Source of the DNA: an uncultured Nitrospira sp.
Lineage (GTDB): Bacteria > Nitrospirota > Nitrospiria > Nitrospirales > Nitrospiraceae
Reading direction: 5' to 3'
Length of the DNA stretch: 64,000 nucleotides
Assembly: GCA_964493335.1 (NCBI GenBank)
Contig: CAZBNV010000006.1
Span: 1,944 to 65,943, forward strand
In this document: positions 1 through 64,000 of the stretch, piece by piece
Layout: each line of letters begins with the position of its first letter
How positions within the stretch are numbered: position 1 is the stretch's first letter
The notes under the pieces: model-generated
Told to the model about the DNA's origin: nothing
Databases searched by the model: none
What the model saw: the letters and a program-made list of their open reading frames with translations, nothing else
Made by a program: the position numbers and the translations under genes

Positions 1-2244
1 GGCCTGCTGCAACAGTCGCAGAATCTGGCCACCGAGTTGCAGGCCCAACAAAAGGAGCTTCAGCAAACCAACGAGGAGTTGGCCAAGAAAGCGCAACAGC
101 TCGCCGAGCAGAATGCAGAAGTGGAAATGAAGAACAGGGAAATCGAGCAGGCCCGGCATGCGTTGGAAGACAAGGCGCGAGAGCTGGCATTGGCGTCGAA
201 GTACAAGTCCGAGTTCCTCGCCAACATGTCCCATGAGTTACGGACCCCTCTGAACAGCATCCTCATTCTGGCCCAACAACTCGGGGAGAACCCGGACCGT
301 AATCTCAGCTCCAAGCAGGTGGAGTTCTCCAAGAACATTCACGCGGCGGGCGCCGATCTTCTCAATTTGATCAGCGATATTCTGGATTTGTCGAAAATCG
401 AATCCGGCACGGTCACGGTCGAGCCGGAGGAAGTGCTCTTCATGAAGGTGCGCGAAGCGACGGAGCGCAGTTTCCGTCACGTCGCCGAAGCGAGGCAGCT
501 GACCTTCAAGATCGAGATCGATTCACAGTTGCCCCGCAGCATAGTAACCGACTTCAAACGATTGCAGCAGGTGCTGAAGAACCTCCTGTCCAACGCCTTC
601 AAGTTTACGTCTCATGGCCAAGTCACGTTCCGAGTTCGGCGCGCCGTGACCGGCTGGAGCCTGGATCACGCGGTACTGAGTACGGTCCCGACCGTGGTGG
701 CCTTCGAAGTGAGTGACACCGGCATCGGCATCCCTGTGGAGAAACAGAAGATCGTGTTTGAAGCCTTTCAACAGGCGGACGCCGGTACGAGCCGCCGCTT
801 CGGAGGAACGGGACTGGGGCTGGCCATCAGCCGTGAATTGGCCATGTTGCTGGGCGGCGAAATTCGTTTGGTGAGCGCTCCGGGCGAAGGCAGCACGTTT
901 ACGCTGTATTTGCCGGAGGCCTATTTGGGCGCGACGCCGGAACTCATTCCTCCCAAGTTTCAGTGGCAGGAACAAGCGCCTTTGCTGGTGCAACAGGCTC
1001 ATCGCCTGGAAGATATTCCGGATGACCGGGAAACCCTTCTTCCCGGCGACCCCACCGTGCTGATTGTCGAAGACGATCCGCACTATGCCCGTGTGCTCTT
1101 GGCAGCCGTCCGCGAAAAGGGGCTGAAGGGTATCGTCACGGCCCATGGTCGATTGGCCTTGAGCTTGACCAGAGAGTACAAGCCGGTGGCCATCACACTG
1201 GATATTTTTCTGCCGGACATGCTGGGCTGGACGGTTCTCAGTCACCTGAAGCAGGATCCCGAAACCCGGCACATCCCGGTGCAGATCCTCACGGTGGAGG
1301 AAGAGCGGTTGCATGGTTTGGGACATGGCGCCTTCGCCTACATGATCAAACCGACCACCACGGAAGACCTGGGTGCGACCTTCGGGCGGCTGGTCGATTT
1401 CACCAAACCCAGACGCAAGCAATTGTTGCTGGTCGAAGACAATGAGATCGAGAGCCGCAGCCTCTGCGCACTGTTGAGCCACGACGAGGTGGACATCGTG
1501 CCGATCAACAACGGGACAGATGCCTGGAATCTGCTCTCCCAACGGCATTTCGACTGTGTCGTATTGGACCTTCGATTGCCCGACATGTCCGGCTTCCAGA
1601 TTCTCGAACGTATCCGTGAACATGAGGCCTTGCGGAACCTCCCCGTCATCGTCTCGACAGGCAAGGACTTGAGCCAGGAAGAAGAACTCCACTTGAGGGA
1701 GCTGTCCCAAGGGATCGTGTTGAAAGGTGTGCAATCGCCGGAACGGCTGCTGGACGAGGCGACCTTATTCTTACATGTGGTGGTGGCGCAATTGCCGCCT
1801 GAAAAGCAGCGTATGTTGGAACGGGTTCGCCAGAGTGACGATGCGCTGGTCGGAAGAAAGGTCTTAGTTGTGGATGACGACATGCGAAATATTTTCGCCC
1901 TGACCAGTCTGCTGGAGCGTCACGGGATGGAAGTGGCCAGCTGCGAGACCGGACGAGAAGCGATTCAAAAAGTGGAAGAGGATGGCGATCTGGATATGGT
2001 CCTGATGGATATTATGATGCCCGAAATGGACGGGTACGAGACCATGCGCCAAATCAGGCAGAATCCCCAGCATCGGCTCCTGCCCATTTTGGCATTGACC
2101 GCGAAGGCCATGAAGGGCGACCGGGAACGTTGCCTCCAAGCCGGTGCCTCGGATTACATCGCGAAACCGGTCAATACCGATGAACTGCTGGCGCTCCTCA
2201 GGATTTGGCTCTTTGGCCGCAAGAAAGCGATGGGTCAACTATGA
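1..2244 (+). CDS. Hybrid sensor histidine kinase, 5'-partial: E/Q-rich coiled coil, HisKA, HATPase_c and three receiver domains
   Basis: Frame 1 is open from base 1. It contains the H-box SEFLANMSHELRTPLN, the G-boxes DTGIGI and GGTGLGLAIS, and three REC domains (VLIVEDDP, LLLVEDNE, VLVVDDDMRN...DYIAKP). It is a paralog of the C-terminal 700 aa of 9081..12203. Confidence 0.9.
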   Translation, partial: GLLQQSQNLATELQAQQKELQQTNEELAKKAQQLAEQNAEVEMKNREIEQARHALEDKARELALASKYKSEFLANMSHELRTPLNSILILAQQLGENPDRNLSSKQVEFSKNIHAAGADLLNLISDILDLSKIESGTVTVEPEEVLFMKVREATERSFRHVAEARQLTFKIEIDSQLPRSIVTDFKRLQQVLKNLLSNAFKFTSHGQVTFRVRRAVTGWSLDHAVLSTVPTVVAFEVSDTGIGIPVEKQKIVFEAFQQADAGTSRRFGGTGLGLAISRELAMLLGGEIRLVSAPGEGSTFTLYLPEAYLGATPELIPPKFQWQEQAPLLVQQAHRLEDIPDDRETLLPGDPTVLIVEDDPHYARVLLAAVREKGLKGIVTAHGRLALSLTREYKPVAITLDIFLPDMLGWTVLSHLKQDPETRHIPVQILTVEEERLHGLGHGAFAYMIKPTTTEDLGATFGRLVDFTKPRRKQLLLVEDNEIESRSLCALLSHDEVDIVPINNGTDAWNLLSQRHFDCVVLDLRLPDMSGFQILERIREHEALRNLPVIVSTGKDLSQEEELHLRELSQGIVLKGVQSPERLLDEATLFLHVVVAQLPPEKQRMLERVRQSDDALVGRKVLVVDDDMRNIFALTSLLERHGMEVASCETGREAIQKVEEDGDLDMVLMDIMMPEMDGYETMRQIRQNPQHRLLPILALTAKAMKGDRERCLQAGASDYIAKPVNTDELLALLRIWLFGRKKAMGQL

Positions 2245-2418
2245 CGGTCCTCCGCCCGAGAGAACGTATGCATGACCAACAGCGAAAGGCGCAGATGACA
2301 TGAGCTATTCGCCTTTCCCTCGTCGAGCCTGCGCGTTCTACCATCAGTCGTCCGCTCTTCGCTTCCCTGTTCCTATGAGTCGCCATGCGCACCAATGCGT
2401 CCTGTGAAGGAGTCGCCC

Positions 2419-4515
2419 ATGACCGACATCCAGGCAAAAATCCTCTTGGTGGATGACGACGCCAGAAGTCTGATGGCGATGGAAACGTTGCTGACTGGTC
2501 CAGGACGGGTCGTCATTACGGCGGATTCGGGGCAGGAGGCGCTGCGCCAGGTGCTTCGCCATGATTTTGCCGTCATTCTGCTCGATGTCCGCATGCCCAG
2601 AGTCGATGGATTCGAGGCTGCCGAGTTAATACGACAGCGCGAGCAGTCGCGCCATACGCCGATTATCTTTTTGTCCGCCGTGGATAAACTGGACGAAGAT
2701 GTATTCCGAGGGCTCGCGAGCGGGGCCGTGGATTACCTGTTCAAACCGGTCGTGCCCGAGGTGTTGCAGAGTAAGGTGTCCGTGTTCGTCGATCTTTATC
2801 GCATGCGCGAGCGCGTGAAGCTCCAAGCCGTTAGGCAGGGGGAAGAGCGGTTCAGCCTGCTGGTGGACAGCATCAGAGACTATTCGATTCTCCTGCTGAG
2901 TCCGCAAGGGACGGTCACCAGTTGGAATCCTGGCACCCGGCTCGTCGAAGGATACGAAGCGTCCGAAGTGATCGGCCGGAACCATGCCGTATTTTTTACC
3001 GCCGAGGATATCACGCGAGGCGATCCTGATCTGGCCTTGGAAATGGCTGCCGCCGCCGGTCAACATGAGGCCGAAGGATGGAGGGTGCGCAAGGACGGCT
3101 CGAAATTCTGGGCCAATGTCGTGATTACGGCCATGAAAGATGAGGCGGGAAAACTCAGCGGCTTTGCGCGTGTTGCGCGGGATCTGACGGAGCGGAAGGC
3201 CGCGGAGGAACAATTGCGAAAGATCGCAGTCGAACTGGAACAGCGCGTCAGCGAACGGACGCAAGAATTGCGCGATTCCCAGTTGCGACTCCGGGACCTG
3301 GCGACGGAATTGACCTTGACGGAACAGCGCGAACGGCGTCGGTTGGCCGGAGAGCTGCATGACTATCTGGCGCAGTTGCTCGTGCTGATCCGGATAAAAA
3401 TTCGGCAAACCTCAGCCCATGTCAAGGACGCAGTTCCCACATCCCTGCTGATGGAGGCCGATCGGGCCATTATCGACTCCCTCAACTATACGCGATCCTT
3501 GGTGGCCGAATTGGCCCCGCCGGCATTGCAGGAGTTCGGACTTCTCGAGGGGTTCGGATGGCTGGCGGAGCAAATGCAGAATCATGGCCTGACGGTCACG
3601 GTCAAGAGGAACATTCAACATGTCGTGCTGGATGACGACCAGGCGGTGCTCGTGTTCCAATCGACGCGTGAGTTGTTATTCAACGTGTTGAAACATGCGA
3701 GCACCAACCAGGCGGAAGTCACGATCGATAAGAATGGCGACGGCTATCTCGTGGTCACAGTGAAGGATGAAGGTTGTGGGTTCAATCTCGATGAGGTGAT
3801 CGCACAGAAGGACGAACGAAAACGATTCGGGCTGTTCAGTGTGCGGGAGCGAACCGAAGCCATGGGAGGCCGCCTCGAAGTGATCTCAACCCCTAAACAA
3901 GGTACCTCAGCGGCATTGATTGTGCCCTACTGGCCTGCTGTGCCTGGCCAGGCGGCGAGGTCGAATTCGCCGCCTACTCCGGCAGGACCGGTGATGACGA
4001 ATGGGGCAGAATCGATTTTGGCCCCTGATTCCCATGGCATCGGCGAAGGGGTGTTGTCAGCCGGCACTGATTCCGCTCAAGACAAGGTGCTGCGCATTCT
4101 TTTGGCCGATGACCACGTCATGGTGCGACAAGGCTTGCGCAGTATTCTGGATGGCTATCGCGACATCTCAGTGGTGGGCGAAGCCGCTGATGGAGAGGAA
4201 GCCGTGGAAATGGCCCGGTTGCTGGGCCCCGATGTCATCGTGATGGATGTGAACATGGCCAAATTGGACGGCATTGAAGCCACCCGCCAGGTCAAAGCAA
4301 GGTGGCCCGGCATCATCGTCGTCGGTCTCTCCGTGTCCACGCGGGGTCAAGTCGAATCTCTGCTCTTGGAGGCGGGAGCCAGCTGTTACGTGTCCAAGGA
4401 GGCAGCGGGTGACCAACTCTATGATGCGATCGTCATGGCAGTGAGGCAGGACTCGGGCGCCCGTCAGACGGTGGAGCCGGAGATTGTATTACCGACTGGC
4501 GAGCATCCGCCCTAG
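2419..4515 (+). CDS. REC-PAS-HisKA_3-HATPase_c-REC multidomain kinase; the C-terminal NarL-type receiver has no HTH
   Basis: AAGGAG at 2407-2412 precedes ATG 2419 (the ORF track starts at 2395). N-terminal REC: KILLVDDD...DYLFKP. A PAS domain follows. The HisKA_3 H-box is ELHDYLAQ, with an HATPase domain (KDEGCGF). The C-terminal REC is ILLADDHVMVRQGL...VMDVNMAKLDG. Confidence 0.9.
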   Translation: MTDIQAKILLVDDDARSLMAMETLLTGPGRVVITADSGQEALRQVLRHDFAVILLDVRMPRVDGFEAAELIRQREQSRHTPIIFLSAVDKLDEDVFRGLASGAVDYLFKPVVPEVLQSKVSVFVDLYRMRERVKLQAVRQGEERFSLLVDSIRDYSILLLSPQGTVTSWNPGTRLVEGYEASEVIGRNHAVFFTAEDITRGDPDLALEMAAAAGQHEAEGWRVRKDGSKFWANVVITAMKDEAGKLSGFARVARDLTERKAAEEQLRKIAVELEQRVSERTQELRDSQLRLRDLATELTLTEQRERRRLAGELHDYLAQLLVLIRIKIRQTSAHVKDAVPTSLLMEADRAIIDSLNYTRSLVAELAPPALQEFGLLEGFGWLAEQMQNHGLTVTVKRNIQHVVLDDDQAVLVFQSTRELLFNVLKHASTNQAEVTIDKNGDGYLVVTVKDEGCGFNLDEVIAQKDERKRFGLFSVRERTEAMGGRLEVISTPKQGTSAALIVPYWPAVPGQAARSNSPPTPAGPVMTNGAESILAPDSHGIGEGVLSAGTDSAQDKVLRILLADDHVMVRQGLRSILDGYRDISVVGEAADGEEAVEMARLLGPDVIVMDVNMAKLDGIEATRQVKARWPGIIVVGLSVSTRGQVESLLLEAGASCYVSKEAAGDQLYDAIVMAVRQDSGARQTVEPEIVLPTGEHPP

Positions 4516-4612
4516 TCCATAGCCTCTCTTGTCAATTCGCTCCTCACCCTAGCCCTATGTACGTTGCGTACTGAGTGGATCAGCCCTACTGTGACCGAGA
4601 TGGGACCTCGTC

Positions 4613-5002
4613 ATGACGATCAGAACAATCCCGGACGATGTCAGGAGGTTCATTCAGGCCAGCATCGATTCCGTTGCACAGTTGGAGGCGCTCCTTATTG
4701 TTCACGAGTATCCCAATACTGAATGGACGGTAGAGGCTCTGTCGGCGCGCCTGTATATCCCGCCCGAACAGACCTCGGCTGTCATGTCCCGTCTCTCCGA
4801 GAATCGATTGGTGATCAAACATCATGCCACTGCAGGGTTCCAGTATCAGCCAGAGTCGGAGGATCTGAGGAAAATGGTGGATCGGCTGGCCGAGGCTTAT
4901 CCCAAACACCTGGTGCCGATTACCAGGCTCATCCATTCAAAAGAGGGTCTTCGAATCAGAGAGTTTCCAGACGCGTTCGATTTCAGAAAGGAGCGATCCT
5001 AG
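4613..5002 (+). CDS. Hypothetical small cytoplasmic protein, possibly winged-helix-like
   Basis: 129-aa ORF. The segment SVAQLEALLIVHEYPNTEWTVEALSARLYIPPEQTSAVMSRLSENRLVIK resembles a MarR-like wHTH. Its stop overlaps the next start (TAGTG). Confidence 0.6.
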   Translation: MTIRTIPDDVRRFIQASIDSVAQLEALLIVHEYPNTEWTVEALSARLYIPPEQTSAVMSRLSENRLVIKHHATAGFQYQPESEDLRKMVDRLAEAYPKHLVPITRLIHSKEGLRIREFPDAFDFRKERS

Positions 5003-5259
5003 TGGTGCCCTTCATTTATGGTCTCTGCGGCATCCTGGCCTGTACCACGGCCTGGCTCCTTTTGCGAGGCTATGTCCGTAGCGGCTATCGTCTGTTGTTT
5101 TGGACGGGGCTGTATTTTTTGCTGTCCACACTCAACAACGGAGTTTTGGTGCTGGACAAGCTCGTATTTCCTCATCTCGACTTAAGCCTGTGGCGCCACG
5201 GGTTAGCGTTTATCGCCGTCGTGGTGCTCCTGATCGGTCTTATCCGGAGCGGAGAGTGA
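5002..5259 (+). CDS. Small 3-TM membrane protein (resembles DUF5985, recalled from memory)
   Basis: GTG 5002 overlaps the upstream stop, and AAGGAG lies at 4988-4993. Three hydrophobic helices are present. The longer 4723 start in the ORF track overlaps the upstream gene out of frame. Confidence 0.6.
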   Translation: MVPFIYGLCGILACTTAWLLLRGYVRSGYRLLFWTGLYFLLSTLNNGVLVLDKLVFPHLDLSLWRHGLAFIAVVVLLIGLIRSGE

Positions 5260-5262
5260 GCC

Positions 5263-5544
5263 ATGGATGTACTCGCCGCTAAAAGCTTCCTCCTGGGCGG
5301 CGTGGCCCTTGGTTGCTTGGCTGCGTCACTGTTTTTCTGGAAGTTCTGGCGGGTGACAGCCGATCGATTCTTTCTCTTCTTTGCACTGTCGTTCGGAGTT
5401 GAGACGTTGGGCCGGTCGGTATTAGGTCTTGTTGTTCTGTCGGAGGAAACCGAGCCACTGATTTATTCCTTTCGGTTGGTATCCTATGGGCTGATCATCT
5501 TGGCGATCGTCGACAAAAACCGAACGCAGCCCCAAAGAACCTAG
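5263..5544 (+). CDS. Small 3-TM membrane protein, paralog of 5002..5259
   Basis: The ATG lies 3 nt after the previous stop. Helix pattern and charged loops match the preceding gene (LFFWKFWRVTADRFFLFF versus LLLRGYVRSGYRLLFWTG). Confidence 0.6.
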   Translation: MDVLAAKSFLLGGVALGCLAASLFFWKFWRVTADRFFLFFALSFGVETLGRSVLGLVVLSEETEPLIYSFRLVSYGLIILAIVDKNRTQPQRT

Positions 5545-5546
5545 CT

Positions 5547-7649
5547 CTATCCCTTTAGAGACAGCTCGCCCCTATTCCTGGCGGCGTGGATGGCCTGGTA
5601 CAGGTCTTCAATAGCGGCATCCTTATTTAAAAAAGCGGTAGCACCAGCTTGCTTCATGGCCGTCTGTACATGTTCTTCATTTTGCACCGACAGCCCGATG
5701 ACCATGACAGCGGGGAACGTGTTCTTGATGTGACGCGTGGCTTCGATGCCATCCATCTTGGGCATATTCACATCCATCAGAATGACATCCGGCTTGGTTT
5801 GACTGGTCAATCGGATTGTCTCCAGACCGTTGCCGGCCTCTCCGACCACGTGGATGTCCACATAGTTTTGCAGGGCGCCGCGAAGCCCCTGGCGCACCAT
5901 CGCATGGTCATCAGCCAGGAGGAGGCGAATGTGCGGGCGGAGTGGAAGTAACCTGTTGGGAGGCGGGTTGTTCGACTCTGCCGTAACCGCCTGACCGGCG
6001 TCGTTTACGCTCATCGCAGGCTGCGGAGGGGTCGGGGCTGCTCCATCCGCCTTCGGCATGGTCGGCAGGGGCAGTATCAGGGCCGCCCTAGTTCCCTGGC
6101 CCGGAGCAGAGGTGAGTTCCAAGCGCCCACCTAGCGCCAGCATGCGCTCGCGTATGCTGAATAAGCCGAAACCGGGGACCGAGGTGGTGTGTGTGGCGGG
6201 GTTGAGAGCCTCAGGATCAAACCCGGCCCCTGCGTCTCGCACCTCAATGCGCAGTTCACCCTCGCACCGCTCCAACTGCACTGACGCCCTACCGACGCAG
6301 GCATGTTTGGCCGCATTCATCAAGAGTTCCCGGACGGACTGGAAGAGGAGCACGAGGCGATCGGCAGGCAGGCAGAGGTCATCGTTTCGAGACAGGTCTA
6401 CGGTCACGGTCAGGTCATACCGTTTCATCTGCTCGGCGAGCCAGGGCAGAGCGGCCAGTAGCCCAAACTCCTGCAAGACAGGGGGAGCCAGGTCGGCGAC
6501 CAGCGTTCTCGTGTACGTGAGGGACTGCGTCAGCACGTCCTCGACTTCCTGAATCAGCGCCCGCATGGCTGGGGTGAGGTTGTGAATGCGTGCGGTTTGG
6601 GATAGTTTTAATTTTCCCAATACCAGCATCTGTGCCAGATGGTCGTGCAACTCAGTCGCCACCCGCTGGCGCTCGCGTTGCTCGGCCAAATTCAACTCCG
6701 TGGCCAGGGCCCGCAGATGTTCTTGTGATCGTGTCAGCTCGGCGGTCTTTTCCTTGACGGCTCGCTCCAAATCCACGCTCCACCGCCGCAAGCGCTCTTC
6801 AGCCTCCTGACTGTCGGTCATATCGAAGCTCGCCCCAACATAGCCGATGAATTCCCCTCGCGCCGAGAGGCTCGGCATACCGACCGAGCGTATCCATCGA
6901 TATTCACCGTCGTGGCGAAGGAAGCGCACGGATGCTTCGAATCGCGCGCGCTGATCCACGGCCTTTAGATAAAGAGCGATGTATTCCTCGCGATCGTCCG
7001 GATGGATATAGGGGGCCCAATTGAATTGTTCCACCTCTCGCTGCTCGCGAAGGCCCAGAAACTCGAGATAGGCACGGTTGACGAAGTCGCATCCATCGAC
7101 ACCATTCGTCCAAATGAGCACCGGGGCACTGTCCGCCAGGGTTCGGAAGCGCATCTCGCTTTCCCTCAGACGGAGATCGGCTTCCTCGCGTTCCTGCAAC
7201 AGGCGAGCCTTTTCCTCGGCCACGGCGAGCATTTCATCTCGTTGTCGCGCGAGTTCGGCGCGTTGATGGTACAGTTCGAGGAAAATGGTGGCTTTGCTCT
7301 GCAGCACGTGCGGTTCAATCGGCTTATAGAGAAAATCCACCGCCCCGGCTGTATAGCCACGGAAACGGCGCAGGTTGTCCTGCGGGCCGGCGGTCAAAAA
7401 TATGATCGGGACATGCCGGCTGCGCTGCGAGCCACGCATCAACTCGGCAAGTTCGAAGCCATCCATGATCGGCATCTGCACGTCGATGAAGGCGAGCGCA
7501 ATATCGTGGTGCAGGAGGAGTTCCAGCGCGTCACGACCGGAATGGGCCTCCAGCATCTCCACATCGTCTCGTTGCAAAAGGCGTCTCAACGCCAACACAT
7601 TCGGTTCGTTGTCGTCGACCAGCAGCAATTTTGCGCGGCTATTCGGCAT
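5547..7649 (-). CDS. REC-PAS-HisKA_3-HATPase_c-REC multidomain kinase, paralog of 2419..4515
   Basis: Same domain order as 2419..4515: KLLLVDDN...DFLYKP, a PAS domain, the H-box ELHDHLAQ, RDAGAGF, and the C-terminal REC LLLADDHAMVRQGL. Its start lies 8 nt downstream of the cheB-like stop. Confidence 0.9.
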   Translation of the reverse strand: MPNSRAKLLLVDDNEPNVLALRRLLQRDDVEMLEAHSGRDALELLLHHDIALAFIDVQMPIMDGFELAELMRGSQRSRHVPIIFLTAGPQDNLRRFRGYTAGAVDFLYKPIEPHVLQSKATIFLELYHQRAELARQRDEMLAVAEEKARLLQEREEADLRLRESEMRFRTLADSAPVLIWTNGVDGCDFVNRAYLEFLGLREQREVEQFNWAPYIHPDDREEYIALYLKAVDQRARFEASVRFLRHDGEYRWIRSVGMPSLSARGEFIGYVGASFDMTDSQEAEERLRRWSVDLERAVKEKTAELTRSQEHLRALATELNLAEQRERQRVATELHDHLAQMLVLGKLKLSQTARIHNLTPAMRALIQEVEDVLTQSLTYTRTLVADLAPPVLQEFGLLAALPWLAEQMKRYDLTVTVDLSRNDDLCLPADRLVLLFQSVRELLMNAAKHACVGRASVQLERCEGELRIEVRDAGAGFDPEALNPATHTTSVPGFGLFSIRERMLALGGRLELTSAPGQGTRAALILPLPTMPKADGAAPTPPQPAMSVNDAGQAVTAESNNPPPNRLLPLRPHIRLLLADDHAMVRQGLRGALQNYVDIHVVGEAGNGLETIRLTSQTKPDVILMDVNMPKMDGIEATRHIKNTFPAVMVIGLSVQNEEHVQTAMKQAGATAFLNKDAAIEDLYQAIHAARNRGELSLKG

Positions 7650-7657
7650 TCGTTCCC

Positions 7658-8251
7658 TCAGACGGTTCGCTGATGCAAGAGTTGCGCGATATCAGTCAAA
7701 CTCATACAGCGTGCTTGGGCGCAAGCCGCGAGTGCCGCCTCGGGCATGACCCGTGCCTCCGCCGATTCAGGGGTTTGTACCAGCGCCATGCCACCGGCCT
7801 CGCAGACGGCGCGGACGCCTTGCGCGCCATCGTGGTTGGCGCCTGTGAGGATGACGGCGAGCAACCTGTCGCGATAGGTATCCGCGGCGGATTCGAATAA
7901 CACATCGATGGAAGGGCGCGAGTAGTTCACGGGCTCGTCGCTCGAGAGAGACAGGTGACGGTCGTGCTCCACCAGCACATGGTAGTCGGGGGGAGCAAAA
8001 TAAACCGTGCCGCGGAGAATTGGCTCCTTGTCCTCAGCTTCCTTCACCGTCAGCCGGCAGGTGGATTGAAAGAGCTGGGCAATGCTGCTGTGTTTCTCGG
8101 CCGGCACATGCACGGCGACGAAAATTGGGACAGGGTAGTCGGGCGGCAAGGACGGAAGAATGTGCGAGAGCGAAAAGATCGCACCGGCCGACCCCCCGAT
8201 CACAACCGCCTCGGTGTCGCGGAGGGTGATGTTCGAGGAGACGGAGATCAT
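7658..8251 (-). CDS. cheB: CheB-type protein-glutamate methylesterase, catalytic domain only (no receiver)
   Basis: VIGGSAGAI...SRPSIDVLFESAA...ILTGANHDGAQG matches the CheB methylesterase fold. ATGA start/stop overlap with cheR. Confidence 0.85.
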   Translation of the reverse strand: MISVSSNITLRDTEAVVIGGSAGAIFSLSHILPSLPPDYPVPIFVAVHVPAEKHSSIAQLFQSTCRLTVKEAEDKEPILRGTVYFAPPDYHVLVEHDRHLSLSSDEPVNYSRPSIDVLFESAADTYRDRLLAVILTGANHDGAQGVRAVCEAGGMALVQTPESAEARVMPEAALAACAQARCMSLTDIAQLLHQRTV

Positions 8252-9084
8252 GCGTCGCTCCTTTGATAAATTCGCTCGTCCGGAATAAATTCAGTGAACG
8301 CGTGGCGATGCGCATTGAACCGCAAGCTCTCCCTGGCGCCCGCGCCGAGAAAGCCTTTACGCACCAGGGCATCCTTGAAGAGGCCGACGGCGCGATCCTG
8401 CAAAGGACGATCGAAATAAATGAGCACGTTGCGGCAGGAAACGAGGTGCATTTCAGAAAAGACAGCATCGGAGACCAGGCTGTGGTCGGAGAAGACCGTG
8501 CGCCGGCAGAGCGTGTTGTCGAACCTCGCGGCGTTGTAGGCGGCGGTATAATATTCCGACAGTGAGCCGGTGCCGCCGGACAGTCGATGATTTTTGGTGA
8601 AGAGCGCGATGCGGTTCAAGTCATACACCCCGGCCTTGGCTTTCGCGAGCGCCTCGGCGTTGATGTCGGTGGCATAGAATAGCGTGCGGCTCTCGAGCCC
8701 TTCCTCACGAAACAAAATCGCCAGTGAATACAGTTCCTCGCCCGTACTGCAACCGGCGACCCAGACTTTCAGGGAGGGATAGGTTTTCAGATGCGGGACA
8801 ACCTTCTCGCGCAGCGCCAGAAAGTAGCTGGGGTCGCGAAACATGTCGCTCACCTGCACGGTCAGGTACCCAAGCAGCTGCGGGAAGACAGCCGGATCGT
8901 GGAGAACGTTGTCTTGTAGTGACGAGAAGGTTCGGCAGCCCATCCGCTCGCAGGCCTGATGGAGCCGGCGTTTGAGGGAAGCCCGCGAATAACCTCGGAA
9001 GTCATAGTGATACGCGGAATAAATCGCCTCGAGCAGTAATTGCAATTCAAGGTCGTCGGTCTTGTTGTCGGTGTCCTGTGTCAT
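8248..9084 (-). CDS. cheR: CheR-type protein-glutamate O-methyltransferase
   Basis: N-terminal CheR helical domain (LLLEAIYSAYHYDFRGYSRASLKRR) and SAM-binding motif (KVWVAGCSTGEELYSLAI...ATDIN). ATGA overlap with the upstream kinase. Confidence 0.9.
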   Translation of the reverse strand: MTQDTDNKTDDLELQLLLEAIYSAYHYDFRGYSRASLKRRLHQACERMGCRTFSSLQDNVLHDPAVFPQLLGYLTVQVSDMFRDPSYFLALREKVVPHLKTYPSLKVWVAGCSTGEELYSLAILFREEGLESRTLFYATDINAEALAKAKAGVYDLNRIALFTKNHRLSGGTGSLSEYYTAAYNAARFDNTLCRRTVFSDHSLVSDAVFSEMHLVSCRNVLIYFDRPLQDRAVGLFKDALVRKGFLGAGARESLRFNAHRHAFTEFIPDERIYQRSDA

Positions 9085-12000
9085 CGGGGCATCCAGACGC
9101 GCACCAGCGAGAGCAATTGGTCGACGTGCAGCGGCTTAGCCATGTAGTCGTTTGCGCCGGCGGCCAGGGCCTGCTCCTGATCATGTTTCATCGCCTTGGC
9201 CGTGAGGGCGATGATGGGCAGGGTGCGCCATTCGGCACGTGCCCGGATGGCGCGCATGGCGGCCAGGCCATCCATCTCCGGCATCATAATGTCCATGAGA
9301 ATGAGATCGATGGGACGTGTGCCGTCCTCTACCGGCTGCTCCAGGACCGCCAGACATTCAAGACCGTTGCGGGCAATGTCGATCGTGGCGCCATGCGGTT
9401 CCAAGACCGCGCTCAGCGCAAAAATATTCCGCACATCATCCTCCACGATCAGAATGCGCCGTCCTTCCAACACCGCACTGCGGCTGCGCGCTTTTTCGAG
9501 CATCGCTTGCTGTTCCAGGGGAAGCGTCGAGACGACCTGATGCAGGAACAGGGTGACTTCATCCAGCAGCCGTTCGGGGGACTTGGCGCCCTTGATGATG
9601 ATGGAATGCGAGTATTTGCGAAGACGCTGTTCTTCATCCGTCGAGAGATCGCGACCCGTGTACACGATGACCGGTGGAAACGCGTACTGCTCTTCCTGCC
9701 TCAAGGTCTCGAGTAGGGAAAACCCACTGGCGTCAGGCAGGGTCAGATCAAGAACCATGCAATCGAAGGTCTTGTCGGCGAGCTGTTTCAGACATTCGGC
9801 TGCGTTTTCGACGCCGATCGTTTCCACGTCCGGCGAGCCGAGCAAGCGTCGCAGACTCTCCCGTTGGGTGGGATCGTCTTCTACGATGAGCACTCGCCGA
9901 GGTTTTTGCGTGAGTCGGCTCTCGAACTGTTGAAATGCGTCGATGAGTTGCTCTCGCTTGACGGGTTTGAGGATGTATCCGACCGCGCCCAAAGAAAGTG
10001 CCGTCTGCATGTGGTCATGGGCTGAGACCACGTGTACCGGGATGTGCCTCGTGCGTGTGTCGTCTTTCAAACGGTCGATGACAGAGAGACCGGAATGGTC
10101 GGGCAACCCAAGATCCAACACCACGGCGCTCGGTACATAGCGGGTGGCGAGCGCAACCGCTTCGGCGGCGGTGTGCGCGAGGAGGACCTGAAAACTGAGT
10201 TCATGCGCAAGGTCGGCGAGAATACGTGCGAACGGCTCATCGTCCTCGACCATCAGGATCACCCGACGGCCGCCCGTCAATCGCTCCCGGTCGTCATTGA
10301 TTCTGGCCTCGGCGCCATTCGAAGGCAGAGGGTCAGACCAGGTTCCATTCGGTACGGCCGCGACGACGGAGGATGTGGACACCTGTGGGGCCCGGCCCTC
10401 GGTAAGGCGGGGAGGCGGGGCAGGCGCTGTATAGGTCTGGGGTAGGAGCAGGGTAAAGGTGCTGCCTTCGCCCACTCTGCTGCGCAGGTGAATCTCGCCT
10501 CCGAGCAGTCGCACGAACTCACGCGAAATCGACAGTCCCAGCCCTGTGCCTCCATACTTGCGATTGGTCGTGCCATCCGCCTGGCAGAAGGGTTCAAAAA
10601 TAATGTCTCGCTGCTCCTCCGGAATGCCGATGCCGGTGTCGCTCACGCTGAAGGCGATGCGGCCGTCAGAGGACCGAGACACGTCGAGCGAGACCTCGCC
10701 TTCCTCCGTAAATTTGATGGCATTGGAAAGCAGGTTTTTAAGGACCTGTTCGAGTCGTTGCCGGTCCGATTCTAAGTATTCCGGCGTTTCGGGTGACCGG
10801 CGCATGGTCAGCCGCAACGCTTTTTTCTCGGCCTGCGGTTGAAACAGCGAGCGTAGACTCTCGATGAGGCGCGCGATGGGCACTTGGCGCAGATCTAGAT
10901 CGAGGCGCCCGGCCTCGACCTTGGCAAGATCGAGCACGTCATCGATGAGGGCCAAGAGGTCGTTCCCGGCCGCTTCAATGGTGGTGAGGGATGTCACCTG
11001 ATCGGACGTGAGATTGCCGTCCGGATTATCGGCGAGCAGCTTCGCGAGGATGAGGGACGAGTTGAGGGGAGTCCGCATTTCGTGCGACATGTTGGCGAGA
11101 AACTCGGACTTATACCGGCTGGCCCGCTCCAATTGCCGAGCCTGGGTCTCCAGCGCACTGTTCGCGTCATGCAGGTCCTCCTTCTGAGTCTCGAGCAGCT
11201 GGGCCTGCCCTTCCAGCTGTGAGTTGATCTGTTCCAACTCGGCTTGCTGCTGTTCCATGTGGGCGTGGGATTCCTTCAACGCGCGGCTTTGCTCTTCAAG
11301 CTCTTCGTTGGCCACGCGCAGTTCTTCGCTTTGGACCTGAAGCTCCTCGGCTTGCCGCTGGGTTTCTTCCAGGAGGTCCTGGAGGCGCGTGCGGTATTGA
11401 GCCGACCGCACCGCGACGGCGATCGATTCCGATACGCGAGTGAGGAGGTCGATGTCGGCCTGTCCAACCCGGTGAAAGAATCCCAATTCCAGAACCGCTT
11501 TGACTCTGCCGTCTGCGGCGACCGGCGCAATCATGAGATGGCGTGGCGCACTCCTGCCAAGACCGGAGGCAATGGTGAAATAGGTATCCGGTACATCATG
11601 CAGAACACAGATACGTTGGTCCTTGACGGCTTGACCCAATAACCCATCCCCCGGCTCGAATCGCTCAGGCAGGGACGTCCCTGCAGCGACAGCGTGGGTT
11701 GCAAAGCGGCGAAAGCTTGCTCCGTCTTCCAGAAAGATTGCCGCCGCCTGGGCGCCGAGGCACCCCGCCATACAATGTAAAACGTTCTCACCCAGGCTGC
11801 GAAGGTCCTGTTCTCCGATCATTCGTTCGCTCAGCAACGTCTGAGCCGACTGTATCCATTCTTGTTCGCGCACCGCGAGTTTATTACGGATGAATTGGAA
11901 TCCGAAGACAGCGAGTGCCCAGGCCGTGGCAATTCCGATGCTTCGGTTGATCCCGGAAAAACCAGGATCCGCACCGATCGGGCTCAAGAAGTAACCGATG

Positions 12001-12203
12001 ACCGTCAGCACAGTAACTGCCGCCGCCACTCCCACCGGCGAGGAGGGATGCCAGGTGAGATATGACAAGACCACCGGCACGAGATACAGTGCCCACACCG
12101 CAATGCCCAACGGCGTCGAAAGGTCGGTCACAAACACGGCCGCCATCGAGAGCGCGACGGCGGTATACACAAACGGCGTGGGCGTGCGTTGAAACCTGGT
12201 CAT
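9081..12203 (-). CDS. Membrane-bound hybrid sensor kinase: about 4 TM helices, GAF, E/Q-rich coiled coil, HisKA, HATPase_c and three REC domains
   Basis: 1040-aa ORF with a hydrophobic N-terminus, a GAF-like region, the coiled coil QAEELQVQSEELRVANEELEEQ, the H-box SEFLANMSHEMRTPLN, GGTGLGLSIS, and three receivers. The start codon has no clear SD. Confidence 0.9.
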   Translation of the reverse strand: MTRFQRTPTPFVYTAVALSMAAVFVTDLSTPLGIAVWALYLVPVVLSYLTWHPSSPVGVAAAVTVLTVIGYFLSPIGADPGFSGINRSIGIATAWALAVFGFQFIRNKLAVREQEWIQSAQTLLSERMIGEQDLRSLGENVLHCMAGCLGAQAAAIFLEDGASFRRFATHAVAAGTSLPERFEPGDGLLGQAVKDQRICVLHDVPDTYFTIASGLGRSAPRHLMIAPVAADGRVKAVLELGFFHRVGQADIDLLTRVSESIAVAVRSAQYRTRLQDLLEETQRQAEELQVQSEELRVANEELEEQSRALKESHAHMEQQQAELEQINSQLEGQAQLLETQKEDLHDANSALETQARQLERASRYKSEFLANMSHEMRTPLNSSLILAKLLADNPDGNLTSDQVTSLTTIEAAGNDLLALIDDVLDLAKVEAGRLDLDLRQVPIARLIESLRSLFQPQAEKKALRLTMRRSPETPEYLESDRQRLEQVLKNLLSNAIKFTEEGEVSLDVSRSSDGRIAFSVSDTGIGIPEEQRDIIFEPFCQADGTTNRKYGGTGLGLSISREFVRLLGGEIHLRSRVGEGSTFTLLLPQTYTAPAPPPRLTEGRAPQVSTSSVVAAVPNGTWSDPLPSNGAEARINDDRERLTGGRRVILMVEDDEPFARILADLAHELSFQVLLAHTAAEAVALATRYVPSAVVLDLGLPDHSGLSVIDRLKDDTRTRHIPVHVVSAHDHMQTALSLGAVGYILKPVKREQLIDAFQQFESRLTQKPRRVLIVEDDPTQRESLRRLLGSPDVETIGVENAAECLKQLADKTFDCMVLDLTLPDASGFSLLETLRQEEQYAFPPVIVYTGRDLSTDEEQRLRKYSHSIIIKGAKSPERLLDEVTLFLHQVVSTLPLEQQAMLEKARSRSAVLEGRRILIVEDDVRNIFALSAVLEPHGATIDIARNGLECLAVLEQPVEDGTRPIDLILMDIMMPEMDGLAAMRAIRARAEWRTLPIIALTAKAMKHDQEQALAAGANDYMAKPLHVDQLLSLVRVWMPR

Positions 12204-12455
12204 CGTGTGCTCAGCATTCCCGGCAGACGGCTTGGATAGTTTGGTACAGGTCCTCGACCGACGGCCAGGAAAGTTATGGTCATGGCCGTGGCCGGTCTTA
12301 GAAAGCGCATCAATACATGGGAATCCCTCGTTGTGGAGGGAAGGACGGCTCCGGTCTCAGGACGCCATGCCCATGAGGCGGAACGAATACCTGTATACAT
12401 CCTGGATACAGGATGTATGGCGAACTTTTGTACTGCGATTCAGACATGCCCACCC

Positions 12456-12473
12456 ACTAGGGAGACCCCTAGT
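12456..12473 (-). promoter_or_regulatory. CTAG-palindrome box upstream of the kinase-cheR-cheB-kinase operon
   Basis: ACTAGG-GAGACC-CCTAGT is a perfect inverted repeat. On the minus strand it is followed after 23 nt by TACAAA (12427-12432). The leader to the 12203 start would be long, about 215 nt. Confidence 0.5.
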
Positions 12474-12510
12474 TTGCCTCCTGCGGCTGACGGAATGTAT
12501 TCGACTCAGG

Positions 12511-12885
12511 TTATTTAGGAATGGAGGGAGGCGGCAACTCAGGGGCGGCGCTGTCCATGACGCGCACGGCTCGACCTTGCTTATCCAGCTTGAGGGTAAT
12601 TCTTTGGCCCACCGAGAGATTGATGAAGAGCTCGGGCTTGACGATTTGAAATGCTACTTCTTTCCCCACATCAGTGGTCAGCGTGCCCTTCTTGTCTGCC
12701 AGATTCACCGTGCCCAGCGTTCCGGAGACGGTGTCATAAGCCTCAGCCGTTTCGGCATGTACTGGAGTGAGCCGGTGGATTTGAAACTCTGTCAGGGTGC
12801 CAAACAGCAAGCCTGCCGTTATTCCTCCCATGACCATTCCTCGAAGAACGGTGTGGTTTCGGCCCGATTGTGTGGGATCGTCCAT
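12511..12885 (-). CDS. Hypothetical membrane-anchored or exported protein
   Basis: AAGGAG lies 10 nt upstream of ATG 12885. One N-terminal hydrophobic helix is followed by a beta-rich soluble domain. I recognise no family. Confidence 0.6.
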   Translation of the reverse strand: MDDPTQSGRNHTVLRGMVMGGITAGLLFGTLTEFQIHRLTPVHAETAEAYDTVSGTLGTVNLADKKGTLTTDVGKEVAFQIVKPELFINLSVGQRITLKLDKQGRAVRVMDSAAPELPPPSIPK

Positions 12886-12929
12886 GGTGACTCTTCTCCT
12901 TTTCTAAACGCCTCTCCTGGCGGCGCGAT

Positions 12930-13121
12930 TTACTTTGGCGAACCTGGCATGAGAGGCGGTTGCGGAGTCGATGGCGGCACCGGCACAGGATCCGTCGGTT
13001 TCGGGGGAGCCGTAGGGCCAGGGCCTGGTTGCGGCATCGGCGCCGGCACCTCACCCAGCGATAAGCTTGCATTGCCGAATAAGATGCCGCAGATACCCAG
13101 GGTGGCGAATATCATCCTCAT
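12930..13121 (-). CDS. Small secreted proline-rich protein
   Basis: AAGGAG lies 8 nt upstream of ATG 13121. A signal-like N-terminus (MRMIFATLGICGILFGNASLSLG) is followed by a P-rich low-complexity tail. Confidence 0.45.
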   Translation of the reverse strand: MRMIFATLGICGILFGNASLSLGEVPAPMPQPGPGPTAPPKPTDPVPVPPSTPQPPLMPGSPK

Positions 13122-13181
13122 CAAAGTCTCTCCTTTTGCGCTACGGCCGGGACTCGTGGTGTCGGCTGCGCTCCAACGAGT

Positions 13182-13589
13182 TTACTGTGAACTTGCTCCG
13201 GATGCCGCAGGCACCGATTCCACCACCATTTTATGACAGATCTCAGCGCATCGCCGACATTCCTTAGCACAGTCTCCACAGAGCGGATGATGCGGGGCAT
13301 GTTGTTCACAGACGCCCGCGCAGACTTCACACAGTTCTGCGCACAACGCGCACATGCGCAGAGAAAAGGCGGAGGCTCGGCCCATCCATTGCGCCGCGAG
13401 CAAGCAGATGTCGGCGCAATCACGACAGAGCCTGATGCATCGCGCCGTCAAATCTTGCGCGGACGCATGCGACATGCCGATCATGTCGTCTCCGCACTTG
13501 TTGCAAACCCGGGCACAGGCCAGGCAGGCCTCGATGCAGGCTTCCATATGCTGCCCTACTGAGCGTTCGGCGAGATGGGAAGATTTCAT
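13182..13589 (-). CDS. Cysteine-rich four-helix-bundle protein (DUF326, copper-binding type)
   Basis: GGAGG lies 7 nt upstream of the ATG. Repeated CxxxC/CxxC helices (ACIEACLACARVCNKC, CIRLCRDCADIC, CALCAELCEVCAGVC, CGDCAKECRRCAEIC) are typical of DUF326. Confidence 0.8.
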   Translation of the reverse strand: MKSSHLAERSVGQHMEACIEACLACARVCNKCGDDMIGMSHASAQDLTARCIRLCRDCADICLLAAQWMGRASAFSLRMCALCAELCEVCAGVCEQHAPHHPLCGDCAKECRRCAEICHKMVVESVPAASGASSQ

Positions 13590-13692
13590 TGGCGCACCTC
13601 CGCATTGTCAATCCACTCATGGACTGTACGCACCCTAGGCCACTTTCCGGTAACTGGGCACTAGGGATACCTCTCGGCCCCCCATCATGATG

Positions 13693-13710
13693 ACTAGGGT
13701 AGTATCTAGC
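13693..13710 (+). promoter_or_regulatory. CTAG-palindrome box upstream of the PLD-DedA/EEP operon
   Basis: ACTAGG-GTAGTA-TCTAGC, followed after 23 nt by TATGGT (13734-13739). The predicted TSS near 13746 is about 83 nt before the 13829 start. Confidence 0.6.
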
Positions 13711-13828
13711 TAGAAGGGACCAGAGCGATTGGTTATGGTGCCCTACCTGGCAAAGGCAGGTCGCAGTCTGTGAGTGATGGAATTAGCCGTTCTGATCAAG
13801 CGTAGCTTCTTGAGAGGGCCGAAGAAGT

Positions 13829-16015
13829 TTGGAATCTAGCGTGAGGGATTCACCGGCAGTGCTGGAACCGGGACGAAATTGTTGGCGTCGCGAAGCGTTT
13901 GAAAAGGCCGCCTTTCTCATCGATGGCGAGGCGTATTTTCACGCATTCAGGGCCGTGGCGCTCCAGGCGAAACAGTCCATCTTCATCATCGGCTGGGACG
14001 TGGATACCCAAATCGAGTTGGTGAAGGGGGAGGACCAGAGCTCCGGCTTTCCCAGGCGGCTGGGCGAATTTCTGGTCGCGCTGTTACGGCGTAAACGAAA
14101 GCTCCGAGTCTATGTCCTCAATTGGGATTTTGCGATGATTTACGCCTGGGAGCGTCAATGGATGCCGACGGCCGAGCCTGGATGGAGCCGCCATCGCCGG
14201 TTCTCATACGAGGTCGATGGCCAGCATCCCCTTGGAGCCTCGCACCACCAAAAGGTGGTGGTCATCGACGACACGATCGCCTTCGTCGGCGGGCTGGATC
14301 TGTCCAAGTCTCGATGGGACACGTCTGCCCATGTGTCTCAGGATCCCCGAAGAATCAATCCCGATGGGACACCGTATGCTCCCTTTCACGACGTGCAGAT
14401 GATGGTGTCGGGCGAGGCTGCGGCAGCCTTAGGAGATCTAGCCCGAGGTCGGTGGCTGAATGCGACTGGCCGGCGGCTCGGTCGTTCGGAGCGTCGCGCG
14501 GTGAAGGAGCTCTGGCCCCCTGCATTGCAGTCCGATATCGCTGACTGGGAGGTCGGAATTCTCCGGACGCAGCCCGCCTATGAGGCGCAACCGGAGGCTC
14601 GTGAGATCCAGCACGCCTATCTGGATGCCATTAAGAGCGCTCGCCAATCTATTTATATCGAGTCGCAATATTTCACCGCCCATGTCATCGGCCGGGCGCT
14701 TGCGGCTCGGCTGTCAGAACAGAACGGACCGGAAGTGGTGCTGGTGCTTCGTCACGACTGTGACGGGTGGCTAGAACGTCAGACGATGGATGCCCTCCGA
14801 GCCCGGGTGCTGAACGAGATGGAGATGGCCGATCACTATCACCGACTGCGTGTCTATGCCCCGATGGTTCCAGTCACCGAGGGCAGAGATTATGTTGTGG
14901 TGCATAGCAAACTGCTCATTGTGGATGAGGAATTCTTATGCCTTGGCTCGGCCAACGTGTCGAATCGCTCCATGGGATTCGATACCGAGTGCAATCTTGC
15001 GATCGCGTCCGACGGACGGCCGGAGGTCCGGACGGCGATCGCGGGCCTTCGCAATCGATTGCTCAGTGAACACTTGGGAGTCGCGGAGAGCCTCGTGAAG
15101 GAACACATCGCGTCTTGTGGTTCACTGATCGGGACGATTGAGGCGCTTCGCAATGGACGGCGAAGTCTAGAGGATGAGTGCTTCGGTACCAGTCGAGAAG
15201 GGGCCGCTCTGATTCCAGAGCATTTGCTGATTGACCCTGAACGGCCGATAGCCGCCGATCAGTTCCTGGACAGTGTTATGCATCGTCGGGAACAGGGTCG
15301 GATGGGACGTCGCTCGCTGGCAGTGGCCTCAGTATTGGCGGCCACATTGGTATTGGCTGCCGCCTGGCGCTGGACCCCATTGGGCGACCTGGTAACAGTC
15401 GAGGGTATTCTCGAATCGGTGCAGTCCCTGGGCCGAGGACCGTTGGGATGGCTCACGCTGTTGAGTAGTTATATCCTGGGAGGGTTGCTCGTCTTTCCTC
15501 TCACGCTGCTGATCGTCGTGACCCTCGTGGCATTCGGGCCCTTGGTGGGTCCCCCAACCGCTCTCGTGGGCTCATTGCTCAGCGCCATGGCCATTTTTGG
15601 CCTCGGACGCCTCTTGGGGAGATACCGGGTCCAACGGCTCGCGGGACGTCGTATGTCTCACCTCGCTCAACGCATTGCCGAACGTGGGATGTGGGCGGTT
15701 CTGCTGGTGAGACTTCTGCCGATCGCCCCCTTTTCGACGGTGAATCTGGTTGCCGGCGCCACGCCTATCACTCTGCGGGACTATGTCCTCGGCACCGCGC
15801 TCGGGATGGCACCCGGAATTGTGGTCATGGCGATGTTCATCGATCGTCTTGAAGCAGTGGTGCGAAGACCGACTCCTCTCGCCTTTGTGGTGCTGGGGTT
15901 TCTGATTGCCGGTGCGTGGGCCTGTGCCTGGTACCTGTCGCGGCGATTACAACAAGGGCGGCATGACGCGCTTCCCGCCGATGCACCCAGCTCGACTGTC
16001 ACCGCGTGCCCATGA
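13829..16015 (+). CDS. Phospholipase D-family protein (two HKD motifs) fused to a C-terminal DedA/VTT (SNARE-associated) membrane domain
   Basis: HKD motifs HHQKVVVIDD and VHSKLLIVDEEFLCLGSANVSNRS. The C-terminus has about 5 TM helices with a VTT-like core (LLVRLLPIAPFSTVNLVAGAT). The TTG 13829 start is uncertain; GTG 13841 is an alternative. Confidence 0.85.
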   Translation: MESSVRDSPAVLEPGRNCWRREAFEKAAFLIDGEAYFHAFRAVALQAKQSIFIIGWDVDTQIELVKGEDQSSGFPRRLGEFLVALLRRKRKLRVYVLNWDFAMIYAWERQWMPTAEPGWSRHRRFSYEVDGQHPLGASHHQKVVVIDDTIAFVGGLDLSKSRWDTSAHVSQDPRRINPDGTPYAPFHDVQMMVSGEAAAALGDLARGRWLNATGRRLGRSERRAVKELWPPALQSDIADWEVGILRTQPAYEAQPEAREIQHAYLDAIKSARQSIYIESQYFTAHVIGRALAARLSEQNGPEVVLVLRHDCDGWLERQTMDALRARVLNEMEMADHYHRLRVYAPMVPVTEGRDYVVVHSKLLIVDEEFLCLGSANVSNRSMGFDTECNLAIASDGRPEVRTAIAGLRNRLLSEHLGVAESLVKEHIASCGSLIGTIEALRNGRRSLEDECFGTSREGAALIPEHLLIDPERPIAADQFLDSVMHRREQGRMGRRSLAVASVLAATLVLAAAWRWTPLGDLVTVEGILESVQSLGRGPLGWLTLLSSYILGGLLVFPLTLLIVVTLVAFGPLVGPPTALVGSLLSAMAIFGLGRLLGRYRVQRLAGRRMSHLAQRIAERGMWAVLLVRLLPIAPFSTVNLVAGATPITLRDYVLGTALGMAPGIVVMAMFIDRLEAVVRRPTPLAFVVLGFLIAGAWACAWYLSRRLQQGRHDALPADAPSSTVTACP

Positions 16016-16025
16016 GGAAGGATTG

Positions 16026-16736
16026 ATGCTGATGCACATGCGGGTTGCGTCCTATAACATCCATCGCGGGTTTGGGCGAGATGGGCGGTACGAGCCGCAG
16101 CGCATTCTTCACGTGCTGCAGGAATTGGACGCCGACATCATTGCGTTACAGGAAGTCGACGTGTTGGGGCCGGATACGATTCAAATCCTGCCCTGGTTGG
16201 CGACTCAGATGAAAATGACGGCGATAGCTGGACCGGTGCACTCGCGACCTGAAGGTGACTATGGAAATGCCCTGCTTACGAAATTTCCCGTCGAGAAGGT
16301 GAGACGATGGGATCTTTCGATTGGAGCCCACGAACCGCGCGGTGTGCTGGATACGGACATGGTCTGCAACGGGCAGTCCATTCATGTGTTGAATACTCAT
16401 CTGGGATTGTGGCCGTTAGAGCGGTCCCAGCAAGTGCAACGGTTACTTGAACTGTTGGATGTAAGACACCATGACCTCACGATCCTGATGGGAGATTTAA
16501 ATGAATGGTGTGCCTGGGGAAAGTCGCTACGGATATTACGACGGGTTTTCGGCCATCCAACGGCGCCTGAGACCTTTCCCGCCGCATGGCCGATCTTGGC
16601 GCTCGACCGGATCTGGGTGTCGCCCGCGCCAGCCCTTATTGGAGTTCAGGCGCACCATACAACATTAAGTGAGGCGGCGTCTGATCATCTGCCCGTGAGG
16701 GCTGAAATTTCAATTGGGTCGGAACGCAAGTTCTGA
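16026..16736 (+). CDS. Endonuclease/exonuclease/phosphatase (EEP) family protein
   Basis: ATG 16026 lies 10 nt after the PLD stop, preceded by GAGGAAGGA. EEP motifs: VASYNIHRG, ALQEV, GDLNEW, SDHLPV. Confidence 0.85.
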   Translation: MLMHMRVASYNIHRGFGRDGRYEPQRILHVLQELDADIIALQEVDVLGPDTIQILPWLATQMKMTAIAGPVHSRPEGDYGNALLTKFPVEKVRRWDLSIGAHEPRGVLDTDMVCNGQSIHVLNTHLGLWPLERSQQVQRLLELLDVRHHDLTILMGDLNEWCAWGKSLRILRRVFGHPTAPETFPAAWPILALDRIWVSPAPALIGVQAHHTTLSEAASDHLPVRAEISIGSERKF

Positions 16737-16743
16737 CACAGGT

Positions 16744-17208
16744 TTAACTCCGGGCCATCACCGGCACCTCAGAAGTCACTGGAAGCTCAATTGAATAGTG
16801 GCCATGCCCGAGATAGCTCAGACGCAGCTGTCCGACTCGGCTCAACCGGTCTACTTCTGAGAAGACTTGATTCCATGTCAGTGTGGGACAGGCCCGGACC
16901 AGCATGTCCAAATCACATTTCTGGACAGTCGTGAATACATCCAGAATGATGTTAGCCGTATCATTCTCAGGCCTGCTCGATGTGCTGTCTTGCCGTGAGA
17001 TGGGACCATCAATTCTGTGTAGCTTCCGGAACTGCGTGGCGCAGGCTGGGCAATAGGTGTGGGTCAGCTGGTACTCACCGCTCGATAAGTGGTGGGCCCT
17101 CAAAAAGGCCTCCAGAGTATCCCACGACTCCTCCTCACTCGCGGCCTGCACATGCTCTCTGACCCTGTTGCATACACAGCATATAGGGATGACGATGGCG
17201 GCGTTCAT
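16744..17208 (-). CDS. Hypothetical protein: N-terminal CxxC...CPxC zinc-ribbon-like module and a C-terminal winged-helix-like domain
   Basis: 154 aa. CCVCNRVR...W...THTYCPAC, then LTWNQVFSEVDRLSRVGQLRLSYLGHGHYSIEL. It has its own CTAG box and -10 upstream. Confidence 0.6.
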   Translation of the reverse strand: MNAAIVIPICCVCNRVREHVQAASEEESWDTLEAFLRAHHLSSGEYQLTHTYCPACATQFRKLHRIDGPISRQDSTSSRPENDTANIILDVFTTVQKCDLDMLVRACPTLTWNQVFSEVDRLSRVGQLRLSYLGHGHYSIELPVTSEVPVMARS

Positions 17209-17283
17209 GAGCCCCTCCCATTGATATCAACTGCGCGGATACAGTGGTAGTACGGATAGTAAAAAATTTGACCAGTGAGGAAA

Positions 17284-17301
17284 ACTAGGTGTCCTCCTAG
17301 T
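17284..17301 (-). promoter_or_regulatory. CTAG-palindrome box upstream of 16744..17208
   Basis: ACTAGG-TGTCCT-CCTAGT is a perfect inverted repeat. On the minus strand it is followed after 22 nt by TACTAT (17256-17261), leaving a leader of about 41 nt. Confidence 0.7.
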
Positions 17302-17430
17302 TTCTCTGTAGGTCGTCGTTCGGCCCCCGCGAGGGACGATTGTCATTCAAATCATGGTGCCTCGCTATAACAAGGTTGGCACTGGATGATGCGAGGGTTG
17401 AAACGGCGACATGAGTCCGACAGACTGGCT

Positions 17431-19164
17431 CTAGTCAGAAGGCTCTCGACCACCGGCGGGCAGGGTGTATCGTTCCTCAATCGCGGCGCGGATCAGCCGG
17501 CGGCTCTCGGGAGCCGGTACGACGTCTTGCTGTTCTATCTCCCGCACGTGATCCGCTAGTGTATCATCCTTGATACACTCTCTTATCCAGGCAGAGTAGT
17601 GATGGTTCACGAGATGATGGGTCCATGTCTCGTCATCCACCCCTTCGCCGATCTGCATGAAGAGTAGGAGGTTCTGGGCCCGCAGATTGAGGCTGCCTGT
17701 AGGACCCCTAAAGTAAAAGCTCCGGTTTGGCGGCAATTCGCCTTCGGCGTACTTCCGTCGGTGCCGGCGGCGTTCCATCGTACTCGGGGCGATCTCCAGC
17801 AGGAAAGGAGGTTCCTGCGAGGCGCGGTTCCACATCATCGCGCGGCCTGGCTCGAGGTCAGAACCTGCCAAGGCTGGGGCGGCCTGGTGAATCGCGGAGC
17901 AATAGGTCCCGATCGTCTTCTCTGGCGATTTTCCTAGGGCGAACACCATATCCGCGGTCTCGAGTATTGAAGGCTCAATCTGGTCGGGATGAACGGTGAC
18001 GTAGATCATGCCGGCTAACTCTTTCGCAAGGGCGAGTGCCGTGGGATTGCCGTCCGTAGGGAGCAGGTGGTGCGTTTCGTCCACCAGCATCCAATGCGGC
18101 CGGCCTCTCTTTGCGCGGAGTTCTTGGAGCTTGGGAAGCAATCCCAAAAAAAATGAGGGTCGGTCTTGTAGAGGCAGGCCGACGAGATTCACCACGACGT
18201 GGTTGTGGGGATTGGCCAAGGCCGTCAGAATTTCAGTGAGGCTAGGACCATCCTGCGCCGTACCGAGGACGATCGCCTGGGGAAAGTTTTCATAATCACC
18301 TTCCGGATCGATGACGCACGATTGATAACCTCGTTCGACGAGCCGCTCAAGCAGGCCGGTGGCGAGTGTGGATTTTCCGCTGCCGGAGGTCCCGGCAAGC
18401 AGTAGATTTTGTCGCGCCGGGTAGAGGTTCACGTCGTCGCCATTGTCCCGCTGTCCGAGGAGGATTCGATGCCTCGACACAGATTGTTCCGCAACCTCCA
18501 GGTCGTTCTCCACCAGGTCGTTGATGAGCTCGATGACGCCGATGCCATGGTCTCCGGCGGTAGTACGATCCGCCGTTTCTTTCAGCATAGGCACGGCGTT
18601 CGCGACGGCGACGCCATATTCGGAGAGCGTGAGCATGGCATGATCGTTTTCTCCATCGCCGATCGCCGCAATATTGTGCGGTGAGAGTTCCAACTCTTTG
18701 AGCGCGGCCGTCAGCCCCGTGGCTTTGTTGACCCCTGGAGAAAGCACCATGACGGCGCCTTTATTGAAAATAATGCGTAGCTCCAGGCCGAGGTCCCGGA
18801 TGATATCCAGAATGACGGTTTCATAAGGCACGCGGGTGGCGACGATGGAATGTCCGATGCTGAGATGCTGCACTCCTCGACGCTGCACTTCGTCCAGGAA
18901 GGCCGGGCGAGGGGCGGGGGCCAGCAGGGTAATTTCCTTGGTCGCGGGACGGTACAAGACCGCCCCGTTTTCCGCCACCACGCGTTCGCACAATGTGACC
19001 TGAGGAAAGATCTCCAACAGCTCCGGCAAGAGCCGACCCGTCACCAGAATCAATTTGCGACCGGATGCCACCAGGCGATCGATGGCGTCGACGGTGTCCG
19101 GAGTGACGGTTCCGTCGGAGGCCAAGGTTCCGTCATAGTCGGCTGCTAACGCTAGATACCGCAT
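17431..19164 (-). CDS. Fusion protein: HAD-IIB (Cof-type) phosphatase domain and a HerA/FtsK-like P-loop ATPase domain
   Basis: HAD motifs DYDGTL and GDGENDHAML. Walker A is AGTSGSGKST and Walker B is HWMLVDETHHL. I prefer ATG 19164 over TTG 19194 because the predicted TSS lies near 19207. Confidence 0.8.
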   Translation of the reverse strand: MRYLALAADYDGTLASDGTVTPDTVDAIDRLVASGRKLILVTGRLLPELLEIFPQVTLCERVVAENGAVLYRPATKEITLLAPAPRPAFLDEVQRRGVQHLSIGHSIVATRVPYETVILDIIRDLGLELRIIFNKGAVMVLSPGVNKATGLTAALKELELSPHNIAAIGDGENDHAMLTLSEYGVAVANAVPMLKETADRTTAGDHGIGVIELINDLVENDLEVAEQSVSRHRILLGQRDNGDDVNLYPARQNLLLAGTSGSGKSTLATGLLERLVERGYQSCVIDPEGDYENFPQAIVLGTAQDGPSLTEILTALANPHNHVVVNLVGLPLQDRPSFFLGLLPKLQELRAKRGRPHWMLVDETHHLLPTDGNPTALALAKELAGMIYVTVHPDQIEPSILETADMVFALGKSPEKTIGTYCSAIHQAAPALAGSDLEPGRAMMWNRASQEPPFLLEIAPSTMERRRHRRKYAEGELPPNRSFYFRGPTGSLNLRAQNLLLFMQIGEGVDDETWTHHLVNHHYSAWIRECIKDDTLADHVREIEQQDVVPAPESRRLIRAAIEERYTLPAGGREPSD

Positions 19165-19241
19165 CTCGCACGTCCCTCGCAAAATGTAGACCAACGCTGT
19201 CTCGGTACCGCTGACCCTATACTACTCCACCCCCCTGGAGA

Positions 19242-19259
19242 GCTAGGAGGTCTCCTAGG
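19242..19259 (-). promoter_or_regulatory. CTAG-palindrome box upstream of the HAD-ATPase gene
   Basis: GCTAGG-AGGTCT-CCTAGG. On the minus strand it is followed after 22 nt by TAGGGT (19214-19219). Confidence 0.7.
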
Positions 19260-19438
19260 CTGGTTTCGCGGCAGACTCTCTCCACCCCGCGACCCAGGAG
19301 TGCTGCAGAAATGCGGAGATCATGATGGAAGAAATCTGACCGCTATGAAGATTGGTAGAGCAGGACCGTCACCATAACAATGGCGGGTGAACAGAGGCCA
19401 GCACATCGGAAATGATTCCCCCCAGGGCTCCGGTGATA

Positions 19439-20986
19439 CTATGCCCGATCTTGTTTGATCGGGCTCAAGTCGCTCGTCGCAGGCCCGTTCAGCACTGTGC
19501 CGAATTTATCGAAGCGCGACCCATGACAGGGGCAGTCCCATGTTTTTTCGGTGTGGTTCCAGGCCACGATACAGCTGAGATGCGGGCAGACGGCGGAGCA
19601 GGTATGAAGGGTTCCTTGCTCGTCGCGGTAGGCGGCGATTTTTGTAAGCCCCTCCCTCAGCACGGCTCCCTGTTCGTTGGGAATTTTCTCTGCACTGTCC
19701 ACGTCGCCACCGGTCATCCAGTCGGCATATTGCGCCGCGACGTTCAGGTTTTCGCGCATAAACTCTCCGGCGGCGCGAATCGGCTGGCGGGACGGATCAT
19801 ACAGGGATGTCCAGGCCGACTCGCGGCCCATGATCAGATCGGTAATCAAAAGACCGGCGATGGTCCCGTGAGTCATCCCCATGCCGGAGTCACCAGTCGC
19901 AATGTACACATTGTCCGAATCGCCGGGGTTCCGGCCGATGAAGGCCAGGCCATCCACCGACTCCATCACTTGTCCGGACCATTGAAAGTCCACTGTCTGC
20001 ATCATAGGGAAGCGCTCGCGTGCCCAGGCCTCGAGTCGAGCATACCGAACCTCAGCATCGTCGGCTTGTCCAGCCTTGTGGTCCTCGCCGCCGACGATGA
20101 GGACAGCCTGCTCGCCTCCCTCTGGCAACGACTGCCGATGGATCCGCACATAGTGGTAGGGGTCGAGCGTATCCCATAATAAGGCAGGTTCAATCGATCC
20201 GACCGGTACGACCGCTCCAATGACGTAACTGATGTAGGCCGCCTGCTTCGTATGAATCGTCAACATATTGTTGATCGGAGTATTGGTGGCGATGACGACG
20301 GCATCCGCAGTCACCACGCTTCCCTGGCTCGTTTCCAGTTTGATCTTTTGACCGCTTTCGACGGTGGTGACATGCGCATCGCTGAAGACGCGCCCGCCAC
20401 CTGCCTGAATGGCCTTGAGCAAGCCGGACACATACTTCACAGGATGAAATTGAGCCTGCCTCGGAAACCGCAGGCAGGGCCCGGTCCTAAACATCTTCCC
20501 TGGCAACCGGTCGAGTCGCTCGACACCAGTGAGGCCGGCCCGTCTGGCAGCCTGCCATTCGTCCTCGATCAGGTTTCGGGCATCATCGGAAGGGGCAAAA
20601 AGATAACCGTCCAGCCTCATAAAGTCGCATGCGATCCGCTCCTCCAGGCGTATCTTGTCGATCCAATCAATGGCTGCCGTGTGACTCTCGGCCGCCAGTT
20701 GCGCGCCGGGCTTGCCATGGAGACGTTCTATTTCGACGTAGCGATCGTCGATGGCATTCGAGAGGTGCGCCGTCGTCCGCTGCGTCATACCTCCGCCAGG
20801 CTGTCCGGCGTCCAACAAGATGATGGACTTGCCCTCCTTCATCAGGCGGTAGGCCGTCGTGATTCCGGCAATGCCCGCACCCACAATGCACACGTCGGCG
20901 TGAGCTCCTACGACCAGTGGGGGCATGGCCGGCGCATCCTGTGACATCCAGAGCGAAATACTTTGTCCAGACTCGTTGTTCATCAT
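19439..20986 (-). CDS. FAD-dependent oxidoreductase (DAO family) with a C-terminal Rieske [2Fe-2S] domain
   Basis: Dinucleotide-binding motif VCIVGAGIAGITTA. Rieske motifs CPHLSC...CPCHGSRF. AAGGAG lies before the ATGATG start. Confidence 0.85.
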   Translation of the reverse strand: MMNNESGQSISLWMSQDAPAMPPLVVGAHADVCIVGAGIAGITTAYRLMKEGKSIILLDAGQPGGGMTQRTTAHLSNAIDDRYVEIERLHGKPGAQLAAESHTAAIDWIDKIRLEERIACDFMRLDGYLFAPSDDARNLIEDEWQAARRAGLTGVERLDRLPGKMFRTGPCLRFPRQAQFHPVKYVSGLLKAIQAGGGRVFSDAHVTTVESGQKIKLETSQGSVVTADAVVIATNTPINNMLTIHTKQAAYISYVIGAVVPVGSIEPALLWDTLDPYHYVRIHRQSLPEGGEQAVLIVGGEDHKAGQADDAEVRYARLEAWARERFPMMQTVDFQWSGQVMESVDGLAFIGRNPGDSDNVYIATGDSGMGMTHGTIAGLLITDLIMGRESAWTSLYDPSRQPIRAAGEFMRENLNVAAQYADWMTGGDVDSAEKIPNEQGAVLREGLTKIAAYRDEQGTLHTCSAVCPHLSCIVAWNHTEKTWDCPCHGSRFDKFGTVLNGPATSDLSPIKQDRA

Positions 20987-21062
20987 GATCTCCTTGCGTA
21001 GAGCCCTGTGCCGGGGGAACAGGGGTATTGGTGTGAGCCTAGAGGAGAGGGTGGAGAATACA

Positions 21063-21080
21063 GCTAGGCATGGACCTAGT
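21063..21080 (-). promoter_or_regulatory. CTAG-palindrome box serving the FAD-Rieske gene
   Basis: GCTAGG-CATGGA-CCTAGT. On the minus strand it is followed after 21 nt by TAGGCT (21036-21041), leaving a leader of about 43 nt. Confidence 0.7.
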
Positions 21081-21114
21081 TTTCATGATTCCGGATTCGG
21101 CCGCAGGGCCGGAG

Positions 21115-21132
21115 GCTAGGGATTATCCGAGT
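21115..21132 (+). promoter_or_regulatory. CTAG-palindrome box serving the ku operon
   Basis: GCTAGG-GATTAT-CCGAGT, followed after 22 nt by TATTTT (21155-21160). The predicted TSS is near 21167. Confidence 0.6.
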
Positions 21133-21207
21133 TGGCGGCGAGGATCTCTGTCGGTATTTTGTGGCAGCAATTGTGCTCACGTACCGCATGGAAGTGCAGC
21201 CGGTCAC

Positions 21208-21414
21208 ATGATGATCTGTCCCTATGACTGCAACCCCTGTTCCGACCCATCCTGTCGGCACGATGGGTGCAAGCAGGTCAGCGAGGCGGCGCATATGATC
21301 TGCGACGGCTGTGGTGAACCGGTGGGTTGTGTCAATTGTGTTCATCTGTGTGTGGCCTGTGTCCGTGTCTCCGACAAGTCTTTATCCCTGTTGAATAAAA
21401 ATAAGAAGGTGTAG
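21208..21414 (+). CDS. Possible cysteine-rich small protein (68 aa, 15 Cys) immediately upstream of ku
   Basis: The ORF starts at ATGATG 21208, about 41 nt after the predicted TSS, and ends 2 nt before the ku ATG. Sequence: MMICPYDCNPCSDPSCRHDGCKQ...CDGCGEPVGCVNCVHLCVACV. There is no strong SD and I recognise no family. Confidence 0.35.
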   Translation: MMICPYDCNPCSDPSCRHDGCKQVSEAAHMICDGCGEPVGCVNCVHLCVACVRVSDKSLSLLNKNKKV

Positions 21415-21416
21415 CC

Positions 21417-22277
21417 ATGCCCCGATCACTCTGGAAGGGCTCCATCAGCTTTGGCCTCGTCAATATTCCGGTCGTCCTCTATTCGGCGGAGAACCGGAAC
21501 AGCTTTGATCTCACCCTGTTGGACCGGCGTGACATGAACCCGGTCGGATTTAAGCGCTACAACAAGGAGACCGGCAAGGACGTGACGTGGGATCAGATCG
21601 TCAAGGGATACGAATATGAAAAGAGTCGGTATGTGGTTCTCACGGACGAGGATTTCCGCCGCGCGAATGTAGAAGCCACGCAAACCATCGACATCGTGAA
21701 TTTTGTCCGAGCCGAGGACATTGCACCCACCGCCTTTGAAACGCCCTATTACCTGGCGCCGGACAAACGAGGTGAAAAGGGTTATGCGCTCCTGCGCGAG
21801 ACCTTGAAAAAAACCAGCAAGGCCGCGATTGCCACGGTTGTCATTCGCACGAGACAGTATATTGCGGCGCTTATGCCTTGGAGCGACATGATGGTTCTGA
21901 ACACCCTGCGGTATGCGAATGAGCTTCGGTCCAGCAAAGACTTGGAGATTCCGTCCAAGAGCTTAAAGGCCGCCGGTGTGACGCCACGCGAGCTGGAGAT
22001 GGCCACGAAGCTGGTAGAGGAAATGTCGGATGCCTGGAAACCCGCTCAGTACAAGGATACCTATCATGACGATTTGATGCGGCTGATCAATAAGCGGATC
22101 AAAGCCGGAAAAACGGAAGTCATCACGCCTCCGTCAAAAGACCGGGAGGAAGAGAGGCCAGGCCGCGCCAAGGTCGTAGACCTCATGGCGCTCCTCAAGC
22201 GAAGTGTGCAGCAGCCCAGAAAAGCAAAACGGCATACGCCCAGGGGCGAGCGACATATCAGTCGCAAAACGGCATGA
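21417..22277 (+). CDS. ku: Ku protein (non-homologous end joining)
   Basis: The N-terminus RSLWKGSISFGLVNIPVVLYSA and the Ku core are followed by a basic C-terminal tail. Confidence 0.95.
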   Translation: MPRSLWKGSISFGLVNIPVVLYSAENRNSFDLTLLDRRDMNPVGFKRYNKETGKDVTWDQIVKGYEYEKSRYVVLTDEDFRRANVEATQTIDIVNFVRAEDIAPTAFETPYYLAPDKRGEKGYALLRETLKKTSKAAIATVVIRTRQYIAALMPWSDMMVLNTLRYANELRSSKDLEIPSKSLKAAGVTPRELEMATKLVEEMSDAWKPAQYKDTYHDDLMRLINKRIKAGKTEVITPPSKDREEERPGRAKVVDLMALLKRSVQQPRKAKRHTPRGERHISRKTA

Positions 22278-23413
22278 ATCGAGCCATGAAATCTGCCGCC
22301 CTCACCATTAAGAAGGCCGATTCACATCGATCCATAGAGGATTCTGTCCGCTCGGCCAAGGCCGCAGGTCTGCGCTATGTCGTCGACCTCGCGCCAGGAA
22401 TCGCTCGCCAGGGACAAGGCAAGAAGGCCTCCTACATTCGCCCCAACGGCACCATCGTCAGGGATTCAGGTTGCCTGAAAAGGATTCGCTCCCTCGTCAT
22501 TCCACCCGCTTGGACAGACGTCTGGATTTGCACGGATCCCCAAGGGCACCTGCAGGCGACGGGCCGGGATGCCAGAGGCCGCAAACAGTATCGTTATCAT
22601 CCCCGTTGGAACCACGTCAGAAATGAGACCAAATACGATCGTCTGCTCACCTTCGGTCGATTCTTGCCAAGGATACGCAGACGAGTGGCCGCAGACCTAA
22701 GACGTTCCGGTTTGCCACGAGATAAAATTTTGGCGACCGTCGTGCGACTGCTTGAAGTCACGTTGATCCGTATCGGCAACGAAGAGTATGCGCGGACAAA
22801 CGAGTCTTTCGGCTTGACGACGTTGCGGGATCGTCACGTGAAAGTGAAAGGCTCCACCCTACGATTTGAGTTTCGAGGGAAAAGCGGAGTCCGTCACAGT
22901 GTGGACATTACCGACCGGCGCTTGGCCCGCATTGTCAAACAAAGCCAGGATCTCCCAGGCTATGAACTGTTTCAGTACCTCGATGAGGAAGGGGCGCGTC
23001 GTTGCATCACCTCCAGCGATGTGAATGGGTACTTGCAGCGCATCGCGGGTCAAGAATTTACGGCGAAGGACTTCCGGACCTGGGCCGGCACGGTGTTGGC
23101 CGCACGGGCGCTCAAGGCATGTGAAGACCAATGCGAGTCTTTCACCAAGGCGAAACGAAACGTCGCCGCGGCGATCGGGGTGGTGGCCCAGCAGCTGGGC
23201 AATACGAAGGCCGTCTGCCGCAAATGTTATGTCCATCCTGAAATTGTTCAGGCCTACCTGGACGGAACTTTGGTGAATAGTCTCACCCGGACCATGCGAC
23301 AGGAATCGCCTCGATCTTTACGGCACCTCCCCCCAGAAGAAGCGGCCGTTCTTGGCTTTCTGCACGAGCGCATCCTGCCTTCAGTCGAGACCGCCGGAGG
23401 GAAATCATTATGA
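22274..23413 (+). CDS. DNA topoisomerase IB (bacterial/poxvirus type)
   Basis: ATGA overlap with ku. Motifs: AAGLRYV, RKQYRYHPRW, FRGKSGVRHSV, FTAKDFRTWAGT, and the catalytic Tyr region CRKCYVHP. Confidence 0.85.
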   Translation: MNRAMKSAALTIKKADSHRSIEDSVRSAKAAGLRYVVDLAPGIARQGQGKKASYIRPNGTIVRDSGCLKRIRSLVIPPAWTDVWICTDPQGHLQATGRDARGRKQYRYHPRWNHVRNETKYDRLLTFGRFLPRIRRRVAADLRRSGLPRDKILATVVRLLEVTLIRIGNEEYARTNESFGLTTLRDRHVKVKGSTLRFEFRGKSGVRHSVDITDRRLARIVKQSQDLPGYELFQYLDEEGARRCITSSDVNGYLQRIAGQEFTAKDFRTWAGTVLAARALKACEDQCESFTKAKRNVAAAIGVVAQQLGNTKAVCRKCYVHPEIVQAYLDGTLVNSLTRTMRQESPRSLRHLPPEEAAVLGFLHERILPSVETAGGKSL

Positions 23414-25329
23414 AAGGGTCGGCCACAGAGGTCGCGTCGGAACATCCACCTGACTATCGGGAGTCGGGGGGGGGCCGGAACCGACTCGGGGCTCAAGTTA
23501 TACATGAGGGCGTGCGATTCCGCTGTTGGGCCCCGAAGCCTGCGCAAGTGGAGGTAGTCCTTGAACCTCAAGGAACAGTTTATGCCCTGACCAGGGAGGC
23601 CGATGGACATTGGGCTGCAGTCGTACCCGAAGCAACGGCCGGCATGACATACCGATATCGCTTAGACGGAGGGGAACTCTATCCGGATCCTTGCTCACGG
23701 TTTCAACCCGAGGGGCCCCATGGGCCGTCATTGATCGTCGATGCTGAGGCTTTTGCTTGGAGGGATCACGACTGGCCTGGCCTTACCATGCACGGACAGG
23801 TGATCTACGAACTGCATATCGGCACCTTTACCCCTGGAGGGACATTTGATTCTGCCATCAGTCGCCTCGATGCGTTAAGGGATCTCGGCATCACCGTCAT
23901 TGAAGTGATGCCGGTCGCGGAATTTCCGGGTCGATGGAATTGGGGATATGACGGGGTCGGTCTTTATGCGCCGGCGCATGTCTATGGCGACCCTGAGGCT
24001 TTGAAACGATTTGTCGATGAAGCGCACCTGCGAGGGCTGGGTGTGATTCTCGACGTCGTTTACAACCATCTGGGTCCGGAGGGGAATTATCTGCCCGCGT
24101 TTAGCGATGATTACTTTACCGATCGCTATCCCAACGAGTGGGGGCAGGCGATCAATTTCGACGGACCTGGCTCTCAGGGAGTGCGGGAGTTTTTTATCCA
24201 GAATGCCTGTTACTGGATCGAGGAGTTTCATATGGATGGGCTCAGGCTGGATGCCGTGCATGCGTTCCATGATGCCGGTCCCGTTCATGTCGTCGCGGAA
24301 CTGTCCCAAGCGGCCAGGAAGGCGGCGGGAAAACGATCCATCATCTTGGTCGCCGAATGTGAGGCGCAGTGGGTCTGCACCATTCAGCCGGTCGCGCAAC
24401 AGGGGTGGGGATTGGATGGAGTCTGGAGCGAGGATTTCCACCATACGGCGCGCGTGGCGGCCACCGGGCGAAGCGAAGGTTATTACACCGACTATCGCGG
24501 CCGGCCGCAGGAACTCATTTCATGCGTCAAACGGGCGTTTCTCTATCAAGGGCAGCGATACCAATGGCAAGGCAAACCCCGGGGGACGGTCGTCGCGCGG
24601 GAGCCCGCGGAAGGCTTCGTGTTTTTTATCCAAAATCATGATCAAATCGCCAATCAGTTACGTGGAGATCGACTACACCAAAAAACCAGCCCGGGCGTCT
24701 CTCGCGCCTTGACGGCGCTGCTGCTATTGGCCCCCGAAACTCCGATGTTGTTCATGGGGCAGGAGTTCGCGGCTTCTGCGCCATTTTTATTCTTCGCCGA
24801 TTTTCCGCCTGGTGAACTCGCCGGGCAGATCCATCAGGGAAGGAAGGCGTTCCTGGCCCAATTCCCCAGCTATGGATCGCCGGACGCACAGGCAGCCATT
24901 GCTGATCCCTGCGATCCGGCCATCTTCCAACGTTCCAAACTCGATTGGTCAGAACGAGAACGGCATGCGGAGTGTTACAGATTGCATCAGGATCTGCTTC
25001 GGCTCCGGCGTAAAGATCCGGTCATCGCCCAACAGGCGCGGGACCGGGTGGATGGCGCCGTGCTCGGACCGTCGGCATTCGTACTGCGCTATGCCGGACA
25101 GGAGGGAGATGACCGGCTGCTGCTCATCAATCTTGGCGCAGATTGCAATTATCGTCCGGCCCCTGAGCCGCTGCTGGCTCCGCCAGCTGGCCGCGCCTGG
25201 TCGTTCGTCTGGTCCAGTGATGCGCCGGAATACGGTGGGCCGGGAGTCATCGCGCCCTTGACCGAGGAAGGATGGGTCATACCGGGCGGGTCGGCTGCTT
25301 TCTATGCCGTCCAGGGCCAGGAACAGTGA
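23410..25329 (+). CDS. treZ: Malto-oligosyltrehalose trehalohydrolase (GH13, TreZ type)
   Basis: ATGA overlap with the TopIB gene. VRFRCWAP (CBM48), IYELHIGTFT, WGYDGV, LDVVYNHLGPEGNY, DGLRLDAVHA. Confidence 0.85.
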   Translation: MKGSATEVASEHPPDYRESGGGRNRLGAQVIHEGVRFRCWAPKPAQVEVVLEPQGTVYALTREADGHWAAVVPEATAGMTYRYRLDGGELYPDPCSRFQPEGPHGPSLIVDAEAFAWRDHDWPGLTMHGQVIYELHIGTFTPGGTFDSAISRLDALRDLGITVIEVMPVAEFPGRWNWGYDGVGLYAPAHVYGDPEALKRFVDEAHLRGLGVILDVVYNHLGPEGNYLPAFSDDYFTDRYPNEWGQAINFDGPGSQGVREFFIQNACYWIEEFHMDGLRLDAVHAFHDAGPVHVVAELSQAARKAAGKRSIILVAECEAQWVCTIQPVAQQGWGLDGVWSEDFHHTARVAATGRSEGYYTDYRGRPQELISCVKRAFLYQGQRYQWQGKPRGTVVAREPAEGFVFFIQNHDQIANQLRGDRLHQKTSPGVSRALTALLLLAPETPMLFMGQEFAASAPFLFFADFPPGELAGQIHQGRKAFLAQFPSYGSPDAQAAIADPCDPAIFQRSKLDWSERERHAECYRLHQDLLRLRRKDPVIAQQARDRVDGAVLGPSAFVLRYAGQEGDDRLLLINLGADCNYRPAPEPLLAPPAGRAWSFVWSSDAPEYGGPGVIAPLTEEGWVIPGGSAAFYAVQGQEQ

Positions 25330-25359
25330 TGGGACAGACAGCACCGGCGGACAGGAATT

Positions 25360-27408
25360 GTGATGACCCTATTGCAGGCCGATAACATGATTCTATCGTT
25401 GCCCCATGATCGCCTTCGGGACAGCCAGGATCTGCTCTCCAAGGAATGGCTGGTGACGAATGGGCTGGGCGGGTATGCCTCCGAGACGTTGCTGTGCGCT
25501 CCCACCAGGCGATATCACGGGATGTTCGTGCCGGATCTCCCGTCACCATGGGGGCGGACGGTGATGATTCCTCGTTTGGACGAAGCAGCCATTGTTGATG
25601 GAAACTCCATCCTGCTGAGCGGCGTGGAGTTCAAAGACGGACGCTTGGAGAGCGACCTCCCCCAGGTGCTCGGCGACTTTACCCGCGAATGGCAAACACC
25701 GGTGTGGCGTTGTGTGTTCAAAGGACGCCGCCTCGAAAAGCGGATCATCATGCCGTACGGCCATAATTCAGTCTATGTGGAATATCGTTTGCTGGAGGGT
25801 GATCCGGTCCGGCTTCATTTGCGCCCGTTCGTGACATTTCGAATGCTGGATGCGCAGCTGCACGAGGCCCGGCGGCCTCCCTTTCCGCTCACGGTGCTCG
25901 ACGGGCGTTACGAGATGCATCTCTGTGAAGGCGCCCCGCCGCTCAAAATGTGCCTGCGGCCTCACTGTGGGCAGTTCATTGCCGACTCGCTCGTGAGTGC
26001 GGGCGTGTCGTACCGGGTGGATCGTGATCGCGGCTCTGAACATATCGAGGATCTCACAAGTCCTGGATATTTTCGCGCGGACCTGACCTCCGATCGTCCC
26101 ATTGCCTTTGTTGCGAGCACCGAGACGTGGGAGCTACTCGAGTTCAACTCGGAGTCGATCTTTGAAGCGGAAGCACAGCGGCTAAAGAAACTGCTGGCTC
26201 CACGACACGATCAGGGCAAGGACGATTTGGAAGAGTTGTTGACCCTCGCGGCGGATCAATTCATTGTCTTTCCTGGTTCGCGCCTGGAGGAGCAGGCACT
26301 CGCGCGGGCGTCCGGTGATGAAGCACGTACGGTCATCGCAGGCTACCATTGGTTCACCGACTGGGGCCGCGATACCATGATCAGTCTGGAAGGCCTCACG
26401 CTTTGTACCGGCCGCCACCGCGAGGCGCGTTCGATCCTGCGCACATTCGCCAACTATATTCAGGATGGATTGCTGCCGAATCTTTTCCCGGAGGGGCAGC
26501 GCAAGGCGCTCTATCATACGGTGGATGCGACGCTCTGGTATTTTCATGCGCTGGATCGGTATCACCGGGTCACCGGCGACAGCGAGATCCTGATCACCCT
26601 CATGCCCACTCTGAAATCCGTCATCGAGCACCATGTGAAGGGCACCCATTTCGGCATCGGCGTCGATTCGCACGATGGCCTATTGCACGCGGGAGCCGAG
26701 GGTTATCAGCTTACCTGGATGGACGCGAAGGTGGACGGATGGGTCGTCACGCCTCGGCGCGGCAAGCCGGTAGAAATTCAAGCGCTGTGGTATAACGCGC
26801 TGCGTTGCATGGTGCAGTGGGGAGAAATGGCCGGGGAGCACACCCATCACTGGGAGGATATGGCGGGACGGGCCAGGCACTCCTTCAACAATCGATTCTG
26901 GCGACAGGACGGCGACTACTTGTTCGATGTCATCGAGGGCGAGCAGGGGGATGACAGCAGTTTTCGTCCCAACCAGATTCTCGCGATTGCCCTACAGCAT
27001 CCGATTTTGGAGGAGCAGCGATGGCGCGCAGTCGTCGATGCCGTGGCGGACAAGCTCCTCACCCCGATTGGCCTGCGTAGCCTCTCGAGAGACCATCGCG
27101 ACTACAAGCCGATGTACTTCGGGGACCTTCGAGCGAGAGATGCCGCGTACCATCAAGGCACGGTCTGGGCCTGGTTGATCGGACCCTTTATCGATGCCTG
27201 GCTCAAAGTGTACAAGGACGCATCAAAGGCACAAGGCATGTTGGAAGGATTCCGCGCCCATTTGCTGGAAGACGGAATCGGCACGGTCAGCGAAATTTTT
27301 GATGCAGAACCTCCCTACCATCCCCGCGGGTGCATCGCTCAAGCCTGGAGCGTGGCCGAGGTGTTGCGGGTATGCAGAAAAACGCGACAGGCTAGAGAGC
27401 ACCCGTGA
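25360..27408 (+). CDS. Glycogen debranching enzyme (amylo-alpha-1,6-glucosidase, GDE_C type)
   Basis: KEWLVTNGLGGYAS, AGYHWFTDWGRDTMISL and the (alpha/alpha)6 C-terminal domain with QAWSVAEVLR. Confidence 0.85.
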   Translation: MMTLLQADNMILSLPHDRLRDSQDLLSKEWLVTNGLGGYASETLLCAPTRRYHGMFVPDLPSPWGRTVMIPRLDEAAIVDGNSILLSGVEFKDGRLESDLPQVLGDFTREWQTPVWRCVFKGRRLEKRIIMPYGHNSVYVEYRLLEGDPVRLHLRPFVTFRMLDAQLHEARRPPFPLTVLDGRYEMHLCEGAPPLKMCLRPHCGQFIADSLVSAGVSYRVDRDRGSEHIEDLTSPGYFRADLTSDRPIAFVASTETWELLEFNSESIFEAEAQRLKKLLAPRHDQGKDDLEELLTLAADQFIVFPGSRLEEQALARASGDEARTVIAGYHWFTDWGRDTMISLEGLTLCTGRHREARSILRTFANYIQDGLLPNLFPEGQRKALYHTVDATLWYFHALDRYHRVTGDSEILITLMPTLKSVIEHHVKGTHFGIGVDSHDGLLHAGAEGYQLTWMDAKVDGWVVTPRRGKPVEIQALWYNALRCMVQWGEMAGEHTHHWEDMAGRARHSFNNRFWRQDGDYLFDVIEGEQGDDSSFRPNQILAIALQHPILEEQRWRAVVDAVADKLLTPIGLRSLSRDHRDYKPMYFGDLRARDAAYHQGTVWAWLIGPFIDAWLKVYKDASKAQGMLEGFRAHLLEDGIGTVSEIFDAEPPYHPRGCIAQAWSVAEVLRVCRKTRQAREHP

Positions 27409-27438
27409 GCAGATCGATTCTGCTCTGAGTCGGGTTGG

Positions 27439-28188
27439 ATGCACCGGACGAGCCATCACATACCGCATGTGCGGATCGGCACTTCAGGATGGCACTACCA
27501 ACATTGGCGCGGTCCCTACTATCCACCGAGCGTCCCCCCGCGGGCCATGCTGAGCTACTATGCGCGAGATTTCGATACCGTAGAAGTCAATAACAGCTTC
27601 TACCGCCTGCCTTCGACCACCACCTTCGACACGTGGAACAAATCCACTCCGGCCGGATTTTGCTTTGCCGTGAAGGCCAGCCGCTTCCTGACTCATCGCA
27701 AAAAATTGTTGGATCCCGAACCGGCTCTCGAGCGACTCATGGAGGCGACCGGCGGATTAGGCGCCAAGCTTGGTCCGATCTTGTTTCAATTGCCGCCCAA
27801 CTGGCGTTGCAATCCGGATCGGCTCAAGGACTTTCTCCGCGCGCTTCCGGCAGGGCGACGGTATAGCATCGAATTCCGTGACCAGAGTTGGCATACCCCC
27901 AGGGTCTTCGATCTGTTACGGAAGCACAATGTTGCATTCTGTATCTACGAACTGGGCGGCATCCGCTCAGTTCGGGAAGTGACCGCTGATTTTGTCTATG
28001 TCCGGCTACACGGTCCTGGAAACAAATATCAAGGCGACTATTCGACCTCGACGCTGAAAAATTGGGCGGTCCATGTCAAGCATTGGACCTTGGCACACGG
28101 TGATGTGTACGTCTATTTCGACAACGACCAGGCCGGTTATGCGGTCAAGAACGCAGCCGACCTGCGTCGTATGCTCGATGCTGGATGA
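27439..28188 (+). CDS. DUF72 (YecE/UPF0759) family protein
   Basis: IGTSGWHYQHWRGPYYP, FYRLP, FAVKASRFLTH, LFQLPPNW. GTG 27469 is an alternative start. Confidence 0.85.
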   Translation: MHRTSHHIPHVRIGTSGWHYQHWRGPYYPPSVPPRAMLSYYARDFDTVEVNNSFYRLPSTTTFDTWNKSTPAGFCFAVKASRFLTHRKKLLDPEPALERLMEATGGLGAKLGPILFQLPPNWRCNPDRLKDFLRALPAGRRYSIEFRDQSWHTPRVFDLLRKHNVAFCIYELGGIRSVREVTADFVYVRLHGPGNKYQGDYSTSTLKNWAVHVKHWTLAHGDVYVYFDNDQAGYAVKNAADLRRMLDAG

Positions 28189-28551
28189 CGCAAGCGATCA
28201 GTGCGTGGCCGCACAGCCTCCGCGCGGTTGGCCCAACGCGAAGTCGCGCGGCGAGCACCCCAGCACCCGGCATACGTCCTCCTACCTGTAGACGATGCAC
28301 CGCGAGCCGACTCGGTCAGGGCCTGCGGGGCGGCCGTTTCGGCGAGGAACTCACCTTCCGACACTAGACCGAACGATCCTCTTCCTGCCGCACGCAACCT
28401 CCGATGACACCCAGCGGGCTGCGGGAAAGCTCGATTTTTGCACAAGGCGCCGCGATCAGCTCATGAGCCGGCGATCCCTCGCGTATTGAACGTCGCCCTC
28501 GGCCGGAGCTGATCGCGCTTCAGATTCGCGTCTCGCGACTCGCTCGAGTAT

Positions 28552-29901
28552 TCATTTCTTCTCAGTCGGCGTCGGCTGGTAGATGCCGGCTTCGTGTTCG
28601 AAGCTCATCACGCCATAGATCAAATAGCCGTTGTAGGCCCGCGCCGTTTCTCTGGCCCACCCCATCGTCAGCATCATGAGCATCGCGCAGAGCGACAAGG
28701 CGACGAGTAACAGAGGAGACAGTCGATCCTTACCGCCCTCCGCCTTGGTGTCCCACCAGGGCGGCCGGTCGTGAAACGACCGGAAGAAGTAGAGCCAGTT
28801 CATGAGTCCGAACATGACGAGGAATGCCATCGCGAAATATTTGTTGGGCTGCATCTTGCCGAAGGGAAGAATGGCGCGGTCCGTCAGGGCATGCAAGCCG
28901 GGAATATGTTGAAGGTGGTAGGGGATTGAAAACACGATGCCGGCCAAGATCACGACTGCCAAGGAGGCCGGCAGCACGATCCGGGATGAGCCGTTCCGCG
29001 AGGGACGTTTCATCTCGCGCAAAATGTAGACGGTGCCGAGGACGATCAGCAGGCTGTAGAAAAGCGCTACGAGATCGAAGAGCCATGAGCGACCTCCGAG
29101 CATGAGGGTGTGGAAGGCCTGCGGCTGTTCATAACGGATCCGCAGGAGATATTCATAACCGATTACGGGCATGAGCAGCAGCGCGCCAAAGCCGATGGTG
29201 AAGCAATAGCCCCCTGCCCAATCATAATGTCGCCGGTCCTCTGGTGTCGTGGCGCGCAGGAACCCCACGGCGCAAAGAGCTGAGAGACCGAATCCCGTCC
29301 ACGTTAAATTCCCGAACCACCGATGCAGGTGCAAGTGGATCATCGTGGGATTGAACAGCCGATCCCACAACGGCTCCAGGGGACGGGGCGTCAACATATA
29401 GGATGCGACCATGTCGATGACCAACATCGCCGTCAGCGCGCATCCCGCCGCGAGCCATCCAAAGAGGAGGTGCAGCCGTTTACGCCCAGGCCCGGTTGCC
29501 GCCCAGTCCCAGGAATAAAACCAGGCATAGGCGAAAATGGCTTCTCCCAAGAACATCGCGGCTTCGAGCAAGAGAGGCCAGAACATGATGCGGAACAGCG
29601 TGGACCAAAAGCGCGGCCAAAAGATATTGAGCGCAAAGATGAGCGTCACTCCGAAAAACGACACGGCCGCCGTGGTGAGGATTAAGGTGAAGGCGATCGT
29701 GCGAGCCAGCCGGTCATAACGTGTTTTGCGCGTCAGCCATCCGACCGTTTCCGTCGCCACCCCGATGAGAGACGATCCGACAATGAACGTCGCAAAGAGC
29801 GCATGGGTCAATGCCACCACGCCGATGGCGACCTTGCCGTAGTGCATCGGAATGTCGAGGGCTTCCAGAGTCATCGTCGTTCCATTCGAATGCCGCGCCA
29901 T
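28552..29901 (-). CDS. Cytochrome bd-like subunit I (CydA-like) membrane protein, copy 2
   Basis: About 9-10 TM helices. It is a paralog of 29917..31143 (WDRLFNPTMIHLHLHRWFGNL versus WERLLNPTWIPLVLHRFIGNL). No cydB follows. Confidence 0.7.
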   Translation of the reverse strand: MARHSNGTTMTLEALDIPMHYGKVAIGVVALTHALFATFIVGSSLIGVATETVGWLTRKTRYDRLARTIAFTLILTTAAVSFFGVTLIFALNIFWPRFWSTLFRIMFWPLLLEAAMFLGEAIFAYAWFYSWDWAATGPGRKRLHLLFGWLAAGCALTAMLVIDMVASYMLTPRPLEPLWDRLFNPTMIHLHLHRWFGNLTWTGFGLSALCAVGFLRATTPEDRRHYDWAGGYCFTIGFGALLLMPVIGYEYLLRIRYEQPQAFHTLMLGGRSWLFDLVALFYSLLIVLGTVYILREMKRPSRNGSSRIVLPASLAVVILAGIVFSIPYHLQHIPGLHALTDRAILPFGKMQPNKYFAMAFLVMFGLMNWLYFFRSFHDRPPWWDTKAEGGKDRLSPLLLVALSLCAMLMMLTMGWARETARAYNGYLIYGVMSFEHEAGIYQPTPTEKK

Positions 29902-29916
29902 GACGCGACAGCCCGG

Positions 29917-31143
29917 TTACTGTGCTTGCCGGTCGGCCGCCGGTTGCTGCAGTTCGTCCTGAAGGGAGATGATGCCGCGCACGGTATCAGGCCGTCGGGC
30001 AGTTTCCCGGATGGTACCCATCGTCAGATAGATCAGCAGGGATACGATACCCATCATGATGGCAGTGTGCCGAACGATCGGCCGATTGAGCTGGGCGGGG
30101 GAGCCGTTCATGAAGCTGGCGCGTGATCGATAGACACACCAGATGACCAATCCGGCCAACACAAACGTCAGAGGTCGGCGCAGGCCCGGCGAGGTGGCCG
30201 TGACGACGATCAACAACGCGATGCCAGCCGCAACGGCCATGACTCCGCCGGTCAACGGAGGGCGCGTGGGCAGTGTGAACCGTAGCATGACCAAGCCACC
30301 CAGAAAGAGCGCCCCGATCAGGACAAATTGCGCATACAGATACCCACGATAGGCTCCCTGCGTCAGTTGAGCATACGCGAGCGGCACGGTGCCTTCGATC
30401 CGCCACGCATAGAGCAGGCCCGTCGCCGGTTGGAGTATCAACGACAGCAGGCCGATCAAGAGCCCCGTTTGCAGGAAATGGGCATAGTACGCTTCATCCG
30501 GCCGCCCCGCCTGTTTGCTGAGCCGCCATCCCGCATAGCCGGCGATCACAAAGCCGGCCAGCACGAGGTTGCCGATGAATCGATGGAGGACCAAGGGTAT
30601 CCATGTTGGATTGAGGAGCCGTTCCCAGGGACCTCCGGTCGTTCTCGGGGTCAGCATGGCGGATCCCATGCCGTCGAGGATGACGACCCAGATCAACAGG
30701 AAGAAGGCGGCAAAAAACCCCATGAGGATGTGAAGTTCTCGGTTCTCTCGCCTGAAATAATCCCAATAGTGATAGTAGGGGTACAGCATGGCGAGCATCA
30801 GGATGAATGAGCCGATGGCCGTCAGGATGGGCCATCGAAACTGGTTCCATACCCACATGGTGGTCAGGGGAAAGAGCCCGATGGACAATTCGACCATAAA
30901 GACCGCCAGCACGGTGCTGATGCTGAAGGACACGATCGTGAATCGCGTCATGCTGCGGGAAAAGTCCGCATAAGAAGGATTGATCCGGTCTGCCGTTTCC
31001 AACAGGGGCGCAAGCATCATGAAGCCCACTGTCAGCCCGGCAATCGCAATGTGCAGCAGGCTGAATAGTCCGATGACCAGGCTGTTTCCGATCAGCGGGA
31101 AGCTGATTGCTTCAAGATCTTGTCCGAATGCAGGCACGATCAC
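29917..31143 (-). CDS. Cytochrome bd-like subunit I (CydA-like) membrane protein, copy 1
   Basis: The N-terminal LLHIAIAGLTVG and NPTWIPLVLHRFIGNLVLAG resemble the CydA heme-ligand helices. There is no long Q-loop. The GTG start is uncertain. Confidence 0.7.
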   Translation of the reverse strand: MIVPAFGQDLEAISFPLIGNSLVIGLFSLLHIAIAGLTVGFMMLAPLLETADRINPSYADFSRSMTRFTIVSFSISTVLAVFMVELSIGLFPLTTMWVWNQFRWPILTAIGSFILMLAMLYPYYHYWDYFRRENRELHILMGFFAAFFLLIWVVILDGMGSAMLTPRTTGGPWERLLNPTWIPLVLHRFIGNLVLAGFVIAGYAGWRLSKQAGRPDEAYYAHFLQTGLLIGLLSLILQPATGLLYAWRIEGTVPLAYAQLTQGAYRGYLYAQFVLIGALFLGGLVMLRFTLPTRPPLTGGVMAVAAGIALLIVVTATSPGLRRPLTFVLAGLVIWCVYRSRASFMNGSPAQLNRPIVRHTAIMMGIVSLLIYLTMGTIRETARRPDTVRGIISLQDELQQPAADRQAQ

Positions 31144-31169
31144 CCCGTTAGTGTTTCGGCGTTACGGCG

Positions 31170-32204
31170 CTATGGTCGACCTACAGGGTTGTCCGGCCCC
31201 TGCAGCGTTTTGACGTAGGCGACGACCGCCCATCGTTCCGCGGCCGAGAGCTCCCCTCTGAAGGAAGGCATCGAATCTTTTCCTTCCGTCACCACCGCAT
31301 AGAGGTCGTCCGCCGACCGTCGTTGGACATGGGATGCCTGTAAATTCTTGGGCATTTCCCGTAAATATCCTGCCACCCGGCCATCCCCCCCGCCGCTTGG
31401 ACCATGACAAGGCACGCAGTTGATCTGAAATACCCGTTGCCCCGCAACCCGTTGGTCGGCCGGTATGACTGGAGAGCCGGGTTGGGCGGCTCGGCTCTGC
31501 AGGGGGATGCTCCCGGGTGGCGAATGCCTGCGGGGCGCTTCTTGGGATTGATACGATGCTTGAGTTTCCATATCTTGAGAACAGGCGTTGAGGGAACAGA
31601 GGGCGGCAAGAGCGCAGCCAAGCCACAACCAGACCCCATCGGTCGCACGCTGCTTTACCGCGACAGGTCCCGGCGGCCGGGCTGGTTCTTTCACGAGCGA
31701 CGTGATTTTCAACGCACCGGCTTCATTGAGCAGGGTCTGAACGACCGCCGGCTGTGTGGCCATGGCGTCCATGTCGATGAACAGGGCCACTGCTCCGTCG
31801 TCGATCCGCGGATCGCGAGGCGCCGGCCTGCCTCTCACTCTGAGTCGAAGGAGCATGACGACAAATGTCGTGAAGATGGCCAACAGCATCATGTTCTCAA
31901 ACGCGATGATGCCCACGACGGGCGGCGCGACGATCGGTTTTCCCCCGGTCATGAGCGGATAAAAGAGGGCCGTGCCCACCGTGAAAAATATGCCGAGCCC
32001 GATCCCGGCGAGCCCGCCGAGTATTGTGAGCCCATAGAGCGGCATGCGGGGAGGCTGGCTGACCTCGATTCCGTGTAACGGTAACGGTGAGATGACCTCG
32101 ATGCTCTCCAGGGGCACTCCGACTCGCTGAAGCTGTTCGACGACCGGCTTCAGAGGAGTCGAGAGGGCGAAGAGTGCCACGATCTCATTGCTGACGTCCG
32201 CCAT
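31170..32204 (-). CDS. ActD-like (DUF3341) membrane domain fused to an ActE-like monoheme cytochrome c
   Basis: GGAGGAGAAGGAGG precedes ATG 32204. Two TM helices are followed by a third hydrophobic segment with a lipobox-like LNAC, then one CVPCH heme motif and an ...MP... distal-ligand region. Confidence 0.75.
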   Translation of the reverse strand: MADVSNEIVALFALSTPLKPVVEQLQRVGVPLESIEVISPLPLHGIEVSQPPRMPLYGLTILGGLAGIGLGIFFTVGTALFYPLMTGGKPIVAPPVVGIIAFENMMLLAIFTTFVVMLLRLRVRGRPAPRDPRIDDGAVALFIDMDAMATQPAVVQTLLNEAGALKITSLVKEPARPPGPVAVKQRATDGVWLWLGCALAALCSLNACSQDMETQASYQSQEAPRRHSPPGSIPLQSRAAQPGSPVIPADQRVAGQRVFQINCVPCHGPSGGGDGRVAGYLREMPKNLQASHVQRRSADDLYAVVTEGKDSMPSFRGELSAAERWAVVAYVKTLQGPDNPVGRP

Positions 32205-33519
32205 GGACCAATCCCTCCTTCTCCTCCCATATGGAAATGATGGGCACGAATTTGACGGCCAGGACATAGAGCAGCACCGCGAGAGCCAGCGACCCCACGA
32301 CGATGGTCATCTCGACCCAGGACGGGGCATAGCTGTCCCAATTGAAGGGCAATCGGGGATAGGCCAGCGGCGGGACGATGAGCAACACGCGTTCGATGTA
32401 CATTCCGATGTTGATCAGCAGCCCGATGAACATGACGCCCAAGGGCCAATGGCGAAAGGCCGGGAGGGTGAGCGTGATCAGGGGAATGACATAGATGCAG
32501 CCCACCATGAACCAGAACGGCCCGGCGAACGCCCCAGTCAGGAGGGCGTCGACCACCCACCTATGGTCGGGGATATTTCCGTACCAAATGGTGAGCAGTT
32601 CGGCAAAATACAGATAGGCCAGGCCGAGGGTCGTGAGGAGCAAGAGCTTCCCCATTTTGTCGAAGTGCTCCCGTCCGATATAGTCTTCCAAGTGATAGAT
32701 TTTTCGAAGTACGTACATCCCGATGACCACCAGTCCGACTCCGGAGTGCACCGCTCCCACCACGAAATAGGGCGCGAAAATAGTGGAATGCCATGCCGGA
32801 ACCAGCGAGACGCCGAAGTCCCATCCCACGATCGAATGGACCGACACCATCACCATGACGATCAAGGGGGTGATGATCCGCATGGCGGTCTCCAGGACCT
32901 GCCATTGCTGCTGCGTGCCTTGCCATCCCAGGGAAAGCGCGCGATACAGCGGCTTTCTCCAGCCCTCGATCCGGTCGCGCATCAAGGCGAAGTCAGGTAT
33001 GAGCGGGAGGTACAGATAGATGGTGCTGGCGGTCGCATAAGTGAACACCGCCATCGCATCCCACATGAGGGGGGAACGAAAATTCGGCCAGATCTCACGC
33101 TGGTTGGGATAGGGAATCAGGTAGTACCATCGCCAGACCCGCCCCAGGTGATAAAAGACGAACAGTGTCGCGATCATCAAGGAAATAAACGTCATCAGTT
33201 CGGCAATCCTGGTAACCGGCCGTCGCCACTCGGCCTTGGTGAGACGAAGCACCCCTGAAATGAACGTGCCGGAATGGCTGGCGCCGACCCAGAAGATAAA
33301 CGACGCGATGTACACGCCCCAGAACACCGGCGGATGCAGATTGGTCTGCCCGATGCCGGTGCGGAACTGATAGGACCAGGCCCCGGCGCCGGCGGCCACG
33401 AGACAGGCCAACGCTCCAACCAGGAGAAAGTAACTCCAATGAGTCGTCAGGAGCGGTGCCAGGAGATCCCGATTGATCTTCGGAATCTGGTGCTCCTCTG
33501 CGGATGCCGGTGTCGTCAT
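32185..33519 (-). CDS. actC: NrfD/PsrC-family polytopic membrane subunit (ActC-like)
   Basis: 444 aa with about 10 TM helices. ATGA overlap with the FeS subunit gene, in the position expected for the quinone-interacting subunit. Confidence 0.85.
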   Translation of the reverse strand: MTTPASAEEHQIPKINRDLLAPLLTTHWSYFLLVGALACLVAAGAGAWSYQFRTGIGQTNLHPPVFWGVYIASFIFWVGASHSGTFISGVLRLTKAEWRRPVTRIAELMTFISLMIATLFVFYHLGRVWRWYYLIPYPNQREIWPNFRSPLMWDAMAVFTYATASTIYLYLPLIPDFALMRDRIEGWRKPLYRALSLGWQGTQQQWQVLETAMRIITPLIVMVMVSVHSIVGWDFGVSLVPAWHSTIFAPYFVVGAVHSGVGLVVIGMYVLRKIYHLEDYIGREHFDKMGKLLLLTTLGLAYLYFAELLTIWYGNIPDHRWVVDALLTGAFAGPFWFMVGCIYVIPLITLTLPAFRHWPLGVMFIGLLINIGMYIERVLLIVPPLAYPRLPFNWDSYAPSWVEMTIVVGSLALAVLLYVLAVKFVPIISIWEEKEGLVHGGRQQ

Positions 33520-34235
33520 GGTAACCGCTTCAAATAGGTAATGGCCGGATGGGTGCCTAAGTCCTCCAGGAGGTGAAATCCCCGGTCACTGCCAGCTAAT
33601 TGCGAGACTCGGCTGGCCGGGTCGTGACGATCGCCGAACACGAGCGCGGAAGTCGGGCAGGATTGCACGCAGGCCGGTACGACTTCACCGTCGCGTACGC
33701 GTCGCCCCTCCTTCTCCGCTTGCTCCTTTCCCTGCCTGATGCGCTGCACGCAGAAGGTGCACTTTTCCATGATGCCGTTTTGACGGACGGTTACATCCGG
33801 GTTCAGTTGCTCCGCCAGCGGCGCGTCCCAATGCGGGTCAAACCAGTTGAATTGCCTGACCGTGTAGGGACAGTTATTGCCGCAGTACCGCACTCCGATG
33901 CAGCGGTTGTACACCTGCGCGTTCAAGCCATCCGGCGTGTGGTAGGAGGCATAGACCGGACAGACCGGCTCGCAGGGGGCGTTCCCGCAATGCTGGCAGA
34001 GCACCGGCATGAACCTCGCCTTGACATTGGGATACTCGCCTTCCCAATAGCGCTCGATGCGGATCCAATTGATGGCCCGGCCGTCCGCGGCTTCTTGCTC
34101 GCCGGAAATCCGAATATTGTTTTCCGCATGGCAGGCTACCACGCAGGCTTCGCAACCGGTGCATCGATCGAGATCGACGACCATCTCCCATTTGTAGGGA
34201 CGGCCTTCCTGAGTTTCTTCCTTGTGGTCGCTCAT
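33516..34235 (-). CDS. 4Fe-4S ferredoxin-type subunit (PsrB/ActB2-like)
   Basis: GGGAGGGAG precedes ATG 34235. Cys clusters: CTGCEACVVAC, CQHCGNAPCEPVCP, CIGVRYCGNNCP, CVQSCP. Confidence 0.9.
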   Translation of the reverse strand: MSDHKEETQEGRPYKWEMVVDLDRCTGCEACVVACHAENNIRISGEQEAADGRAINWIRIERYWEGEYPNVKARFMPVLCQHCGNAPCEPVCPVYASYHTPDGLNAQVYNRCIGVRYCGNNCPYTVRQFNWFDPHWDAPLAEQLNPDVTVRQNGIMEKCTFCVQRIRQGKEQAEKEGRRVRDGEVVPACVQSCPTSALVFGDRHDPASRVSQLAGSDRGFHLLEDLGTHPAITYLKRLP

Positions 34236-34308
34236 CTGCTCCCTCCCATCCGTAGGCACTCATAGCCGACTGCCATTTCTTTCGACTTCATCACTCGCTC
34301 CCTCTTCC

Positions 34309-36498
34309 TCACGGGCTCGTGCGAGCCTTTCCGATGGTTAGTAATTCGTGACCAGGGTCTAGGGCGGACGGTTCAAGCAGGACCGGTCGTCCCGGCCTGC
34401 CGGTTGCCTCGATCCGTACCCTCGTGGCGGCGCTCGCGAGAGTCCCGGTGCGGTGATCGAACAGCGGAGCGAGGATGGACCGCGCATTGACGCCACGCCG
34501 GCTCGCATAGCGGCCGTATTCCTGGTGACCTTGCCCCATCGGCACGGCAATGACGTCCGGCCTGATCGCCGGATAATATAGGGCCGGAACTTCGATGCTG
34601 CCGTGGCGCGAAACAATGCGCACAATGTCTCCTTGTTTGATTCCATGCGCCTGCGCGGTACGTGGATTGATTTCCGCCCAGGTTCCCCACATGGCGGACG
34701 TCAAGGCATCGGGTAGTTCCTGAAGCCAGGGCAGATTGGCGCCTCGACCCTGTCCGAGCGCCGGGGAAGGGTAGGGATGAAAATACAGCGGCCAATCCTG
34801 GTCGTCGCCGTCGAAGGTCGCGGGCACATGGCTAGGTGGGTGATGGGTAGCCGTCACGGCCGATTCGCGTCCCGGCCGACCCCACCAGCCGCCCTGCTGA
34901 ACGTGATGAGCCCAGGACGCCGCGAACGCCTCTTCGCTGTGCGCCCCGGCTTGCTCATTCAACACACGCCGCCAGCGATTTTGGAGGAACGCGTGGAAAG
35001 TATCTTCGGGGAACCCGCTCAGGCCGAGTCGATGGGCCAGCGACAGAAACGTATCTCCCACTGCCCGCGTATCATAGAGCGGGGTGACCACCGGCTGGCT
35101 CAGGCTCACGACGGCTGTCGGAAAGGAGGTCGGTTGAACATGGTCGCCCCAGGACTCGAGCGGGGAATGGTCGGGAAGAATCAGGTCGGCCGCCGAGGTA
35201 GAGTCGTCCATGAAGGGACTGAAGCTGGCGACGAAATCCGTCTGTTCGAAGAGCCGCCGTAGCGGGACCGAGGGCGGTGCCGCATGCAAGGGGTTACTGT
35301 CGTACAGGAGCACGACGGACAGGGTCTGCTGTGCCAGCTCTCCCAGGGAACGCTCCGTGAGCCAAGGGACGCTCTCCATTCCGGGAAACAGGGCCGGTTC
35401 ATAAAAGCGAAGGCCTCCGGGCTTGCCGATTCTGCCCATGATGACGTTGAGCCCCTGGATCGCCGCCAGGGATTCGGTCGCGTTGGTATGGGCGCAGGCG
35501 GCGCCGCCGCCGATCGCGAGGGGAGCGCCGGCTGAGCCAAATTCCCGCGCCGTGCGAACAATCTCCTCGCGTGGGATGTCGGTTTCGGCGGCAATTCGAT
35601 CAAGCGGGATGTCTCCGTAAATCCGCTCGTACGTCCTGCGCTGGCTTTCAGGCAAGGACGATGTTCTCTCCGCCAGAAGGACCTGTCCGATGCCCATAGC
35701 GAGGAGGCCGGCGGCGCCCGGGCGAACCGGTATCCACCGATCCGCGCTGGCGCCGGTCAGTGAGAGCCGCGGTTCAACCTGGACGAACCGTCCTCGGGTC
35801 ATGGATCGACCCTGGCGCATGTGTCCGTAGGCGATGCCGAGGGAGACGGGAGACAGCCACCCTTCGAGAAAAGGAGCGCCGAAGGAAAGCACATAATCGC
35901 TTCCGGCCAGGTCGATGTGCGGCCAGGCGTCCAGGCCGAAGGCTGCTCGAGAGGCTGCGCGAAGCGGGAGGTCTGCGCCGGGCTCGTAGAAATACAACGT
36001 GCCGTCGATCGCGCGCATGAAGGTCGAGACCAACTCGGCCAAGGTTCCGGACAGGGGGCGGCTAATCATGACGACAGGGCCCTGGACCCTGCGGAGCCGT
36101 TCCGTCAGTTGGGTCAGAGCCTCTTCCCATGCCAGCGGCTCGAAGGGACGGCGACCCTCTCGTTCCGGCCGTCGCAATGGCTCCCGGATGCGATCCGGAT
36201 TGTAGAGGCCTTGCAAGGCTGCCTGCCCCTTGGCGCAAAGCTTGCCTTGATTGAGAGGATGCTCTGGATTGCCCTCGATTTTCTTCGCCCGTCCCTCCAT
36301 CACGCGAACGACAATCCCACATCCGGCCTGACATTCACGACAGGTCGAGGCATACCAGTCGGCGACACCCGGCACGATTTCATCGTCCGGTAAGACATAC
36401 GGCACGAGGTGATGTATGTCGCGCTCGCAGCCGGGCAGGAATGAACCAGCTGCCGCGAGTCCCAACGCTTTGATGAAGGTTCGCCGTTTCAGTTTCAT
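34309..36498 (-). CDS. Molybdopterin-oxidoreductase-like catalytic-fold subunit with Tat signal (ActB1-like)
   Basis: Twin-arginine signal KRRTFIKALGLAAAG. N-terminal FeS motif CRECQAGC...C. It has the MopB-superfamily length and layout. Confidence 0.85.
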   Translation of the reverse strand: MKLKRRTFIKALGLAAAGSFLPGCERDIHHLVPYVLPDDEIVPGVADWYASTCRECQAGCGIVVRVMEGRAKKIEGNPEHPLNQGKLCAKGQAALQGLYNPDRIREPLRRPEREGRRPFEPLAWEEALTQLTERLRRVQGPVVMISRPLSGTLAELVSTFMRAIDGTLYFYEPGADLPLRAASRAAFGLDAWPHIDLAGSDYVLSFGAPFLEGWLSPVSLGIAYGHMRQGRSMTRGRFVQVEPRLSLTGASADRWIPVRPGAAGLLAMGIGQVLLAERTSSLPESQRRTYERIYGDIPLDRIAAETDIPREEIVRTAREFGSAGAPLAIGGGAACAHTNATESLAAIQGLNVIMGRIGKPGGLRFYEPALFPGMESVPWLTERSLGELAQQTLSVVLLYDSNPLHAAPPSVPLRRLFEQTDFVASFSPFMDDSTSAADLILPDHSPLESWGDHVQPTSFPTAVVSLSQPVVTPLYDTRAVGDTFLSLAHRLGLSGFPEDTFHAFLQNRWRRVLNEQAGAHSEEAFAASWAHHVQQGGWWGRPGRESAVTATHHPPSHVPATFDGDDQDWPLYFHPYPSPALGQGRGANLPWLQELPDALTSAMWGTWAEINPRTAQAHGIKQGDIVRIVSRHGSIEVPALYYPAIRPDVIAVPMGQGHQEYGRYASRRGVNARSILAPLFDHRTGTLASAATRVRIEATGRPGRPVLLEPSALDPGHELLTIGKARTSP

Positions 36499-36567
36499 CG
36501 ACTCGCCACGCTACGAGCAGAAGGTCCGGGCTGCGTCACGATCCGCTCGTTTTTCGTATGAGCAGCC

Positions 36568-37086
36568 TTATTTGTGGCACGTGATGCAATCGCGAGACGC
36601 GCCTCGTTGCTGATGACAAGCCAAGCACCAGCCCATCTCGTACGTCGCAGCGCGCGGCGTGTGGGGTGTGGCCTCGACGTGTCCGTGGCAGTCCACGCAC
36701 TGCACCTGTTTTGCGAGGTGACGCTCATGCGTGAAGTACACAAAGTCCGGGAGGCGCTGCAGACGCACCCATGAGACAGGGCGTTGTTCACTCCAATGAT
36801 CGAGCAATGTTTGGATGCCGGCGTTCTTGGCGTCAATATTCTGGTGACATCCCATGCAGAGCTTCAGACTCGGGACGCCGGCCGTCGGTGATTGATGGGC
36901 GGAGCGGTGGCAAAATACGCAATCCAGCTTCAGGTGGCCCGCGTGAAATTTATGACTGAATGGGATGGGTTGGCGATCTTGAGCGGCCGAGTCGGCGCTA
37001 CCCAACGAATAGAGGAGTCCTACGACCACTGCGGCTATGCCGGCCAATAAGAGGATACCGAAGCTCTTCCACTGAGAACGACTCAT
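36568..37086 (-). CDS. actA: Membrane-anchored pentaheme cytochrome c (ActA-like)
   Basis: An N-terminal TM helix and five CxxCH motifs (CVFCH, CMGCH, CVDCH, CLACH, CITCH). Confidence 0.85.
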   Translation of the reverse strand: MSRSQWKSFGILLLAGIAAVVVGLLYSLGSADSAAQDRQPIPFSHKFHAGHLKLDCVFCHRSAHQSPTAGVPSLKLCMGCHQNIDAKNAGIQTLLDHWSEQRPVSWVRLQRLPDFVYFTHERHLAKQVQCVDCHGHVEATPHTPRAATYEMGWCLACHQQRGASRDCITCHK

Positions 37087-37222
37087 GTGCCGGCGCTATC
37101 GACAATTGCAATAAATACCTAGCGTGCAAGATACTCGTAGGTCTTTTCTATCCTGAACCATGCCAACCTCACACTAGGAAATCCTCCTGCTATCGCGTGG
37201 GCCAAAGCGTATGGGCCTCTCG

Positions 37223-37240
37223 GCTAGGGTACCCACTAGC
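37223..37240 (+). promoter_or_regulatory. CTAG-palindrome box upstream of the OMP-Slp-ligD unit
   Basis: GCTAGG-GTACCC-ACTAGC, followed after 22 nt by TACAGT (37263-37268), leaving a leader of about 63 nt to ATG 37338. Confidence 0.6.
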
Positions 37241-37337
37241 TCCACCTCATATCCGCATCCTGTACAGTACCTGTGCTGCGTAAGAGGCTCACTCGCCGGT
37301 GGTAACCGCGGCATGCATTCGAAGGAGAAGTGGGGTC

Positions 37338-37967
37338 ATGAGGCTTATGTGGTATTCAGTTGTAATTTTGTTGTGCGTTTTGGTGGGGACGCTCCCGGCC
37401 CGCACGGCCTCGGCTGAGTGGTACGTGGCCGGCCAGTTCGGAGCCAATTTTGCCGATCAACTCAGCAACATTCGGGGAACCAGCAGCCTGAGCGGATTTC
37501 GCGCGCCGGACTTCGATTTGCAGAATTCATTCGTATACGGAGGCAAAGTCGGCATGTTTCCCGGTAACGGCTGGTTCGGCGTGGAGCTCGATGTGTTCCA
37601 CAGCACGCCGCACATCAAGAATCTCGATGATGTTCCCGGCATTCACATGCGGGTCACCAATGTCGGAGTGAATTTACTGGCGCGTTATCCCGGCGTCACC
37701 TTTCAGCCCTATGCGGGCATCGGCGCGGGCGCCGCCATCGCGCGCATCGGAGATTCCGCGACGACCCGCGGCAATACCGATGTCTCATCCGCCTTGAATC
37801 TGCTGGTGGGCATCAGAGCCTTCATCACGCCTTACGTGGCTGTTTACACCGAGTACAAATATAGTCAGGCTACCCTTGAGTTCAACAATGCCTTCGGGCC
37901 ATCGAGCGGGTTTAGTGGAAATTATGACGCACATATTATGGTCACGGGCTTGTCCTATCATTTCTAG
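37338..37967 (+). CDS. Outer-membrane beta-barrel protein (OmpA_membrane/OMP_b-brl type)
   Basis: AAGGAG at 37322-37327. Signal peptide ...ARTASA/EW, alternating beta-strand pattern, and a terminal ...GLSYHF aromatic residue. Confidence 0.8.
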   Translation: MRLMWYSVVILLCVLVGTLPARTASAEWYVAGQFGANFADQLSNIRGTSSLSGFRAPDFDLQNSFVYGGKVGMFPGNGWFGVELDVFHSTPHIKNLDDVPGIHMRVTNVGVNLLARYPGVTFQPYAGIGAGAAIARIGDSATTRGNTDVSSALNLLVGIRAFITPYVAVYTEYKYSQATLEFNNAFGPSSGFSGNYDAHIMVTGLSYHF

Positions 37968-37992
37968 GAAACGGGGGCAGTCGCAGCATCTG

Positions 37993-38694
37993 GTGGTAGG
38001 GGGCCTCTGTTTGCTTCTGTCTCTCTCGACCGCTTGCGCACAAAGCGCGCATCAGTCCGGTCGCGATCTGCTCGATCAAATCCTGCCCGATCAGGTGCAA
38101 CAGCAAATCGATCACTCAGTCTCTTTCGTGGACTTGAAAGCAAATCCGGCCGCCTATCAAGGCAAAACGATCATGGTGAGCGGCATCGTGCTCAAGAGTC
38201 GGCGCGTGAAGGATCGCACTGAGATCGAAGTGCTGCAAATTCCCACCGGGTCCGGGGCCGTCCCGACCAAGGATCGCGCAAGATCTCAAGGCCGATTCCT
38301 GGCCGTCAAGAGCGGGGAGTTTCTCGATCCTGCCGTCGTCGATGCCGGAACACCAGTGACGGTTGTTGGTGAGGTGGGTCCTGCCGTGACTCGAGGAATG
38401 GATGAAGGGGAATACACGTATCCTGTCCTGGAAATTAAACATGTGGTGGACTGGGATGAAGTCAATCCGCAAATGCGTTCCGCCCCCTACGCCTATCCCT
38501 ATGGTCGATCCATGTACGCGTACCCCTATTCCTATTGGGGACCTTACGGAGGAATGGGCGGTTGGTATGGTGGGTACCCAGGGTACTATGGGTATGGATA
38601 TCCCTATTACGGACCCTTCTTTGGATTTGGCGGAGGCTCGTCCGCTCCCGCTGGGCCACCGCCTGCATCCGCACCGCCACAGTTTAAAAAATGA
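37993..38694 (+). CDS. Slp-family (starvation-inducible) outer-membrane protein with a Tyr/Gly/Pro-rich C-terminal tail
   Basis: The Slp-like core (YQGKTIMVSGIVL...TEIEVLQIP...GRFLAV...FLDPAV...VTVVGEV...YTYPVLEIKHV) follows a signal sequence LCLLLSLSTACA. The start is uncertain: GTG 37993 or ATG 37924. Confidence 0.65.
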   Translation: MVGGLCLLLSLSTACAQSAHQSGRDLLDQILPDQVQQQIDHSVSFVDLKANPAAYQGKTIMVSGIVLKSRRVKDRTEIEVLQIPTGSGAVPTKDRARSQGRFLAVKSGEFLDPAVVDAGTPVTVVGEVGPAVTRGMDEGEYTYPVLEIKHVVDWDEVNPQMRSAPYAYPYGRSMYAYPYSYWGPYGGMGGWYGGYPGYYGYGYPYYGPFFGFGGGSSAPAGPPPASAPPQFKK

Positions 38695-38729
38695 TCTGAG
38701 AGGCTGGTCCTTCAGGGCGGAGGAGGCAT

Positions 38730-41348
38730 ATGGGTCTTCGGCAATATTGGAAGAAGCGCAACTTCACGAAGACGCCTGAACCGCGTGGGAAAACGATTCC
38801 GACTACCGGCCGTCTGCAGTTCGTCATCCAAAAACACGCCGCGAGCCGGCTCCATTACGACTTTCGCCTCGAGTTGGACGGCACGCTGAAAAGTTGGGCG
38901 GTCCCCAAGGGGCCCAGCTTAGACCCCGGACAAAAGCGGCTGGCTGTGCATGTTGAGGACCATCCGCTGGACTATGCCGGGTTCGAGGGCATCATTCCCG
39001 CCAAGCAGTATGGTGGCGGCACAGTATTGCTCTGGGATCGAGGCTATTGGGAGCCGATCGGCGACCCTGGCTCCAGTTACCGCCGTGGGCGGCTCAAGTT
39101 CACACTCCACGGGGAAAAATTGCATGGCATTTGGAACCTGGTTCGTATGGGTGGCCGACAGGAAGCGGGCAAGGAGAATTGGCTGCTGATCAAGGAAAAG
39201 GATGATGAGGCGCGTAGTGGGAAAAAAATCGATGTCACGCAGATGCTCACCACGAGCGTGGCGAGCGGCAAGAGCATCGAGCAAATTGCCAGCGGGGAAC
39301 ATGCAATATGGCAGTCCAATAAACAATCAAGCACAACGAGTCAGCCTGTCCCGAGGCGGCGTCCTATAAAAGGCATTCCTGCTCCTGGTGCTCGCAAGGC
39401 CGCCCAAGAAAAATGGGTTGTCCCTCAACTGGCAACGTTGGTGACGGCCTCCCCAGAGGGAAAGGAATGGGTCCATGAACTCAAATATGATGGTTACCGC
39501 ATTTTGTGCCGACTGCAGAACGGCACAGCCACGTTATGGACCAGGAACGGCCATGACTGGAGCGCCAAGTTGCCCCATATCGCCGCTGCGGCGGGAGACC
39601 TCCCGGTCAAAACAGCCTGGCTTGACGGTGAGGTCGTCGCGCTCTTGCCGGACGGGCGCGTCAGCTTCCAAACATTACAGAATGCGTTCGATACCCATTC
39701 AGACAGCAATCTGGTCTATTTCGTGTTTGACCTCCTCTATCATGATGGTTACGATTTACGGCCTGCCCCGCTGATTGAACGCAAGCGTCTCCTGTCGGCC
39801 CTGTTCAAAGACAACTCGCCGTCGGCCCTTGTTCAATACAGTGACCATATTAGCGGACAGGGTGAGGTCGCCTTTGCCGAGGCCTGCCGCAGTGGAATGG
39901 AGGGTCTGGTCGCCAAACGTGCCGATGCCTCCTATGTCGCAGGGCGAAATCGCAATTGGGTCAAGGTGAAGTGTGGCCGCCGCCAGGAATTCGTGATCGG
40001 CGGATTTACTGATCCTTCCGGCTCACGAACTGCCTTTGGAGCGTTGCTCCTTGGCGTCTATGATGCACAAGGCCGGCTACAATTTGCCGGACGCACGGGA
40101 ACGGGATTTTCAGACCGCTCCCTCAAAGAACTTCACGCCCGCCTCAAGAAACTTGAGCAAACGACGCCTCCCTTCGTCGATCCACCCGGCGGCGGGGAAC
40201 GTCGAGGAGTCCATTGGGTGAACCCCACACTGGTGGCCGAAGTGGCCTTTGCCGAATGGACGAACGAAGGTCAGTTGAGACAGGCCTCCTTTCAAGGTCT
40301 CCGCGAAGATAAGGCTGCTCGGACTGTCGTTCATGAGCGACCTGCCACCGGCGTCTCACCCAAAACCACAGGCACAGGTTCTGGCTCTCGATCTCAGAGG
40401 CAAAAGAAAGGATCTAAACCCAAGCGACTGTCGAACACCCATTCTCCAAATGGACCAACGACCGTGGGCGGAGTCACACTGAGTCATCCGGATCGAGTGT
40501 TGTTCCCCGAACAGCGCGTCACCAAGTTCACGCTGGCGCAATATTACGAATCGGTCAGCGAATGGATGCTGCCGCATGTCGAAGACCGACCTTTAACGCT
40601 CGTTCGCTGTCCCGATGGATACAACAAAGAATGTTTTTATCAGAAGCATGCGAATGATCGGATCCCAGAGGCAGTGGGACGAGTCGAGATTCCAGACGAC
40701 CAGGGAACGGCTTGTTATATGGTCGCCGACTCGCTCGCGGCGCTGGTGGGACTGGTTCAAATGGGTGTCTTAGAGTTGCACACCTGGGGGTCGAAGCGGG
40801 ATAAGCTCGAGCGCCCGGACCGCATGATCCTCGACCTCGATCCGGATCCGGCAGTCGAATGGTCGGCAGTCATCGAAGGAGCGCAACTATTACGCACATT
40901 GCTGAGCGAACTGGAATTGATGTCATTCGTCAAGACGACCGGCGGAAAGGGCCTGCATATCGTGGTGCCGCTGCGACGCGTTCACACCTGGGATGAGGTC
41001 AAGGCGTTCTCGAAAGCCATTGCAGACCATCTCGCGCATATGATTCCTGACCGTTTCCTGGCGCATATGTCCAAGCAGAAACGAAAGGGGAAGATCTATA
41101 TCGATTATTTGCGCAACGCCAAGGGTGCGACGGCCGTTGCTGCCTACTCCACGCGGGCTAGGCCAGGCGCCCCACTGTCGGTTCCGTTGGCGTGGGATGA
41201 ATTGTCGGTCGACATGCGATCCGACCATTTCACCATTGCCAACCTGCCGGATCGGCTCAGTCAGCTACGCCAGGATCCTTGGAAGGATTATTTTTCGACG
41301 CAACAACGCATCACCCGTAAAATGTTGGCGGCCCTGGCGTCCTCATGA
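38730..41348 (+). CDS. ligD: Multidomain ATP-dependent DNA ligase LigD (phosphoesterase, ligase and polymerase/primase domains)
   Basis: GGAGGAGG SD. PE domain FVIQKHAASRLHYDFRLE. Ligase motif I is ELKYDGYR. The C-terminal LigD-Pol domain contains FYQKH...LDLDPD...KTTGGKGLH. Confidence 0.95.
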   Translation: MGLRQYWKKRNFTKTPEPRGKTIPTTGRLQFVIQKHAASRLHYDFRLELDGTLKSWAVPKGPSLDPGQKRLAVHVEDHPLDYAGFEGIIPAKQYGGGTVLLWDRGYWEPIGDPGSSYRRGRLKFTLHGEKLHGIWNLVRMGGRQEAGKENWLLIKEKDDEARSGKKIDVTQMLTTSVASGKSIEQIASGEHAIWQSNKQSSTTSQPVPRRRPIKGIPAPGARKAAQEKWVVPQLATLVTASPEGKEWVHELKYDGYRILCRLQNGTATLWTRNGHDWSAKLPHIAAAAGDLPVKTAWLDGEVVALLPDGRVSFQTLQNAFDTHSDSNLVYFVFDLLYHDGYDLRPAPLIERKRLLSALFKDNSPSALVQYSDHISGQGEVAFAEACRSGMEGLVAKRADASYVAGRNRNWVKVKCGRRQEFVIGGFTDPSGSRTAFGALLLGVYDAQGRLQFAGRTGTGFSDRSLKELHARLKKLEQTTPPFVDPPGGGERRGVHWVNPTLVAEVAFAEWTNEGQLRQASFQGLREDKAARTVVHERPATGVSPKTTGTGSGSRSQRQKKGSKPKRLSNTHSPNGPTTVGGVTLSHPDRVLFPEQRVTKFTLAQYYESVSEWMLPHVEDRPLTLVRCPDGYNKECFYQKHANDRIPEAVGRVEIPDDQGTACYMVADSLAALVGLVQMGVLELHTWGSKRDKLERPDRMILDLDPDPAVEWSAVIEGAQLLRTLLSELELMSFVKTTGGKGLHIVVPLRRVHTWDEVKAFSKAIADHLAHMIPDRFLAHMSKQKRKGKIYIDYLRNAKGATAVAAYSTRARPGAPLSVPLAWDELSVDMRSDHFTIANLPDRLSQLRQDPWKDYFSTQQRITRKMLAALASS

Positions 41349-41475
41349 GGCACGGCCGCCAGGGTGGTTTCATGGTGGACCTGGGGGGAGTGCTAGTAGA
41401 GCCATTCAAGCGGTCCTGATATCAGTGATCATGACAAGCGGTCGTTTCACTGAAACATTCTGAAAGGAGAGCCGT

Positions 41476-41733
41476 ATGAATGCCACGATGTCCATCCCAC
41501 TGGTCAAGAAACATAAAGAGGTCTCCGGGTCCGTTCATTGTGACTCTCTATGCTGCACGCGATGCGGAGGTCTGTTGGTCGAAGAGCGTTGCATGGATAT
41601 CGGTGAAAGCCTCGGAGGGTACTGGTTTTTGGCCATGCGTTGCGTGCAATGCGGTGATATCGTCGACGAAGTGATCTTGCGGAATCGCTACGCGCATCTC
41701 GTGACGGCTCAGGAAGTTGTACGCGCCGCCTGA
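41476..41733 (+). CDS. Small zinc-ribbon protein, function unknown
   Basis: AAGGAG at 41463-41468, 7 nt before the ATG. 85 aa with CCTRCGG...C...CVQCGD. Confidence 0.6.
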   Translation: MNATMSIPLVKKHKEVSGSVHCDSLCCTRCGGLLVEERCMDIGESLGGYWFLAMRCVQCGDIVDEVILRNRYAHLVTAQEVVRAA

Positions 41734-41936
41734 GACCTGTAATCCGGCCACGCCGCTGTCTGCGAGAAGGAGGCGTTATGGCGCAGTATCTGGATCCACT
41801 TATACGATCCGGAGCCATGTGGTCATGTGGACGACAGTCGGCGGTCAGGCCGCAGTCTGGACTGTGGTCGAGAATCTGGAGGTGGCTGGGAGTGAGCCGT
41901 CCCGCCGCACCGAGGCCCATCGTCTTTCGGAGCCCG

Positions 41937-42313
41937 TTATTGAGGCCGGGAAGGCCACGGTACTGAAGAGGGCATTTTCGCTTGTCTATAATCGAGACGG
42001 GTCTGCTGGACGACAATCGGAACGGTCGATTCGACCACGCTGGCATAATCCGTATCTGGCGGAATTGGTGCAGGATCCGAGAGTTGATTGAAACGGAGGT
42101 GTTTCGTACGCCGTACTGGGACTGAAAGCCCGTAGGGGCCCCCACCGGCTCGCGATCCGAGAAGTAGACCGTGATCCGAACGTCGGCATCCAGGTCTGAG
42201 ATATTGAGTAGGCAGAGGGTCTCATGACTGATCATTTGCCGGGGACGGCCCCTGGCTGCTTGGTGGATATAGCCTTCGGCAAGCGCCCAGCCGGTGCGTC
42301 CAATCGCATCCAT
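41937..42313 (-). pseudogene. ASRT-family (Anabaena sensory rhodopsin transducer-like) gene disrupted by two frameshifts
   Basis: Frame A reads MDAIGRTGWALAEGYI...ISHETLCLLNISDLDADVRITVYFSDREPVG. Homology continues in a second frame (GPYGLSVPVRRTKHLRFNQLSDPAPIPPDTDYASVVESTVPIVVQQTRLDYRQA) after the G/C run at 42135-42143. It then continues in a third frame (ENALFSTVAF) after the T/A run at 41975-41978. Confidence 0.7.
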
Positions 42314-42346
42314 AGCATCCTTCTGTGAACTGCTCCAACCCTACTT

Positions 42347-44098
42347 TCACACCACTTCCCGAATTTTATTTTCAACCACGGTTTTCATCAGTGCCCATCG
42401 ATCTTCGGTTCCTCGAGCAACCGCTTTCACGAATTGCCAGGCCTGCGCGGTCGTAATCTTGCCTGGTAACGGAGGTTCGAATGGATCGATGACCGCTTGG
42501 ACGACGACCGGACCGGGAATGGCGAAGGCCTGCTGCAAGACGTTTCTGACCTGACGGGGATCTTCGACCGTGAGTCCGGCCGCACCGCAGGATTGAGCAA
42601 AAAGGGCGAAATCGATCGGTTGCAGTTCTACTCCGTATTGAGGGTTTCCTTCAAACGCCAACTGTTCCCACTTGATCATACCGAGGAGGTTGTTTTTCAG
42701 GACGATGATTTTCACAGGAATTGCGTATTTCACCAGAGTAGCCAATTCTCCCATCAACATGGTGAATCCGCCGTCCCCTGCAATACATACGATTTGTCGG
42801 CCTGGATAGGCCACGCCGGCTGCGAGACTGTAGGGGAGGCCGTTCCCCATCGACGCCAAGGTGCCGGAGACAGAAAATTCCATGTCGCCCTTCATGCGGA
42901 TATGACGAGCGGCCCACGTCGTGACCGTGCCGGTATCACAACACACAATGGCATCGTCCGCGAGAAATTCATTCAGGGCGCGCACCACCACTTGGGGTTT
43001 CAGTGGAGCGTCCATACGCGTGCCGCGCTCTTCCATCAACTCATTCCACTGTCGCATCTTGTGTTGCGCAGCTTCGAGAAAGCTGCGATCGGATTTCTTT
43101 TCCAAGAGAGGCAGCAGGGCGCGAAGCACATCCCAACAATGTCCCACCAGTCCGACTTCAACCGGATACCGTAGGCCGATCCGACCCGCATCGAGATCGA
43201 TCTGTACGGCGCGGGCCTGCCCCGGTTTTGGATAGAATTCCAAATAGGGGAAGCTGCTGCCGGCGATGATGAGGGTATCGCATTCTTCCAGCACTTCCTG
43301 TGAAGGAGCGGTGCCGAGCAGGCCGATCCCTCCGGTGGTGAGGGGATGATCATCCGGCACCAAGCCCTTCCCGAGCAGCGGCTTGACGATCGGGGCGCCG
43401 AGCAGTTCGGCCAGTTGCAGGATATCCTTTTTCGCACCCAGGCACCCGCGTCCGGCGAGGATCGCAATTTTTGATCCGGCATTGATGAGGGTCGCGGCCT
43501 TGTCGAGTAACGTGCGTGAGGGCAGAGGCAGGGGATCGCTATAGAGGTCGCCGCTATGCCGGGGAATGTTGGCCTTGGAGCGTTCATCGTCCGCACTCCA
43601 ATCCTGTATATCCTTGGGAATGGTGATGTGCGCCACTGTGCGCCTCGAAATGGCCGTCTTGATCGCCATGTCGACCACGTTGCCGACATGGGCCGGGCCC
43701 ATGACCCGCTCACTGTAGGCGGCCACATCGCTGAAGAGCTTATTCAGATCCACATCCTGTTGGTAATGCGTACCGCTTAAGTCGTGGAACGTGTGCCCCG
43801 TGATCGCCAACACTGGTTGCCCGTCGCACTTGGCATCGTATAAACCGTTTAGAAGGTGAATGCCGCCGGGGCCGGATGTCGCCAGGCAGACCCCGAGACG
43901 CCGGGTAAACTTGGCATAACCGCAAGCAGCGAGGGCGGCGGATTCTTCATGCCGCACCAGAATGAGTTGGATGGTGTCTTGCCGCGTGCGTAGTGCCTCA
44001 TAGATCCCGTTGATCCCGTCCCCCGGCAGGCTGAACACCGTATCCACGCCCCAATCAATCAAGCGCTCTATCAAAATATCGGCCACGGTCTTCGACAT
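42347..44098 (-). CDS. poxB: Thiamine-diphosphate/FAD pyruvate oxidase (PoxB-like pyruvate:quinone oxidoreductase)
   Basis: The N-terminal TPP-Pyr domain (VRHEESAALAACGYAK...ATSGPGGIHLLNGLYDA), the central FAD domain and the C-terminal TPP motif GDGGF...N resemble E. coli PoxB. Confidence 0.8.
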   Translation of the reverse strand: MSKTVADILIERLIDWGVDTVFSLPGDGINGIYEALRTRQDTIQLILVRHEESAALAACGYAKFTRRLGVCLATSGPGGIHLLNGLYDAKCDGQPVLAITGHTFHDLSGTHYQQDVDLNKLFSDVAAYSERVMGPAHVGNVVDMAIKTAISRRTVAHITIPKDIQDWSADDERSKANIPRHSGDLYSDPLPLPSRTLLDKAATLINAGSKIAILAGRGCLGAKKDILQLAELLGAPIVKPLLGKGLVPDDHPLTTGGIGLLGTAPSQEVLEECDTLIIAGSSFPYLEFYPKPGQARAVQIDLDAGRIGLRYPVEVGLVGHCWDVLRALLPLLEKKSDRSFLEAAQHKMRQWNELMEERGTRMDAPLKPQVVVRALNEFLADDAIVCCDTGTVTTWAARHIRMKGDMEFSVSGTLASMGNGLPYSLAAGVAYPGRQIVCIAGDGGFTMLMGELATLVKYAIPVKIIVLKNNLLGMIKWEQLAFEGNPQYGVELQPIDFALFAQSCGAAGLTVEDPRQVRNVLQQAFAIPGPVVVQAVIDPFEPPLPGKITTAQAWQFVKAVARGTEDRWALMKTVVENKIREVV

Positions 44099-44108
44099 AA
44101 GACTCCCT

Positions 44109-45296
44109 TCACGAGCGAATAGAGGATGGCGTCTGAGCGGCGTTGCGCGTGAGCCTGGGGATGAGCAACTCCTGGACGAGAATTTTTAGACAGGCGGCGA
44201 CGGGGATGGCGAGCAAAAGACCATAGAAGCCGCCGAGCGCGCCGCCGATGAAGACGACGATCAGTACGGTAACCGCATTCATCTCCATCGACTGGCTCTG
44301 TACCCAGGGCGTGAGCAGCCAGCTTTCAATGAACTGTACCGCCAGATAGGCCAGGGAAGGCCATACCACGATTGCCATGAGGTCGAAACCATGTGTTCCG
44401 CTAGACAAAACATCGAGATATTTGAGCAGGACGGCTAGCGGCCAGCCTATCAACGAGGCGTAAGGAATGATGGTAAGAATGCCGGTGATCAGCCCGAGCA
44501 AGAACCAATACCGTATGCCGGTGAGTGCCCATCCGAGCGAGTACAGAATGGCTGACACCAGGGCGATCATGAGCCGACCTCGGAAGAAACCGCTCAACGC
44601 TTCGTCCATCCGTCGCGTGATCCGTTGGACCTGCGGGCGATACTGGGTCGGAACATACCGTTTGAGGGTGGTGAGGGCACTGTCGAATTGCCAGGCGAAG
44701 AAGAAGAAATAGATGGGGATCAGGGTGAGCGCCAGGACAATGGCCGTTGTCGTGCCGATGACGGCTCCCAGCATGCCGAATGCCTGCCCGGTGCTAGAAA
44801 AGATCGGTCTTAGGATGGAGAGGGGATCCTCCTTGAGACTCGTGGCGATCGTCGACAGGGGTTCGGAAAAATCGCCGAGACTGACGTGATACCGCTGCGC
44901 GATATTTTGCAAATATCCCGGCACCCGTTCCGCGAGCGATTGCACTTGCTCGGCAAGCAAGGGCCCTAACCAGGTGACGAGCCCTCCGAGGGTGAGGGCA
45001 GAGAGAAAGAGGACGATGGATATCGTCACGGGACGGGGAACCTTCCATTGCCGCTCCGCATGTCTGATCAAGGGATTAAAGAGATAGGCCAAGAGCAAGG
45101 CGATGAGGACGGGGGTAAAGACTCCGCGTAAGTAGTAGCCGAACCACATAAGGAAAACGATAGCTCCCACCCACAACACATCTCTGATGAGCGTGATTTC
45201 CCACAGGTGGCGATCGGTGGGAGGAACCGCAGATGTCGCCTTCCGTGGCACAGCCGTTTCGTCATCGGTCAGCATATCGGCATAATCGGGTTTCAT
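44109..45296 (-). CDS. AI-2E family transporter (PerM/UPF0118)
   Basis: 395 aa with about 8 TM helices and the characteristic FTPVLIALLLAYLFNPL and LLAIPVAA segments. Confidence 0.85.
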   Translation of the reverse strand: MKPDYADMLTDDETAVPRKATSAVPPTDRHLWEITLIRDVLWVGAIVFLMWFGYYLRGVFTPVLIALLLAYLFNPLIRHAERQWKVPRPVTISIVLFLSALTLGGLVTWLGPLLAEQVQSLAERVPGYLQNIAQRYHVSLGDFSEPLSTIATSLKEDPLSILRPIFSSTGQAFGMLGAVIGTTTAIVLALTLIPIYFFFFAWQFDSALTTLKRYVPTQYRPQVQRITRRMDEALSGFFRGRLMIALVSAILYSLGWALTGIRYWFLLGLITGILTIIPYASLIGWPLAVLLKYLDVLSSGTHGFDLMAIVVWPSLAYLAVQFIESWLLTPWVQSQSMEMNAVTVLIVVFIGGALGGFYGLLLAIPVAACLKILVQELLIPRLTRNAAQTPSSIRS

Positions 45297-45341
45297 ATCA
45301 CTGTCCAGTCCCTGCCATGTATCCTGGTGTTAAGAGCCGGC

Positions 45342-45734
45342 TCAGCGGCTCTGGTTACGCGGGACGCGAAGCGCTGATGAGGCCCCGAGTGCCCCCGGAA
45401 GTCCTAGAGAGAGAATGTCGCTCCGGCTGCCCTCGACCACATTATCCAGGTACATCTGGAGCAAGGATAGGGCGTCGGACGGCGGGACTGTGCGAAGGTA
45501 CGACATGAGTTCCAGTATCACCTGCTCGAGCGGGAACAATCCCAGGAAGGTGGTCAAGAATAGCAACGCCGGGAACAGCGCCAGCAAAAAATAATAGGCC
45601 AGCTGTGCAGCACGACCCGGGATCTCGTCCTTCTGACCTTCTTGCCAGAGACGCTGTCCGAGGTCTTTCCGTCCTAGCCCACCGAGCTTCCAGGGGTTCC
45701 AGCACGGGGAGGGACTTGTCAGGGAAGCGGGCAC
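45342..45734 (-). pseudogene. Truncated YihY/BrkB-family membrane protein (N-terminal about 130 aa only)
   Basis: The signature GRAAQLAYYFLLALFPALLFL is present, but the ORF stops after ...LSLGLPGALGASSALR. Only 45 nt remain before the next gene, and full-length members are about 280-300 aa. Confidence 0.6.
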
Positions 45735-45925
45735 AAGGTCCTCTCTCAGGAGAGTGCGTCGGAGATAAGCGTGATTGGGTGGCAGAAACTCCCATTAGGC
45801 CTGACCGCTTACCCCGTGATCTCTGGCTGACCATCGAGGAATCGTCGTTGGTGGCACATCTATGAACCTCAGTGCCAGCCTCGATATGATTCGCGTACTG
45901 CTCCCGAGAGCAGGATATTGGCTCG

Positions 45926-46642
45926 TTATGTTGCTGCTGTGGTTGCGCGATCCCGTGGCTCATTGCTCTGGTGATCCGCCGGAGAAGATGCTCGCGCGCC
46001 GGCTGACCCCTTTTCGCTATCGGGCTGAGATGACGCATTGAGTCCAAAAGAACGCGCGATCTCCGGCACCATCTTGCGTGCTAATTCCACCATCAAAGAG
46101 CGACCCACCTGCAGCAGGACGGTTTTAGCCTGCTCAGCCTCTTGGCTGAATTCGCGCGACATGCTGTCCCACACGCTTGTTTGAGATCGAGCTGTTTGTG
46201 TTGTCCGCGACTGTGATCCCGTAGGATAGTAGTCATAGACGCCATCCGCTTTATCGGTGGCGGCTCCAGCTTGGCGGGCGGATTCCGGCATGACCCGCGA
46301 TGCTCGAGCCCCTGCGGGATAGTAAGGATAGACGCCACTGCGCTGAGATCGCGACCGTGACTCCATCAATCCGACGGCAAAACCAGCGCAAATGGCCCCG
46401 CCCAGCATGAGCCATGGGTACTCATCGACTTTGTGGATTGGATCTAATGCCGATTTGGTTTTATCGACCATCTGGTTGACCGTCTCAGTCGTCTCCTCCA
46501 GCATGCGCGAAAATTTCATTGTCGCTCCCTCCGCCGTATCGATTATACGTTGTTCCAACAACTCGAGTTTCTCGGCAATGGCGACTCGCGTGTCGACGAT
46601 GTCCTTCACGTCCTGGTCGATAGTAGTTGTTCTTTGATCCAT
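45926..46642 (-). CDS. Hypothetical coiled-coil protein with a central TM helix
   Basis: AAGGAAG lies 7 nt before ATG 46642. A helical N-terminus is followed by the TM helix YPWLMLGGAICAGFAVGLM and a Ser/Gln-rich tail. Confidence 0.6.
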   Translation of the reverse strand: MDQRTTTIDQDVKDIVDTRVAIAEKLELLEQRIIDTAEGATMKFSRMLEETTETVNQMVDKTKSALDPIHKVDEYPWLMLGGAICAGFAVGLMESRSRSQRSGVYPYYPAGARASRVMPESARQAGAATDKADGVYDYYPTGSQSRTTQTARSQTSVWDSMSREFSQEAEQAKTVLLQVGRSLMVELARKMVPEIARSFGLNASSQPDSEKGSAGARASSPADHQSNEPRDRATTAAT

Positions 46643-47013
46643 TGGGCATCTTCCTTTATGGAATGAACGGTACGGAATGGCCAAAGCCGGAGACTGGATC
46701 CTATCTTGGCCAGGTTGTACAAAAAGATGCCGCTCAGCGAGGCGGCGATGACTGCGACGAGTCCATAACACGACCACAACGGCATACCGGTGTAGGCCTG
46801 AAGAATATGCACCAGCATGACCAACAACAGGCCGATGGCCATCAAAATCAGCATGCTGCCGAGGGCGGCATGGATCAGCCCGATTACGACCTTCCGCAGT
46901 TCGAGCTGCATCTCGTGCTGAGCTAGTCGTACCTCCTGCGACACAAGTCGCCGCAGATCGGCCACCAGGCCTGTCGCTAAGGCAGCAATTGAAATGGGAT
47001 GCGGATTATCCAT
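46606..47013 (-). CDS. Holin-X/DUF1469 family membrane protein (E. coli YqjE-like)
   Basis: ATG 47013 follows an AAAGGAA SD. Two TM helices are flanked by LVADLRRLVSQEVRLAQHEMQLEL, which is typical of the family. Confidence 0.7.
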   Translation of the reverse strand: MDNPHPISIAALATGLVADLRRLVSQEVRLAQHEMQLELRKVVIGLIHAALGSMLILMAIGLLLVMLVHILQAYTGMPLWSCYGLVAVIAASLSGIFLYNLAKIGSSLRLWPFRTVHSIKEDAQWIKEQLLSTRT

Positions 47014-47041
47014 AACGGTTCCTTTTTTCCGTACTCGCGAC

Positions 47042-47383
47042 TCAATCAGGACGGAGGCGCGAGAGTAAGTACCCGCACCCCAATCCAAGCAATAGGGTTT
47101 GTAGAGGATAGCGCCGAATGAGAACTTCGAGATCTTCGACGATGCCGCTCATGCCTTCTTTTTGCAAATAGTCGGCGGTATGCTTGACTCCGCGGGACAT
47201 TGCAGCCGCTGCCTCGCCCACGGTTCCGCTTTCCGGCAACCGCCGGCGAAAGTTTTCAGCCGCAGATCCTAGCGCGTCGCCGGCTTGCTCGCTTAGGCCC
47301 TCGGCAGACTCGACGGTGTCTTTCGCGGCTTGTTTCAGCGTCGATCCGACCGATTCTTCCATGCTTAGTTTCTCCCGCTCCAT
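47042..47383 (-). CDS. DUF883 (ElaB/YqjD-like) tail-anchored stress protein
   Basis: GGGAGG SD. A helical, Ala/Glu-rich N-terminus and the C-terminal anchor YPLQTLLLGLGCGYLLSRL. Confidence 0.7.
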   Translation of the reverse strand: MEREKLSMEESVGSTLKQAAKDTVESAEGLSEQAGDALGSAAENFRRRLPESGTVGEAAAAMSRGVKHTADYLQKEGMSGIVEDLEVLIRRYPLQTLLLGLGCGYLLSRLRPD

Positions 47384-47492
47384 GTGATGCCTCCCGTTAC
47401 AGACAAGGTTCCGGCACGAGTAGTGCTGCGGTGTTGTTTCGATTGGTTTTCATCGTACAGTCAGAGACTAGCGCGATCGACGGCTTTCCTAC

Positions 47493-47510
47493 ACTGGGCA
47501 AAGCCCTAGA
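47493..47510 (-). promoter_or_regulatory. CTAG-palindrome box upstream of the ElaB-like operon
   Basis: ACTGGG-CAAAGC-CCTAGA. On the minus strand it is followed after 22 nt by TAGTCT (47465-47470). Confidence 0.65.
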
Positions 47511-47682
47511 CGCCATGGGGCTGCAAGGCTTCGATGACCTGACATTGAAAGCCTTCGACTCCATAAGTTTTGGACTGACTTGTTGAACGCATCGTGAGAG
47601 ATTTAGAGCATCTGAAAATGTTCCGAGACCGCGAACGGCGAATCGTAGCGGCGGGAATTCATGTGCCGAAATTCCTCCCCAA

Positions 47683-48111
47683 TTATTCCGAATGTTCTGA
47701 CGGGATCGTCGCGAGTAGTGGAAACATGTCGCGTTCCTCCGCCAGGAAATGCGCGCGCACCGTCTGCATCATGTCTTCAAAAAATTCGTCAAATGCCTGG
47801 TCATCGTCGGTTTCGGCTTGCTGCAACTCGGTCATCATGGCCTTGACCTCGTCATGTTCGAGCAACGCTTCCTGCACGAGGTGTCGACCCTGTTCGCTTC
47901 CGCTTCGGATCTCTCCGTACAGAAGTGTTTCTTCCGCCTGGAAATGCGAGGCGAGCTGCTCCAGAATTTGATCGACAATGGGCTTTCGGGCATCGGCTTC
48001 AGCGGTCAGATACAGCTGAAACAATGCCAAAATGTGCCGGTGTTCATCACGGACCATTTTTTGAACATCGCTGACTCCTCGGGACTTTCCAGAGTCTCTT
48101 TTGGGGATCAT
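47683..48111 (-). CDS. Hemerythrin-like (HHE cation-binding) domain protein
   Basis: GGGAGG SD. His/Glu ligand pattern: EHRHIL, HFQAEE, EHDEVK, HFLAEERDMFP. Confidence 0.8.
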   Translation of the reverse strand: MIPKRDSGKSRGVSDVQKMVRDEHRHILALFQLYLTAEADARKPIVDQILEQLASHFQAEETLLYGEIRSGSEQGRHLVQEALLEHDEVKAMMTELQQAETDDDQAFDEFFEDMMQTVRAHFLAEERDMFPLLATIPSEHSE

Positions 48112-48187
48112 TGAATTGCCTCCCTCGATGGTCGATGGTGGCCTGTTGGTTATAAAGAAAATTTAGCAGCTTGAAATGGGGGTGCTA

Positions 48188-48205
48188 ACTGGGCAAGACC
48201 CTAAT
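48188..48205 (-). promoter_or_regulatory. CTAG-palindrome box (degenerate) upstream of the hemerythrin gene
   Basis: ACTGGG-CAAGAC-CCTAAT. On the minus strand it is followed after 22 nt by TAAATT (48160-48165), leaving a leader of about 42 nt. Confidence 0.6.
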
Positions 48206-48426
48206 AGTCTCAATGGGAGAAAAAGGAAGAAGGTGAGCTAGATACGCCCCATAAGCATCAGAACTACCTTGACCAATAGCAAAGTACTCATGAATCCACT
48301 GGATAGTAGCGCCAGTTGCGGCTGTAGGGCCGGGTGGGAAGCGCGCCAACCAGAAACTTGTTCAGTACGAGCTTTCCCTTGGTGAGGCTGCGCAGGCTCA
48401 CGCCTGTCGCAGCCCCCGACCAGGGT

Positions 48427-49905
48427 TTACCGAGTTTCCTGTCTTGACGACGCACGCGCCCCATTATCCTCAACCGTAATGTTGCCGTGGGCACTCGCGG
48501 TTCCCTGAAGCAAAATCGTAGCGATCCAGGCTTGGGGAGTCGAGTGCGCTTGATCGGGTTGTTGGCCCGTGACGAGGATGTCCGTCGTCACGGTGCCTAC
48601 CGTGTGTTTCCCTGTAATTGCCTGCTTCATCTGATCAATTTGCGAGGAGAAGTCCATGGTGATAGCCTGGCGGAGTTTGGTTTTCAATTCTCTGTCGACC
48701 GTTTGCCAATAGCCCACGCGTATAGAGTCGAGCGCTGTCCTTGATTCATTGGCCATCTGCAGGTCCGGAACTGATAAGGTTTTTCCATTATCATCCAGCC
48801 GGGGAGTCCCCCAGTAATAGATGGTTCCCTTCAGATCACTGCCGGTCTCGACCGCCAGTAAGATACGACCGTTCGCATCTGCAGCCGTGACGCGTTCAAT
48901 GATGGCGCTTTCTGATCCCGCGCTATCCAGAACCAGCGTTTGATGAAACAGTTTGCTTTGGAGTTGGTGGCTGAGTGTGGCATAGGACAGGGGAATTTTT
49001 GCTAAGATCATGAACGGCTTGGAGTCGCGCGCGGGAGTTCCTGCATTCACGAGCGCCGTCGTCGGTGGCGCTTCTGTGCAGGATGGCTCGAGGTTGATCA
49101 TCGGCATCTGTCGAGCAAATCCCGAGATGATCGTCTCCTGGGTCGTCCCTTGCTGCTGGCCCAGCATCACCTCTCGCGGATTTCCGTACAAACATGCACG
49201 GGTGTTGAGGGCCGAAATGGGGACCGATAGGGGACCTCCTAGGTCATCCCATAAACGTTGAAATGGAATGTTGAATGTGTCCGGTTGAACAGACTCCGCC
49301 AAGGCGGTCTTCACTTCGGATAGGGAGAACAATTCTGGTAACTGATCTTTCACGGGGATGTTGAACATGTTGCACCGCGCGTCGCTTTCCGGCTTCAGGC
49401 CGACTGTGACTTGTGCAGGCTCAAAACCAAATGCGACGGATTCGCGGTCCTGCAGCAACACCAATTTCCCTGTCGCATCCAAAGTGGAATAGACGGGATC
49501 GAGTCGACAGGTCCTTGCCCCGCCGCGCGTTTCGATATCCCCTTTATACTCGGCATGAACCGCGACAAGGCCATCCTGTATGCGGACTTGGGGTTGGCCA
49601 TTGCGAACAAATGTCCACCGGAAATCTTTCTCCAGTGCATGTCCCGCTTCCGTGAACCGTTCGGGAATCGCGTCCCGAACCGCAGATTGAACCGGCGTAA
49701 GGTCGGTCTTGATCTGTAGCGGCACCTGGGAGAGCGGCGCCTTGGGCGGTTCCTTGTTCATGGCTGCGAAGGAAGGCACGGCGCTGGCAATGGGAGGCGG
49801 AACCGGTTTGGATGCAGCCTGGGGAATGGTATGGCTGCACGCGCCAGTTATCAGAACGATGGGCAGTAGCGCCAGTATGATGGATCTCGAACGGTGTTGC
49901 ATCAT
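48427..49905 (-). CDS. Large lipoprotein of unknown function
   Basis: GGGAGG precedes ATGATG at 49905/49902. Signal with lipobox LITGAC. About 490 aa, beta-rich. I cannot name a family with confidence. Confidence 0.7.
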   Translation of the reverse strand: MMQHRSRSIILALLPIVLITGACSHTIPQAASKPVPPPIASAVPSFAAMNKEPPKAPLSQVPLQIKTDLTPVQSAVRDAIPERFTEAGHALEKDFRWTFVRNGQPQVRIQDGLVAVHAEYKGDIETRGGARTCRLDPVYSTLDATGKLVLLQDRESVAFGFEPAQVTVGLKPESDARCNMFNIPVKDQLPELFSLSEVKTALAESVQPDTFNIPFQRLWDDLGGPLSVPISALNTRACLYGNPREVMLGQQQGTTQETIISGFARQMPMINLEPSCTEAPPTTALVNAGTPARDSKPFMILAKIPLSYATLSHQLQSKLFHQTLVLDSAGSESAIIERVTAADANGRILLAVETGSDLKGTIYYWGTPRLDDNGKTLSVPDLQMANESRTALDSIRVGYWQTVDRELKTKLRQAITMDFSSQIDQMKQAITGKHTVGTVTTDILVTGQQPDQAHSTPQAWIATILLQGTASAHGNITVEDNGARASSRQETR

Positions 49906-50022
49906 GAGCCTCCCAGACATCTCACATGCGGGGTCTCGCTCATGACGCGCTACCGCCACCTTGCACGCGCTCCGTGCAGGACCGCAGTCCGGAGCGAGAC
50001 CCTCGCTGTACAAATCAGAGCC

Positions 50023-50331
50023 TTACGGCTGCTGGATTTGCAGGTTGTTGTTCACAGTTCTCACGCCCTTGACCTCGCGTGCCATTTCCGCGACTCGAAT
50101 CTTTTGATCGGCAGATTTCACGACTCCGTTCAGAGTCACGACACCGCGTTCCGTGTCGACGTCGATGCGGGAAAAATTGGACAAGCGATCGGAAGATAAT
50201 TTGGACTGCACTGAGGCGGTGATGGTCGCATCGTCCATGGTCTGTCCGGCGGTCTTTCCGGTCGTGGACTGGCAACCCGCGATCGAGAGACATGTGACGG
50301 CAAGAGCGATGCAAGCGAATCGGCTGATCAT
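50023..50331 (-). CDS. BON-domain lipoprotein (OsmY-like)
   Basis: AGGAGA SD and lipobox SIAGC. The BON domain reads DDATITASVQSKL...IDVDTERGVVTLNGVV...A..V.GV..V.N.L. Confidence 0.85.
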   Translation of the reverse strand: MISRFACIALAVTCLSIAGCQSTTGKTAGQTMDDATITASVQSKLSSDRLSNFSRIDVDTERGVVTLNGVVKSADQKIRVAEMAREVKGVRTVNNNLQIQQP

Positions 50332-50376
50332 AGTTGTTCTCCTGTATAAGGGTGTGTCGTAATTAAATTCTCGGGA

Positions 50377-50703
50377 CTAGCCCCGTCGGGAAACCGCTTC
50401 AGTGGATGCCTTTTCTGCCGTCTGCTTCGTCTCATCGACGAACTCGCGAGCGGCTCGCCCCGCATTGCGCAATGCTTGTTTTCCACCTTCGACATATTCC
50501 TGACCCCGCTCGACAGCGGTATCCCAGGCCGCACGTCCTTGCTCAGTGGCTTCGTCGAGTTCATCCTTCGCCCTCGATGCGTAATCGCGCAGAGAAGAGC
50601 GAAGCTCTGATCCCGATTGAGGCGCCAATAGCAAAGCTACGCCGGCACCGATGAATGCGCCCGCCAAAAACGCCGACCAATTGGAAGAATCTTGTGTCTG
50701 CAT
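50377..50703 (-). CDS. YtxH-domain general stress protein
   Basis: AAGGAGG SD. The N-terminal helix FLAGAFIGAGVALLLAPQSGSELR is the YtxH signature, followed by a helical tail. Confidence 0.85.
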   Translation of the reverse strand: MQTQDSSNWSAFLAGAFIGAGVALLLAPQSGSELRSSLRDYASRAKDELDEATEQGRAAWDTAVERGQEYVEGGKQALRNAGRAAREFVDETKQTAEKASTEAVSRRG

Positions 50704-50816
50704 AACTCGACCTCCTTATTCTCACCCACACGTGCGATGGTTTGACTGCGCTGTTTTGGCCTACCGGTTCGACAGCTGTTTGCAAACACAGTCTAGCAAC
50801 ATGTCGGAAATCTCTA

Positions 50817-50834
50817 ACTAGGCAAGGCCCTAGT
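50817..50834 (-). promoter_or_regulatory. CTAG-palindrome box upstream of the ytxH-BON-lipoprotein unit
   Basis: ACTAGG-CAAGGC-CCTAGT is a perfect inverted repeat. On the minus strand it is followed after 21 nt by TAGACT (50790-50795). Confidence 0.7.
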
Positions 50835-51269
50835 CATGATAATTTCCAACCCGCCGGGAGCCTGTAGGCGCCTTGTCACATGCCGAGAGTGTTGATCGGA
50901 GGGTCATACGGCCGGGATGGCTGAACAAAGTACAATACTAAATTTGAGCATGGAGTCACCCCCAGCCACTCAGTGCCTGACCACTCCCACATGCCCGCGT
51001 GCGCGAGCGAGACTGTTTGCCAGTGGGTTCTTATGGCTGCTCGCAGAAGTGCCATTCGGCATGGAATAGGCGGATCCAAGGCCGTGATCTTTGAGTTGAT
51101 CCGTTCGATGAAGTATGGGAGGATTGCCCGCACAGAATCGATGGGCTCCGATGCCAGCTAGATGGCTCCGCATCGTCAGTGCCATCGAGGGCAATTACAG
51201 AATGGCTCTACGGAAATACGTGTACTTCACACAGGCTGATTGATTGACTCAGCAGAGGGAGAGGAGCCG

Positions 51270-51680
51270 ATGCCGACAACGACGCAATTTGTAGTGAGTG
51301 GACAGAGCAAGCCGGGGGTGCTGGCCGAGGTCGCGACAGTGCTGGGGGCCGCCGGGGTCAACATCAAGGCATTCTCGGCGCCAGAGGTCACCGGTCCGGG
51401 CAAGCTGCGCTTGATCGTGGCGGATGTGGATGCCGCTCGTATCGCATTGAGGAAATCAAAGATCAAGTTCCGCGAAGAGACGGCGTTGATTTTGAGCCTG
51501 GAGAACAAGCCGGGCGCGCTGAAACAGGTGGCTGATTCGCTCACCCGAGCCCGCATCAATGTGAAGTGCGGTTATTGCACCCCGTCACGGGAAGGCAAAC
51601 GTGCCATTGTGGTGCTGACCGTGTCGAACACCACCAAGGCCCTCGGGGTCCTGCGCACTCAATCACTCGACGAGTTTTAA
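51270..51680 (+). CDS. Tandem ACT-domain protein
   Basis: GAGGGAGAGGAG precedes ATG 51270. There are two beta-alpha-beta-beta-alpha-beta repeats (GVLAEVATVLGAAGVNI and GALKQVADSLTRARINV). Confidence 0.75.
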   Translation: MPTTTQFVVSGQSKPGVLAEVATVLGAAGVNIKAFSAPEVTGPGKLRLIVADVDAARIALRKSKIKFREETALILSLENKPGALKQVADSLTRARINVKCGYCTPSREGKRAIVVLTVSNTTKALGVLRTQSLDEF

Positions 51681-51691
51681 GTTTTCCCCCC

Positions 51692-52387
51692 ATGGAGGAG
51701 AAGAGGACAGACACCAGCCGTCTTCTTCTCCTTCTTGTTTTTACCGCATGGTTCAGTGGCTGCTCCGGCTGGAGTCCGGTGCGCCCGCCGCATCCGCCGG
51801 GTTACCCCCTGGGATTTGTCGAACGGGGGAGCGCCTCCTGGTATGGGCCAGGCTTCCACGGCAATCGCACGGCGAACGGTGAGGTGTACGATATGCATCA
51901 GCTGACTGCGGCGCATCGCACATTGCCGCTCGGGTCGGTGGCTGAAGTGCGATCCTTGACCACCGGCCGCCAGGTGACGGTGCGTATCAACGATCGAGGC
52001 CCGTTCGCTCGGGGGAGAATTCTGGATTTATCCTTTGCGGGTGCCCAGGCGATGGGCATGATCGGCCGTGGCACCGACGACATCGAGCTGCGGGTCATCC
52101 GTTATCAAGGAAGGGCCGGAGAATTCGGGGTCCTGCGGGTGCAGGTCGGCTCGTTTGCTGATCCGGCGAATGCGCGCCTCTTACTGGAGCGACTGAAGGG
52201 GAGCTATCCAGGTTCAAGGGCGGTAGCGGTCGATTTACCCGAGGGCCGTCGCTATCGGGTCTATGCCGGTCAGTTCCAGACGGAACCTGCGGCTGAGCAG
52301 GCTGCGGCTCACCTAAAAAGGAGCTTGGATACCGATCCGTTTATCATCCGTGATGACCTTCTGGGCCCGATTACAGGGGATCGATGA
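51692..52387 (+). CDS. rlpA: Septal ring lytic transglycosylase RlpA-family lipoprotein (DPBB and SPOR domains)
   Basis: Lipobox FSGC. DPBB core: GSASWYGPGFHGNRTANGEVYD...TAAHRTLPLGS...V.V.NDRGPF. The C-terminal SPOR domain contains VQVGSFADPANA. Confidence 0.85.
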   Translation: MEEKRTDTSRLLLLLVFTAWFSGCSGWSPVRPPHPPGYPLGFVERGSASWYGPGFHGNRTANGEVYDMHQLTAAHRTLPLGSVAEVRSLTTGRQVTVRINDRGPFARGRILDLSFAGAQAMGMIGRGTDDIELRVIRYQGRAGEFGVLRVQVGSFADPANARLLLERLKGSYPGSRAVAVDLPEGRRYRVYAGQFQTEPAAEQAAAHLKRSLDTDPFIIRDDLLGPITGDR

Positions 52388-52654
52388 GGGCGATGCCTGA
52401 GAGAGCACAGCAGAAGAGGCTGATATTGCGATTAAATGTCGGCGAGGGTGGAATCACTGTAACCCTTGATGCGTTTCGCTGCCTATGCTAATTGTATAGC
52501 TGATGGATGATAGTGACCCGAGAGGACCGTTTCCGGTCATCTTCCCACACCCCACGGTAAGCCTTGCGATTCGGACCACGGGCTCCGAATTGATCCAAGG
52601 ATCCGTCATTTACTGTAACCACTTCGTCCGGCTCTCATACCCTCGATAGGTCTT

Positions 52655-57860
<5,206 letters not shown>

Positions 57861-57861
<1 letters not shown>

Positions 57862-58814
57862 TATCGGCCAGGATGTAGAGGATCATCGCTCTCGAAGAAA
57901 AAATCGCCCAAGCCTTGCGGCAAGGCCTGATCGCCCAGGGCGCGCTTGCGTCGCCGTGACTGCGTCGGCAAATCGAGCGCTTCTTCTCCCAGCACCTTAA
58001 TGAGAGATTCACGCCAGGCAGCATCGACGGAGAGTGGGTCAGCCGGATCCTGCGCGCGACGTTTCAGGGCGTATTGCAGCAGATGGATGCCGTCGCGAAC
58101 CGAATAGTCGAGACTGAGTTGGTGCGCTTCCTGAAGAAATTCGACGGTCATGGCCAGCATCTCGGCCGGGGCAAAGGGCAGGTGGTAGCGCAAAATCGCC
58201 AACTCGTCCTCGCGAGCGGGGAATCCCATGCCCAGCGTCGGTTGCAGTCGCGACAGGATATAGTCTGGGACCTCATAGGTCGAGGCGTCCTCGTTCATCG
58301 TGACACAGCAGCGAAAATCCGCATGAGCCTTGATCAGGATTCCGGCGATGATCGATTCCACGCAACGCCGGTGATCCAGCAGCGGAGCCAAGGAGGCCCA
58401 GCTCTTCTCATTCATGCGATTGCCCTCGTCCAGCACGCAGATGCTGCCCGTCAGCACCGCGGTAATCAACGGCGAAGCATGGTAGCTGATGGTGCCGGAT
58501 TCAGCCAGGACGGGCGTAATCAGCAAATCTTCGGGGCGCGTGTCCGCCGTGCATTGGAAGACATAGAGACTCTGTTTTCGTTCGCGCGCGCCGGCCATCG
58601 CCAAGGTGGTTTTGCCGATCCCTGGTTGGCCGGTGATCCGGGGAGACAGGGGCAGGTCGCGATCATCGATGACCAGCCAACAGGCCAGTAATTGTTTGAG
58701 TATTTCTCGGTTCCCGATCCATTCTTGGCCCATGGTCATGGGCTGCGCGAGGTGCAGAGTGATGCCCTCGATGGTGAGCGTGCGAGAAGCCGACGGTGTT
58801 GTGCTGGGTGACAT
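57861..58814 (-). CDS. MoxR-like AAA+ ATPase (AAA_5 type)
   Basis: Walker A is [11 protein letters not shown] and Walker B is [10 protein letters not shown]. The size (317 aa) and helical lid are typical of MoxR/RavA-like ATPases. Confidence 0.85.
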
Positions 58815-59053
58815 GGTCTTTGTGGTTGCCGATTAGATGGAATAGGTGGAACGGAAATCTATTGCGACGGTAGCATAGGGGTGGGGAGAGGGTCAAACGA
58901 AGGCCCGGCCCATTTCACTTTGACTTTCGCTGCCTTGGACCGTATTCTTACCACTTTCGCAGGCCGCGAAGGCGACGCAGACGAACTACCATATCCTCGT
59001 CTTGATCGCATGCGGAAGCAACCCATGCATATCAGCAGCAGCCAAGGAGCCAC

Positions 59054-59740
59054 ATGATGAGCGAGAGTAACGGACAGACAAGACGCGCAGTCGGAGTTCC
59101 CATCGGGTTGCTCATAGTAGGCAGTCTCACCCTGAGCGGATGCGTGATGTCGGAGAAATATGAAGCGGAGAAGGCGCGAAGTCTGAATTTTCAGCGTCTC
59201 CTGGCGCAGGAGGAAAAACGAAGTTCCGAACTCGACAGTGAAGTGAAACGAACCAAGCGCGAACTCGGCGATTACGAAGCTCGCAATCGAGAGCTTGGCG
59301 CCCAGGTGGAAGCGGTACGTCAGCAAGCGGCTCAGATTCAGGAAGAGGCTCAGGCGATGAAGGAAGCCTCGCTGTTGGAGAAGCGGGCGCATGAAGACAT
59401 GAAGCGCCTCACCACCATCCCATCAAAGGCGAAGAAAGCGGCTCAAGCATCGAAGAAGGATTTTTCGGCCGCCGTCGACGAGGCGTTAAAGCCTGATGCG
59501 TCATCGGACTTCAAGATGGATACGGCCAAGGATACCCTCGGCCGCGAACAGACCGCTCTCGATACCTTCAGCGCGGAGCTCCCTTTAGAGGCGGGCAATA
59601 CCCATACGGTGCGGGCAGGCGAAACCCTCTATCGCATCGGCCAGAAATACCATGTCGGGCTCGACAAGTTACGCAAGTGGAACAACCTGACGAAAGACAA
59701 CATTGAAGTCGGACAGAAGTTGATCGTCAGCCGACCCTAA
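59054..59740 (+). CDS. Coiled-coil lipoprotein with a C-terminal LysM domain
   Basis: AAGGAG SD and lipobox LSGC. A heptad-rich middle region is followed by the LysM domain HTVRAGETLYRIGQKYHVGLDKLRKWNNL...GQKLIV. Confidence 0.85.
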   Translation: MMSESNGQTRRAVGVPIGLLIVGSLTLSGCVMSEKYEAEKARSLNFQRLLAQEEKRSSELDSEVKRTKRELGDYEARNRELGAQVEAVRQQAAQIQEEAQAMKEASLLEKRAHEDMKRLTTIPSKAKKAAQASKKDFSAAVDEALKPDASSDFKMDTAKDTLGREQTALDTFSAELPLEAGNTHTVRAGETLYRIGQKYHVGLDKLRKWNNLTKDNIEVGQKLIVSRP

Positions 59741-59760
59741 CTCTCGCGACCTGTGACGGA

Positions 59761-61257
59761 ATGAATAAGCCTCACTATTCTCTGACGCTGGATGAGTTTC
59801 GTGCCCTCGCGGCGGAAGGCAATCTGATTCCGCTGTATCGGGAAATTTTGGCGGACTATGAAACGCCGGTGTCGGCGTTCGCCAAAATCGACCAGGGGCC
59901 GACGGCCTATCTGTTGGAGAGTGTCGCAGGTGGCGAAAATTGGGCGCGCTACTCGTTTCTGGGAAGCGGGTCATCGGCGGTCATCCACGAGGAGAATGGG
60001 GATCTGCGGTTGACACGCGGGAAGAAAAGCCTGCTGATTCAAAGCCGCGGCAACCCCCTGGAACGTCTGCGCGAACTGATGGAGGAATATCGACCGGTGG
60101 CCGTGCCGGGCTTGCCGCGGTTCGTCGGCGGAGCGGTCGGTTATTTCAGCTATGACATGGTGCGCACCTTTGAGGAACTCCCCACTCTGCGCAGGGACAG
60201 CCTCGGCATGCCGGATCTCGCGTTCCTGCTGACGGACACCTTGCTGATCTTTGACAATGTGTCGCAGAAGATCAAGGTGGTCGCCAACGCCTATGTGGAA
60301 TCGACGAAAGAACGCGATATACGCGACGCCTATCGTCATGCTACCGCGCGAATCGAAAAGATGATCGTACGCTTGAAACGTCCGGTGCGGCAGCCCCGTC
60401 AGAAACGGCGTCGAAAGCCCATCACGTTTACGCCGAACATGAACAAGGCCGACTTCGAAAAAATGGTCGTGCGGACGAAAGAATATATCCGCTCCGGCGA
60501 CGTCGTGCAGGCCGTGTTGTCGCAACGGTGGGAAACACAAATTCATACGACGCCGTTTCAGCTCTACCGTGCGTTGCGGGTGATCAATCCCTCGCCCTAC
60601 ATGTATTACTTGCGTGTGGCCGGCGTGGAGTTGGTGGGGTCCTCGCCGGAGACATTGGTTCGTTGCGAGGACGGACACATCTCATTGCGCCCCATTGCCG
60701 GCACGCGTCGTCGCGGCCAGACCGAGGAGGAGGATCAAGAACTCGGGCGACGATTGCTGGCGGACGAAAAAGAGCGGGCCGAACATGTCATGCTGGTGGA
60801 TTTGGGACGGAATGACGTGGGAAGGGTCGCGGCGCGTGGTTCGGTCAAGGTGGACTCGCTGATGCAGGTCGAACGGTATTCGCACGTCATGCACATCGTC
60901 TCGCAGGTCACGGGGGAGTTGGAGAAGGGCAAATCGGTCTATGATGTCATGCGGGCCTGTTTTCCCGCTGGAACCGTCTCAGGCGCGCCCAAAATTCGGG
61001 CGATGGAAATCATCGAAGAATTGGAACCGACGCGACGCGGGCCCTATGCGGGTGCGGTGGGCTACTTTGGATTTTCCGGCAATATGGATCTCTGTATCAA
61101 CATCCGGACCGTCGTGATCAAGGGTCGCCAGGCCTATATTCAGGCCGGAGCCGGCATCGTCGCCGATTCGATCCCTGAACACGAGTACGATGAGACCTGC
61201 AATAAGGCGCGGGCGATGATGAAGGCGATCGAACTTGCCGAGCAAGGTCTGGAATAG
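59761..61257 (+). CDS. trpE: Anthranilate synthase component I
   Basis: LESV...GENWARYSF, the chorismate-binding domain, GTRRRG, GAPKIRAMEIIEELE, RGPYAGAVGYF. Confidence 0.95.
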   Translation: MNKPHYSLTLDEFRALAAEGNLIPLYREILADYETPVSAFAKIDQGPTAYLLESVAGGENWARYSFLGSGSSAVIHEENGDLRLTRGKKSLLIQSRGNPLERLRELMEEYRPVAVPGLPRFVGGAVGYFSYDMVRTFEELPTLRRDSLGMPDLAFLLTDTLLIFDNVSQKIKVVANAYVESTKERDIRDAYRHATARIEKMIVRLKRPVRQPRQKRRRKPITFTPNMNKADFEKMVVRTKEYIRSGDVVQAVLSQRWETQIHTTPFQLYRALRVINPSPYMYYLRVAGVELVGSSPETLVRCEDGHISLRPIAGTRRRGQTEEEDQELGRRLLADEKERAEHVMLVDLGRNDVGRVAARGSVKVDSLMQVERYSHVMHIVSQVTGELEKGKSVYDVMRACFPAGTVSGAPKIRAMEIIEELEPTRRGPYAGAVGYFGFSGNMDLCINIRTVVIKGRQAYIQAGAGIVADSIPEHEYDETCNKARAMMKAIELAEQGLE

Positions 61258-61355
61258 AAAAAGAGCGTAGAGCCCATAGCATATATCTGATGCGAAGATT
61301 CCTTGTGTCCGTTCTATTAGCCATAAGTCATCTGCCATAGGCTCCGAGTATTTGT

Positions 61356-61919
61356 ATGTTGTTGATGATCGATAATTACGACTCCTTCACGTACAACCTC
61401 GTCCAGTATTTCGGCGAGCTGGGGGAAGATGTCCAAGTGTATCGCAACGACAAGATTTCTTTGGCGGAAATCGACGCTCTGAAGCCACGCCGACTGGTCA
61501 TCTCGCCGGGACCCTGCACACCGAAAGAGGCCGGTATTTCCGTGGAGGCCATCCGATACTTCGGCGGCAAACTGCCGCTGCTCGGGGTCTGTCTCGGCCA
61601 CCAATCCCTGGCGGTCGCCTTCGGCGGTGAAGTGATCCGCGCAGAACGTCTCATGCACGGTAAAACCTCCATGGTTCGGCACGACGGGCGTACAATCTTT
61701 CGCAATCTGCCCAACCCCTTTGAGGCGACCCGCTACCATTCGCTCATCGTGAACCGCAAGACGCTGCCGGACTGTTTTCAGGTCAGCGCTGAAACAGCCG
61801 AGGGCGAGATTATGGGGATGCGGCACAAGACGCTGGGCATCGAAGGTGTGCAATTCCATCCCGAGTCGATTCTCACCACCGCCGGCAAGGAGCTGCTAAG
61901 AAACTTCCTGAAGTTGTAA
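61356..61919 (+). CDS. trpG: Anthranilate synthase component II (glutamine amidotransferase)
   Basis: [15 protein letters not shown], the catalytic GVCLGHQ, and HPES. Confidence 0.95.
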
Positions 61920-61956
61920 CCGCAACCATCGACTATCTGCCCCCAGCCATCGGTTC

Positions 61957-62988
61957 TTGGACATGATCAAAGACGCGCTGCATAAATTGGCCGACCGGGT
62001 CAATCTCACGGAACTGGAAGCCGACACCGTCATGGGAGAAATCATGGACGGCGCGGCGAGTGCGGCGCAGATCGCGGCCTACCTCATGGGGCTGCGCATG
62101 AAGGGCGAGACGGTTGAGGAAATTGCCGGCTCTGTCCAAGCGATGCGTGCTCGCGCGACCAAGATCCGAGTGGGCGACTCCCAGGTGGTCGACACATGCG
62201 GGACGGGCGGAGACCGCGCGCAGACGTTTAACATTTCGACCACGGCGGCATTTGTCGTGGCGGGGGCAGGGCTCACGGTCGCGAAGCATGGCAACCGGTC
62301 GGTGTCGTCCAAGTGCGGCAGCGCTGATGTGTTGGCGGCGCTGGGTGTCCGGATCGATCTCCCGCCCGAGTTAGTGGCGGATTGTGTGAACGAGGTCGGC
62401 ATTGGATTTCTCTTCGCGCCGCTGTACCACAGCGCCATGAAACACTGCGCTGTGCCCAGACAGGAGCTGGGAATTCGTACCCTGCTCAATATCCTGGGGC
62501 CGCTGACAAACCCCGCGGGGGCTCGATTACAAGTCGTGGGTGTGTTCGATGCCGAATTGACAGAGTTATTGGCCAAGGTATTGGTGCATTTGGGGGCGCA
62601 ACATTGCTTTGTCGTCCACGGCATGGATGGGTTAGACGAGATCACGTTGACGGATCGGACCAGGATTTCAGAGGGCAAGGCGGGGGTGGTCTCGAGCTAT
62701 TTTGTCGAGCCGTTGGAGTTTGGCCTGCAACGGGTCAATCCGAAGGAACTGGTCGGCGGCGGCGCGGAAGACAATGCGGCCATTACCCGTGACATTCTTC
62801 GAGGGCGGAAGGGAGCGAAACGTGACATCGTGTGCCTGAACGCGGCGCCGGCGTTGGTGGCTGGACGTAAGGCGAAGACCCTGCAGGAAGGATTTCAGTT
62901 GGCCCAACACACGATTGAGATAGGGGCCGCCATGGATAAATTGGACAGACTCGTCGACTTTACAAAAAAGGGCAGCGCGTCATCGTGA
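61957..62988 (+). CDS. trpD: Anthranilate phosphoribosyltransferase
   Basis: DTCGTGGD, KHGNRSVSSKCGSADVL, HPAM-like SAMKH. ATG 61963 is an alternative start. Confidence 0.95.
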   Translation: MDMIKDALHKLADRVNLTELEADTVMGEIMDGAASAAQIAAYLMGLRMKGETVEEIAGSVQAMRARATKIRVGDSQVVDTCGTGGDRAQTFNISTTAAFVVAGAGLTVAKHGNRSVSSKCGSADVLAALGVRIDLPPELVADCVNEVGIGFLFAPLYHSAMKHCAVPRQELGIRTLLNILGPLTNPAGARLQVVGVFDAELTELLAKVLVHLGAQHCFVVHGMDGLDEITLTDRTRISEGKAGVVSSYFVEPLEFGLQRVNPKELVGGGAEDNAAITRDILRGRKGAKRDIVCLNAAPALVAGRKAKTLQEGFQLAQHTIEIGAAMDKLDRLVDFTKKGSASS

Positions 62989-63809
62989 TTCTGGATCAAA
63001 TCCTCGAGCATAAACGAGCAGAACTCCGGCGAAAGAACAGCCGTGGGTATCTCGCGGATCTGAAAAATAAAATCCGCGATGCCGGACCGACGATGGGATT
63101 TGCCGTGGCTCTCGATGCCCGGCGCACGGCAACGAACCCCGCCCTCATTGCTGAAGTGAAGAAGGCCTCGCCTAGTTTGGGGCTCTTGAGACCGGAATTC
63201 GCGCAGCGGTTTGAGCCAGTGACCATCGCGGAGGGTTACCGGAAGCACGGCGCTGCGGCCGTCTCCGTGCTGACGGATAAGGATTTCTTTCAGGGCAGTC
63301 TGGACTATTTGGCCGCGGTGAAGCGGCAGGTGGCCCTCCCGGCGTTGAACAAAGAATTCATGGTCGCGGATATTCAATTCTACGAGGCGCGCGCCTATGG
63401 GGCCGATGCGGTACTGTTGATCGTGGCTGGTTTGGAAAGACGACAGCTCGTCGACTTTGCGGCCTTAGCCAAAGAGTTGTCGCTCGACGTGCTGGTGGAG
63501 ACGCACCATGAGCGCGAGTTGGATATTGTGCTGGAATGGTTGCCGGATGTGCGGATGATCGGCATCAACAATCGGGACCTCAAGACGTTCTCGACGGATC
63601 TCGGGGTCACCGTTCGGCTCGCAAAACGCATTCCCAAGGACAAGCTGATCGTCAGCGAAAGCGGGATTCACCAGCGGCACGATGTCGTCCGGTTGGTTGA
63701 GGCCGGCGTGCACGCTCTGTTGATCGGGGAGTCGCTCATCAGAGCCCAGGATGTCGGGGCGAAAATTCGCGAACTGCTGGGAGACGAGACGAAAAAGGAG
63801 ACGCTATGA
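62985..63809 (+). CDS. trpC: Indole-3-glycerol-phosphate synthase
   Basis: GTGA overlap with trpD. IAEVKKASPS, VLTD..FF.GS, LNKEF, GINNRDL, SESGI. Confidence 0.95.
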   Translation: MILDQILEHKRAELRRKNSRGYLADLKNKIRDAGPTMGFAVALDARRTATNPALIAEVKKASPSLGLLRPEFAQRFEPVTIAEGYRKHGAAAVSVLTDKDFFQGSLDYLAAVKRQVALPALNKEFMVADIQFYEARAYGADAVLLIVAGLERRQLVDFAALAKELSLDVLVETHHERELDIVLEWLPDVRMIGINNRDLKTFSTDLGVTVRLAKRIPKDKLIVSESGIHQRHDVVRLVEAGVHALLIGESLIRAQDVGAKIRELLGDETKKETL

Positions 63810-64000
63810 TCCGGATGTGTGCCGTGGCATTGTCGGCTGGGCTGCTGATCCTTGCCGGCTGCGTCAATCAAGAGATTCATGAGTACTCGCCCAAGTGGGA
63901 TTCCTGGATGGGGAGCAGCAAAGACGATCGCATCAAGGAAATGGGTATTCCCACCAAGTGCCATTCCTTCAAGGACGGCGGAGAAGTGTGTGAGTGGTCG
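63806..64000 (+). CDS. Small lipoprotein, 3'-partial at the window end
   Basis: ATGA overlap with the trpC stop. MIRMCAVALSAGLLILAGC carries the lipobox LAGC. The frame is open to base 64000. It is absent from the ORF track because no stop lies within the window. Confidence 0.55.
   Translation, partial: MIRMCAVALSAGLLILAGCVNQEIHEYSPKWDSWMGSSKDDRIKEMGIPTKCHSFKDGGEVCEWS

Follow-up and report, generated by a model that had tools for sequence, protein, structure and literature searches.

The RsbK-RsbM system of Bacillus cereus, reportedly the subject of work by Chen et al. in 2012, is so far the only one in which methylation of a kinase has been demonstrated, and this in one direction, without demethylation. 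Here RsbM, a methyltransferase of the CheR type, methylates the signalling helix (S-helix) of the kinase RsbK (WP_002197482.1), as found in vitro and upon co-expression in E. coli (PMC4574943). RsbM is an orphan enzyme that is not accompanied by a CheB, and the methyl groups are believed not to be removed again (PMC4574943). A second set of described clusters comes from Pseudomonas, namely cfcABCDE of P. putida, the BmsA cluster of P. alkylphenolica, and genes 3082-3079 of P. brassicacearum (PMC4951495, PMC6849547, PMC8175716). The products of cfcB and cfcC in P. putida are a CheR and a CheB; their genes lie beside that of the hybrid kinase CfcA, and their participation in chemotaxis is reported to have been ruled out (PMC4951495). 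The Pseudomonas studies are genetic, dealing with biofilm, c-di-GMP and the response to salt, and do not report that CfcB/CfcC methylate CfcA (PMC4951495, PMC6849547, PMC8175716).

The system described below, from an uncultured Nitrospira sp., is probably a further instance of the known RsbK/RsbM mechanism, and has the known cfcABCDE/bmsA type of cluster. A sequence-only reading of the same DNA had put forward as new the idea that the coiled coil of a kinase is the substrate of CheR and CheB, yet the idea has already been published for RsbK/RsbM, and the same cluster has been named cfcABCDE or bmsA in Pseudomonas (PMC4951495, PMC8175716). The distinctive features of the Nitrospira module are the paired CheB and the lack of a CHASE3 sensor domain.

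Operon layout and comparison with described systems

The window, which is the whole 64-kb stretch of DNA that was analysed, contains the following features.

9081..12203, minus strand: HK1, a hybrid sensor kinase of 1040 aa (Pfam: GAF 132-265, HisKA 365-432, HATPase 480-589, three REC)
About residues 1-110 of HK1: hydrophobic membrane N-terminus, upstream of GAF
11118..11384, minus strand: HK1 signalling helix (S-helix/coiled coil), residues about 274-362 (heptad register, conservation, AF2)
11289..11351, minus strand: predicted methylation region of HK1, AEELQVQ SEELRVA NEELEEQ (register and orthologue alignment)
11082..11084, minus strand: codon of HK1 His374, the phospho-acceptor, in the H-box FLANMSHEMRTP (Pfam and register)
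8248..9084, minus strand: CheR, 278 aa, of the SAM-dependent glutamate methyltransferase type, CheR_N + CheR (Pfam, 115 bits)
7658..8251, minus strand: CheB, the methylesterase/deamidase catalytic domain alone, 197 aa (Pfam, 187 bits, profile 1-174 of 174)
5547..7649, minus strand: HK2, 700 aa, REC-PAS-HisKA_3-HATPase-REC (Pfam), last gene of the operon
1..2244, plus strand: HK3, a 5'-truncated hybrid kinase paralogue with S-helix, HisKA, HATPase and three REC, without a cheRB link
2395..4515, plus strand: HK4, REC-PAS-HisKA_3-HATPase-REC, 41% identical to HK2, directly after HK3

Transcription on the minus strand runs from HK1 through CheR and CheB to HK2. As read directly from the sequence, the HK1 stop and the cheR start overlap in an ATGA at 9081-9084, the cheR stop and the cheB start do so at 8248-8251, and cheB is separated from HK2 by a gap of 8 nt, GGGAACGA. 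HK1-CheR-CheB-HK2 is a single operon, which bears out the proposal made from the letters alone, and the gene order given there (GAF hybrid kinase, cheR, REC-less cheB, REC-PAS-HisKA_3-REC kinase) agrees with the ORFs and the Pfam domains. Scans for promoters and terminators found no more of them than would be expected from shuffled sequence. HK3 and HK4 are adjacent to each other, with neither cheR nor cheB between them. In a search for transcripts of the operon, the sequence turned up only in DNA metagenome runs (rock, soil and sludge) and in one run of unknown kind, in which the contigs indicate presence only.

When compared by architecture and gene layout, HK1 resembles RsbK in having the GAF, S-helix, HisKA, HATPase and REC arrangement, in the CheR-type gene located directly downstream in the same operon (here by way of the ATGA overlap), and in the position of the methyl-acceptor helix between GAF and the H-box, demonstrated in RsbK and proposed in HK1. 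The two systems are further linked by the Bacillaceae relatives of HK1, which share the EEL phase and a CheR-only layout. They differ in that the Nitrospira operon has a dedicated REC-less CheB, and in that RsbK possesses CHASE3, HAMP and one REC, whereas HK1 has a small membrane N-terminus, neither of these two domains, and three RECs. The output is RsbY/sigma-B in the Bacillus system and a REC-led kinase in Nitrospira.

The Pseudomonas clusters have the same order of hybrid kinase, CheR, CheB and hybrid/REC kinase on one strand (PMC8175716, PMC4951495), and here too the CheR/CheB pair lies outside any chemotaxis cluster; CfcA, CfcB and CfcC were matched to the Nitrospira proteins by gene order and domain layout. 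Proteobacterial HK1 orthologues are CHASE3/GAF hybrid kinases, as are CfcA and BmsA, and the phospho-His496 of CfcA agrees with the HisKA position in the Agrobacterium orthologue. In contrast, Nitrospira HK1 carries GAF only, without CHASE3, the Nitrospira operon has no GGDEF/EAL response regulator (CfcR) nearby, and the host is a nitrite oxidiser rather than a pseudomonad.

Both adaptation enzymes look active, as judged from conserved catalytic residues and SAM motifs. CheR contains the motifs VWxAGCSTGEELYS, ATDIN and CRNVLIYFD, plus a basic KRRL in its N-domain; it shares about 25% identity with E. coli CheR and 65-96% with its 80 closest genomic relatives, those in other phyla included. 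CheB can be aligned to residues 153-349 of E. coli CheB only, and has no receiver domain. Its Ser21, His48 and Asp141 are invariant and correspond in the alignment to the triad Ser164/His190/Asp286 of E. coli CheB.

Glutamate doublets in the signalling helix

From the sequence comparisons presented here, we consider it probable (roughly 0.7) that CheR and CheB reversibly methylate the signalling helix of HK1 and do not serve chemoreceptors. The helix consists of about 14 unbroken heptads with a leucine at every seventh position, in phase with His374. Residues 284-309, QAEELQVQSEELRVANEELEEQSRAL (nt 11277..11354), fall within the segment that the sequence-only reading had marked as E/Q-rich, and the glutamate doublets of HK1 are E286/E287, E293/E294, E300/E301 and E303/E304. 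The second glutamate of every EEL is located 7n+3 residues before His374. In RsbK the methylated positions, which we take to be E439 and E446 with His505, would fit the same 7n+3 spacing.

The S-helix is near-invariant over 74 orthologues, and each of the eight doublet positions is occupied by glutamate in 69-73 of 73 orthologues. Length variants of the helix in the HK1 family come in whole-heptad steps only, with 75, 82, 68 or 61 residues between NEEL and the histidine. AF2, run with a single sequence, predicts one helix for HK1 residues 248-392, with pLDDT >90 for about 274-350; on residues 125-600 the mean pLDDT is 50, and the prediction is confident for the long helix only. A tether for CheR through a C-terminal pentapeptide of HK1 was also considered and dropped, as the terminal RVWMPR merely ends the last receiver.

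With regard to the likeness to MCP methylation sites that had been suggested earlier, heptad-spaced E-E doublets are present, but their context is E-E-L-x-x-x-[S/N], without Gln, as opposed to the MCP consensus E-E-x-x-A-[S/T], and the E/Q alternation that is the hallmark of MCP sites is absent from the candidate sites in the main class of HK1 orthologues, in which E-to-Q changes are rare. Such alternation is seen only between sub-families that have a duplicated 28-residue unit, and in the HK3 family.

An internal comparison is provided by HK3. The E/Q-rich peptides that had been quoted before HisKA in both kinases are located as stated, that of the 5'-partial kinase corresponding to frame-1 residues 16-37 (nt 46-111); the segment is not diagnostic, however, as HK3 represents a separate, cheRB-less family. 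In 72 of the 76 evaluable loci of this family the kinase is directly followed by the REC-kinase, without cheR or cheB. The HK3-family helix is equally conserved and has the same xEL/NEEL skeleton, with NEEL alternating with NEQL, and conservation of the helix alone was therefore dropped as proof of an enzyme substrate. Where HK1 has its first two E-E doublets, the HK3 family carries T/A/G-E and K/R-E, so that the first glutamate of these doublets never occurs in the cheRB-less family. The lack of cheRB in the HK3/HK4 pair and of the first two doublets in the family speaks against HK3 as a substrate. The earlier proposal of a methylated kinase coiled coil is thus abandoned for the kinase at 1-2244, which had been named as a second candidate, and retained for HK1, where synteny, the cheRB-specific doublets, intact catalytic residues and the RsbM precedent argue strongly for it.

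An equally conserved xEL/NEEL helix in a paralogous family without cheRB is also what would be expected if the Glu-rich helix were kept for structural signalling only, with CheR and CheB acting as a scaffold or as regulators by binding, or being unconnected to the helix. This reading is very unlikely in view of the invariant catalytic residues in both enzymes, the confinement of the first glutamates of the first two EEL doublets to the cheRB-linked family, and the catalytic action of the homologous RsbM on RsbK (PMC4574943). As regards methylation of HK1 itself, four distant HK3-like loci have a CheR-like gene and lack the Glu doublets, and the doublets may thus not be required.

Gene neighbourhoods across phyla

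The four-gene order was found in about 80 genomes of at least six phyla, with loci in Nitrospirota, Planctomycetota, Verrucomicrobiota, Alpha-, Beta- and Gammaproteobacteria, Myxococcota and Armatimonadota. Among the 80 closest relatives of CheR, an HK1-like kinase, CheR, a REC-less CheB and a REC-led kinase are encountered in all sufficiently flanked loci except three (L019, L060 and L061), where no CheB was seen. The HK1 orthologues, likewise from at least six phyla, show 52-97% identity. A motif-first genome scan with the back-translated peptide EELRVxNEELEEQ yielded 119 loci, and this survey of the co-occurrence of the repeat with cheRB, which the sequence-only reading had called for, placed cheR directly after the kinase in 79 of 81 evaluable cases (98%, a figure that in part represents shared ancestry since the scan mostly recovers orthologues) and found cheB as well for 63 of 65 evaluable kinases.

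The sensory portion is variable among these kinases, in that the Agrobacterium orthologue of HK1 has CHASE3 and the Bacillus orthologue has 4HB_MCP and HAMP. In Bacillaceae relatives of HK1 the EEL phase is unchanged, and the gene that comes next is an orphan CheR; when the Bacillus relative served as query in a protein search, all matches belonged to the 1080-aa Bacillaceae family. An identical helix motif occurs in a kinase encoded by a Pseudomonas sp. MAG (L158).

No MCP, CheA or CheW was detected in the 64-kb window by tblastn (queries: E. coli Tar, Tap, CheW, CheA and CheZ), by a fuzzy six-frame search for the hairpin motif of MCPs, or by a Pfam run on 42 of the 47 largest ORFs, in keeping with the earlier statement that the window lacks an MCP; the sole tblastn match to CheA is a weak HATPase match inside HK1. 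Tar, Tap, CheW and CheZ gave zero matches within 10 kb of the 80 closest CheR loci, and neither MCP nor CheW was found within 10 kb in about 200 related loci. With regard to canonical chemotaxis adaptation, the operon presents intact CheR and CheB active sites, and lacks the CheB receiver and MCP, CheA and CheW neighbours.

These neighbourhoods bear on the alternative that CheR and CheB are spare adaptation enzymes for chemoreceptors encoded elsewhere, in which case their position between two kinases would reflect co-regulation only. The catalytic residues of both enzymes are canonical, the HK1 helix is not an exact match to the MCP consensus, and the window represents 64 kb of a genome, with Nitrospira genomes possibly carrying MCPs at other locations. 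Against this alternative, which we regard as unlikely, stand the absence of MCP and CheW around the related loci, the maintenance of the kinase-cheR-cheB order across phyla, and a CheR clade that is 65-80% identical between phyla as compared with about 25% to E. coli CheR. Moreover, this CheB is devoid of the receiver that couples CheB to CheA, and the orthologous pair of P. putida reportedly plays no part in chemotaxis (PMC4951495).

The substrate could also be another member of the module, HK2 or a receiver domain, rather than the HK1 helix. The N-terminal REC of HK2 is strongly conserved in all loci, which would favour such a role, and it is the only part of the protein that is kept across phyla. 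Beyond this receiver, however, the fourth gene differs by lineage (HisKA, HWE_HK or PAS-HisKA_3), and no conserved heptad Glu doublets were found in the HK2 linker. To our knowledge, there is also no CheR that methylates receiver domains, and we hold a substrate other than HK1 to be highly improbable. In favour of such a substrate, the REC of B. cereus RsbK does interact with the methylated helix (PMC4574943), and receivers accordingly belong to the mechanism.

A proposed methylation loop on HK1

In the scheme that is proposed for HK1, CheR together with SAM would esterify E287, E294 and E301 (the second glutamates of the doublets) and possibly E303/E304, and CheB would hydrolyse the methyl esters on the helix. 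Loss of exposed charge would alter how the dimeric coiled coil, which is in strict phase with His374, packs or rotates, and this change would reset the balance between the kinase and phosphatase activities of HK1. As CheB has no receiver domain, any feedback must come by way of the conformation of the substrate helix and would not involve CheB phosphorylation. The signal would then pass from HK1, by way of the receivers that it carries, to the conserved N-terminal REC of HK2, which is the likely phospho-acceptor of HK1. What we infer here comprises methyl transfer itself, its precise positions, the direction of its effect, and phosphotransfer from HK1 to HK2.

On balance we lean slightly towards a wider interpretation, in which a complete reversible methylation loop acts directly on a receptor-free hybrid kinase, with feedback through helix conformation and with the sites being the second glutamate of EEL, 7n+3 before the phospho-histidine. 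The module would then be among the most strongly conserved and widely transferred signalling cassettes of soil and freshwater bacteria, with nitrite-oxidising Nitrospira among its hosts, and the Firmicute RsbK/RsbM system would be its reduced, one-way version.

With the MCP system (Tar, Tsr) this loop would have in common the identical two enzyme families, a dimeric coiled-coil substrate with heptad-spaced, exposed Glu doublets, and an attached histidine kinase that is tuned by charge neutralisation, the last of which is a prediction for HK1. In HK1, unlike the MCP system, the kinase is covalently joined to the substrate without CheA, CheW or an MCP, and the Nitrospira CheB is not equipped with a phosphorylatable receiver.

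If true, adaptation by reversible glutamate methylation would extend beyond chemotaxis and would be a general means of setting the gain in a large family of two-component kinases that spans phyla, although specialists would not be surprised, as both the cluster and the principle have been published. Nitrospira, a key nitrifier, is difficult to work with genetically, and the scheme offers a concrete hypothesis on how a stress or redox kinase may be tuned in it; the residue-level predictions of the scheme lend themselves to tests in tractable systems with orthologues, such as cfcABC of P. putida or Agrobacterium.

The repeat is encountered in one further setting. Protein fragments to which JGI gives the name CheB/CheR fusion protein (in KEGG, [quoted passage not shown]) carry heptads of the form [ST]xNEEL directly before PAS_10, which substantiates the likeness to CheB-CheR-fused kinases that had been noticed earlier. 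In the fusion type the enzymes and the repeat are part of one polypeptide, whereas in Nitrospira they are separate proteins and the repeat is placed before HisKA. Its presence in both HK1 and the fusions suggests that [ST]xNEEL is an element by which CheR/CheB enzymes outside chemotaxis commonly recognise their substrates.

Gene order and enzymes of the module

Four adjacent minus-strand genes, transcribed in the order HK1 (a GAF hybrid kinase), CheR, CheB and HK2 (a REC-led kinase), make up the module considered here.

Genes of the module in the window
9081..12203, minus strand: HK1, 1040 aa; hydrophobic N-terminus, GAF (132-265), long helical linker, HisKA (365-432), HATPase (480-589), three receivers
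8248..9084, minus strand: CheR, 278 aa; CheR_N and catalytic domain
7658..8251, minus strand: CheB, 197 aa; full methylesterase profile (1-174/174), no other match
5547..7649, minus strand: HK2, 700 aa; REC-PAS-HisKA_3-HATPase-REC

ATGA overlaps join the HK1 stop to the cheR start and the cheR stop to the cheB start, and cheB is separated from HK2 by 8 bases (GGGAACGA). The single-operon layout proposed in an earlier sequence-only reading is thus confirmed, its coordinates and peptides are correct, and its CheB without a receiver agrees with the lone methylesterase profile. Promoter and terminator scans gave background level only, and no RNA sequencing runs containing the sequence were found. 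Both enzymes retain their recognizable catalytic features: Ser21, His48 and Asp141 of CheB, invariant in orthologues, correspond in alignment to the triad of the E. coli enzyme (Ser164, His190 and Asp286). In CheR the motifs for SAM binding are preserved, as is a basic KRRL stretch of the N-terminal domain; compared with its E. coli counterpart, this CheR also carries a conserved insertion of 8 residues (SGGxxSLSxYY) in the region of the beta-subdomain.

The reading that we favour, with a probability of about 0.7, is that CheR and CheB act on Glu doublets of the HK1 signalling helix (S-helix), which lies before the phospho-acceptor His374. CheR would methylate the exposed second Glu of each doublet and CheB would take the methyl groups off; the change in charge would alter coiled-coil packing in phase with His374 and reset kinase output, and the signal would then pass to the HK2 receiver. 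Because this CheB has no receiver, any adaptation feedback would probably operate through conformation-dependent access to the helix.

A substrate role for methyl-accepting chemotaxis proteins (MCPs) encoded elsewhere is considered improbable. The absence of an MCP from the 64-kb window, noted from the sequence alone, was upheld: no MCP, CheW or CheA was found there by tblastn with E. coli protein queries, no MCP hairpin by fuzzy search in six frames, and no corresponding domain by Pfam among 42 of the 47 largest ORFs. Likewise, no homologue of Tar, Tap, CheW or CheZ lies within 10 kb of any of the best 80 CheR-relative loci.

Distribution of the module

Proteins from Nitrospira MAGs match the window CheR at 94-96% identity, and the window DNA is present in rock, soil and sludge metagenomes. 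The best 80 genomic relatives of CheR share 65-96% identity with it, in contrast to about 25% for E. coli CheR, and come from Nitrospirota, Planctomycetota, Verrucomicrobiota, Alpha-, Beta- and Gammaproteobacteria, Myxococcota and Armatimonadota. Among these, all loci with enough flank but three (L019, L060 and L061, which are CheR-only) have an HK1-like kinase, CheR, a receiver-less CheB of about 190 aa and a REC-led protein in that order, the kinases being 52-97% identical to HK1 across most of its length. The fourth protein is a kinase in all cases, with a well conserved N-terminal receiver and a varying type: REC-HisKA-HATPase(-REC), REC-HWE_HK or REC-PAS-HisKA_3-HATPase-REC. That another protein of the module, rather than HK1, is the substrate is given little weight.

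Searching a genome collection with the back-translated peptide EELRVxNEELEEQ gave at least 119 loci. Among the matches listed, 81 were evaluable (kinase ORF complete and followed by 400 nt or more of sequence); cheR directly follows the kinase in 79 of these, and cheB is also present in 63 of the 65 with enough sequence, the exceptions being two CheR-only loci and two with neither gene. As so strict a motif mostly recovers orthologues, this co-occurrence shows a very stable module and not independent events.

Several other Nitrospira genomes (L005-L011, about 1650..6903) encode, immediately upstream of the HK1 orthologue and in the same orientation, a kinase of about 1700 aa with multiple domains; the L005 copy reads HisKA-HATPase-REC-PAS-GAF-PAS-HisKA_3-HATPase by Pfam. 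The matching window position holds a 343-aa ORF (12205..13236) on the opposite strand, with no Pfam match.

Glutamate doublets and the paralogous pair

From about residue 274 of HK1 to His374 the heptads are unbroken, with Leu at every seventh position. A single-sequence AlphaFold2 model, poor overall, gives one continuous helix over 248-392, in which residues about 274-350 reach a pLDDT above 90. The first half of the helix, ETQRQAEELQVQSEELRVANEELEEQSRALKES...LEQQQAELEQTNSQLEEQ, is near-invariant in 74 orthologues from all module phyla. Glu doublets at 286/287, 293/294 and 300/301 are spaced by exactly seven residues, a further doublet lies at 303/304, and the second Glu of every EEL is 7n+3 residues ahead of His374. 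In the 182 family members compared, NEEL stands 75, 82, 68 or 61 residues from the His, and length therefore varies in whole heptads only. Some lineages carry a complete second copy of the 28-residue helix unit, which in the window HK1 has decayed to AELEQINSQLEGQ. Within the main class of the HK1 family, no E/Q alternation was seen at the candidate sites.

A second kinase pair in the window, in which one gene immediately follows the other with neither cheR nor cheB between them, served as the comparison.

The comparison pair
1..2244, plus strand: HK3, 5'-truncated kinase
2395..4515, plus strand: HK4, REC-led kinase, 41% identical to HK2 and of the same architecture

Of 80 HK3 relatives fetched, 76 gave evaluable loci; a REC-kinase directly follows the HK3-family kinase in 72 of them, CheB occurs in none, and a divergent CheR-like gene occurs in four distant loci only. 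Helix conservation equals that of HK1 in this cheRB-less family, so that conservation alone says nothing of enzyme-substrate status, and it was rejected as evidence for a substrate. The two families differ in their residues.

Residues at helix positions in the HK1 and HK3 families
286: HK1 family, E in 69/73; HK3 family, T, A, G, V or I, never E
293: HK1 family, E in 73/73; HK3 family, mostly K or R, with E outside the five commonest residues
300/301: HK1 family, E-E in 73/73; HK3 family (n=76), E in 66 at 300, Q in 52 and E in 24 at 301
303/304: HK1 family, E in 71/73 and 72/73; HK3 family, A in 42, E in 26 and G in 8 at 303, mostly Q at 304

By these alignments an xEL skeleton is common to both families, and only the cheRB-linked one has the first two E-E doublets. 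That specificity favours the substrate idea for HK1 and disfavours it for the 5'-partial kinase; the earlier proposal, which had covered the coiled coils of both, thus gains support for the former and loses ground for the latter, whose family lacks these doublets and CheB alike. A Glu-rich helix of purely structural function, in favour of which the equal conservation in the two families speaks, appears unlikely.

Pairs of the HK3-HK4 type (L201-L280) are widespread, a hybrid kinase of 1200-2400 aa being immediately followed by a REC-PAS-HisKA_3-HATPase-REC protein, and the pre-HisKA helix of the HK3 family is conserved in Acidobacteriota, Alphaproteobacteria, Nitrospirota and others. At the equivalent of HK1 E301 this family has NEEL or NEQL by lineage, an E/Q alternation without adjacent cheRB. 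In the four distant loci (L270, L277, L279 and L280) the CheR-like gene (33-40% identity) begins 12-63 nt after the HK3-like kinase, CheB is absent and the kinase helices have no Glu doublets; the L280 copy, the sole one checked, has CheR_N and CheR by Pfam. Such loci may represent a third way in which CheR is linked to a kinase.

Related systems and neighbouring genes

In B. cereus, the S-helix of RsbK (CHASE3, HAMP, GAF, S-helix, HK, REC) receives methyl groups from the adjacently encoded CheR-type RsbM, as established with 14C-SAM and by co-expression; no esterase partners RsbM, and the same paper speaks of "127 RsbK-like kinases in 10 phyla" (PMC4574943). Bacillaceae relatives of HK1 (4HB_MCP, HAMP, GAF, HK, REC) carry 2-6 EEL triplets, all in 7n+3 phase, and therefore link the Firmicute CheR-only layout to the CheR-plus-CheB layout. 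One such locus (L281, Fredinandcohnia sp., 3895..10115) encodes, in this order, a REC-GGDEF-EAL regulator, an HK1-like kinase and CheR only, echoing both the c-di-GMP-related pair CfcA/CfcR of P. putida and the arrangement of RsbK with RsbM.

The four-gene order also occurs in Pseudomonas, in cfcABCDE, the bmsA cluster and P. brassicacearum 3082-3079, where the hybrid kinase CfcA has CHASE3 and GAF domains, CheR and CheB are the products of cfcB and cfcC, and a chemotaxis role for these two is reported as ruled out (PMC4951495, PMC6849547, PMC8175716). No report of CfcA methylation by CfcB/CfcC was found in the Pseudomonas literature examined. The Agrobacterium HK1 orthologue (CHASE3-GAF-HisKA-HATPase-RECx3) fits CfcA, whereas the window HK1 lacks CHASE3. 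The window module is thus a somewhat reduced form of a known system, in a lineage for which it had not been discussed; predicting the sites at the level of single residues, and contrasting the module with a cheRB-less paralogous family, may be new. The resemblance to CheB-CheR fusions that had been remarked on was also recovered: with a consensus peptide as query, 24 of 66 matches were named CheB/CheR fusion protein (JGI), several with PAS_10, and the fusion proteins have the same type of heptad repeat (NEELQST NEELETS KEELQSV NEEL).

Elsewhere in the window, two tandem DUF5985 genes (4723..5259 and 5263..5544, plus strand) directly follow HK4 and are convergent with HK2, whose end they face. 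Ku, followed immediately by a bacterial type IB topoisomerase (21417..23413, plus strand), and, 15 kb away, a full-length LigD with phosphoesterase, ligase and primase-polymerase (38730..41348, plus strand) together make up a set for non-homologous end joining in which the pairing of Ku with TopIB is unusual. Two tandem paralogues (28552..31143, minus strand) give weak matches (66 and 39 bits) to the N-terminal half of the cytochrome bd oxidase subunit I profile, and are reminiscent of the putative terminal oxidases of bd-like type reported from Nitrospira. A molybdopterin oxidoreductase, a 4Fe-4S protein and an NrfD-type membrane subunit (32185..36498, minus strand) form a polysulfide/tetrathionate-reductase-like complex. 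A 269-aa protein (41504..42313, minus strand) begins with 59 residues that match the domain of the Anabaena sensory rhodopsin transducer (ASRT), with no rhodopsin gene seen nearby, and at 13829..16015 (plus strand) phospholipase D-like domains are fused to a C-terminal VTT (DedA-type) membrane domain.

Follow-up and report, generated by a model that had tools for sequence, protein, structure and literature searches.

An 18-bp palindrome with the consensus a-CTAGG-g-N4-c-CCTAG-t is a genuine, non-random and conserved cis-element of the window (the whole 64-kb stretch of Nitrospira DNA that was analysed), and it is not confined to this genome, being Nitrospira-wide and recurring in Terriglobales and other lineages. 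With about even confidence, we propose that it marks a regulon activated by a NarL/FixJ-superfamily response regulator at the palindrome, under FixJ-like or DosR/DevR-like stress or dormancy control.

Palindromic sites in the window

The ten 18-mers listed in a preliminary description of this DNA are all present where it placed them and are all intergenic, and the promoter-distal half-site is indeed the better conserved, as claimed (CTAGG in nine of these ten); the list was incomplete, and an eleventh site, at 13660, was added. Sites, -10 hexamers and genes served are given below, with the loci (L numbers) in which a site is kept.

12456..12473, - strand: palindrome ACTAGGGGTCTCCCTAGT, with the non-consensus -10 TACAAA (12427..12432, - strand) 23 nt past it; promoter of the operon of a GAF-kinase (9081-12203), cheR (8248-9084), cheB (7658-8251) and a HisKA_3 hybrid kinase (5547-7649)
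13660..13677, - strand: palindrome CCGAGAGGTATCCCTAGT, -10 TAGGGT (13632-13637) at offset 22; Csp-like DUF326 gene (13182-13589) and 124-aa gene (12511-12885); kept in L002, L003, L004, L174 and L177
13693..13710, + strand: palindrome ACTAGGGTAGTATCTAGC, -10 TATGGT (13734-13739); PLD-VTT gene (13829-16015) and EEP phosphatase (15906-16736); kept in L002, L174 and L177
17284..17301, - strand: palindrome ACTAGGAGGACACCTAGT, -10 TACTAT (17256-17261); 154-aa Zn-ribbon + winged-helix gene (16744-17208); kept upstream of orthologues in at least eight loci
19242..19259, - strand: palindrome CCTAGGAGACCTCCTAGC, -10 TAGGGT (19214-19219); HAD-phosphatase/P-loop ATPase (17431-19194); kept in L002, L006, L011 and L012; in some relatives a third CTAG box is present 12 bp further on
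21063..21080, - strand: palindrome ACTAGGTCCATGCCTAGC, -10 TAGGCT (21036-21041); FAD(DAO)-Rieske oxidoreductase (19439-20986)
21115..21132, + strand: palindrome GCTAGGGATTATCCGAGT followed by TTG, -10 TATTTT (21155-21160); operon of a 68-aa Cys-rich ORF (21208-21414), ku (21417-22277) and, to 28188, topoisomerase IB, an alpha-amylase-family gene, glycogen debranching enzyme and DUF72
37223..37240, + strand: palindrome GCTAGGGTACCCACTAGC, -10 TACAGT (37263-37268); OMP beta-barrel (37299-37967), Slp (37876-38694) and ligD (38730-41348); kept in L004, L007, L008, L009 and L016
47493..47510, - strand: palindrome TCTAGGGCTTTGCCCAGT, -10 TAGTCT (47465-47470); 113-aa gene (47042-47383) and Holin-X-family gene (46606-47088)
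48188..48205, - strand: palindrome ATTAGGGTCTTGCCCAGT, -10 TAAATT (48160-48165); hemerythrin (47683-48111), with homologues downstream of motif sites in four other loci
50817..50834, - strand: palindrome ACTAGGGCCTTGCCTAGT, -10 TAGACT (50790-50795); YtxH (50377-50703) and BON-domain gene (50023-50331); the same promoter was recovered independently from metagenomes by motif scan (L087, L159)

The gene labels of the preliminary description were borne out by Pfam, and the assignment of the genes under the palindrome to stress, dormancy and repair is supported; the 113-aa gene, labelled ElaB-like, had no match in Pfam or NCBIfam. Exact CTAGG-N6-CCTAG occurs five times in the window against 0.01 expected from 100 dinucleotide shuffles, and 30 times against 13.7 with up to two mismatches. 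CTAG itself is scarce (61 copies, against 237 predicted by base composition), and 19 of the 61 copies fall within the eleven sites, all of which are intergenic although ~91% of the window is coding (chance ~3e-12). An additional one-mismatch match at 49227 is intragenic, lacks a suitably spaced -10 and probably arose by chance.

Distance to the -10 hexamer

At 10 of the 11 sites, in the direction of the gene served, 21-23 nt separate the 18-mer from a TAnnnT hexamer, the exception being the kinase-operon site 12456, which has a conserved TACAAA/TACAGA at offset 23; the same spacing had been claimed for nine of the ten sites first listed. Across 149 palindrome orientations from the window and Nitrospira loci, TAnnnT was counted 15, 28 and 8 times at offsets 21, 22 and 23, and 0-4 times at each other offset from 0 to 59, and at metagenome-locus sites chosen without regard to the -10 it was found 11 times at offset 22 and 0-3 times at each other offset from 0 to 44, giving a sharp peak in both sets. 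The earlier statement that no good -35 is present holds at the window's own sites; in 78 aligned instances, T-T-G is weakly favoured where a -35 would lie, and G is found at -14. No conserved second box was seen upstream of the palindrome in the aligned instances.

The predicted promoters are of sigma-70 type; their -10 is minimal (TAnnnT, in many cases preceded by a G at -14) and their -35 is poor. With the -10 placed at -12 to -7, the putative operator would span about -52 to -35 and be centred near -43.5, in agreement with the centre near -43/-44 first proposed. Its symmetry is 5-N6-5 or 6-N6-6, the distal half being close to invariant and the proximal half looser, which is typical of an operator overlapping polymerase contacts. 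Promoters that depend on an activator characteristically combine a fixed spacing to the -10 with a poor -35, whereas the position of repressor sites tends to vary.

The palindrome could instead be the operator of a repressor, of any family, that keeps polymerase off the -35 region and is released by a stress signal. A palindrome over the -35 position would also suit occlusion, the DNA-damage and desiccation regulons of LexA and DdrO/RDRM are controlled by repression, with ku and ligD among the targets here, and the Terriglobales promoters, which have a fairly good TTGTCA-like -35 right past the palindrome, may not need an activator. We consider repression unlikely, since the distance to the -10 is fixed within 1 nt over ~75 sites, the window's own -35 hexamers are poor, and a strict distal half combined with a relaxed proximal one suits an activator that must make room for sigma region 4.

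Footprint across Nitrospira

In ~35 related Nitrospira loci, the half-sites and the spacing persist, whereas flanks and N6 spacers have drifted, the latter differing among orthologous promoters, and the pattern is the phylogenetic footprint of a predicted protein-binding site, centred near -43.5. In the divergent region between ku and the FAD-Rieske gene, aligned over 10 genomes at a mean column identity of 59%, almost every invariant column belongs to one of the two palindromes or to the TTG that follows the second; the 21063 site varies in its spacer and is invariant in its half-sites, the 21115 site is nearly fully invariant, and the latter recurs together with the small downstream ORF in 12 genomes. 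The kinase cluster of the complete Nitrospira genome CP092081.1 has an equivalent palindrome upstream (L174, 14559), with TACAGA likewise at offset 23.

A non-regulatory origin, as a REP/MITE-like repeat, a restriction-modification footprint or a structural DNA motif, was considered because mobile-element termini can be CTAG-rich palindromes, and the metagenome scan did retrieve one such family as well as a palindrome-dense contig (L114). This origin is effectively refuted by the retention of sites at orthologous promoters while spacers change, by flanks unconserved beyond the 18-mer, and by the position of the sites, which lie between genes, each ahead of a gene and in register with a -10; an Rfam search gave no match.

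Regulator genes at the palindrome in other lineages

Metagenomes were scanned by motif alone, giving an arbitrary sample of at least 120 loci, in which the same architecture was found in Terriglobales (Acidobacteriota; soil) and at least one further lineage. Terriglobales loci carry two to three perfect palindromes each, and the motif centre in Nitrospira (GGG-N4-CCC only partly kept) differs from theirs. In five of them (L057, L081, L094, L103, L119), the motif and a stand-alone receiver gene are directly preceded by a REC+GerE regulator gene (Pfam); in L076 the receiver gene lies between regulator gene and motif. HisKA_3 kinases adjoin these regulator genes. The GerE helix reads KT[V/A]EFH[R/K] in ten motif-retrieved loci (KTAEFHR in L085), and KSVEFHR (L104) and NTVEFHK (L132) in two further loci found by tblastn; it is common to NarL/VraR-like receivers (Terriglobales) and truly FixJ-like ones (L125, L133, L149). 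L180, which represents a third lineage, has the gene order CheB, HisKA_3 remnant, GerE (KTVEFHK), motif, CRP gene and BON gene, which ties a Che-like kinase cluster of the window's type to such a GerE regulator. Synteny is not equal to binding, and the motif-adjacent regulator genes could be neighbours or targets.

The recognition helix of Sinorhizobium meliloti FixJ, RTVEVHRANVMAK (PDB 1X3U), aligns with the motif-linked GerE helix, and the FixJ site in PfixK, TAAGTAATTTCCCTTA (PMC4999443), agrees with the Terriglobales core CTAGGGATTTCCCTAG at 10 of 16 positions, TTTCCCT among them, a partial likeness to be read with the disagreement among published FixJ site definitions (PMC4999443). DevR, with an 18-bp box centred at -42.5 (PMC3177182), is a precedent for this geometry, although DevR promoters have a second box and those described here show no conserved one upstream. 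The operator had been said to belong to no characterised regulator; this stands in that no description of the palindrome was found in the literature, yet it resembles the published FixJ site and so is not isolated from the operators characterised so far.

Alternatively, a CRP/FNR-family dimer could occupy the palindrome and activate in the classical class II way known from NtcA, whose promoters combine GTA-N8-TAC with TAN3T. The 5-N6-5 geometry is identical to that of a CRP site, the centre near -43.5 and poor -35 suit such activation, and in three lineages the motif is directly followed by a CRP/FNR gene, as would fit autoregulation (Terriglobales L056, L057 and L119; the L085/L173/L180 lineage; Nitrospirota-like L028, via a 78-aa gene). 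We nevertheless regard this as improbable: the recognition helices differ by lineage (SRETVTR versus TRSRVSH) under a constant motif, so that these genes look like targets, as fixK is of FixJ, and a CRP/FNR gene is absent from the window and core Nitrospira loci, while the two copies in L018 have no motif upstream.

Candidate binders in Nitrospira

The window contains a signalling cluster (2395..7649), also found in CP092081.1 and JAJFBJ010000028, with these further features.

2395-4515, + strand, and 5547-7649, - strand: REC-PAS-HisKA_3-HATPase-REC hybrid kinases
4613-5002, + strand: 129-aa winged-helix-like ORF
4723-5259 (ORF) and 5263-5544, + strand: DUF5985 genes

The preliminary description had named two candidate binders. 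One of them, 4613..5002, found no support, having neither an upstream site in the window nor a homologue at motif loci outside Nitrospira. The other, the Zn-ribbon + winged-helix protein of 16744-17208, would be an autoregulated binder: its own promoter has a perfect site in every Nitrospira genome examined, its C-terminal domain is a predicted winged helix (AF2 model, pLDDT 66) whose best folds include the DNA-binding winged helices of AspA, MarR, BlaI and Fur (Foldseek E = 3e-3 to 3e-2), and its predicted recognition helix, TWNQ.F.EVDRL.R, does not vary among 35 homologues. The fold matches are weak, however, and include winged helices that do not bind DNA, and no sequence match was found in Pfam, NCBIfam or PDB. 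The full-length family is Nitrospira-only wherever the organism is named (54 clusters), while Terriglobales and other lineages have this motif with this spacing but no homologue at motif loci; outside Nitrospira its two domains are separate small proteins, and in L085 and L180 homologues consisting of the Zn-ribbon alone are targets of the motif, suggesting an effector rather than the regulator. Being a conserved target from a family narrower than the motif, the protein is an unlikely common binder, and we rate it below both the repressor and the CRP/FNR dimer.

A GerE-type regulator gene was found neither in the window nor in any Nitrospira locus examined (six-frame pattern search, tblastn), nor in ~10-20 kb of sequence flanking the island on either side in CP092081.1 and JAJFBJ010000028, and the assignment of a presumed NarL/FixJ-superfamily regulator to Nitrospira thus draws on analogy with other phyla.

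Proposed model of the regulon

From the sequence pattern we infer regulator binding, activation rather than repression, and an inducing signal. The palindrome would be the operator of a dimeric transcription factor abutting the -35 position, and the bound dimer probably recruits RNA polymerase in class II manner. The binder is most likely, by analogy, a phosphorylated NarL/FixJ-superfamily response regulator with a GerE-type HTH and the FixJ-like helix S-x-K-T-V-E-F-H-R/K. At least 11 transcription units would be switched on together, covering non-homologous end joining (ku, ligD), topoisomerase IB, glycogen/trehalose-type enzymes, PLD-type and phosphatase genes, hemerythrin, YtxH/BON, the OMP/Slp pair, the Csp-like protein and small Cys-rich proteins. 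The signalling genes of 2395..7649 may feed the regulator, as may the cluster of HisKA_3 hybrid kinase, CheR and CheB, which itself carries the palindrome and, being also a target, would give positive feedback.

Palindrome sites in the window

All ten 18-mers of the CTAGG-N6-CCTAG type that a preliminary description had placed in the window were found at their positions (10/10), its gene labels were confirmed by Pfam, and the TAnnnT hexamer it had claimed 21–23 nt after the 18-mer, read toward the downstream gene, was present at nine of the ten sites. An eleventh site, kept in five other genomes, was added:

13660-13677, minus strand: eleventh site, serving the Csp-like (DUF326) gene

Compared with dinucleotide-preserving shuffles, exact CTAGG-N6-CCTAG was found 5 times in the window against 0.01 expected, and copies with at most two mismatches 30 times against 13.7 expected. 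CTAG itself is scarce in the window (61 copies, with 237 expected from base composition), and 19 of the 61 copies lie within the palindrome sites. All palindrome sites are intergenic, though about 91% of the window is coding; the chance that eleven sites all fall in intergenic DNA is about 3e-12. The palindrome is symmetric as 6-N6-6, and its CTAGG centres are separated by 11 bp, in agreement with GerE operators, which are 16–20-bp inverted repeats whose half-sites lie roughly a helical turn apart. A predicted -10 at -12..-7 would place the palindrome at about -52..-35, centred near -43.5.

The 12456 site, upstream of the kinase operon, carries TACAAA at offset 23 (nucleotides between the end of the 18-mer and the -10 hexamer) in place of TAnnnT. 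TACAAA was read as a conserved non-consensus -10, since TACAGA stands at this offset at the kinase-operon site of CP092081.1, a complete Nitrospira genome. A further feature lies about 8 nt past this hexamer, at the predicted 5' end of the ~220-nt kinase-operon leader:

12395-12418, minus strand: perfect 10-bp inverted repeat, ATACATCCTG-TATC-CAGGATGTAT

A different hairpin (CCCCAG…CTGGGG) occupies this place in CP092081.1, and the hairpins suggest a conserved 5' stem-loop rather than a second operator.

Located ahead of the -10, the palindrome sites themselves would be left untranscribed, for which reason a terminator and an RNA hairpin were both rejected as their identity; an Rfam scan of the window returned no matches. 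An alternative sigma promoter (RpoS, ECF or sigma-54) was rejected on the symmetry of the element, which is not an asymmetric -35/-10 or -24/-12 pair; as the -35 of an alternative sigma factor the palindrome would be too far away, ending 21–23 nt before a -10 that is an ordinary TAnnnT.

Conservation across Nitrospira

The best matches to the Ku protein of the window were 90% identical and came from Nitrospira and Nitrospiraceae MAGs, which places the window in Nitrospira. At orthologous Nitrospira promoters the N6 spacer varies between preserved half-sites, for example GCTAGGCATGGACCTAGT, GCTAGGGATGGGCCTAGT and GCTAGGCAGAGGCCTAGT; at Ku loci of Beta- and Gammaproteobacteria the palindrome is almost absent, with a single one-mismatch match (in locus L034). 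Over the 149 palindrome orientations of the window and the Nitrospira loci, TAnnnT was counted 15, 28 and 8 times at offsets 21, 22 and 23, and 0–4 times at each remaining offset from 0 to 59. The profile of 78 oriented instances reads a-CTAGG-g-n-t-n-y-y-c-C-[T/G]-A-G-t-T, with a nearly invariant promoter-distal half-site, a relaxed proximal half, a weak T-T-G at the start position of a -35 hexamer with 17-bp spacer, and G common at -14; ahead of the 18-mer the profile carries no information.

In a ten-genome alignment of the divergent region between the FAD-Rieske gene and ku, mean column identity was 59%, and almost all invariant columns fell in the two palindromes and in the TTG after the second, a textbook case of the phylogenetic footprint that a protein-binding site leaves. 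A REP or MITE element was rejected, conservation being confined to the 18-mer, kept at orthologous promoters and in phase with the -10. Taken together, these alignments and counts identify the palindrome, at the sequence level, as a real and conserved operator. Literature searches found no description of the palindrome, nor of a general stress or dormancy regulator or a promoter-level regulatory motif in Nitrospira.

In some genomes two sites overlap, with one CTAG common to both in the centre, so that three CTAG boxes follow one another every 12 bp; the gene downstream is either the HAD-ATPase gene or a 78-aa Zn-ribbon gene, the latter with a CRP gene behind it. This arrangement hints at cooperative binding or at alternative binding registers.

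Overlapping palindrome sites (locus, positions)
L006, 5090/5102
L011, 6511/6523
L012, 2257/2269
L028, about 5100-5160

Genes downstream of the motif

Genes that repeatedly follow the motif across the genomes compared were collected as recurrent targets.

Recurrent targets (gene, genomes in which the motif precedes it)
63–70-aa Cys-rich ORF and ku, 12
FAD-Rieske oxidoreductase, 7
154-aa Zn-ribbon/winged-helix protein, 6
Hemerythrin, 5
139–151-aa lipoprotein, 5
OMP, 113-aa ElaB-like gene and HAD-ATPase, 3 each

The ku unit of the window opens with a small gene that is kept with its site in 12 genomes and has no match in Pfam or NCBIfam, and continues with topoisomerase IB, an alpha-amylase-family enzyme, a glycogen debranching enzyme and DUF72:

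21208-21414, plus strand: 68-aa Cys-rich ORF (MMICPYDCNPCSDPSCRHDGC…), first gene of the ku operon

A site also precedes the signalling operon, which encodes a GAF-kinase with three receivers, CheR, CheB and a HisKA_3 hybrid kinase; this would give feedback. The corresponding islands in CP092081.1 and JAJFBJ010000028 add catalase, BrkB, DUF748, CsbD, ferritin/rubrerythrin, CBS and SOD genes, with extra sites before kinase genes and before a 66-aa ORF followed by a ferritin/rubrerythrin gene. This gene content fits a stress or dormancy programme; similar content is controlled by RpoS or EcfG in Proteobacteria.

Two other features of the window were recorded:

28552-37086, minus strand: two cytochrome bd-like subunit I genes, ActD/cytochrome c, NrfD-like, 4Fe-4S protein, molybdopterin oxidoreductase and cytochrome c7-like protein
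41504-42313, minus strand: 269-aa protein with an N-terminal ASRT domain (Anabaena sensory rhodopsin transducer)

The first resembles alternative complex III; it is flanked by regulon units, and its own side carries no motif site. For the second, the window showed no accompanying rhodopsin gene.

The motif outside Nitrospira

Metagenomes were scanned with the pattern ACTAGG-N6-CCTAGT-N21-23-TAnnnT, and the loci retrieved, at least 120, fell into three classes. The first comprised chance matches, low-GC loci with one match and nothing more. The second was an unrelated repeat, a CTAG-rich block of ~110 nt (…gcataaCTAGGGTTTTGCCTAGTaactagctagtaactaggctagtagtctggcagtg) ending abruptly at ctggcagtg and often present as inverted pairs on a single contig (L054, L068, L071, L072, L077, L086, L089, L096, L100, L110, L118, L124, L128, L129, L136, L139, L140, L151, L154, L158 and L171); this block is probably a transposon or MITE terminal inverted repeat, and its match to the pattern coincidental. 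The third was a second real regulon, with GC of 0.53–0.60 and perfect palindromes ACTAGGGAWWTCCCTAGT, often two or three per locus. A separate repeated family was noted in locus L114 (12.2 kb), where about a dozen ACTAGGACRYGTCCTAGG-type palindromes, most of them lacking a correctly spaced -10, lie within ~6 kb (about 300-6300).

In the third class, an FNR-like CRP-family regulator lies downstream of the motif in L056, L057 and L119, its sole named close homologue being from a Terriglobales bacterium (Acidobacteriota), and a stand-alone receiver gene of ~155 aa lies downstream of the motif in eight loci across the lineages of this class. Among third-class sites not selected on a -10, TAnnnT stood at offset 22 in 11, and was counted 0–3 times at other offsets from 0 to 44, so the architecture is common to both groups and not an artefact of the search pattern.

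Terriglobales promoters carry a decent TTGTCA-like -35 directly after the palindrome, which leaves room for a repressor operator. The palindrome geometry and the poor -35 hexamers of the window favour activation instead, and we regard the repressor reading as unlikely.

Candidate regulators

In Terriglobales, the motif and the stand-alone receiver gene are directly preceded by a gene with REC and GerE domains (Pfam) in L057, L081, L094, L103 and L119; in L076 the REC+GerE gene and the motif are probably separated by the receiver gene. HisKA_3 kinases lie alongside these regulators. A gene of this type adjoins the motif in Terriglobales, in the L180 lineage, and in L125 and L133. The GerE helix reads KT[V/A]EFH[R/K] in ten loci retrieved by the DNA motif alone (KTAEFHR in L085), and tblastn added the variants KSVEFHR (L104) and NTVEFHK (L132). 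The conserved helix to be expected of a GerE operator was found among these motif-retrieved loci, a comparison that covers lineages outside Nitrospira. Receivers are NarL/VraR-like in Terriglobales and truly FixJ-like in L125, L133 and L149, and the factor common to the motif-linked regulators, across two receiver kinds, is the recognition helix.

In a third lineage (L085, L172, L173 and L180), whose proteins are only ~30% identical to those of Nitrospira, the order CheB, HisKA_3 remnant, GerE (KTVEFHK), motif, CRP gene and BON gene was found, the regulator gene being broken by a frameshift or deletion. This order ties a Che-type kinase cluster like that of the window to a GerE (KTVEFHK) regulator. 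When the GerE fragment beside the L085 motif was used for a homology search, just three short GerE-only ORFs came back, recognisable from L180 as pieces of a broken regulator gene. On the 1.96-Mb contig of L180, 8221-9802 holds CheB, a HisKA_3 fragment fused to a receiver-domain end and a separate 89-aa GerE ORF, and looks like one kinase-regulator pair split by deletion or frameshift; long-read sequencing error is a possible alternative cause of the breakage. Related contigs carry GerE remnants of 53–65 aa only.

No GerE regulator was found in the window or any Nitrospira locus compared (six-frame pattern search and tblastn), nor in ~10–20 kb on either side of the island in CP092081.1 and JAJFBJ010000028 (stepwise exact-protein look-ups), where stepping outward gave more kinases, stress genes (CsbD, ferritin/rubrerythrin, CBS and SOD) and sites. 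Exact-match look-ups of window proteins gave nothing in two cases and a single 2.3-kb contig in a third. A Pfam/NCBIfam search of nearly all window ORFs for regulators returned just kinases, receivers and two proteins that the preliminary description had put forward as regulators:

16744-17208, minus strand: 154-aa protein, four-Cys ribbon (CCxC…CPxC) fused to a small predicted winged helix
4613-5002: 129-aa winged-helix-like ORF

The 129-aa ORF was set aside, having no upstream site in the window and homologues in Nitrospira only. For the 154-aa protein, homology search, profile search, an AF2 model and Foldseek made the winged helix plausible, with an invariant predicted helix TWNQ.F.EVDRL.R; the gene is a conserved target, and the full-length family is named only from Nitrospira. 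Both halves also occur as separate small proteins (about 65–120 aa) in many metagenomes by profile search, and Zn-ribbon-only homologues follow motif sites in another lineage (L085, 9954-10274; L180, 7787-7948). The protein is more likely an effector, and that it is a Nitrospira-specific binder of the palindrome seems unlikely to us.

CRP/FNR genes are themselves targets, and a CRP/FNR protein is an unlikely common binder: the recognition helices of the motif-adjacent genes differ by lineage (SRETVTR versus TRSRVSH), which argues that they are targets, and Pfam scans found no CRP/FNR gene in the window. The most probable binder on this analysis would be a NarL/FixJ-superfamily response regulator with a FixJ-type helix, an assignment that for Nitrospira rests on cross-phylum synteny and helix conservation and not on a gene found in the genome.

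Comparison with known systems

The recognition helix of FixJ (S. meliloti, PDB 1X3U; RTVEVHRANVMAK) aligns with that of the motif-linked regulators (KTVEFHRARIMAK), and the FixJ site of PfixK (TAAGTAATTTCCCTTA) and the Terriglobales core (CTAGGGATTTCCCTAG) are alike at 10/16 positions, including TTTCCCT, on a site whose published definitions disagree (PMC4999443); Nitrospira palindromes match the FixJ site less well than the Terriglobales core does. Reported for FixJ are 18-bp imperfect palindromes in fixK promoters, the SELEX classes GTAGTTTCCC and GTAMGTAG, and footprints on PfixK that cross the -35 region from -57 to -31 (PMC4999443). FixJ activates the CRP/FNR gene fixK, and the motif system likewise has a CRP/FNR gene as target, in three lineages. 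The stand-alone receiver gene among the targets recalls FixT, which in Caulobacter is a single-domain receiver. However, the outer bases are CTAG in the palindrome and TAAG in the FixJ site, the Terriglobales regulators have NarL/VraR-like receivers with HisKA_3 partners and are not FixL/FixJ orthologues, the Nitrospira regulon comprises stress, repair and envelope genes without fixNOQP or nif genes, and FixL is replaced in the window system by CheR/CheB-linked hybrid kinases.

DevR/DosR of M. tuberculosis, like OsdR of Streptomyces, belongs to the NarL family; its box is an 18-bp palindrome, akin to the motif. Its kinases DosS and DosT carry GAF sensor domains, and a GAF kinase comes first in the signalling operon of the window. 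The promoter-proximal DevR box is centred at -42.5 (tgs1; PMC3177182), and the dormancy/stress regulon is clustered around signalling genes (PMC5069765). In contrast to the motif, with its CTAGG half-site and no conserved second box, the Dev box has the half-site GGGACT and DevR promoters require at least two tandem boxes in helical phase (PMC3177182); the DevR recognition helix is of the KTVK.H type, and that of the motif-linked regulators is TVEFHR. The system would work like FixJ or DevR, yet by these sequence and architecture tests it would lie outside both regulons.

The layout resembles that of class II CRP/FNR promoters and of cyanobacterial NtcA (GTA-N8-TAC with TAN3T), where a 16-bp palindrome is likewise 5-N6-5: the palindrome replaces a good -35 and keeps a constant distance to a minimal TAnnnT -10. 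Its centre, estimated from the -10 at -43.5, lies ~2 bp upstream of the class II position of -41.5, and we know of no CRP/FNR site resembling its half-site. LuxR-type lux, tra and las boxes are 18–20-bp palindromes (CT-N12-AG) bound by GerE-type dimers near -42.5, overlapping the -35; the window holds no autoinducer-binding domain protein or synthase, and unlike the LuxR type the motif-associated proteins of other lineages are phosphorylation-dependent receivers. The regulons of RpoS (Gammaproteobacteria) and EcfG (Alphaproteobacteria) overlap with the motif regulon in Ku/LigD, glycogen/trehalose enzymes, BON/OsmY-like proteins, Slp and ElaB-like proteins. RpoS and EcfG act through an alternative sigma promoter sequence, whereas here a palindromic operator lies upstream of an ordinary sigma-70-type -10.

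Implications

We put forward tentatively, as a possibility less likely than not, that the CTAG palindrome belongs to a module spanning Nitrospirota, Acidobacteriota and at least one more lineage, in which a Che-like, methylation-adapted hybrid-kinase phosphorelay would feed a regulator with a FixJ-type helix that alone switches on the general stress/dormancy programme, the job of RpoS or EcfG in Proteobacteria. For Nitrospira, it may be that the DNA-binding output was exchanged for another or has moved elsewhere, for instance to the lineage-specific Zn-ribbon/winged-helix protein.

Nitrospira grow slowly and are hard to manipulate genetically, and a short, sharply defined operator allows the regulon to be listed directly in any genome or MAG. 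The operator joins double-strand-break repair, storage-carbohydrate enzymes, envelope proteins, hemerythrin and a large sensory kinase cluster, allows prediction of genes that respond jointly to starvation, hypoxia or drying, and can be used to fish for the regulator by DNA pull-down or DAP-seq and to design reporters. In soils, waters and wastewater plants, Nitrospira are described as some of the nitrite oxidisers with the widest distribution (PMC6606698). The presence of the same element beside FixJ-helix regulators in Terriglobales suggests an old module, widely distributed in soil bacteria that grow slowly.

Follow-up and report, generated by a model that had tools for sequence, protein, structure and literature searches.

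A conserved CTAG-type palindrome and a probable survival regulon in a Nitrospira gene cluster

Protein families typical of general stress and stationary phase lie close together in the Nitrospira DNA analyzed here (the window, 64,000 nucleotides in length), which raises the question of whether these genes form one regulated unit and what kind of factor would control them. An earlier note on this DNA had proposed a dedicated survival island at 37.3-50.7 kb, marked by a shared CTAG box and driven by a transcription factor rather than by an alternative-sigma promoter. We find that this region is probably the right-hand third of a larger regulon of ~39 kb and ~32-40 genes on the Nitrospira chromosome. 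Among nitrite oxidisers, Nitrospira dominate in soils, drinking-water systems, and wastewater plants and endure long starvation, anoxia, and drying. To our knowledge, no general stress regulator has been described in this phylum-level lineage.

Gene content of the 37.3-50.7 kb region

We assigned families using Pfam models above the gathering score, with NCBIfam as a second source, and on this basis eight of the nine families named in the earlier note for the 37.3-50.7 kb region were borne out. On the forward strand, position 37338, where the noted region starts, is the ATG of a gene for an OMP beta-barrel protein (37338..37967; PF13505, 55 bits) and not of slp. The Slp-family outer-membrane lipoprotein is encoded next (ORF 37876..38694, with a later true start) and combines the Slp domain (PF03843, 111 bits, cut-off 22.5) with a lipoprotein signal (lipobox LSTA|C). 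It is followed by LigD (38730..41348), which carries the phosphoesterase, ligase, and polymerase domains in one polypeptide (PF13298, PF01068, PF04679, and PF21686, all above cut-off), and Ku is encoded elsewhere in the window.

The remaining genes are on the reverse strand. The PoxB-like enzyme (42347..44098) has three TPP domains and is closest to the pyruvate oxidase/dehydrogenase clade; its two best NCBIfam models, PRK08273 (635 bits, cut-off 724) and the pyruvate oxidase PRK08611 (578 bits, cut-off 742), both score under cut-off, and the acetolactate synthase model is far weaker (333 bits). Further assignments are the AI-2E family transporter (44109..45296; PF01594, 164 bits, profile positions 4-326 of 327), the YqjE-like membrane protein of the Phage_holin_3_6 family, formerly DUF1469 (46606..47088, likely start 47013; PF07332, 65 bits, profile positions 3-116 of 116), hemerythrin with the HHE cation-binding domain (47683..48111; PF01814, 64 bits), and a DUF4403 lipoprotein (48427..50013, likely start ~49920; PF14356, 112 bits; lipobox ITGA|C). 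The OsmY-like lipoprotein (50023..50331; PF04972, 71 bits; lipobox SIAG|C) has a single BON domain, compared with two in OsmY. In the YtxH-like protein (50377..50703; PF12732, 58 bits, cut-off 37.5), the family domain is accompanied by a hydrophobic segment at the N-terminus (AFLAGAFIGAGVALLLAP). Two genes inside the cluster are decayed. An ASRT-like pseudogene (41504..42313) contains two frameshifts; PF07100 matches residues 4-59 only and the remaining domain lies in other frames, while intact orthologues of 122 aa are found in three related loci (L006, L008, L015). A BrkB/YihY remnant (45342..45734) covers profile positions 1-87 of 259 only, with 130 aa against ~300 aa in full-length orthologues.

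The exception among the named families is DUF883. The protein in question (47042..47383, reverse strand) gave no match in Pfam or NCBIfam, even at E<=5. All of the 71 close homologues come from Nitrospira and lack annotation and Pfam domains, and among 72 remote relatives from a profile search three match PF05957 and two match PF19029. Membership in DUF883 was not confirmed: the Pfam, NCBIfam, and homologue searches, together with the profile search and its Pfam census, gave marginal support only. By its architecture, the protein appears to be an ElaB/YqjD-like tail-anchored small protein of a Nitrospira-specific family: it has ~100 aa, a helical N-terminal part, and a C-terminal P-x-Q...G-x-G-x-G...R membrane anchor. 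The C-terminus RRYPLQTLLLGLGCGYLLSRLR is invariant among the homologues (tail pattern RRYPLQ..G.G.G..LSR). The predicted likeness to ElaB/YqjD is a resemblance in this architecture and in the position before the DUF1469 gene only, and not a family membership. Another ElaB-like protein with a tail anchor, whose C-terminal tail is disordered (45926..46777, reverse strand, likely start ~46642), is conserved in 13 loci and has no Pfam match.

A palindromic box and the extent of the cluster

The shared CTAG box of the earlier note proved to be a genuine conserved cis-element, a 16-bp palindrome CTAGG-N6-CCYAG with the consensus aCTAGGG-N4-gCCYAGtt. The exact form CTAG-N8-CTAG occurs seven times in the window (0.035 copies expected), in addition to five variants. 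All 12 boxes are intergenic, while intergenic DNA makes up 7.9% of the window. No extended repeat was found around the boxes, and on this ground we rejected the idea that they belong to a MITE or REP element.

Four of these sites face genes at 37-51 kb. Box 1 (50818..50833, reverse strand, CTAGGGCCTTGCCTAG) is exact and is the predicted promoter of ytxH-BON-DUF4403, with a -10-like TAGACT at 50790-50795. Variants on the reverse strand are the predicted promoters of the hemerythrin gene (48189..48204, TTAGGGTCTTGCCCAG, PWM score 7.0) and of the unit that runs from the ElaB-like gene to poxB (47494..47509, CTAGGGCTTTGCCCAG). On the forward strand, an exact box (37224..37239, CTAGGGTACCCACTAG) is the predicted promoter of OMP-slp-ligD; it has TACAGT 23 nt downstream, and both box and GTACAGT element are conserved in L005, L013, L016, and L017.

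The remaining boxes lie to the left of these genes. A degenerate box at 37174..37189 (reverse strand, CTAGGAAATCCTCCTG on the forward strand) has TAGAAA 23 nt away on the reverse strand and faces the cyt c7/molybdopterin/NrfD/ActD/bd-like operon at 28552-37086. Its ACTAGG..CCTCCTG half is kept in L005 and L013, and regulon membership of this respiratory operon is weakly indicated. In a divergent pair at 21064..21131, the box at 21064-21079 (TAGGCT at 22 nt) faces the DAO/Rieske gene (19439-20986, reverse strand), whereas the box at 21116-21131 (TATTTT at 23 nt) faces an operon composed of a small Cys-rich ORF, ku, topIB, treZ, GDE, and DUF72 (21207-28188, forward strand); in locus L012 a box adjoins o114-Ku. 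Single boxes on the reverse strand are found upstream of a gene for a HAD-phosphatase/AAA ATPase fusion (box 19243..19258, gene 17431-19194) and of a gene for a 154-aa Cys-motif protein of unknown family (box 17285..17300, gene 16744-17208), the latter box being conserved in L085 at 15041. Family searches gave no match for this protein or for the 68-aa Cys-rich ORF upstream of ku. A second divergent pair (13661..13709), conserved in L085 at 11419 and 11450, faces DUF326/Csp with two small secreted proteins (box 13661-13676, genes 12511-13589, reverse strand) and PLD-VTT with an EEP nuclease/phosphatase (box 13694-13709, genes 13829-16736, forward strand). The leftmost box (12457..12472, reverse strand) precedes the hybrid-kinase operon HK4-cheR-cheB-HK3 (5547-12203) by 253 nt. 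Family models also uphold the nearby Ku, trehalose and glycogen enzymes, and DUF326 of the earlier note, namely Ku (21417-22277), TreZ (23410-25329; 631 bits, cut-off 539), and an archaeal-type debranching enzyme (GDE, 25360-27408) on the forward strand, and DUF326/Csp (13182-13589) on the reverse strand.

Altogether ~12 transcription units are headed by boxes, which are spread over 12.4-50.8 kb. The noted concentration of these families holds, but the unit is far larger than 37.3-50.7 kb, and the boxed units beyond that region include the Ku-TopIB-TreZ operon, PLD, DUF326, and the histidine-kinase operon. The term island does not apply in the sense of acquired DNA. No tRNA genes were found and an Rfam scan gave no match, Pfam scans of the window ORFs detected no integrase, GC content stays at 55-63% across the whole region, and the region is conserved within the genus. 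A horizontally acquired genomic island, which would call for a tRNA or integrase border, deviant composition, and patchy presence, was therefore rejected. The clustering itself exceeds chance, given the number of exact boxes and a gene order that is the same in at least 11 Nitrospira genomes. A scan for intrinsic terminators gave matches no more frequent than in shuffled sequence, which leaves the operon ends undefined. The output of the boxed units reads as a survival or dormancy programme; induction by starvation, desiccation, or osmotic stress would be expected only by analogy with the roles of these families in E. coli and B. subtilis. For several predicted members (the DAO/Rieske gene, the respiratory operon, and the HAD-AAA fusion), a role in stress is not evident.

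Synteny, which the earlier note had named as a check, shows that gene order and box co-occur across genomes, with boxes at both ends of the cluster in at least 11 related genomes. Upstream of ytxH, conservation across 12 genomes is limited to the box, which is followed by TGnTAnnnT. Upstream of the ElaB-like gene, the box core is identical in 13 genomes and is followed by TAGTCT at 23 nt, and upstream of the hemerythrin gene the box is conserved in 9 of 13 genomes and is followed by CTGCTAAAT at 23 nt; in both of these regions nothing but the box and the -10 element is conserved. Distant Nitrospira (L089, L045, L094-96) have the families of the cluster in rearranged form but retain boxes, at AI-2E, Slp, HAD-AAA, holin_3_6, and Ku genes as well as at TPP enzyme, CsbD, BON, OMP, and amylase genes. 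Close Nitrospira loci contain 7.2 boxes per 100 kb, whereas non-Nitrospira poxB loci contain 0.2.

Promoter geometry and the candidate regulator

We counted the spacing between box and TAnnnT at 80 distinct box sites from the window and from Nitrospira loci. The hexamer follows the box after 22, 23, and 24 nt in 14, 36, and 6 flanks, respectively, against a background of ~1 per offset. A -10-like hexamer at 23±1 nt would place the box centre near -43, and this predicted geometry is that of an activator-dependent (class II) promoter. The intergenic regions of the cluster showed no sigma-70-type -35/-10 consensus, a scan of the window gave neither an EcfG nor a SigB consensus, and inspection of the alignment revealed no sigma-54 GG-N10-GC match in the ytxH footprint. 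The conserved upstream element is a palindrome and not a shared alternative-sigma promoter of the RpoS, SigB, or EcfG type. Its palindromic form and fixed spacing point to a dimeric transcription factor, in line with the transcription factor proposed in the earlier note.

Among the ~60 ORFs of the window, Pfam scans revealed no DNA-binding domain. The best candidate is a pair of NarL/FixJ response regulators (REC+GerE), whose genes are flanked by boxes in ~15 Nitrospira genomes and have an upstream box in L045, L089, and L094-96. Among metagenomic orthologues, 10 of 12 have a box, mostly 132-151 nt upstream, with TAAAAC or TACAAA 23-24 nt farther on, toward the regulator gene. As a control, 64 loci of unrelated NarL regulators (321 kb) contained five weak matches and no exact box. 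At orthologues from another lineage (L091-93, 66% identity) no boxes were found, so that the link between regulator and box is not universal across lineages. This link is drawn from other Nitrospira genomes, and a regulator with a box could simply be a member of the regulon and not its master. If the pair reads the box, it may prefer related CTAGG and CTCGG half-sites.

Candidate sensors are encoded at the left end of the window (37..4515, forward strand), as judged by Pfam domain content. HK1, a hybrid kinase of the GAF-HisKA type, is truncated at the edge of the window (its full-length homologue has ~1200 aa), and HK2 has the arrangement REC-PAS-HisKA_3-HATPase-REC. Both HK2 and HK3 carry PF07730 (HisKA_3), which makes them regulon-linked sensor kinases of this type. 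Kinase homologues abut treZ-poxB-ligD in six distant Nitrospira loci (L021, L026, L039, L041, L042, L045), and a stressosome module (RsbR/S/T) adjoins HK1-HK2 in L086. No regulator lies beside the kinases in the HK1 relatives L085 and L086. An exact-protein look-up leftward gave no match for HK2, and DUF5985 was found only on contigs of 2-5 kb.

We consider it probable that the box-headed units are switched on together by a class II activator of the NarL/FixJ type, with survival as the output. The palindrome (A)CTAGGG-N4-(G)CCYAG(TT) would head each unit and end 23±1 nt upstream of the -10 hexamer, with the -35 element absent, and a dimeric factor bound there would most likely recruit RNA polymerase. 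This factor is most likely one of the adjacent response-regulator pair conserved in Nitrospira. The boxes at the regulator genes imply positive autoregulation, and the hybrid kinases on the flanks of the cluster (PAS/HisKA_3 and GAF) may phosphorylate the regulator. The induced proteins would stabilise the envelope and membrane (BON, Slp, OMP, DUF4403 lipoprotein, YtxH, ElaB-like, and DUF1469 proteins), repair double-strand breaks in non-growing cells (Ku, LigD, TopIB), convert glycogen to trehalose or glucose (TreZ, debranching enzyme), conserve energy by converting pyruvate to acetate (PoxB-like enzyme), remodel lipids (PLD), and handle metal or oxygen (Csp, hemerythrin). The families and the box with its statistics, spacing, conservation, and association with regulator genes are observed; we infer that the factor activates and does not repress, which protein it is, and what signal induces the units, for which energy or nitrite starvation, anoxia, or desiccation are the candidates.

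An activator of another family is a fairly unlikely source of the same geometry. A CRP/FNR-type or unrecognised protein could be encoded elsewhere, as the window encodes no regulator, and the NarL-type pair would then be just another target. The half-sites TAG-N8-CTA share the 3-N8-3 geometry of the CRP (GTG-N8-CAC), FNR (TTG-N8-CAA), and NtcA (GTA-N8-TAC) sites; these proteins are class II activators centred at -41.5, the NtcA site is followed by TAN3T at 22 nt, and the observed spacing between box and hexamer agrees with this. However, LuxR/GerE sites fit equally (CT-N12-AG, centred at -42.5), no CRP/FNR gene was found near boxes in ~100 loci, the box-flanked genes are of the REC+GerE type, and HisKA_3 kinases, the partners of NarL-type regulators, are syntenic with the cluster. 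Since a palindrome alone is silent on the sign of regulation, the box might also be the operator of a stress-released repressor, with the genes kept off until cleavage or titration of the repressor, in the manner of LexA (SOS box), DdrO (RDRM), or HrcA (CIRCE). Repressors control many of the stress regulons of bacteria that have perfect palindromic operators, and in Deinococcus such a palindrome is paired with DNA-repair genes. Repression is nevertheless improbable, as operator position usually varies between promoters, whereas here the spacing varies by no more than ±1 nt, the hexamer is not covered by the box but lies downstream of it, and there is no -35 or sigma-70 consensus to block.

The strongly disfavoured reading, to which we give hardly any credence, is that common regulation is absent, the synteny is merely inherited, and the palindromes are non-regulatory, for instance restriction-related, structural, or repeat remnants. 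The tetranucleotide CTAG is unusual and avoided in general, and odd distributions can occur; the window has 61 occurrences, compared with expectations of 68 under a Markov model and 237 by base composition. The excess of exact boxes, their intergenic location, and their fixed distance to a -10-like hexamer all contradict this reading. Moreover, the boxes are conserved despite diverged flanks, are not embedded in longer repeats, and remain at the gene families of the cluster in distant genomes where these are rearranged.

Relation to known stress regulons

For the favoured NarL/FixJ-type activator, the nearest known counterpart is the DosR/DevR dormancy regulon of Mycobacterium tuberculosis (also OsdR in Streptomyces). 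The two systems would share a NarL-family regulator (REC+GerE; a candidate here) and sensor kinases of the HisKA_3 type, a palindrome that overlaps the -35 region at many promoters, whether dispersed or clustered, positive autoregulation, and survival of a non-growing obligate aerobe as the output. The candidate regulator matches the DevR structure 3c3w (E=2e-21), but NarL, VraR, and DesR are at least as close to it. The DosR box GGGAC-N8-GTCCC within a 20-mer (TTSGGGACTWWAGTCCCSAA) differs from CTAGG-N6-CCYAG in half-site and spacing. The kinases differ as well (hybrid PAS/REC proteins in Nitrospira, GAF-GAF haem sensors in the DosR system), as does the content, with NHEJ, trehalose, and envelope lipoproteins in Nitrospira compared with Acr and USPs under DosR.

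The effector families are shared with the RpoS (E. coli), SigB (B. subtilis), and PhyR-NepR-EcfG (Alphaproteobacteria) regulons; these include BON/OsmY, ElaB/YqjD-YqjE type proteins, PoxB-like enzymes, Slp, YtxH, CsbD, Ku/LigD, and trehalose enzymes. The stressosome module beside the kinases of one Nitrospira relative adds a further likeness. Those regulons are defined by a sigma promoter, whereas the Nitrospira units are defined by a dyad site upstream of a plain TAnnnT -10. With the LuxR lux/las boxes (CT-N12-AG) and NtcA sites (GTA-N8-TAC-N22-TAN3T) the Nitrospira promoters have in common a dyad of 16-20 bp at -41.5/-42.5 that replaces the -35 element, but the recognition sequence differs from those of LuxR, NtcA, and CRP, and neither the regulon content nor the effector or signal is related to quorum sensing, nitrogen, or cAMP control. 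The RDRM/DdrO/PprI system of Deinococcus is likewise a non-sigma regulon with a palindrome before DNA-repair and desiccation-related genes, although its palindrome is a repressor operator of variable position and other sequence; no DdrO/PprI-type genes were seen here.

In the literature, we found no earlier description of the box or the regulon and no usable Nitrospira expression data for these genes, and the survival programme looks undescribed. We tentatively propose, as a possibility with nearly even prospects, that Nitrospira may run a starvation or dormancy programme through a new operator near -43, read by a self-activating NarL-type pair that is fed by multiple kinases and replaces RpoS, SigB, or EcfG. 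The proposed kinase network comprises hybrid kinases of the PAS/HisKA_3 and GAF types together with CheB/CheR modules, to which some genomes would add the stressosome. If this is true, a two-component system would substitute for the general stress sigma factors, with most of its targets gathered in one 40-kb super-cluster, and effector families such as BON, YtxH, CsbD, ElaB-like, Ku/LigD, trehalose enzymes, and PoxB would have been recruited by a two-component regulator and not by a sigma factor. The box and the candidate regulator make the regulation of Nitrospira survival directly testable, and the genes of the cluster provide a marker set for the physiological state of Nitrospira in metatranscriptomes.

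A palindromic box and its promoter geometry

Judged from its sequence, the window is a segment of a Nitrospira chromosome. The TPP enzyme encoded at 42347-44098 is 98% identical to a Nitrospira MAG protein and 82% identical to an N. defluvii MAG protein, and the GC content is 55-63% along the whole window. Among 61 copies of CTAG, there were seven cases with a second CTAG exactly 12 nt after the first, versus 0.035 expected under a third-order Markov model, for which the maximum in 200 simulations was one. The exact element is the palindrome CTAGG-N6-CCTAG, and five variant copies with CCCAG, CCGAG or TTAGG half-sites bring the total to 12 boxes (starting at 12457, 13661, 13694, 17285, 19243, 21064, 21116, 37174, 37224, 47494, 48189, and 50818). 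All of them are intergenic, though intergenic DNA accounts for just 7.9% of the window, and no longer repeat was found around any of the 12 copies. The earlier note had placed a survival island with a shared CTAG box at 37.3-50.7 kb; five box copies are indeed located there, but the element reaches left to 12.4 kb. There are no boxes in the window to the right of 50.8 kb. An ACT-pair protein gene (51240-51680, +) lies past the ytxH promoter region, and a trpE-trpG-trpD-trpC operon (59761-63809, +) occupies the right end of the window.

In three intergenic regions the boxes are paired, one per divergent unit (13661/13694, 21064/21116, and 37174/37224). A TAnnnT hexamer is found 22-24 nt past the box, toward the adjacent gene, for seven of the ten window boxes examined. 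Across 80 distinct box sites from the window and the Nitrospira loci, this hexamer starts at offsets 22, 23, and 24 in 14, 36, and 6 flanks, respectively, and in about one flank at any other offset. The consensus is aCTAGGG-N4-gCCYAGtt, followed after 21-22 nt by (G)nTAnnnT. Taking the hexamer as the -10 element, the box would extend from approximately -51 to -36 and be centred near -43. The box promoters show nothing like a -35 element, the intergenic spacers of the region contain no sigma-70 consensus promoter, and neither an EcfG nor a SigB consensus occurs in the window. Overlap of the -35 region by a dyad with fixed helical phasing is the hallmark of class II activators, including CRP, FNR, and NtcA (sites at -41.5) and LuxR-type proteins (sites at -42.5). 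From this geometry, we infer that the boxes would mediate activation rather than repression.

Gene content and operon structure

Pfam scans of all long ORFs in the window agreed with the protein families named in the earlier note, apart from DUF883. The + strand encodes an OMP beta-barrel protein (37338-37967), Slp, and LigD, while the - strand set includes an ASRT-like protein, the PoxB-like TPP enzyme, an AI-2E transporter, a BrkB fragment, an unannotated 283-aa protein (o283), Phage_holin_3_6 (DUF1469), a 113-aa ElaB-like protein, hemerythrin, DUF4403, BON, and YtxH. Lipoboxes are present in the BON, Slp, and DUF4403 proteins. The NCBIfam models nearest to the TPP enzyme are those for pyruvate oxidase/dehydrogenase, with scores under their cut-offs; other NCBIfam matches identify TreZ (23410-25329) and an archaeal-type debranching enzyme (25360-27408). 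The DUF883 call, made for the ElaB-like protein, was not confirmed by any HMM match. All 71 homologues of this protein are unannotated Nitrospira proteins, and in a profile search the DUF883 models were touched by only 2-3 of 72 remote relatives. The protein's tail anchor is, however, ElaB-like, and the gene precedes the DUF1469 gene.

Two genes of the - strand set are damaged. BrkB/YihY (45342-45734, -) is a 130-aa remnant of a protein of about 300 aa in orthologues (comparison loci L003, L005, L009, and L017), with about 550 bp missing before the AI-2E gene. The gene for the ASRT-like protein (41504-42313, -), from the Anabaena sensory rhodopsin transducer family, is interrupted by two frameshifts when compared with the intact 122-aa orthologues of L006, L008, and L015. 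The L003 copy is degraded too, and L005 yielded no intact ASRT-like ORF downstream of poxB; the window's ORF has 100% amino-acid identity in an independent short-read contig (L001).

In the operon stretch at 21207-23413 (+), a 68-aa Cys-rich ORF precedes ku. The ku gene overlaps the gene for a bacterial type IB topoisomerase (TopIB) by 4 nt, and the latter overlaps treZ by 4 nt, which suggests that the NHEJ, TopIB, and trehalose genes are translationally coupled in one operon. A respiratory operon (28552-37086, -), encoding cytochrome c7, molybdopterin oxidoreductase, a 4Fe-4S protein, NrfD, ActD/cytochrome c, and two cytochrome bd-like subunits, divides the box cluster of the window into two halves. 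L004, L010, L012, and L016-18 lack it at this position, and the degenerate box at 37174 facing it makes it a weak candidate member of the regulon. Two small predicted secreted/membrane proteins of 124 and 64 aa, the latter proline-rich, are encoded at 12511-13124 (-) downstream of the DUF326/Csp gene; the longest-ORF call missed them because a spurious 343-aa ORF overlies them on the other strand. A box-headed 154-aa protein (16744-17208, -) has no known family. Its N-terminal C-C-x-C ... C-P-x-C motif is possibly a zinc ribbon, and conservation of the protein reaches 69% identity in L085 and is weaker in L086.

The window starts with four large hybrid kinases, of which HK1 and HK4 are GAF-HisKA proteins with three receiver domains and HK2 and HK3 have the architecture REC-PAS-HisKA_3-REC. 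The HK4-HK3 operon includes cheR and cheB genes and has its own box at 12457; the CheB protein has no receiver domain. In L085 (HK1 94% identical), a single 175-aa gene replaces the HK4-cheR-cheB-HK3 operon (5547-12203, -), two DUF5985 genes, and a 129-aa ORF. In L086 (HK1 79% identical; 16470-21478), HK1, HK2, and two DUF5985 genes are followed by an RsbR-RsbS-RsbT-RsbU-like stressosome module and another hybrid kinase.

Conservation of the box across Nitrospira

We fetched 80 loci around PoxB homologues for comparison. At least 11 Nitrospira genomes (PoxB 81-93% identical) keep the order ytxH-BON-DUF4403-hemerythrin-ElaB-like-DUF1469-o283-brkB-AI-2E-poxB behind a box, and this run converges on a box-headed ligD-slp-OMP unit, with the box at its OMP end. 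The only parts of the intergenic DNA upstream of ytxH that can be aligned are ACTAGGGCCWTGCCTAGT and, 20 nt beyond it, a TGnTAnnnT element. Likewise, in 13 genomes the box and the -10-like block alone are conserved at the internal promoter that serves the ElaB-like unit, and the hemerythrin promoter has the same pattern in nine of 13 genomes; in the remaining four, the hemerythrin gene abuts DUF4403 without a box. In several genomes the ku-topIB-treZ-GDE-DUF72 operon (GDE, debranching enzyme) directly abuts the ligD unit, and thus the respiratory operon (28.5-37.1 kb) splits them only in some genomes, including the window. The DNA just upstream of the ytxH box in L008 and L017 ends like a tRNA 3' end (GGTTCAAGTCC...CGCACCA), so the left border of the cluster differs between genomes; the window has ACT/RlpA/CNNM there.

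More distant Nitrospira have the arrangement HK-HK-treZ-GDE-DUF72-poxB-OMP-slp-ligD, in which treZ is preceded by a CTAGGGTCCTTCCCAG box. A 20-kb stretch of the complete genome CP060501.1 (L089) encoding AI-2E, Slp, HAD-AAA (a HAD-phosphatase/AAA ATPase fusion), CsbD, OMP, TPP enzyme, GlgC, amylase, holin_3_6, and Ku contains five exact and three variant boxes. On average, there are 7.2 boxes per 100 kb in close relatives versus 0.2 around the poxB genes of other phyla. The association between the box and these families survives rearrangement, which argues for a regulon and not for inherited synteny alone.

Candidate regulator and proposed regulon

No DNA-binding protein is encoded in the window. 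The usual partners of HisKA_3 kinases are NarL-type regulators. In L045, two REC+GerE genes (NarL/FixJ-type) come after the HK2 homologue, the second of them with a perfect box 79 nt upstream; orthologues of this second gene are widespread in Nitrospira (64-99% identity). The paired regulator genes, RR1 and RR2, are convergent in every longer context fetched. In L089 the pair occupies the centre of the stress cluster, and one box each precedes RR2 (by 165 nt) and the HisKA_3-RR1 operon (by 68 nt). Boxes also flank the pair in L094-96, where its neighbours are a CBS-ferritin-GlgX-CsbD/BON-OMP-DUF1207 operon on one side and genes for acetate kinase or phosphoketolase on the other. A metagenome scan provided 12 further regulator orthologues with upstream DNA; ten have a box, mostly 132-151 nt upstream, with TAAAAC, TACAAA or TATAAA 23-24 nt on, pointing into the regulator gene, and in five a box also precedes the partner regulator. 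The control set of 64 loci of unrelated NarL regulators (321 kb) had five weak matches and no exact boxes. No boxes were found for the regulator orthologues in one other lineage. The candidate is an ordinary NarL-family protein, with NarL, VraR, DesR, and DevR as the closest solved structures. Altogether, there is good circumstantial evidence that this regulator activates its own gene, and it is a candidate for binding the box.

In our reading, the region forms a regulon in which about 12 promoters, serving 32-39 genes, would be activated together. Based on the families involved, its output would include envelope and membrane protection (BON, Slp, OMP, DUF4403, YtxH, ElaB-like, and DUF1469 proteins), end-joining repair (Ku, LigD, and TopIB), conversion of glycogen to trehalose or glucose (TreZ and debranching enzyme), conversion of pyruvate to acetate (the PoxB-like enzyme, with acetate kinase and phosphoketolase adjoining the regulator in other genomes), lipid remodelling (PLD and EEP), as well as Csp and hemerythrin. 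This effector repertoire is the same as in the RpoS, SigB, and EcfG regulons, and the proposed style of control is that of DosR. As the inducing input, either energy/oxygen or general stress would fit the stressosome beside HK1-HK2 in one relative and the PAS/GAF sensor domains.

In L098-L103, the RR2 box before the regulator gene is joined by a second palindrome, CTCGG-N6-CCGAG, located about 32 nt farther upstream. Two degenerate boxes of the window (13661 and 21116) are CTAGG/CCGAG hybrids, and the two paralogous regulators may prefer related half-sites.
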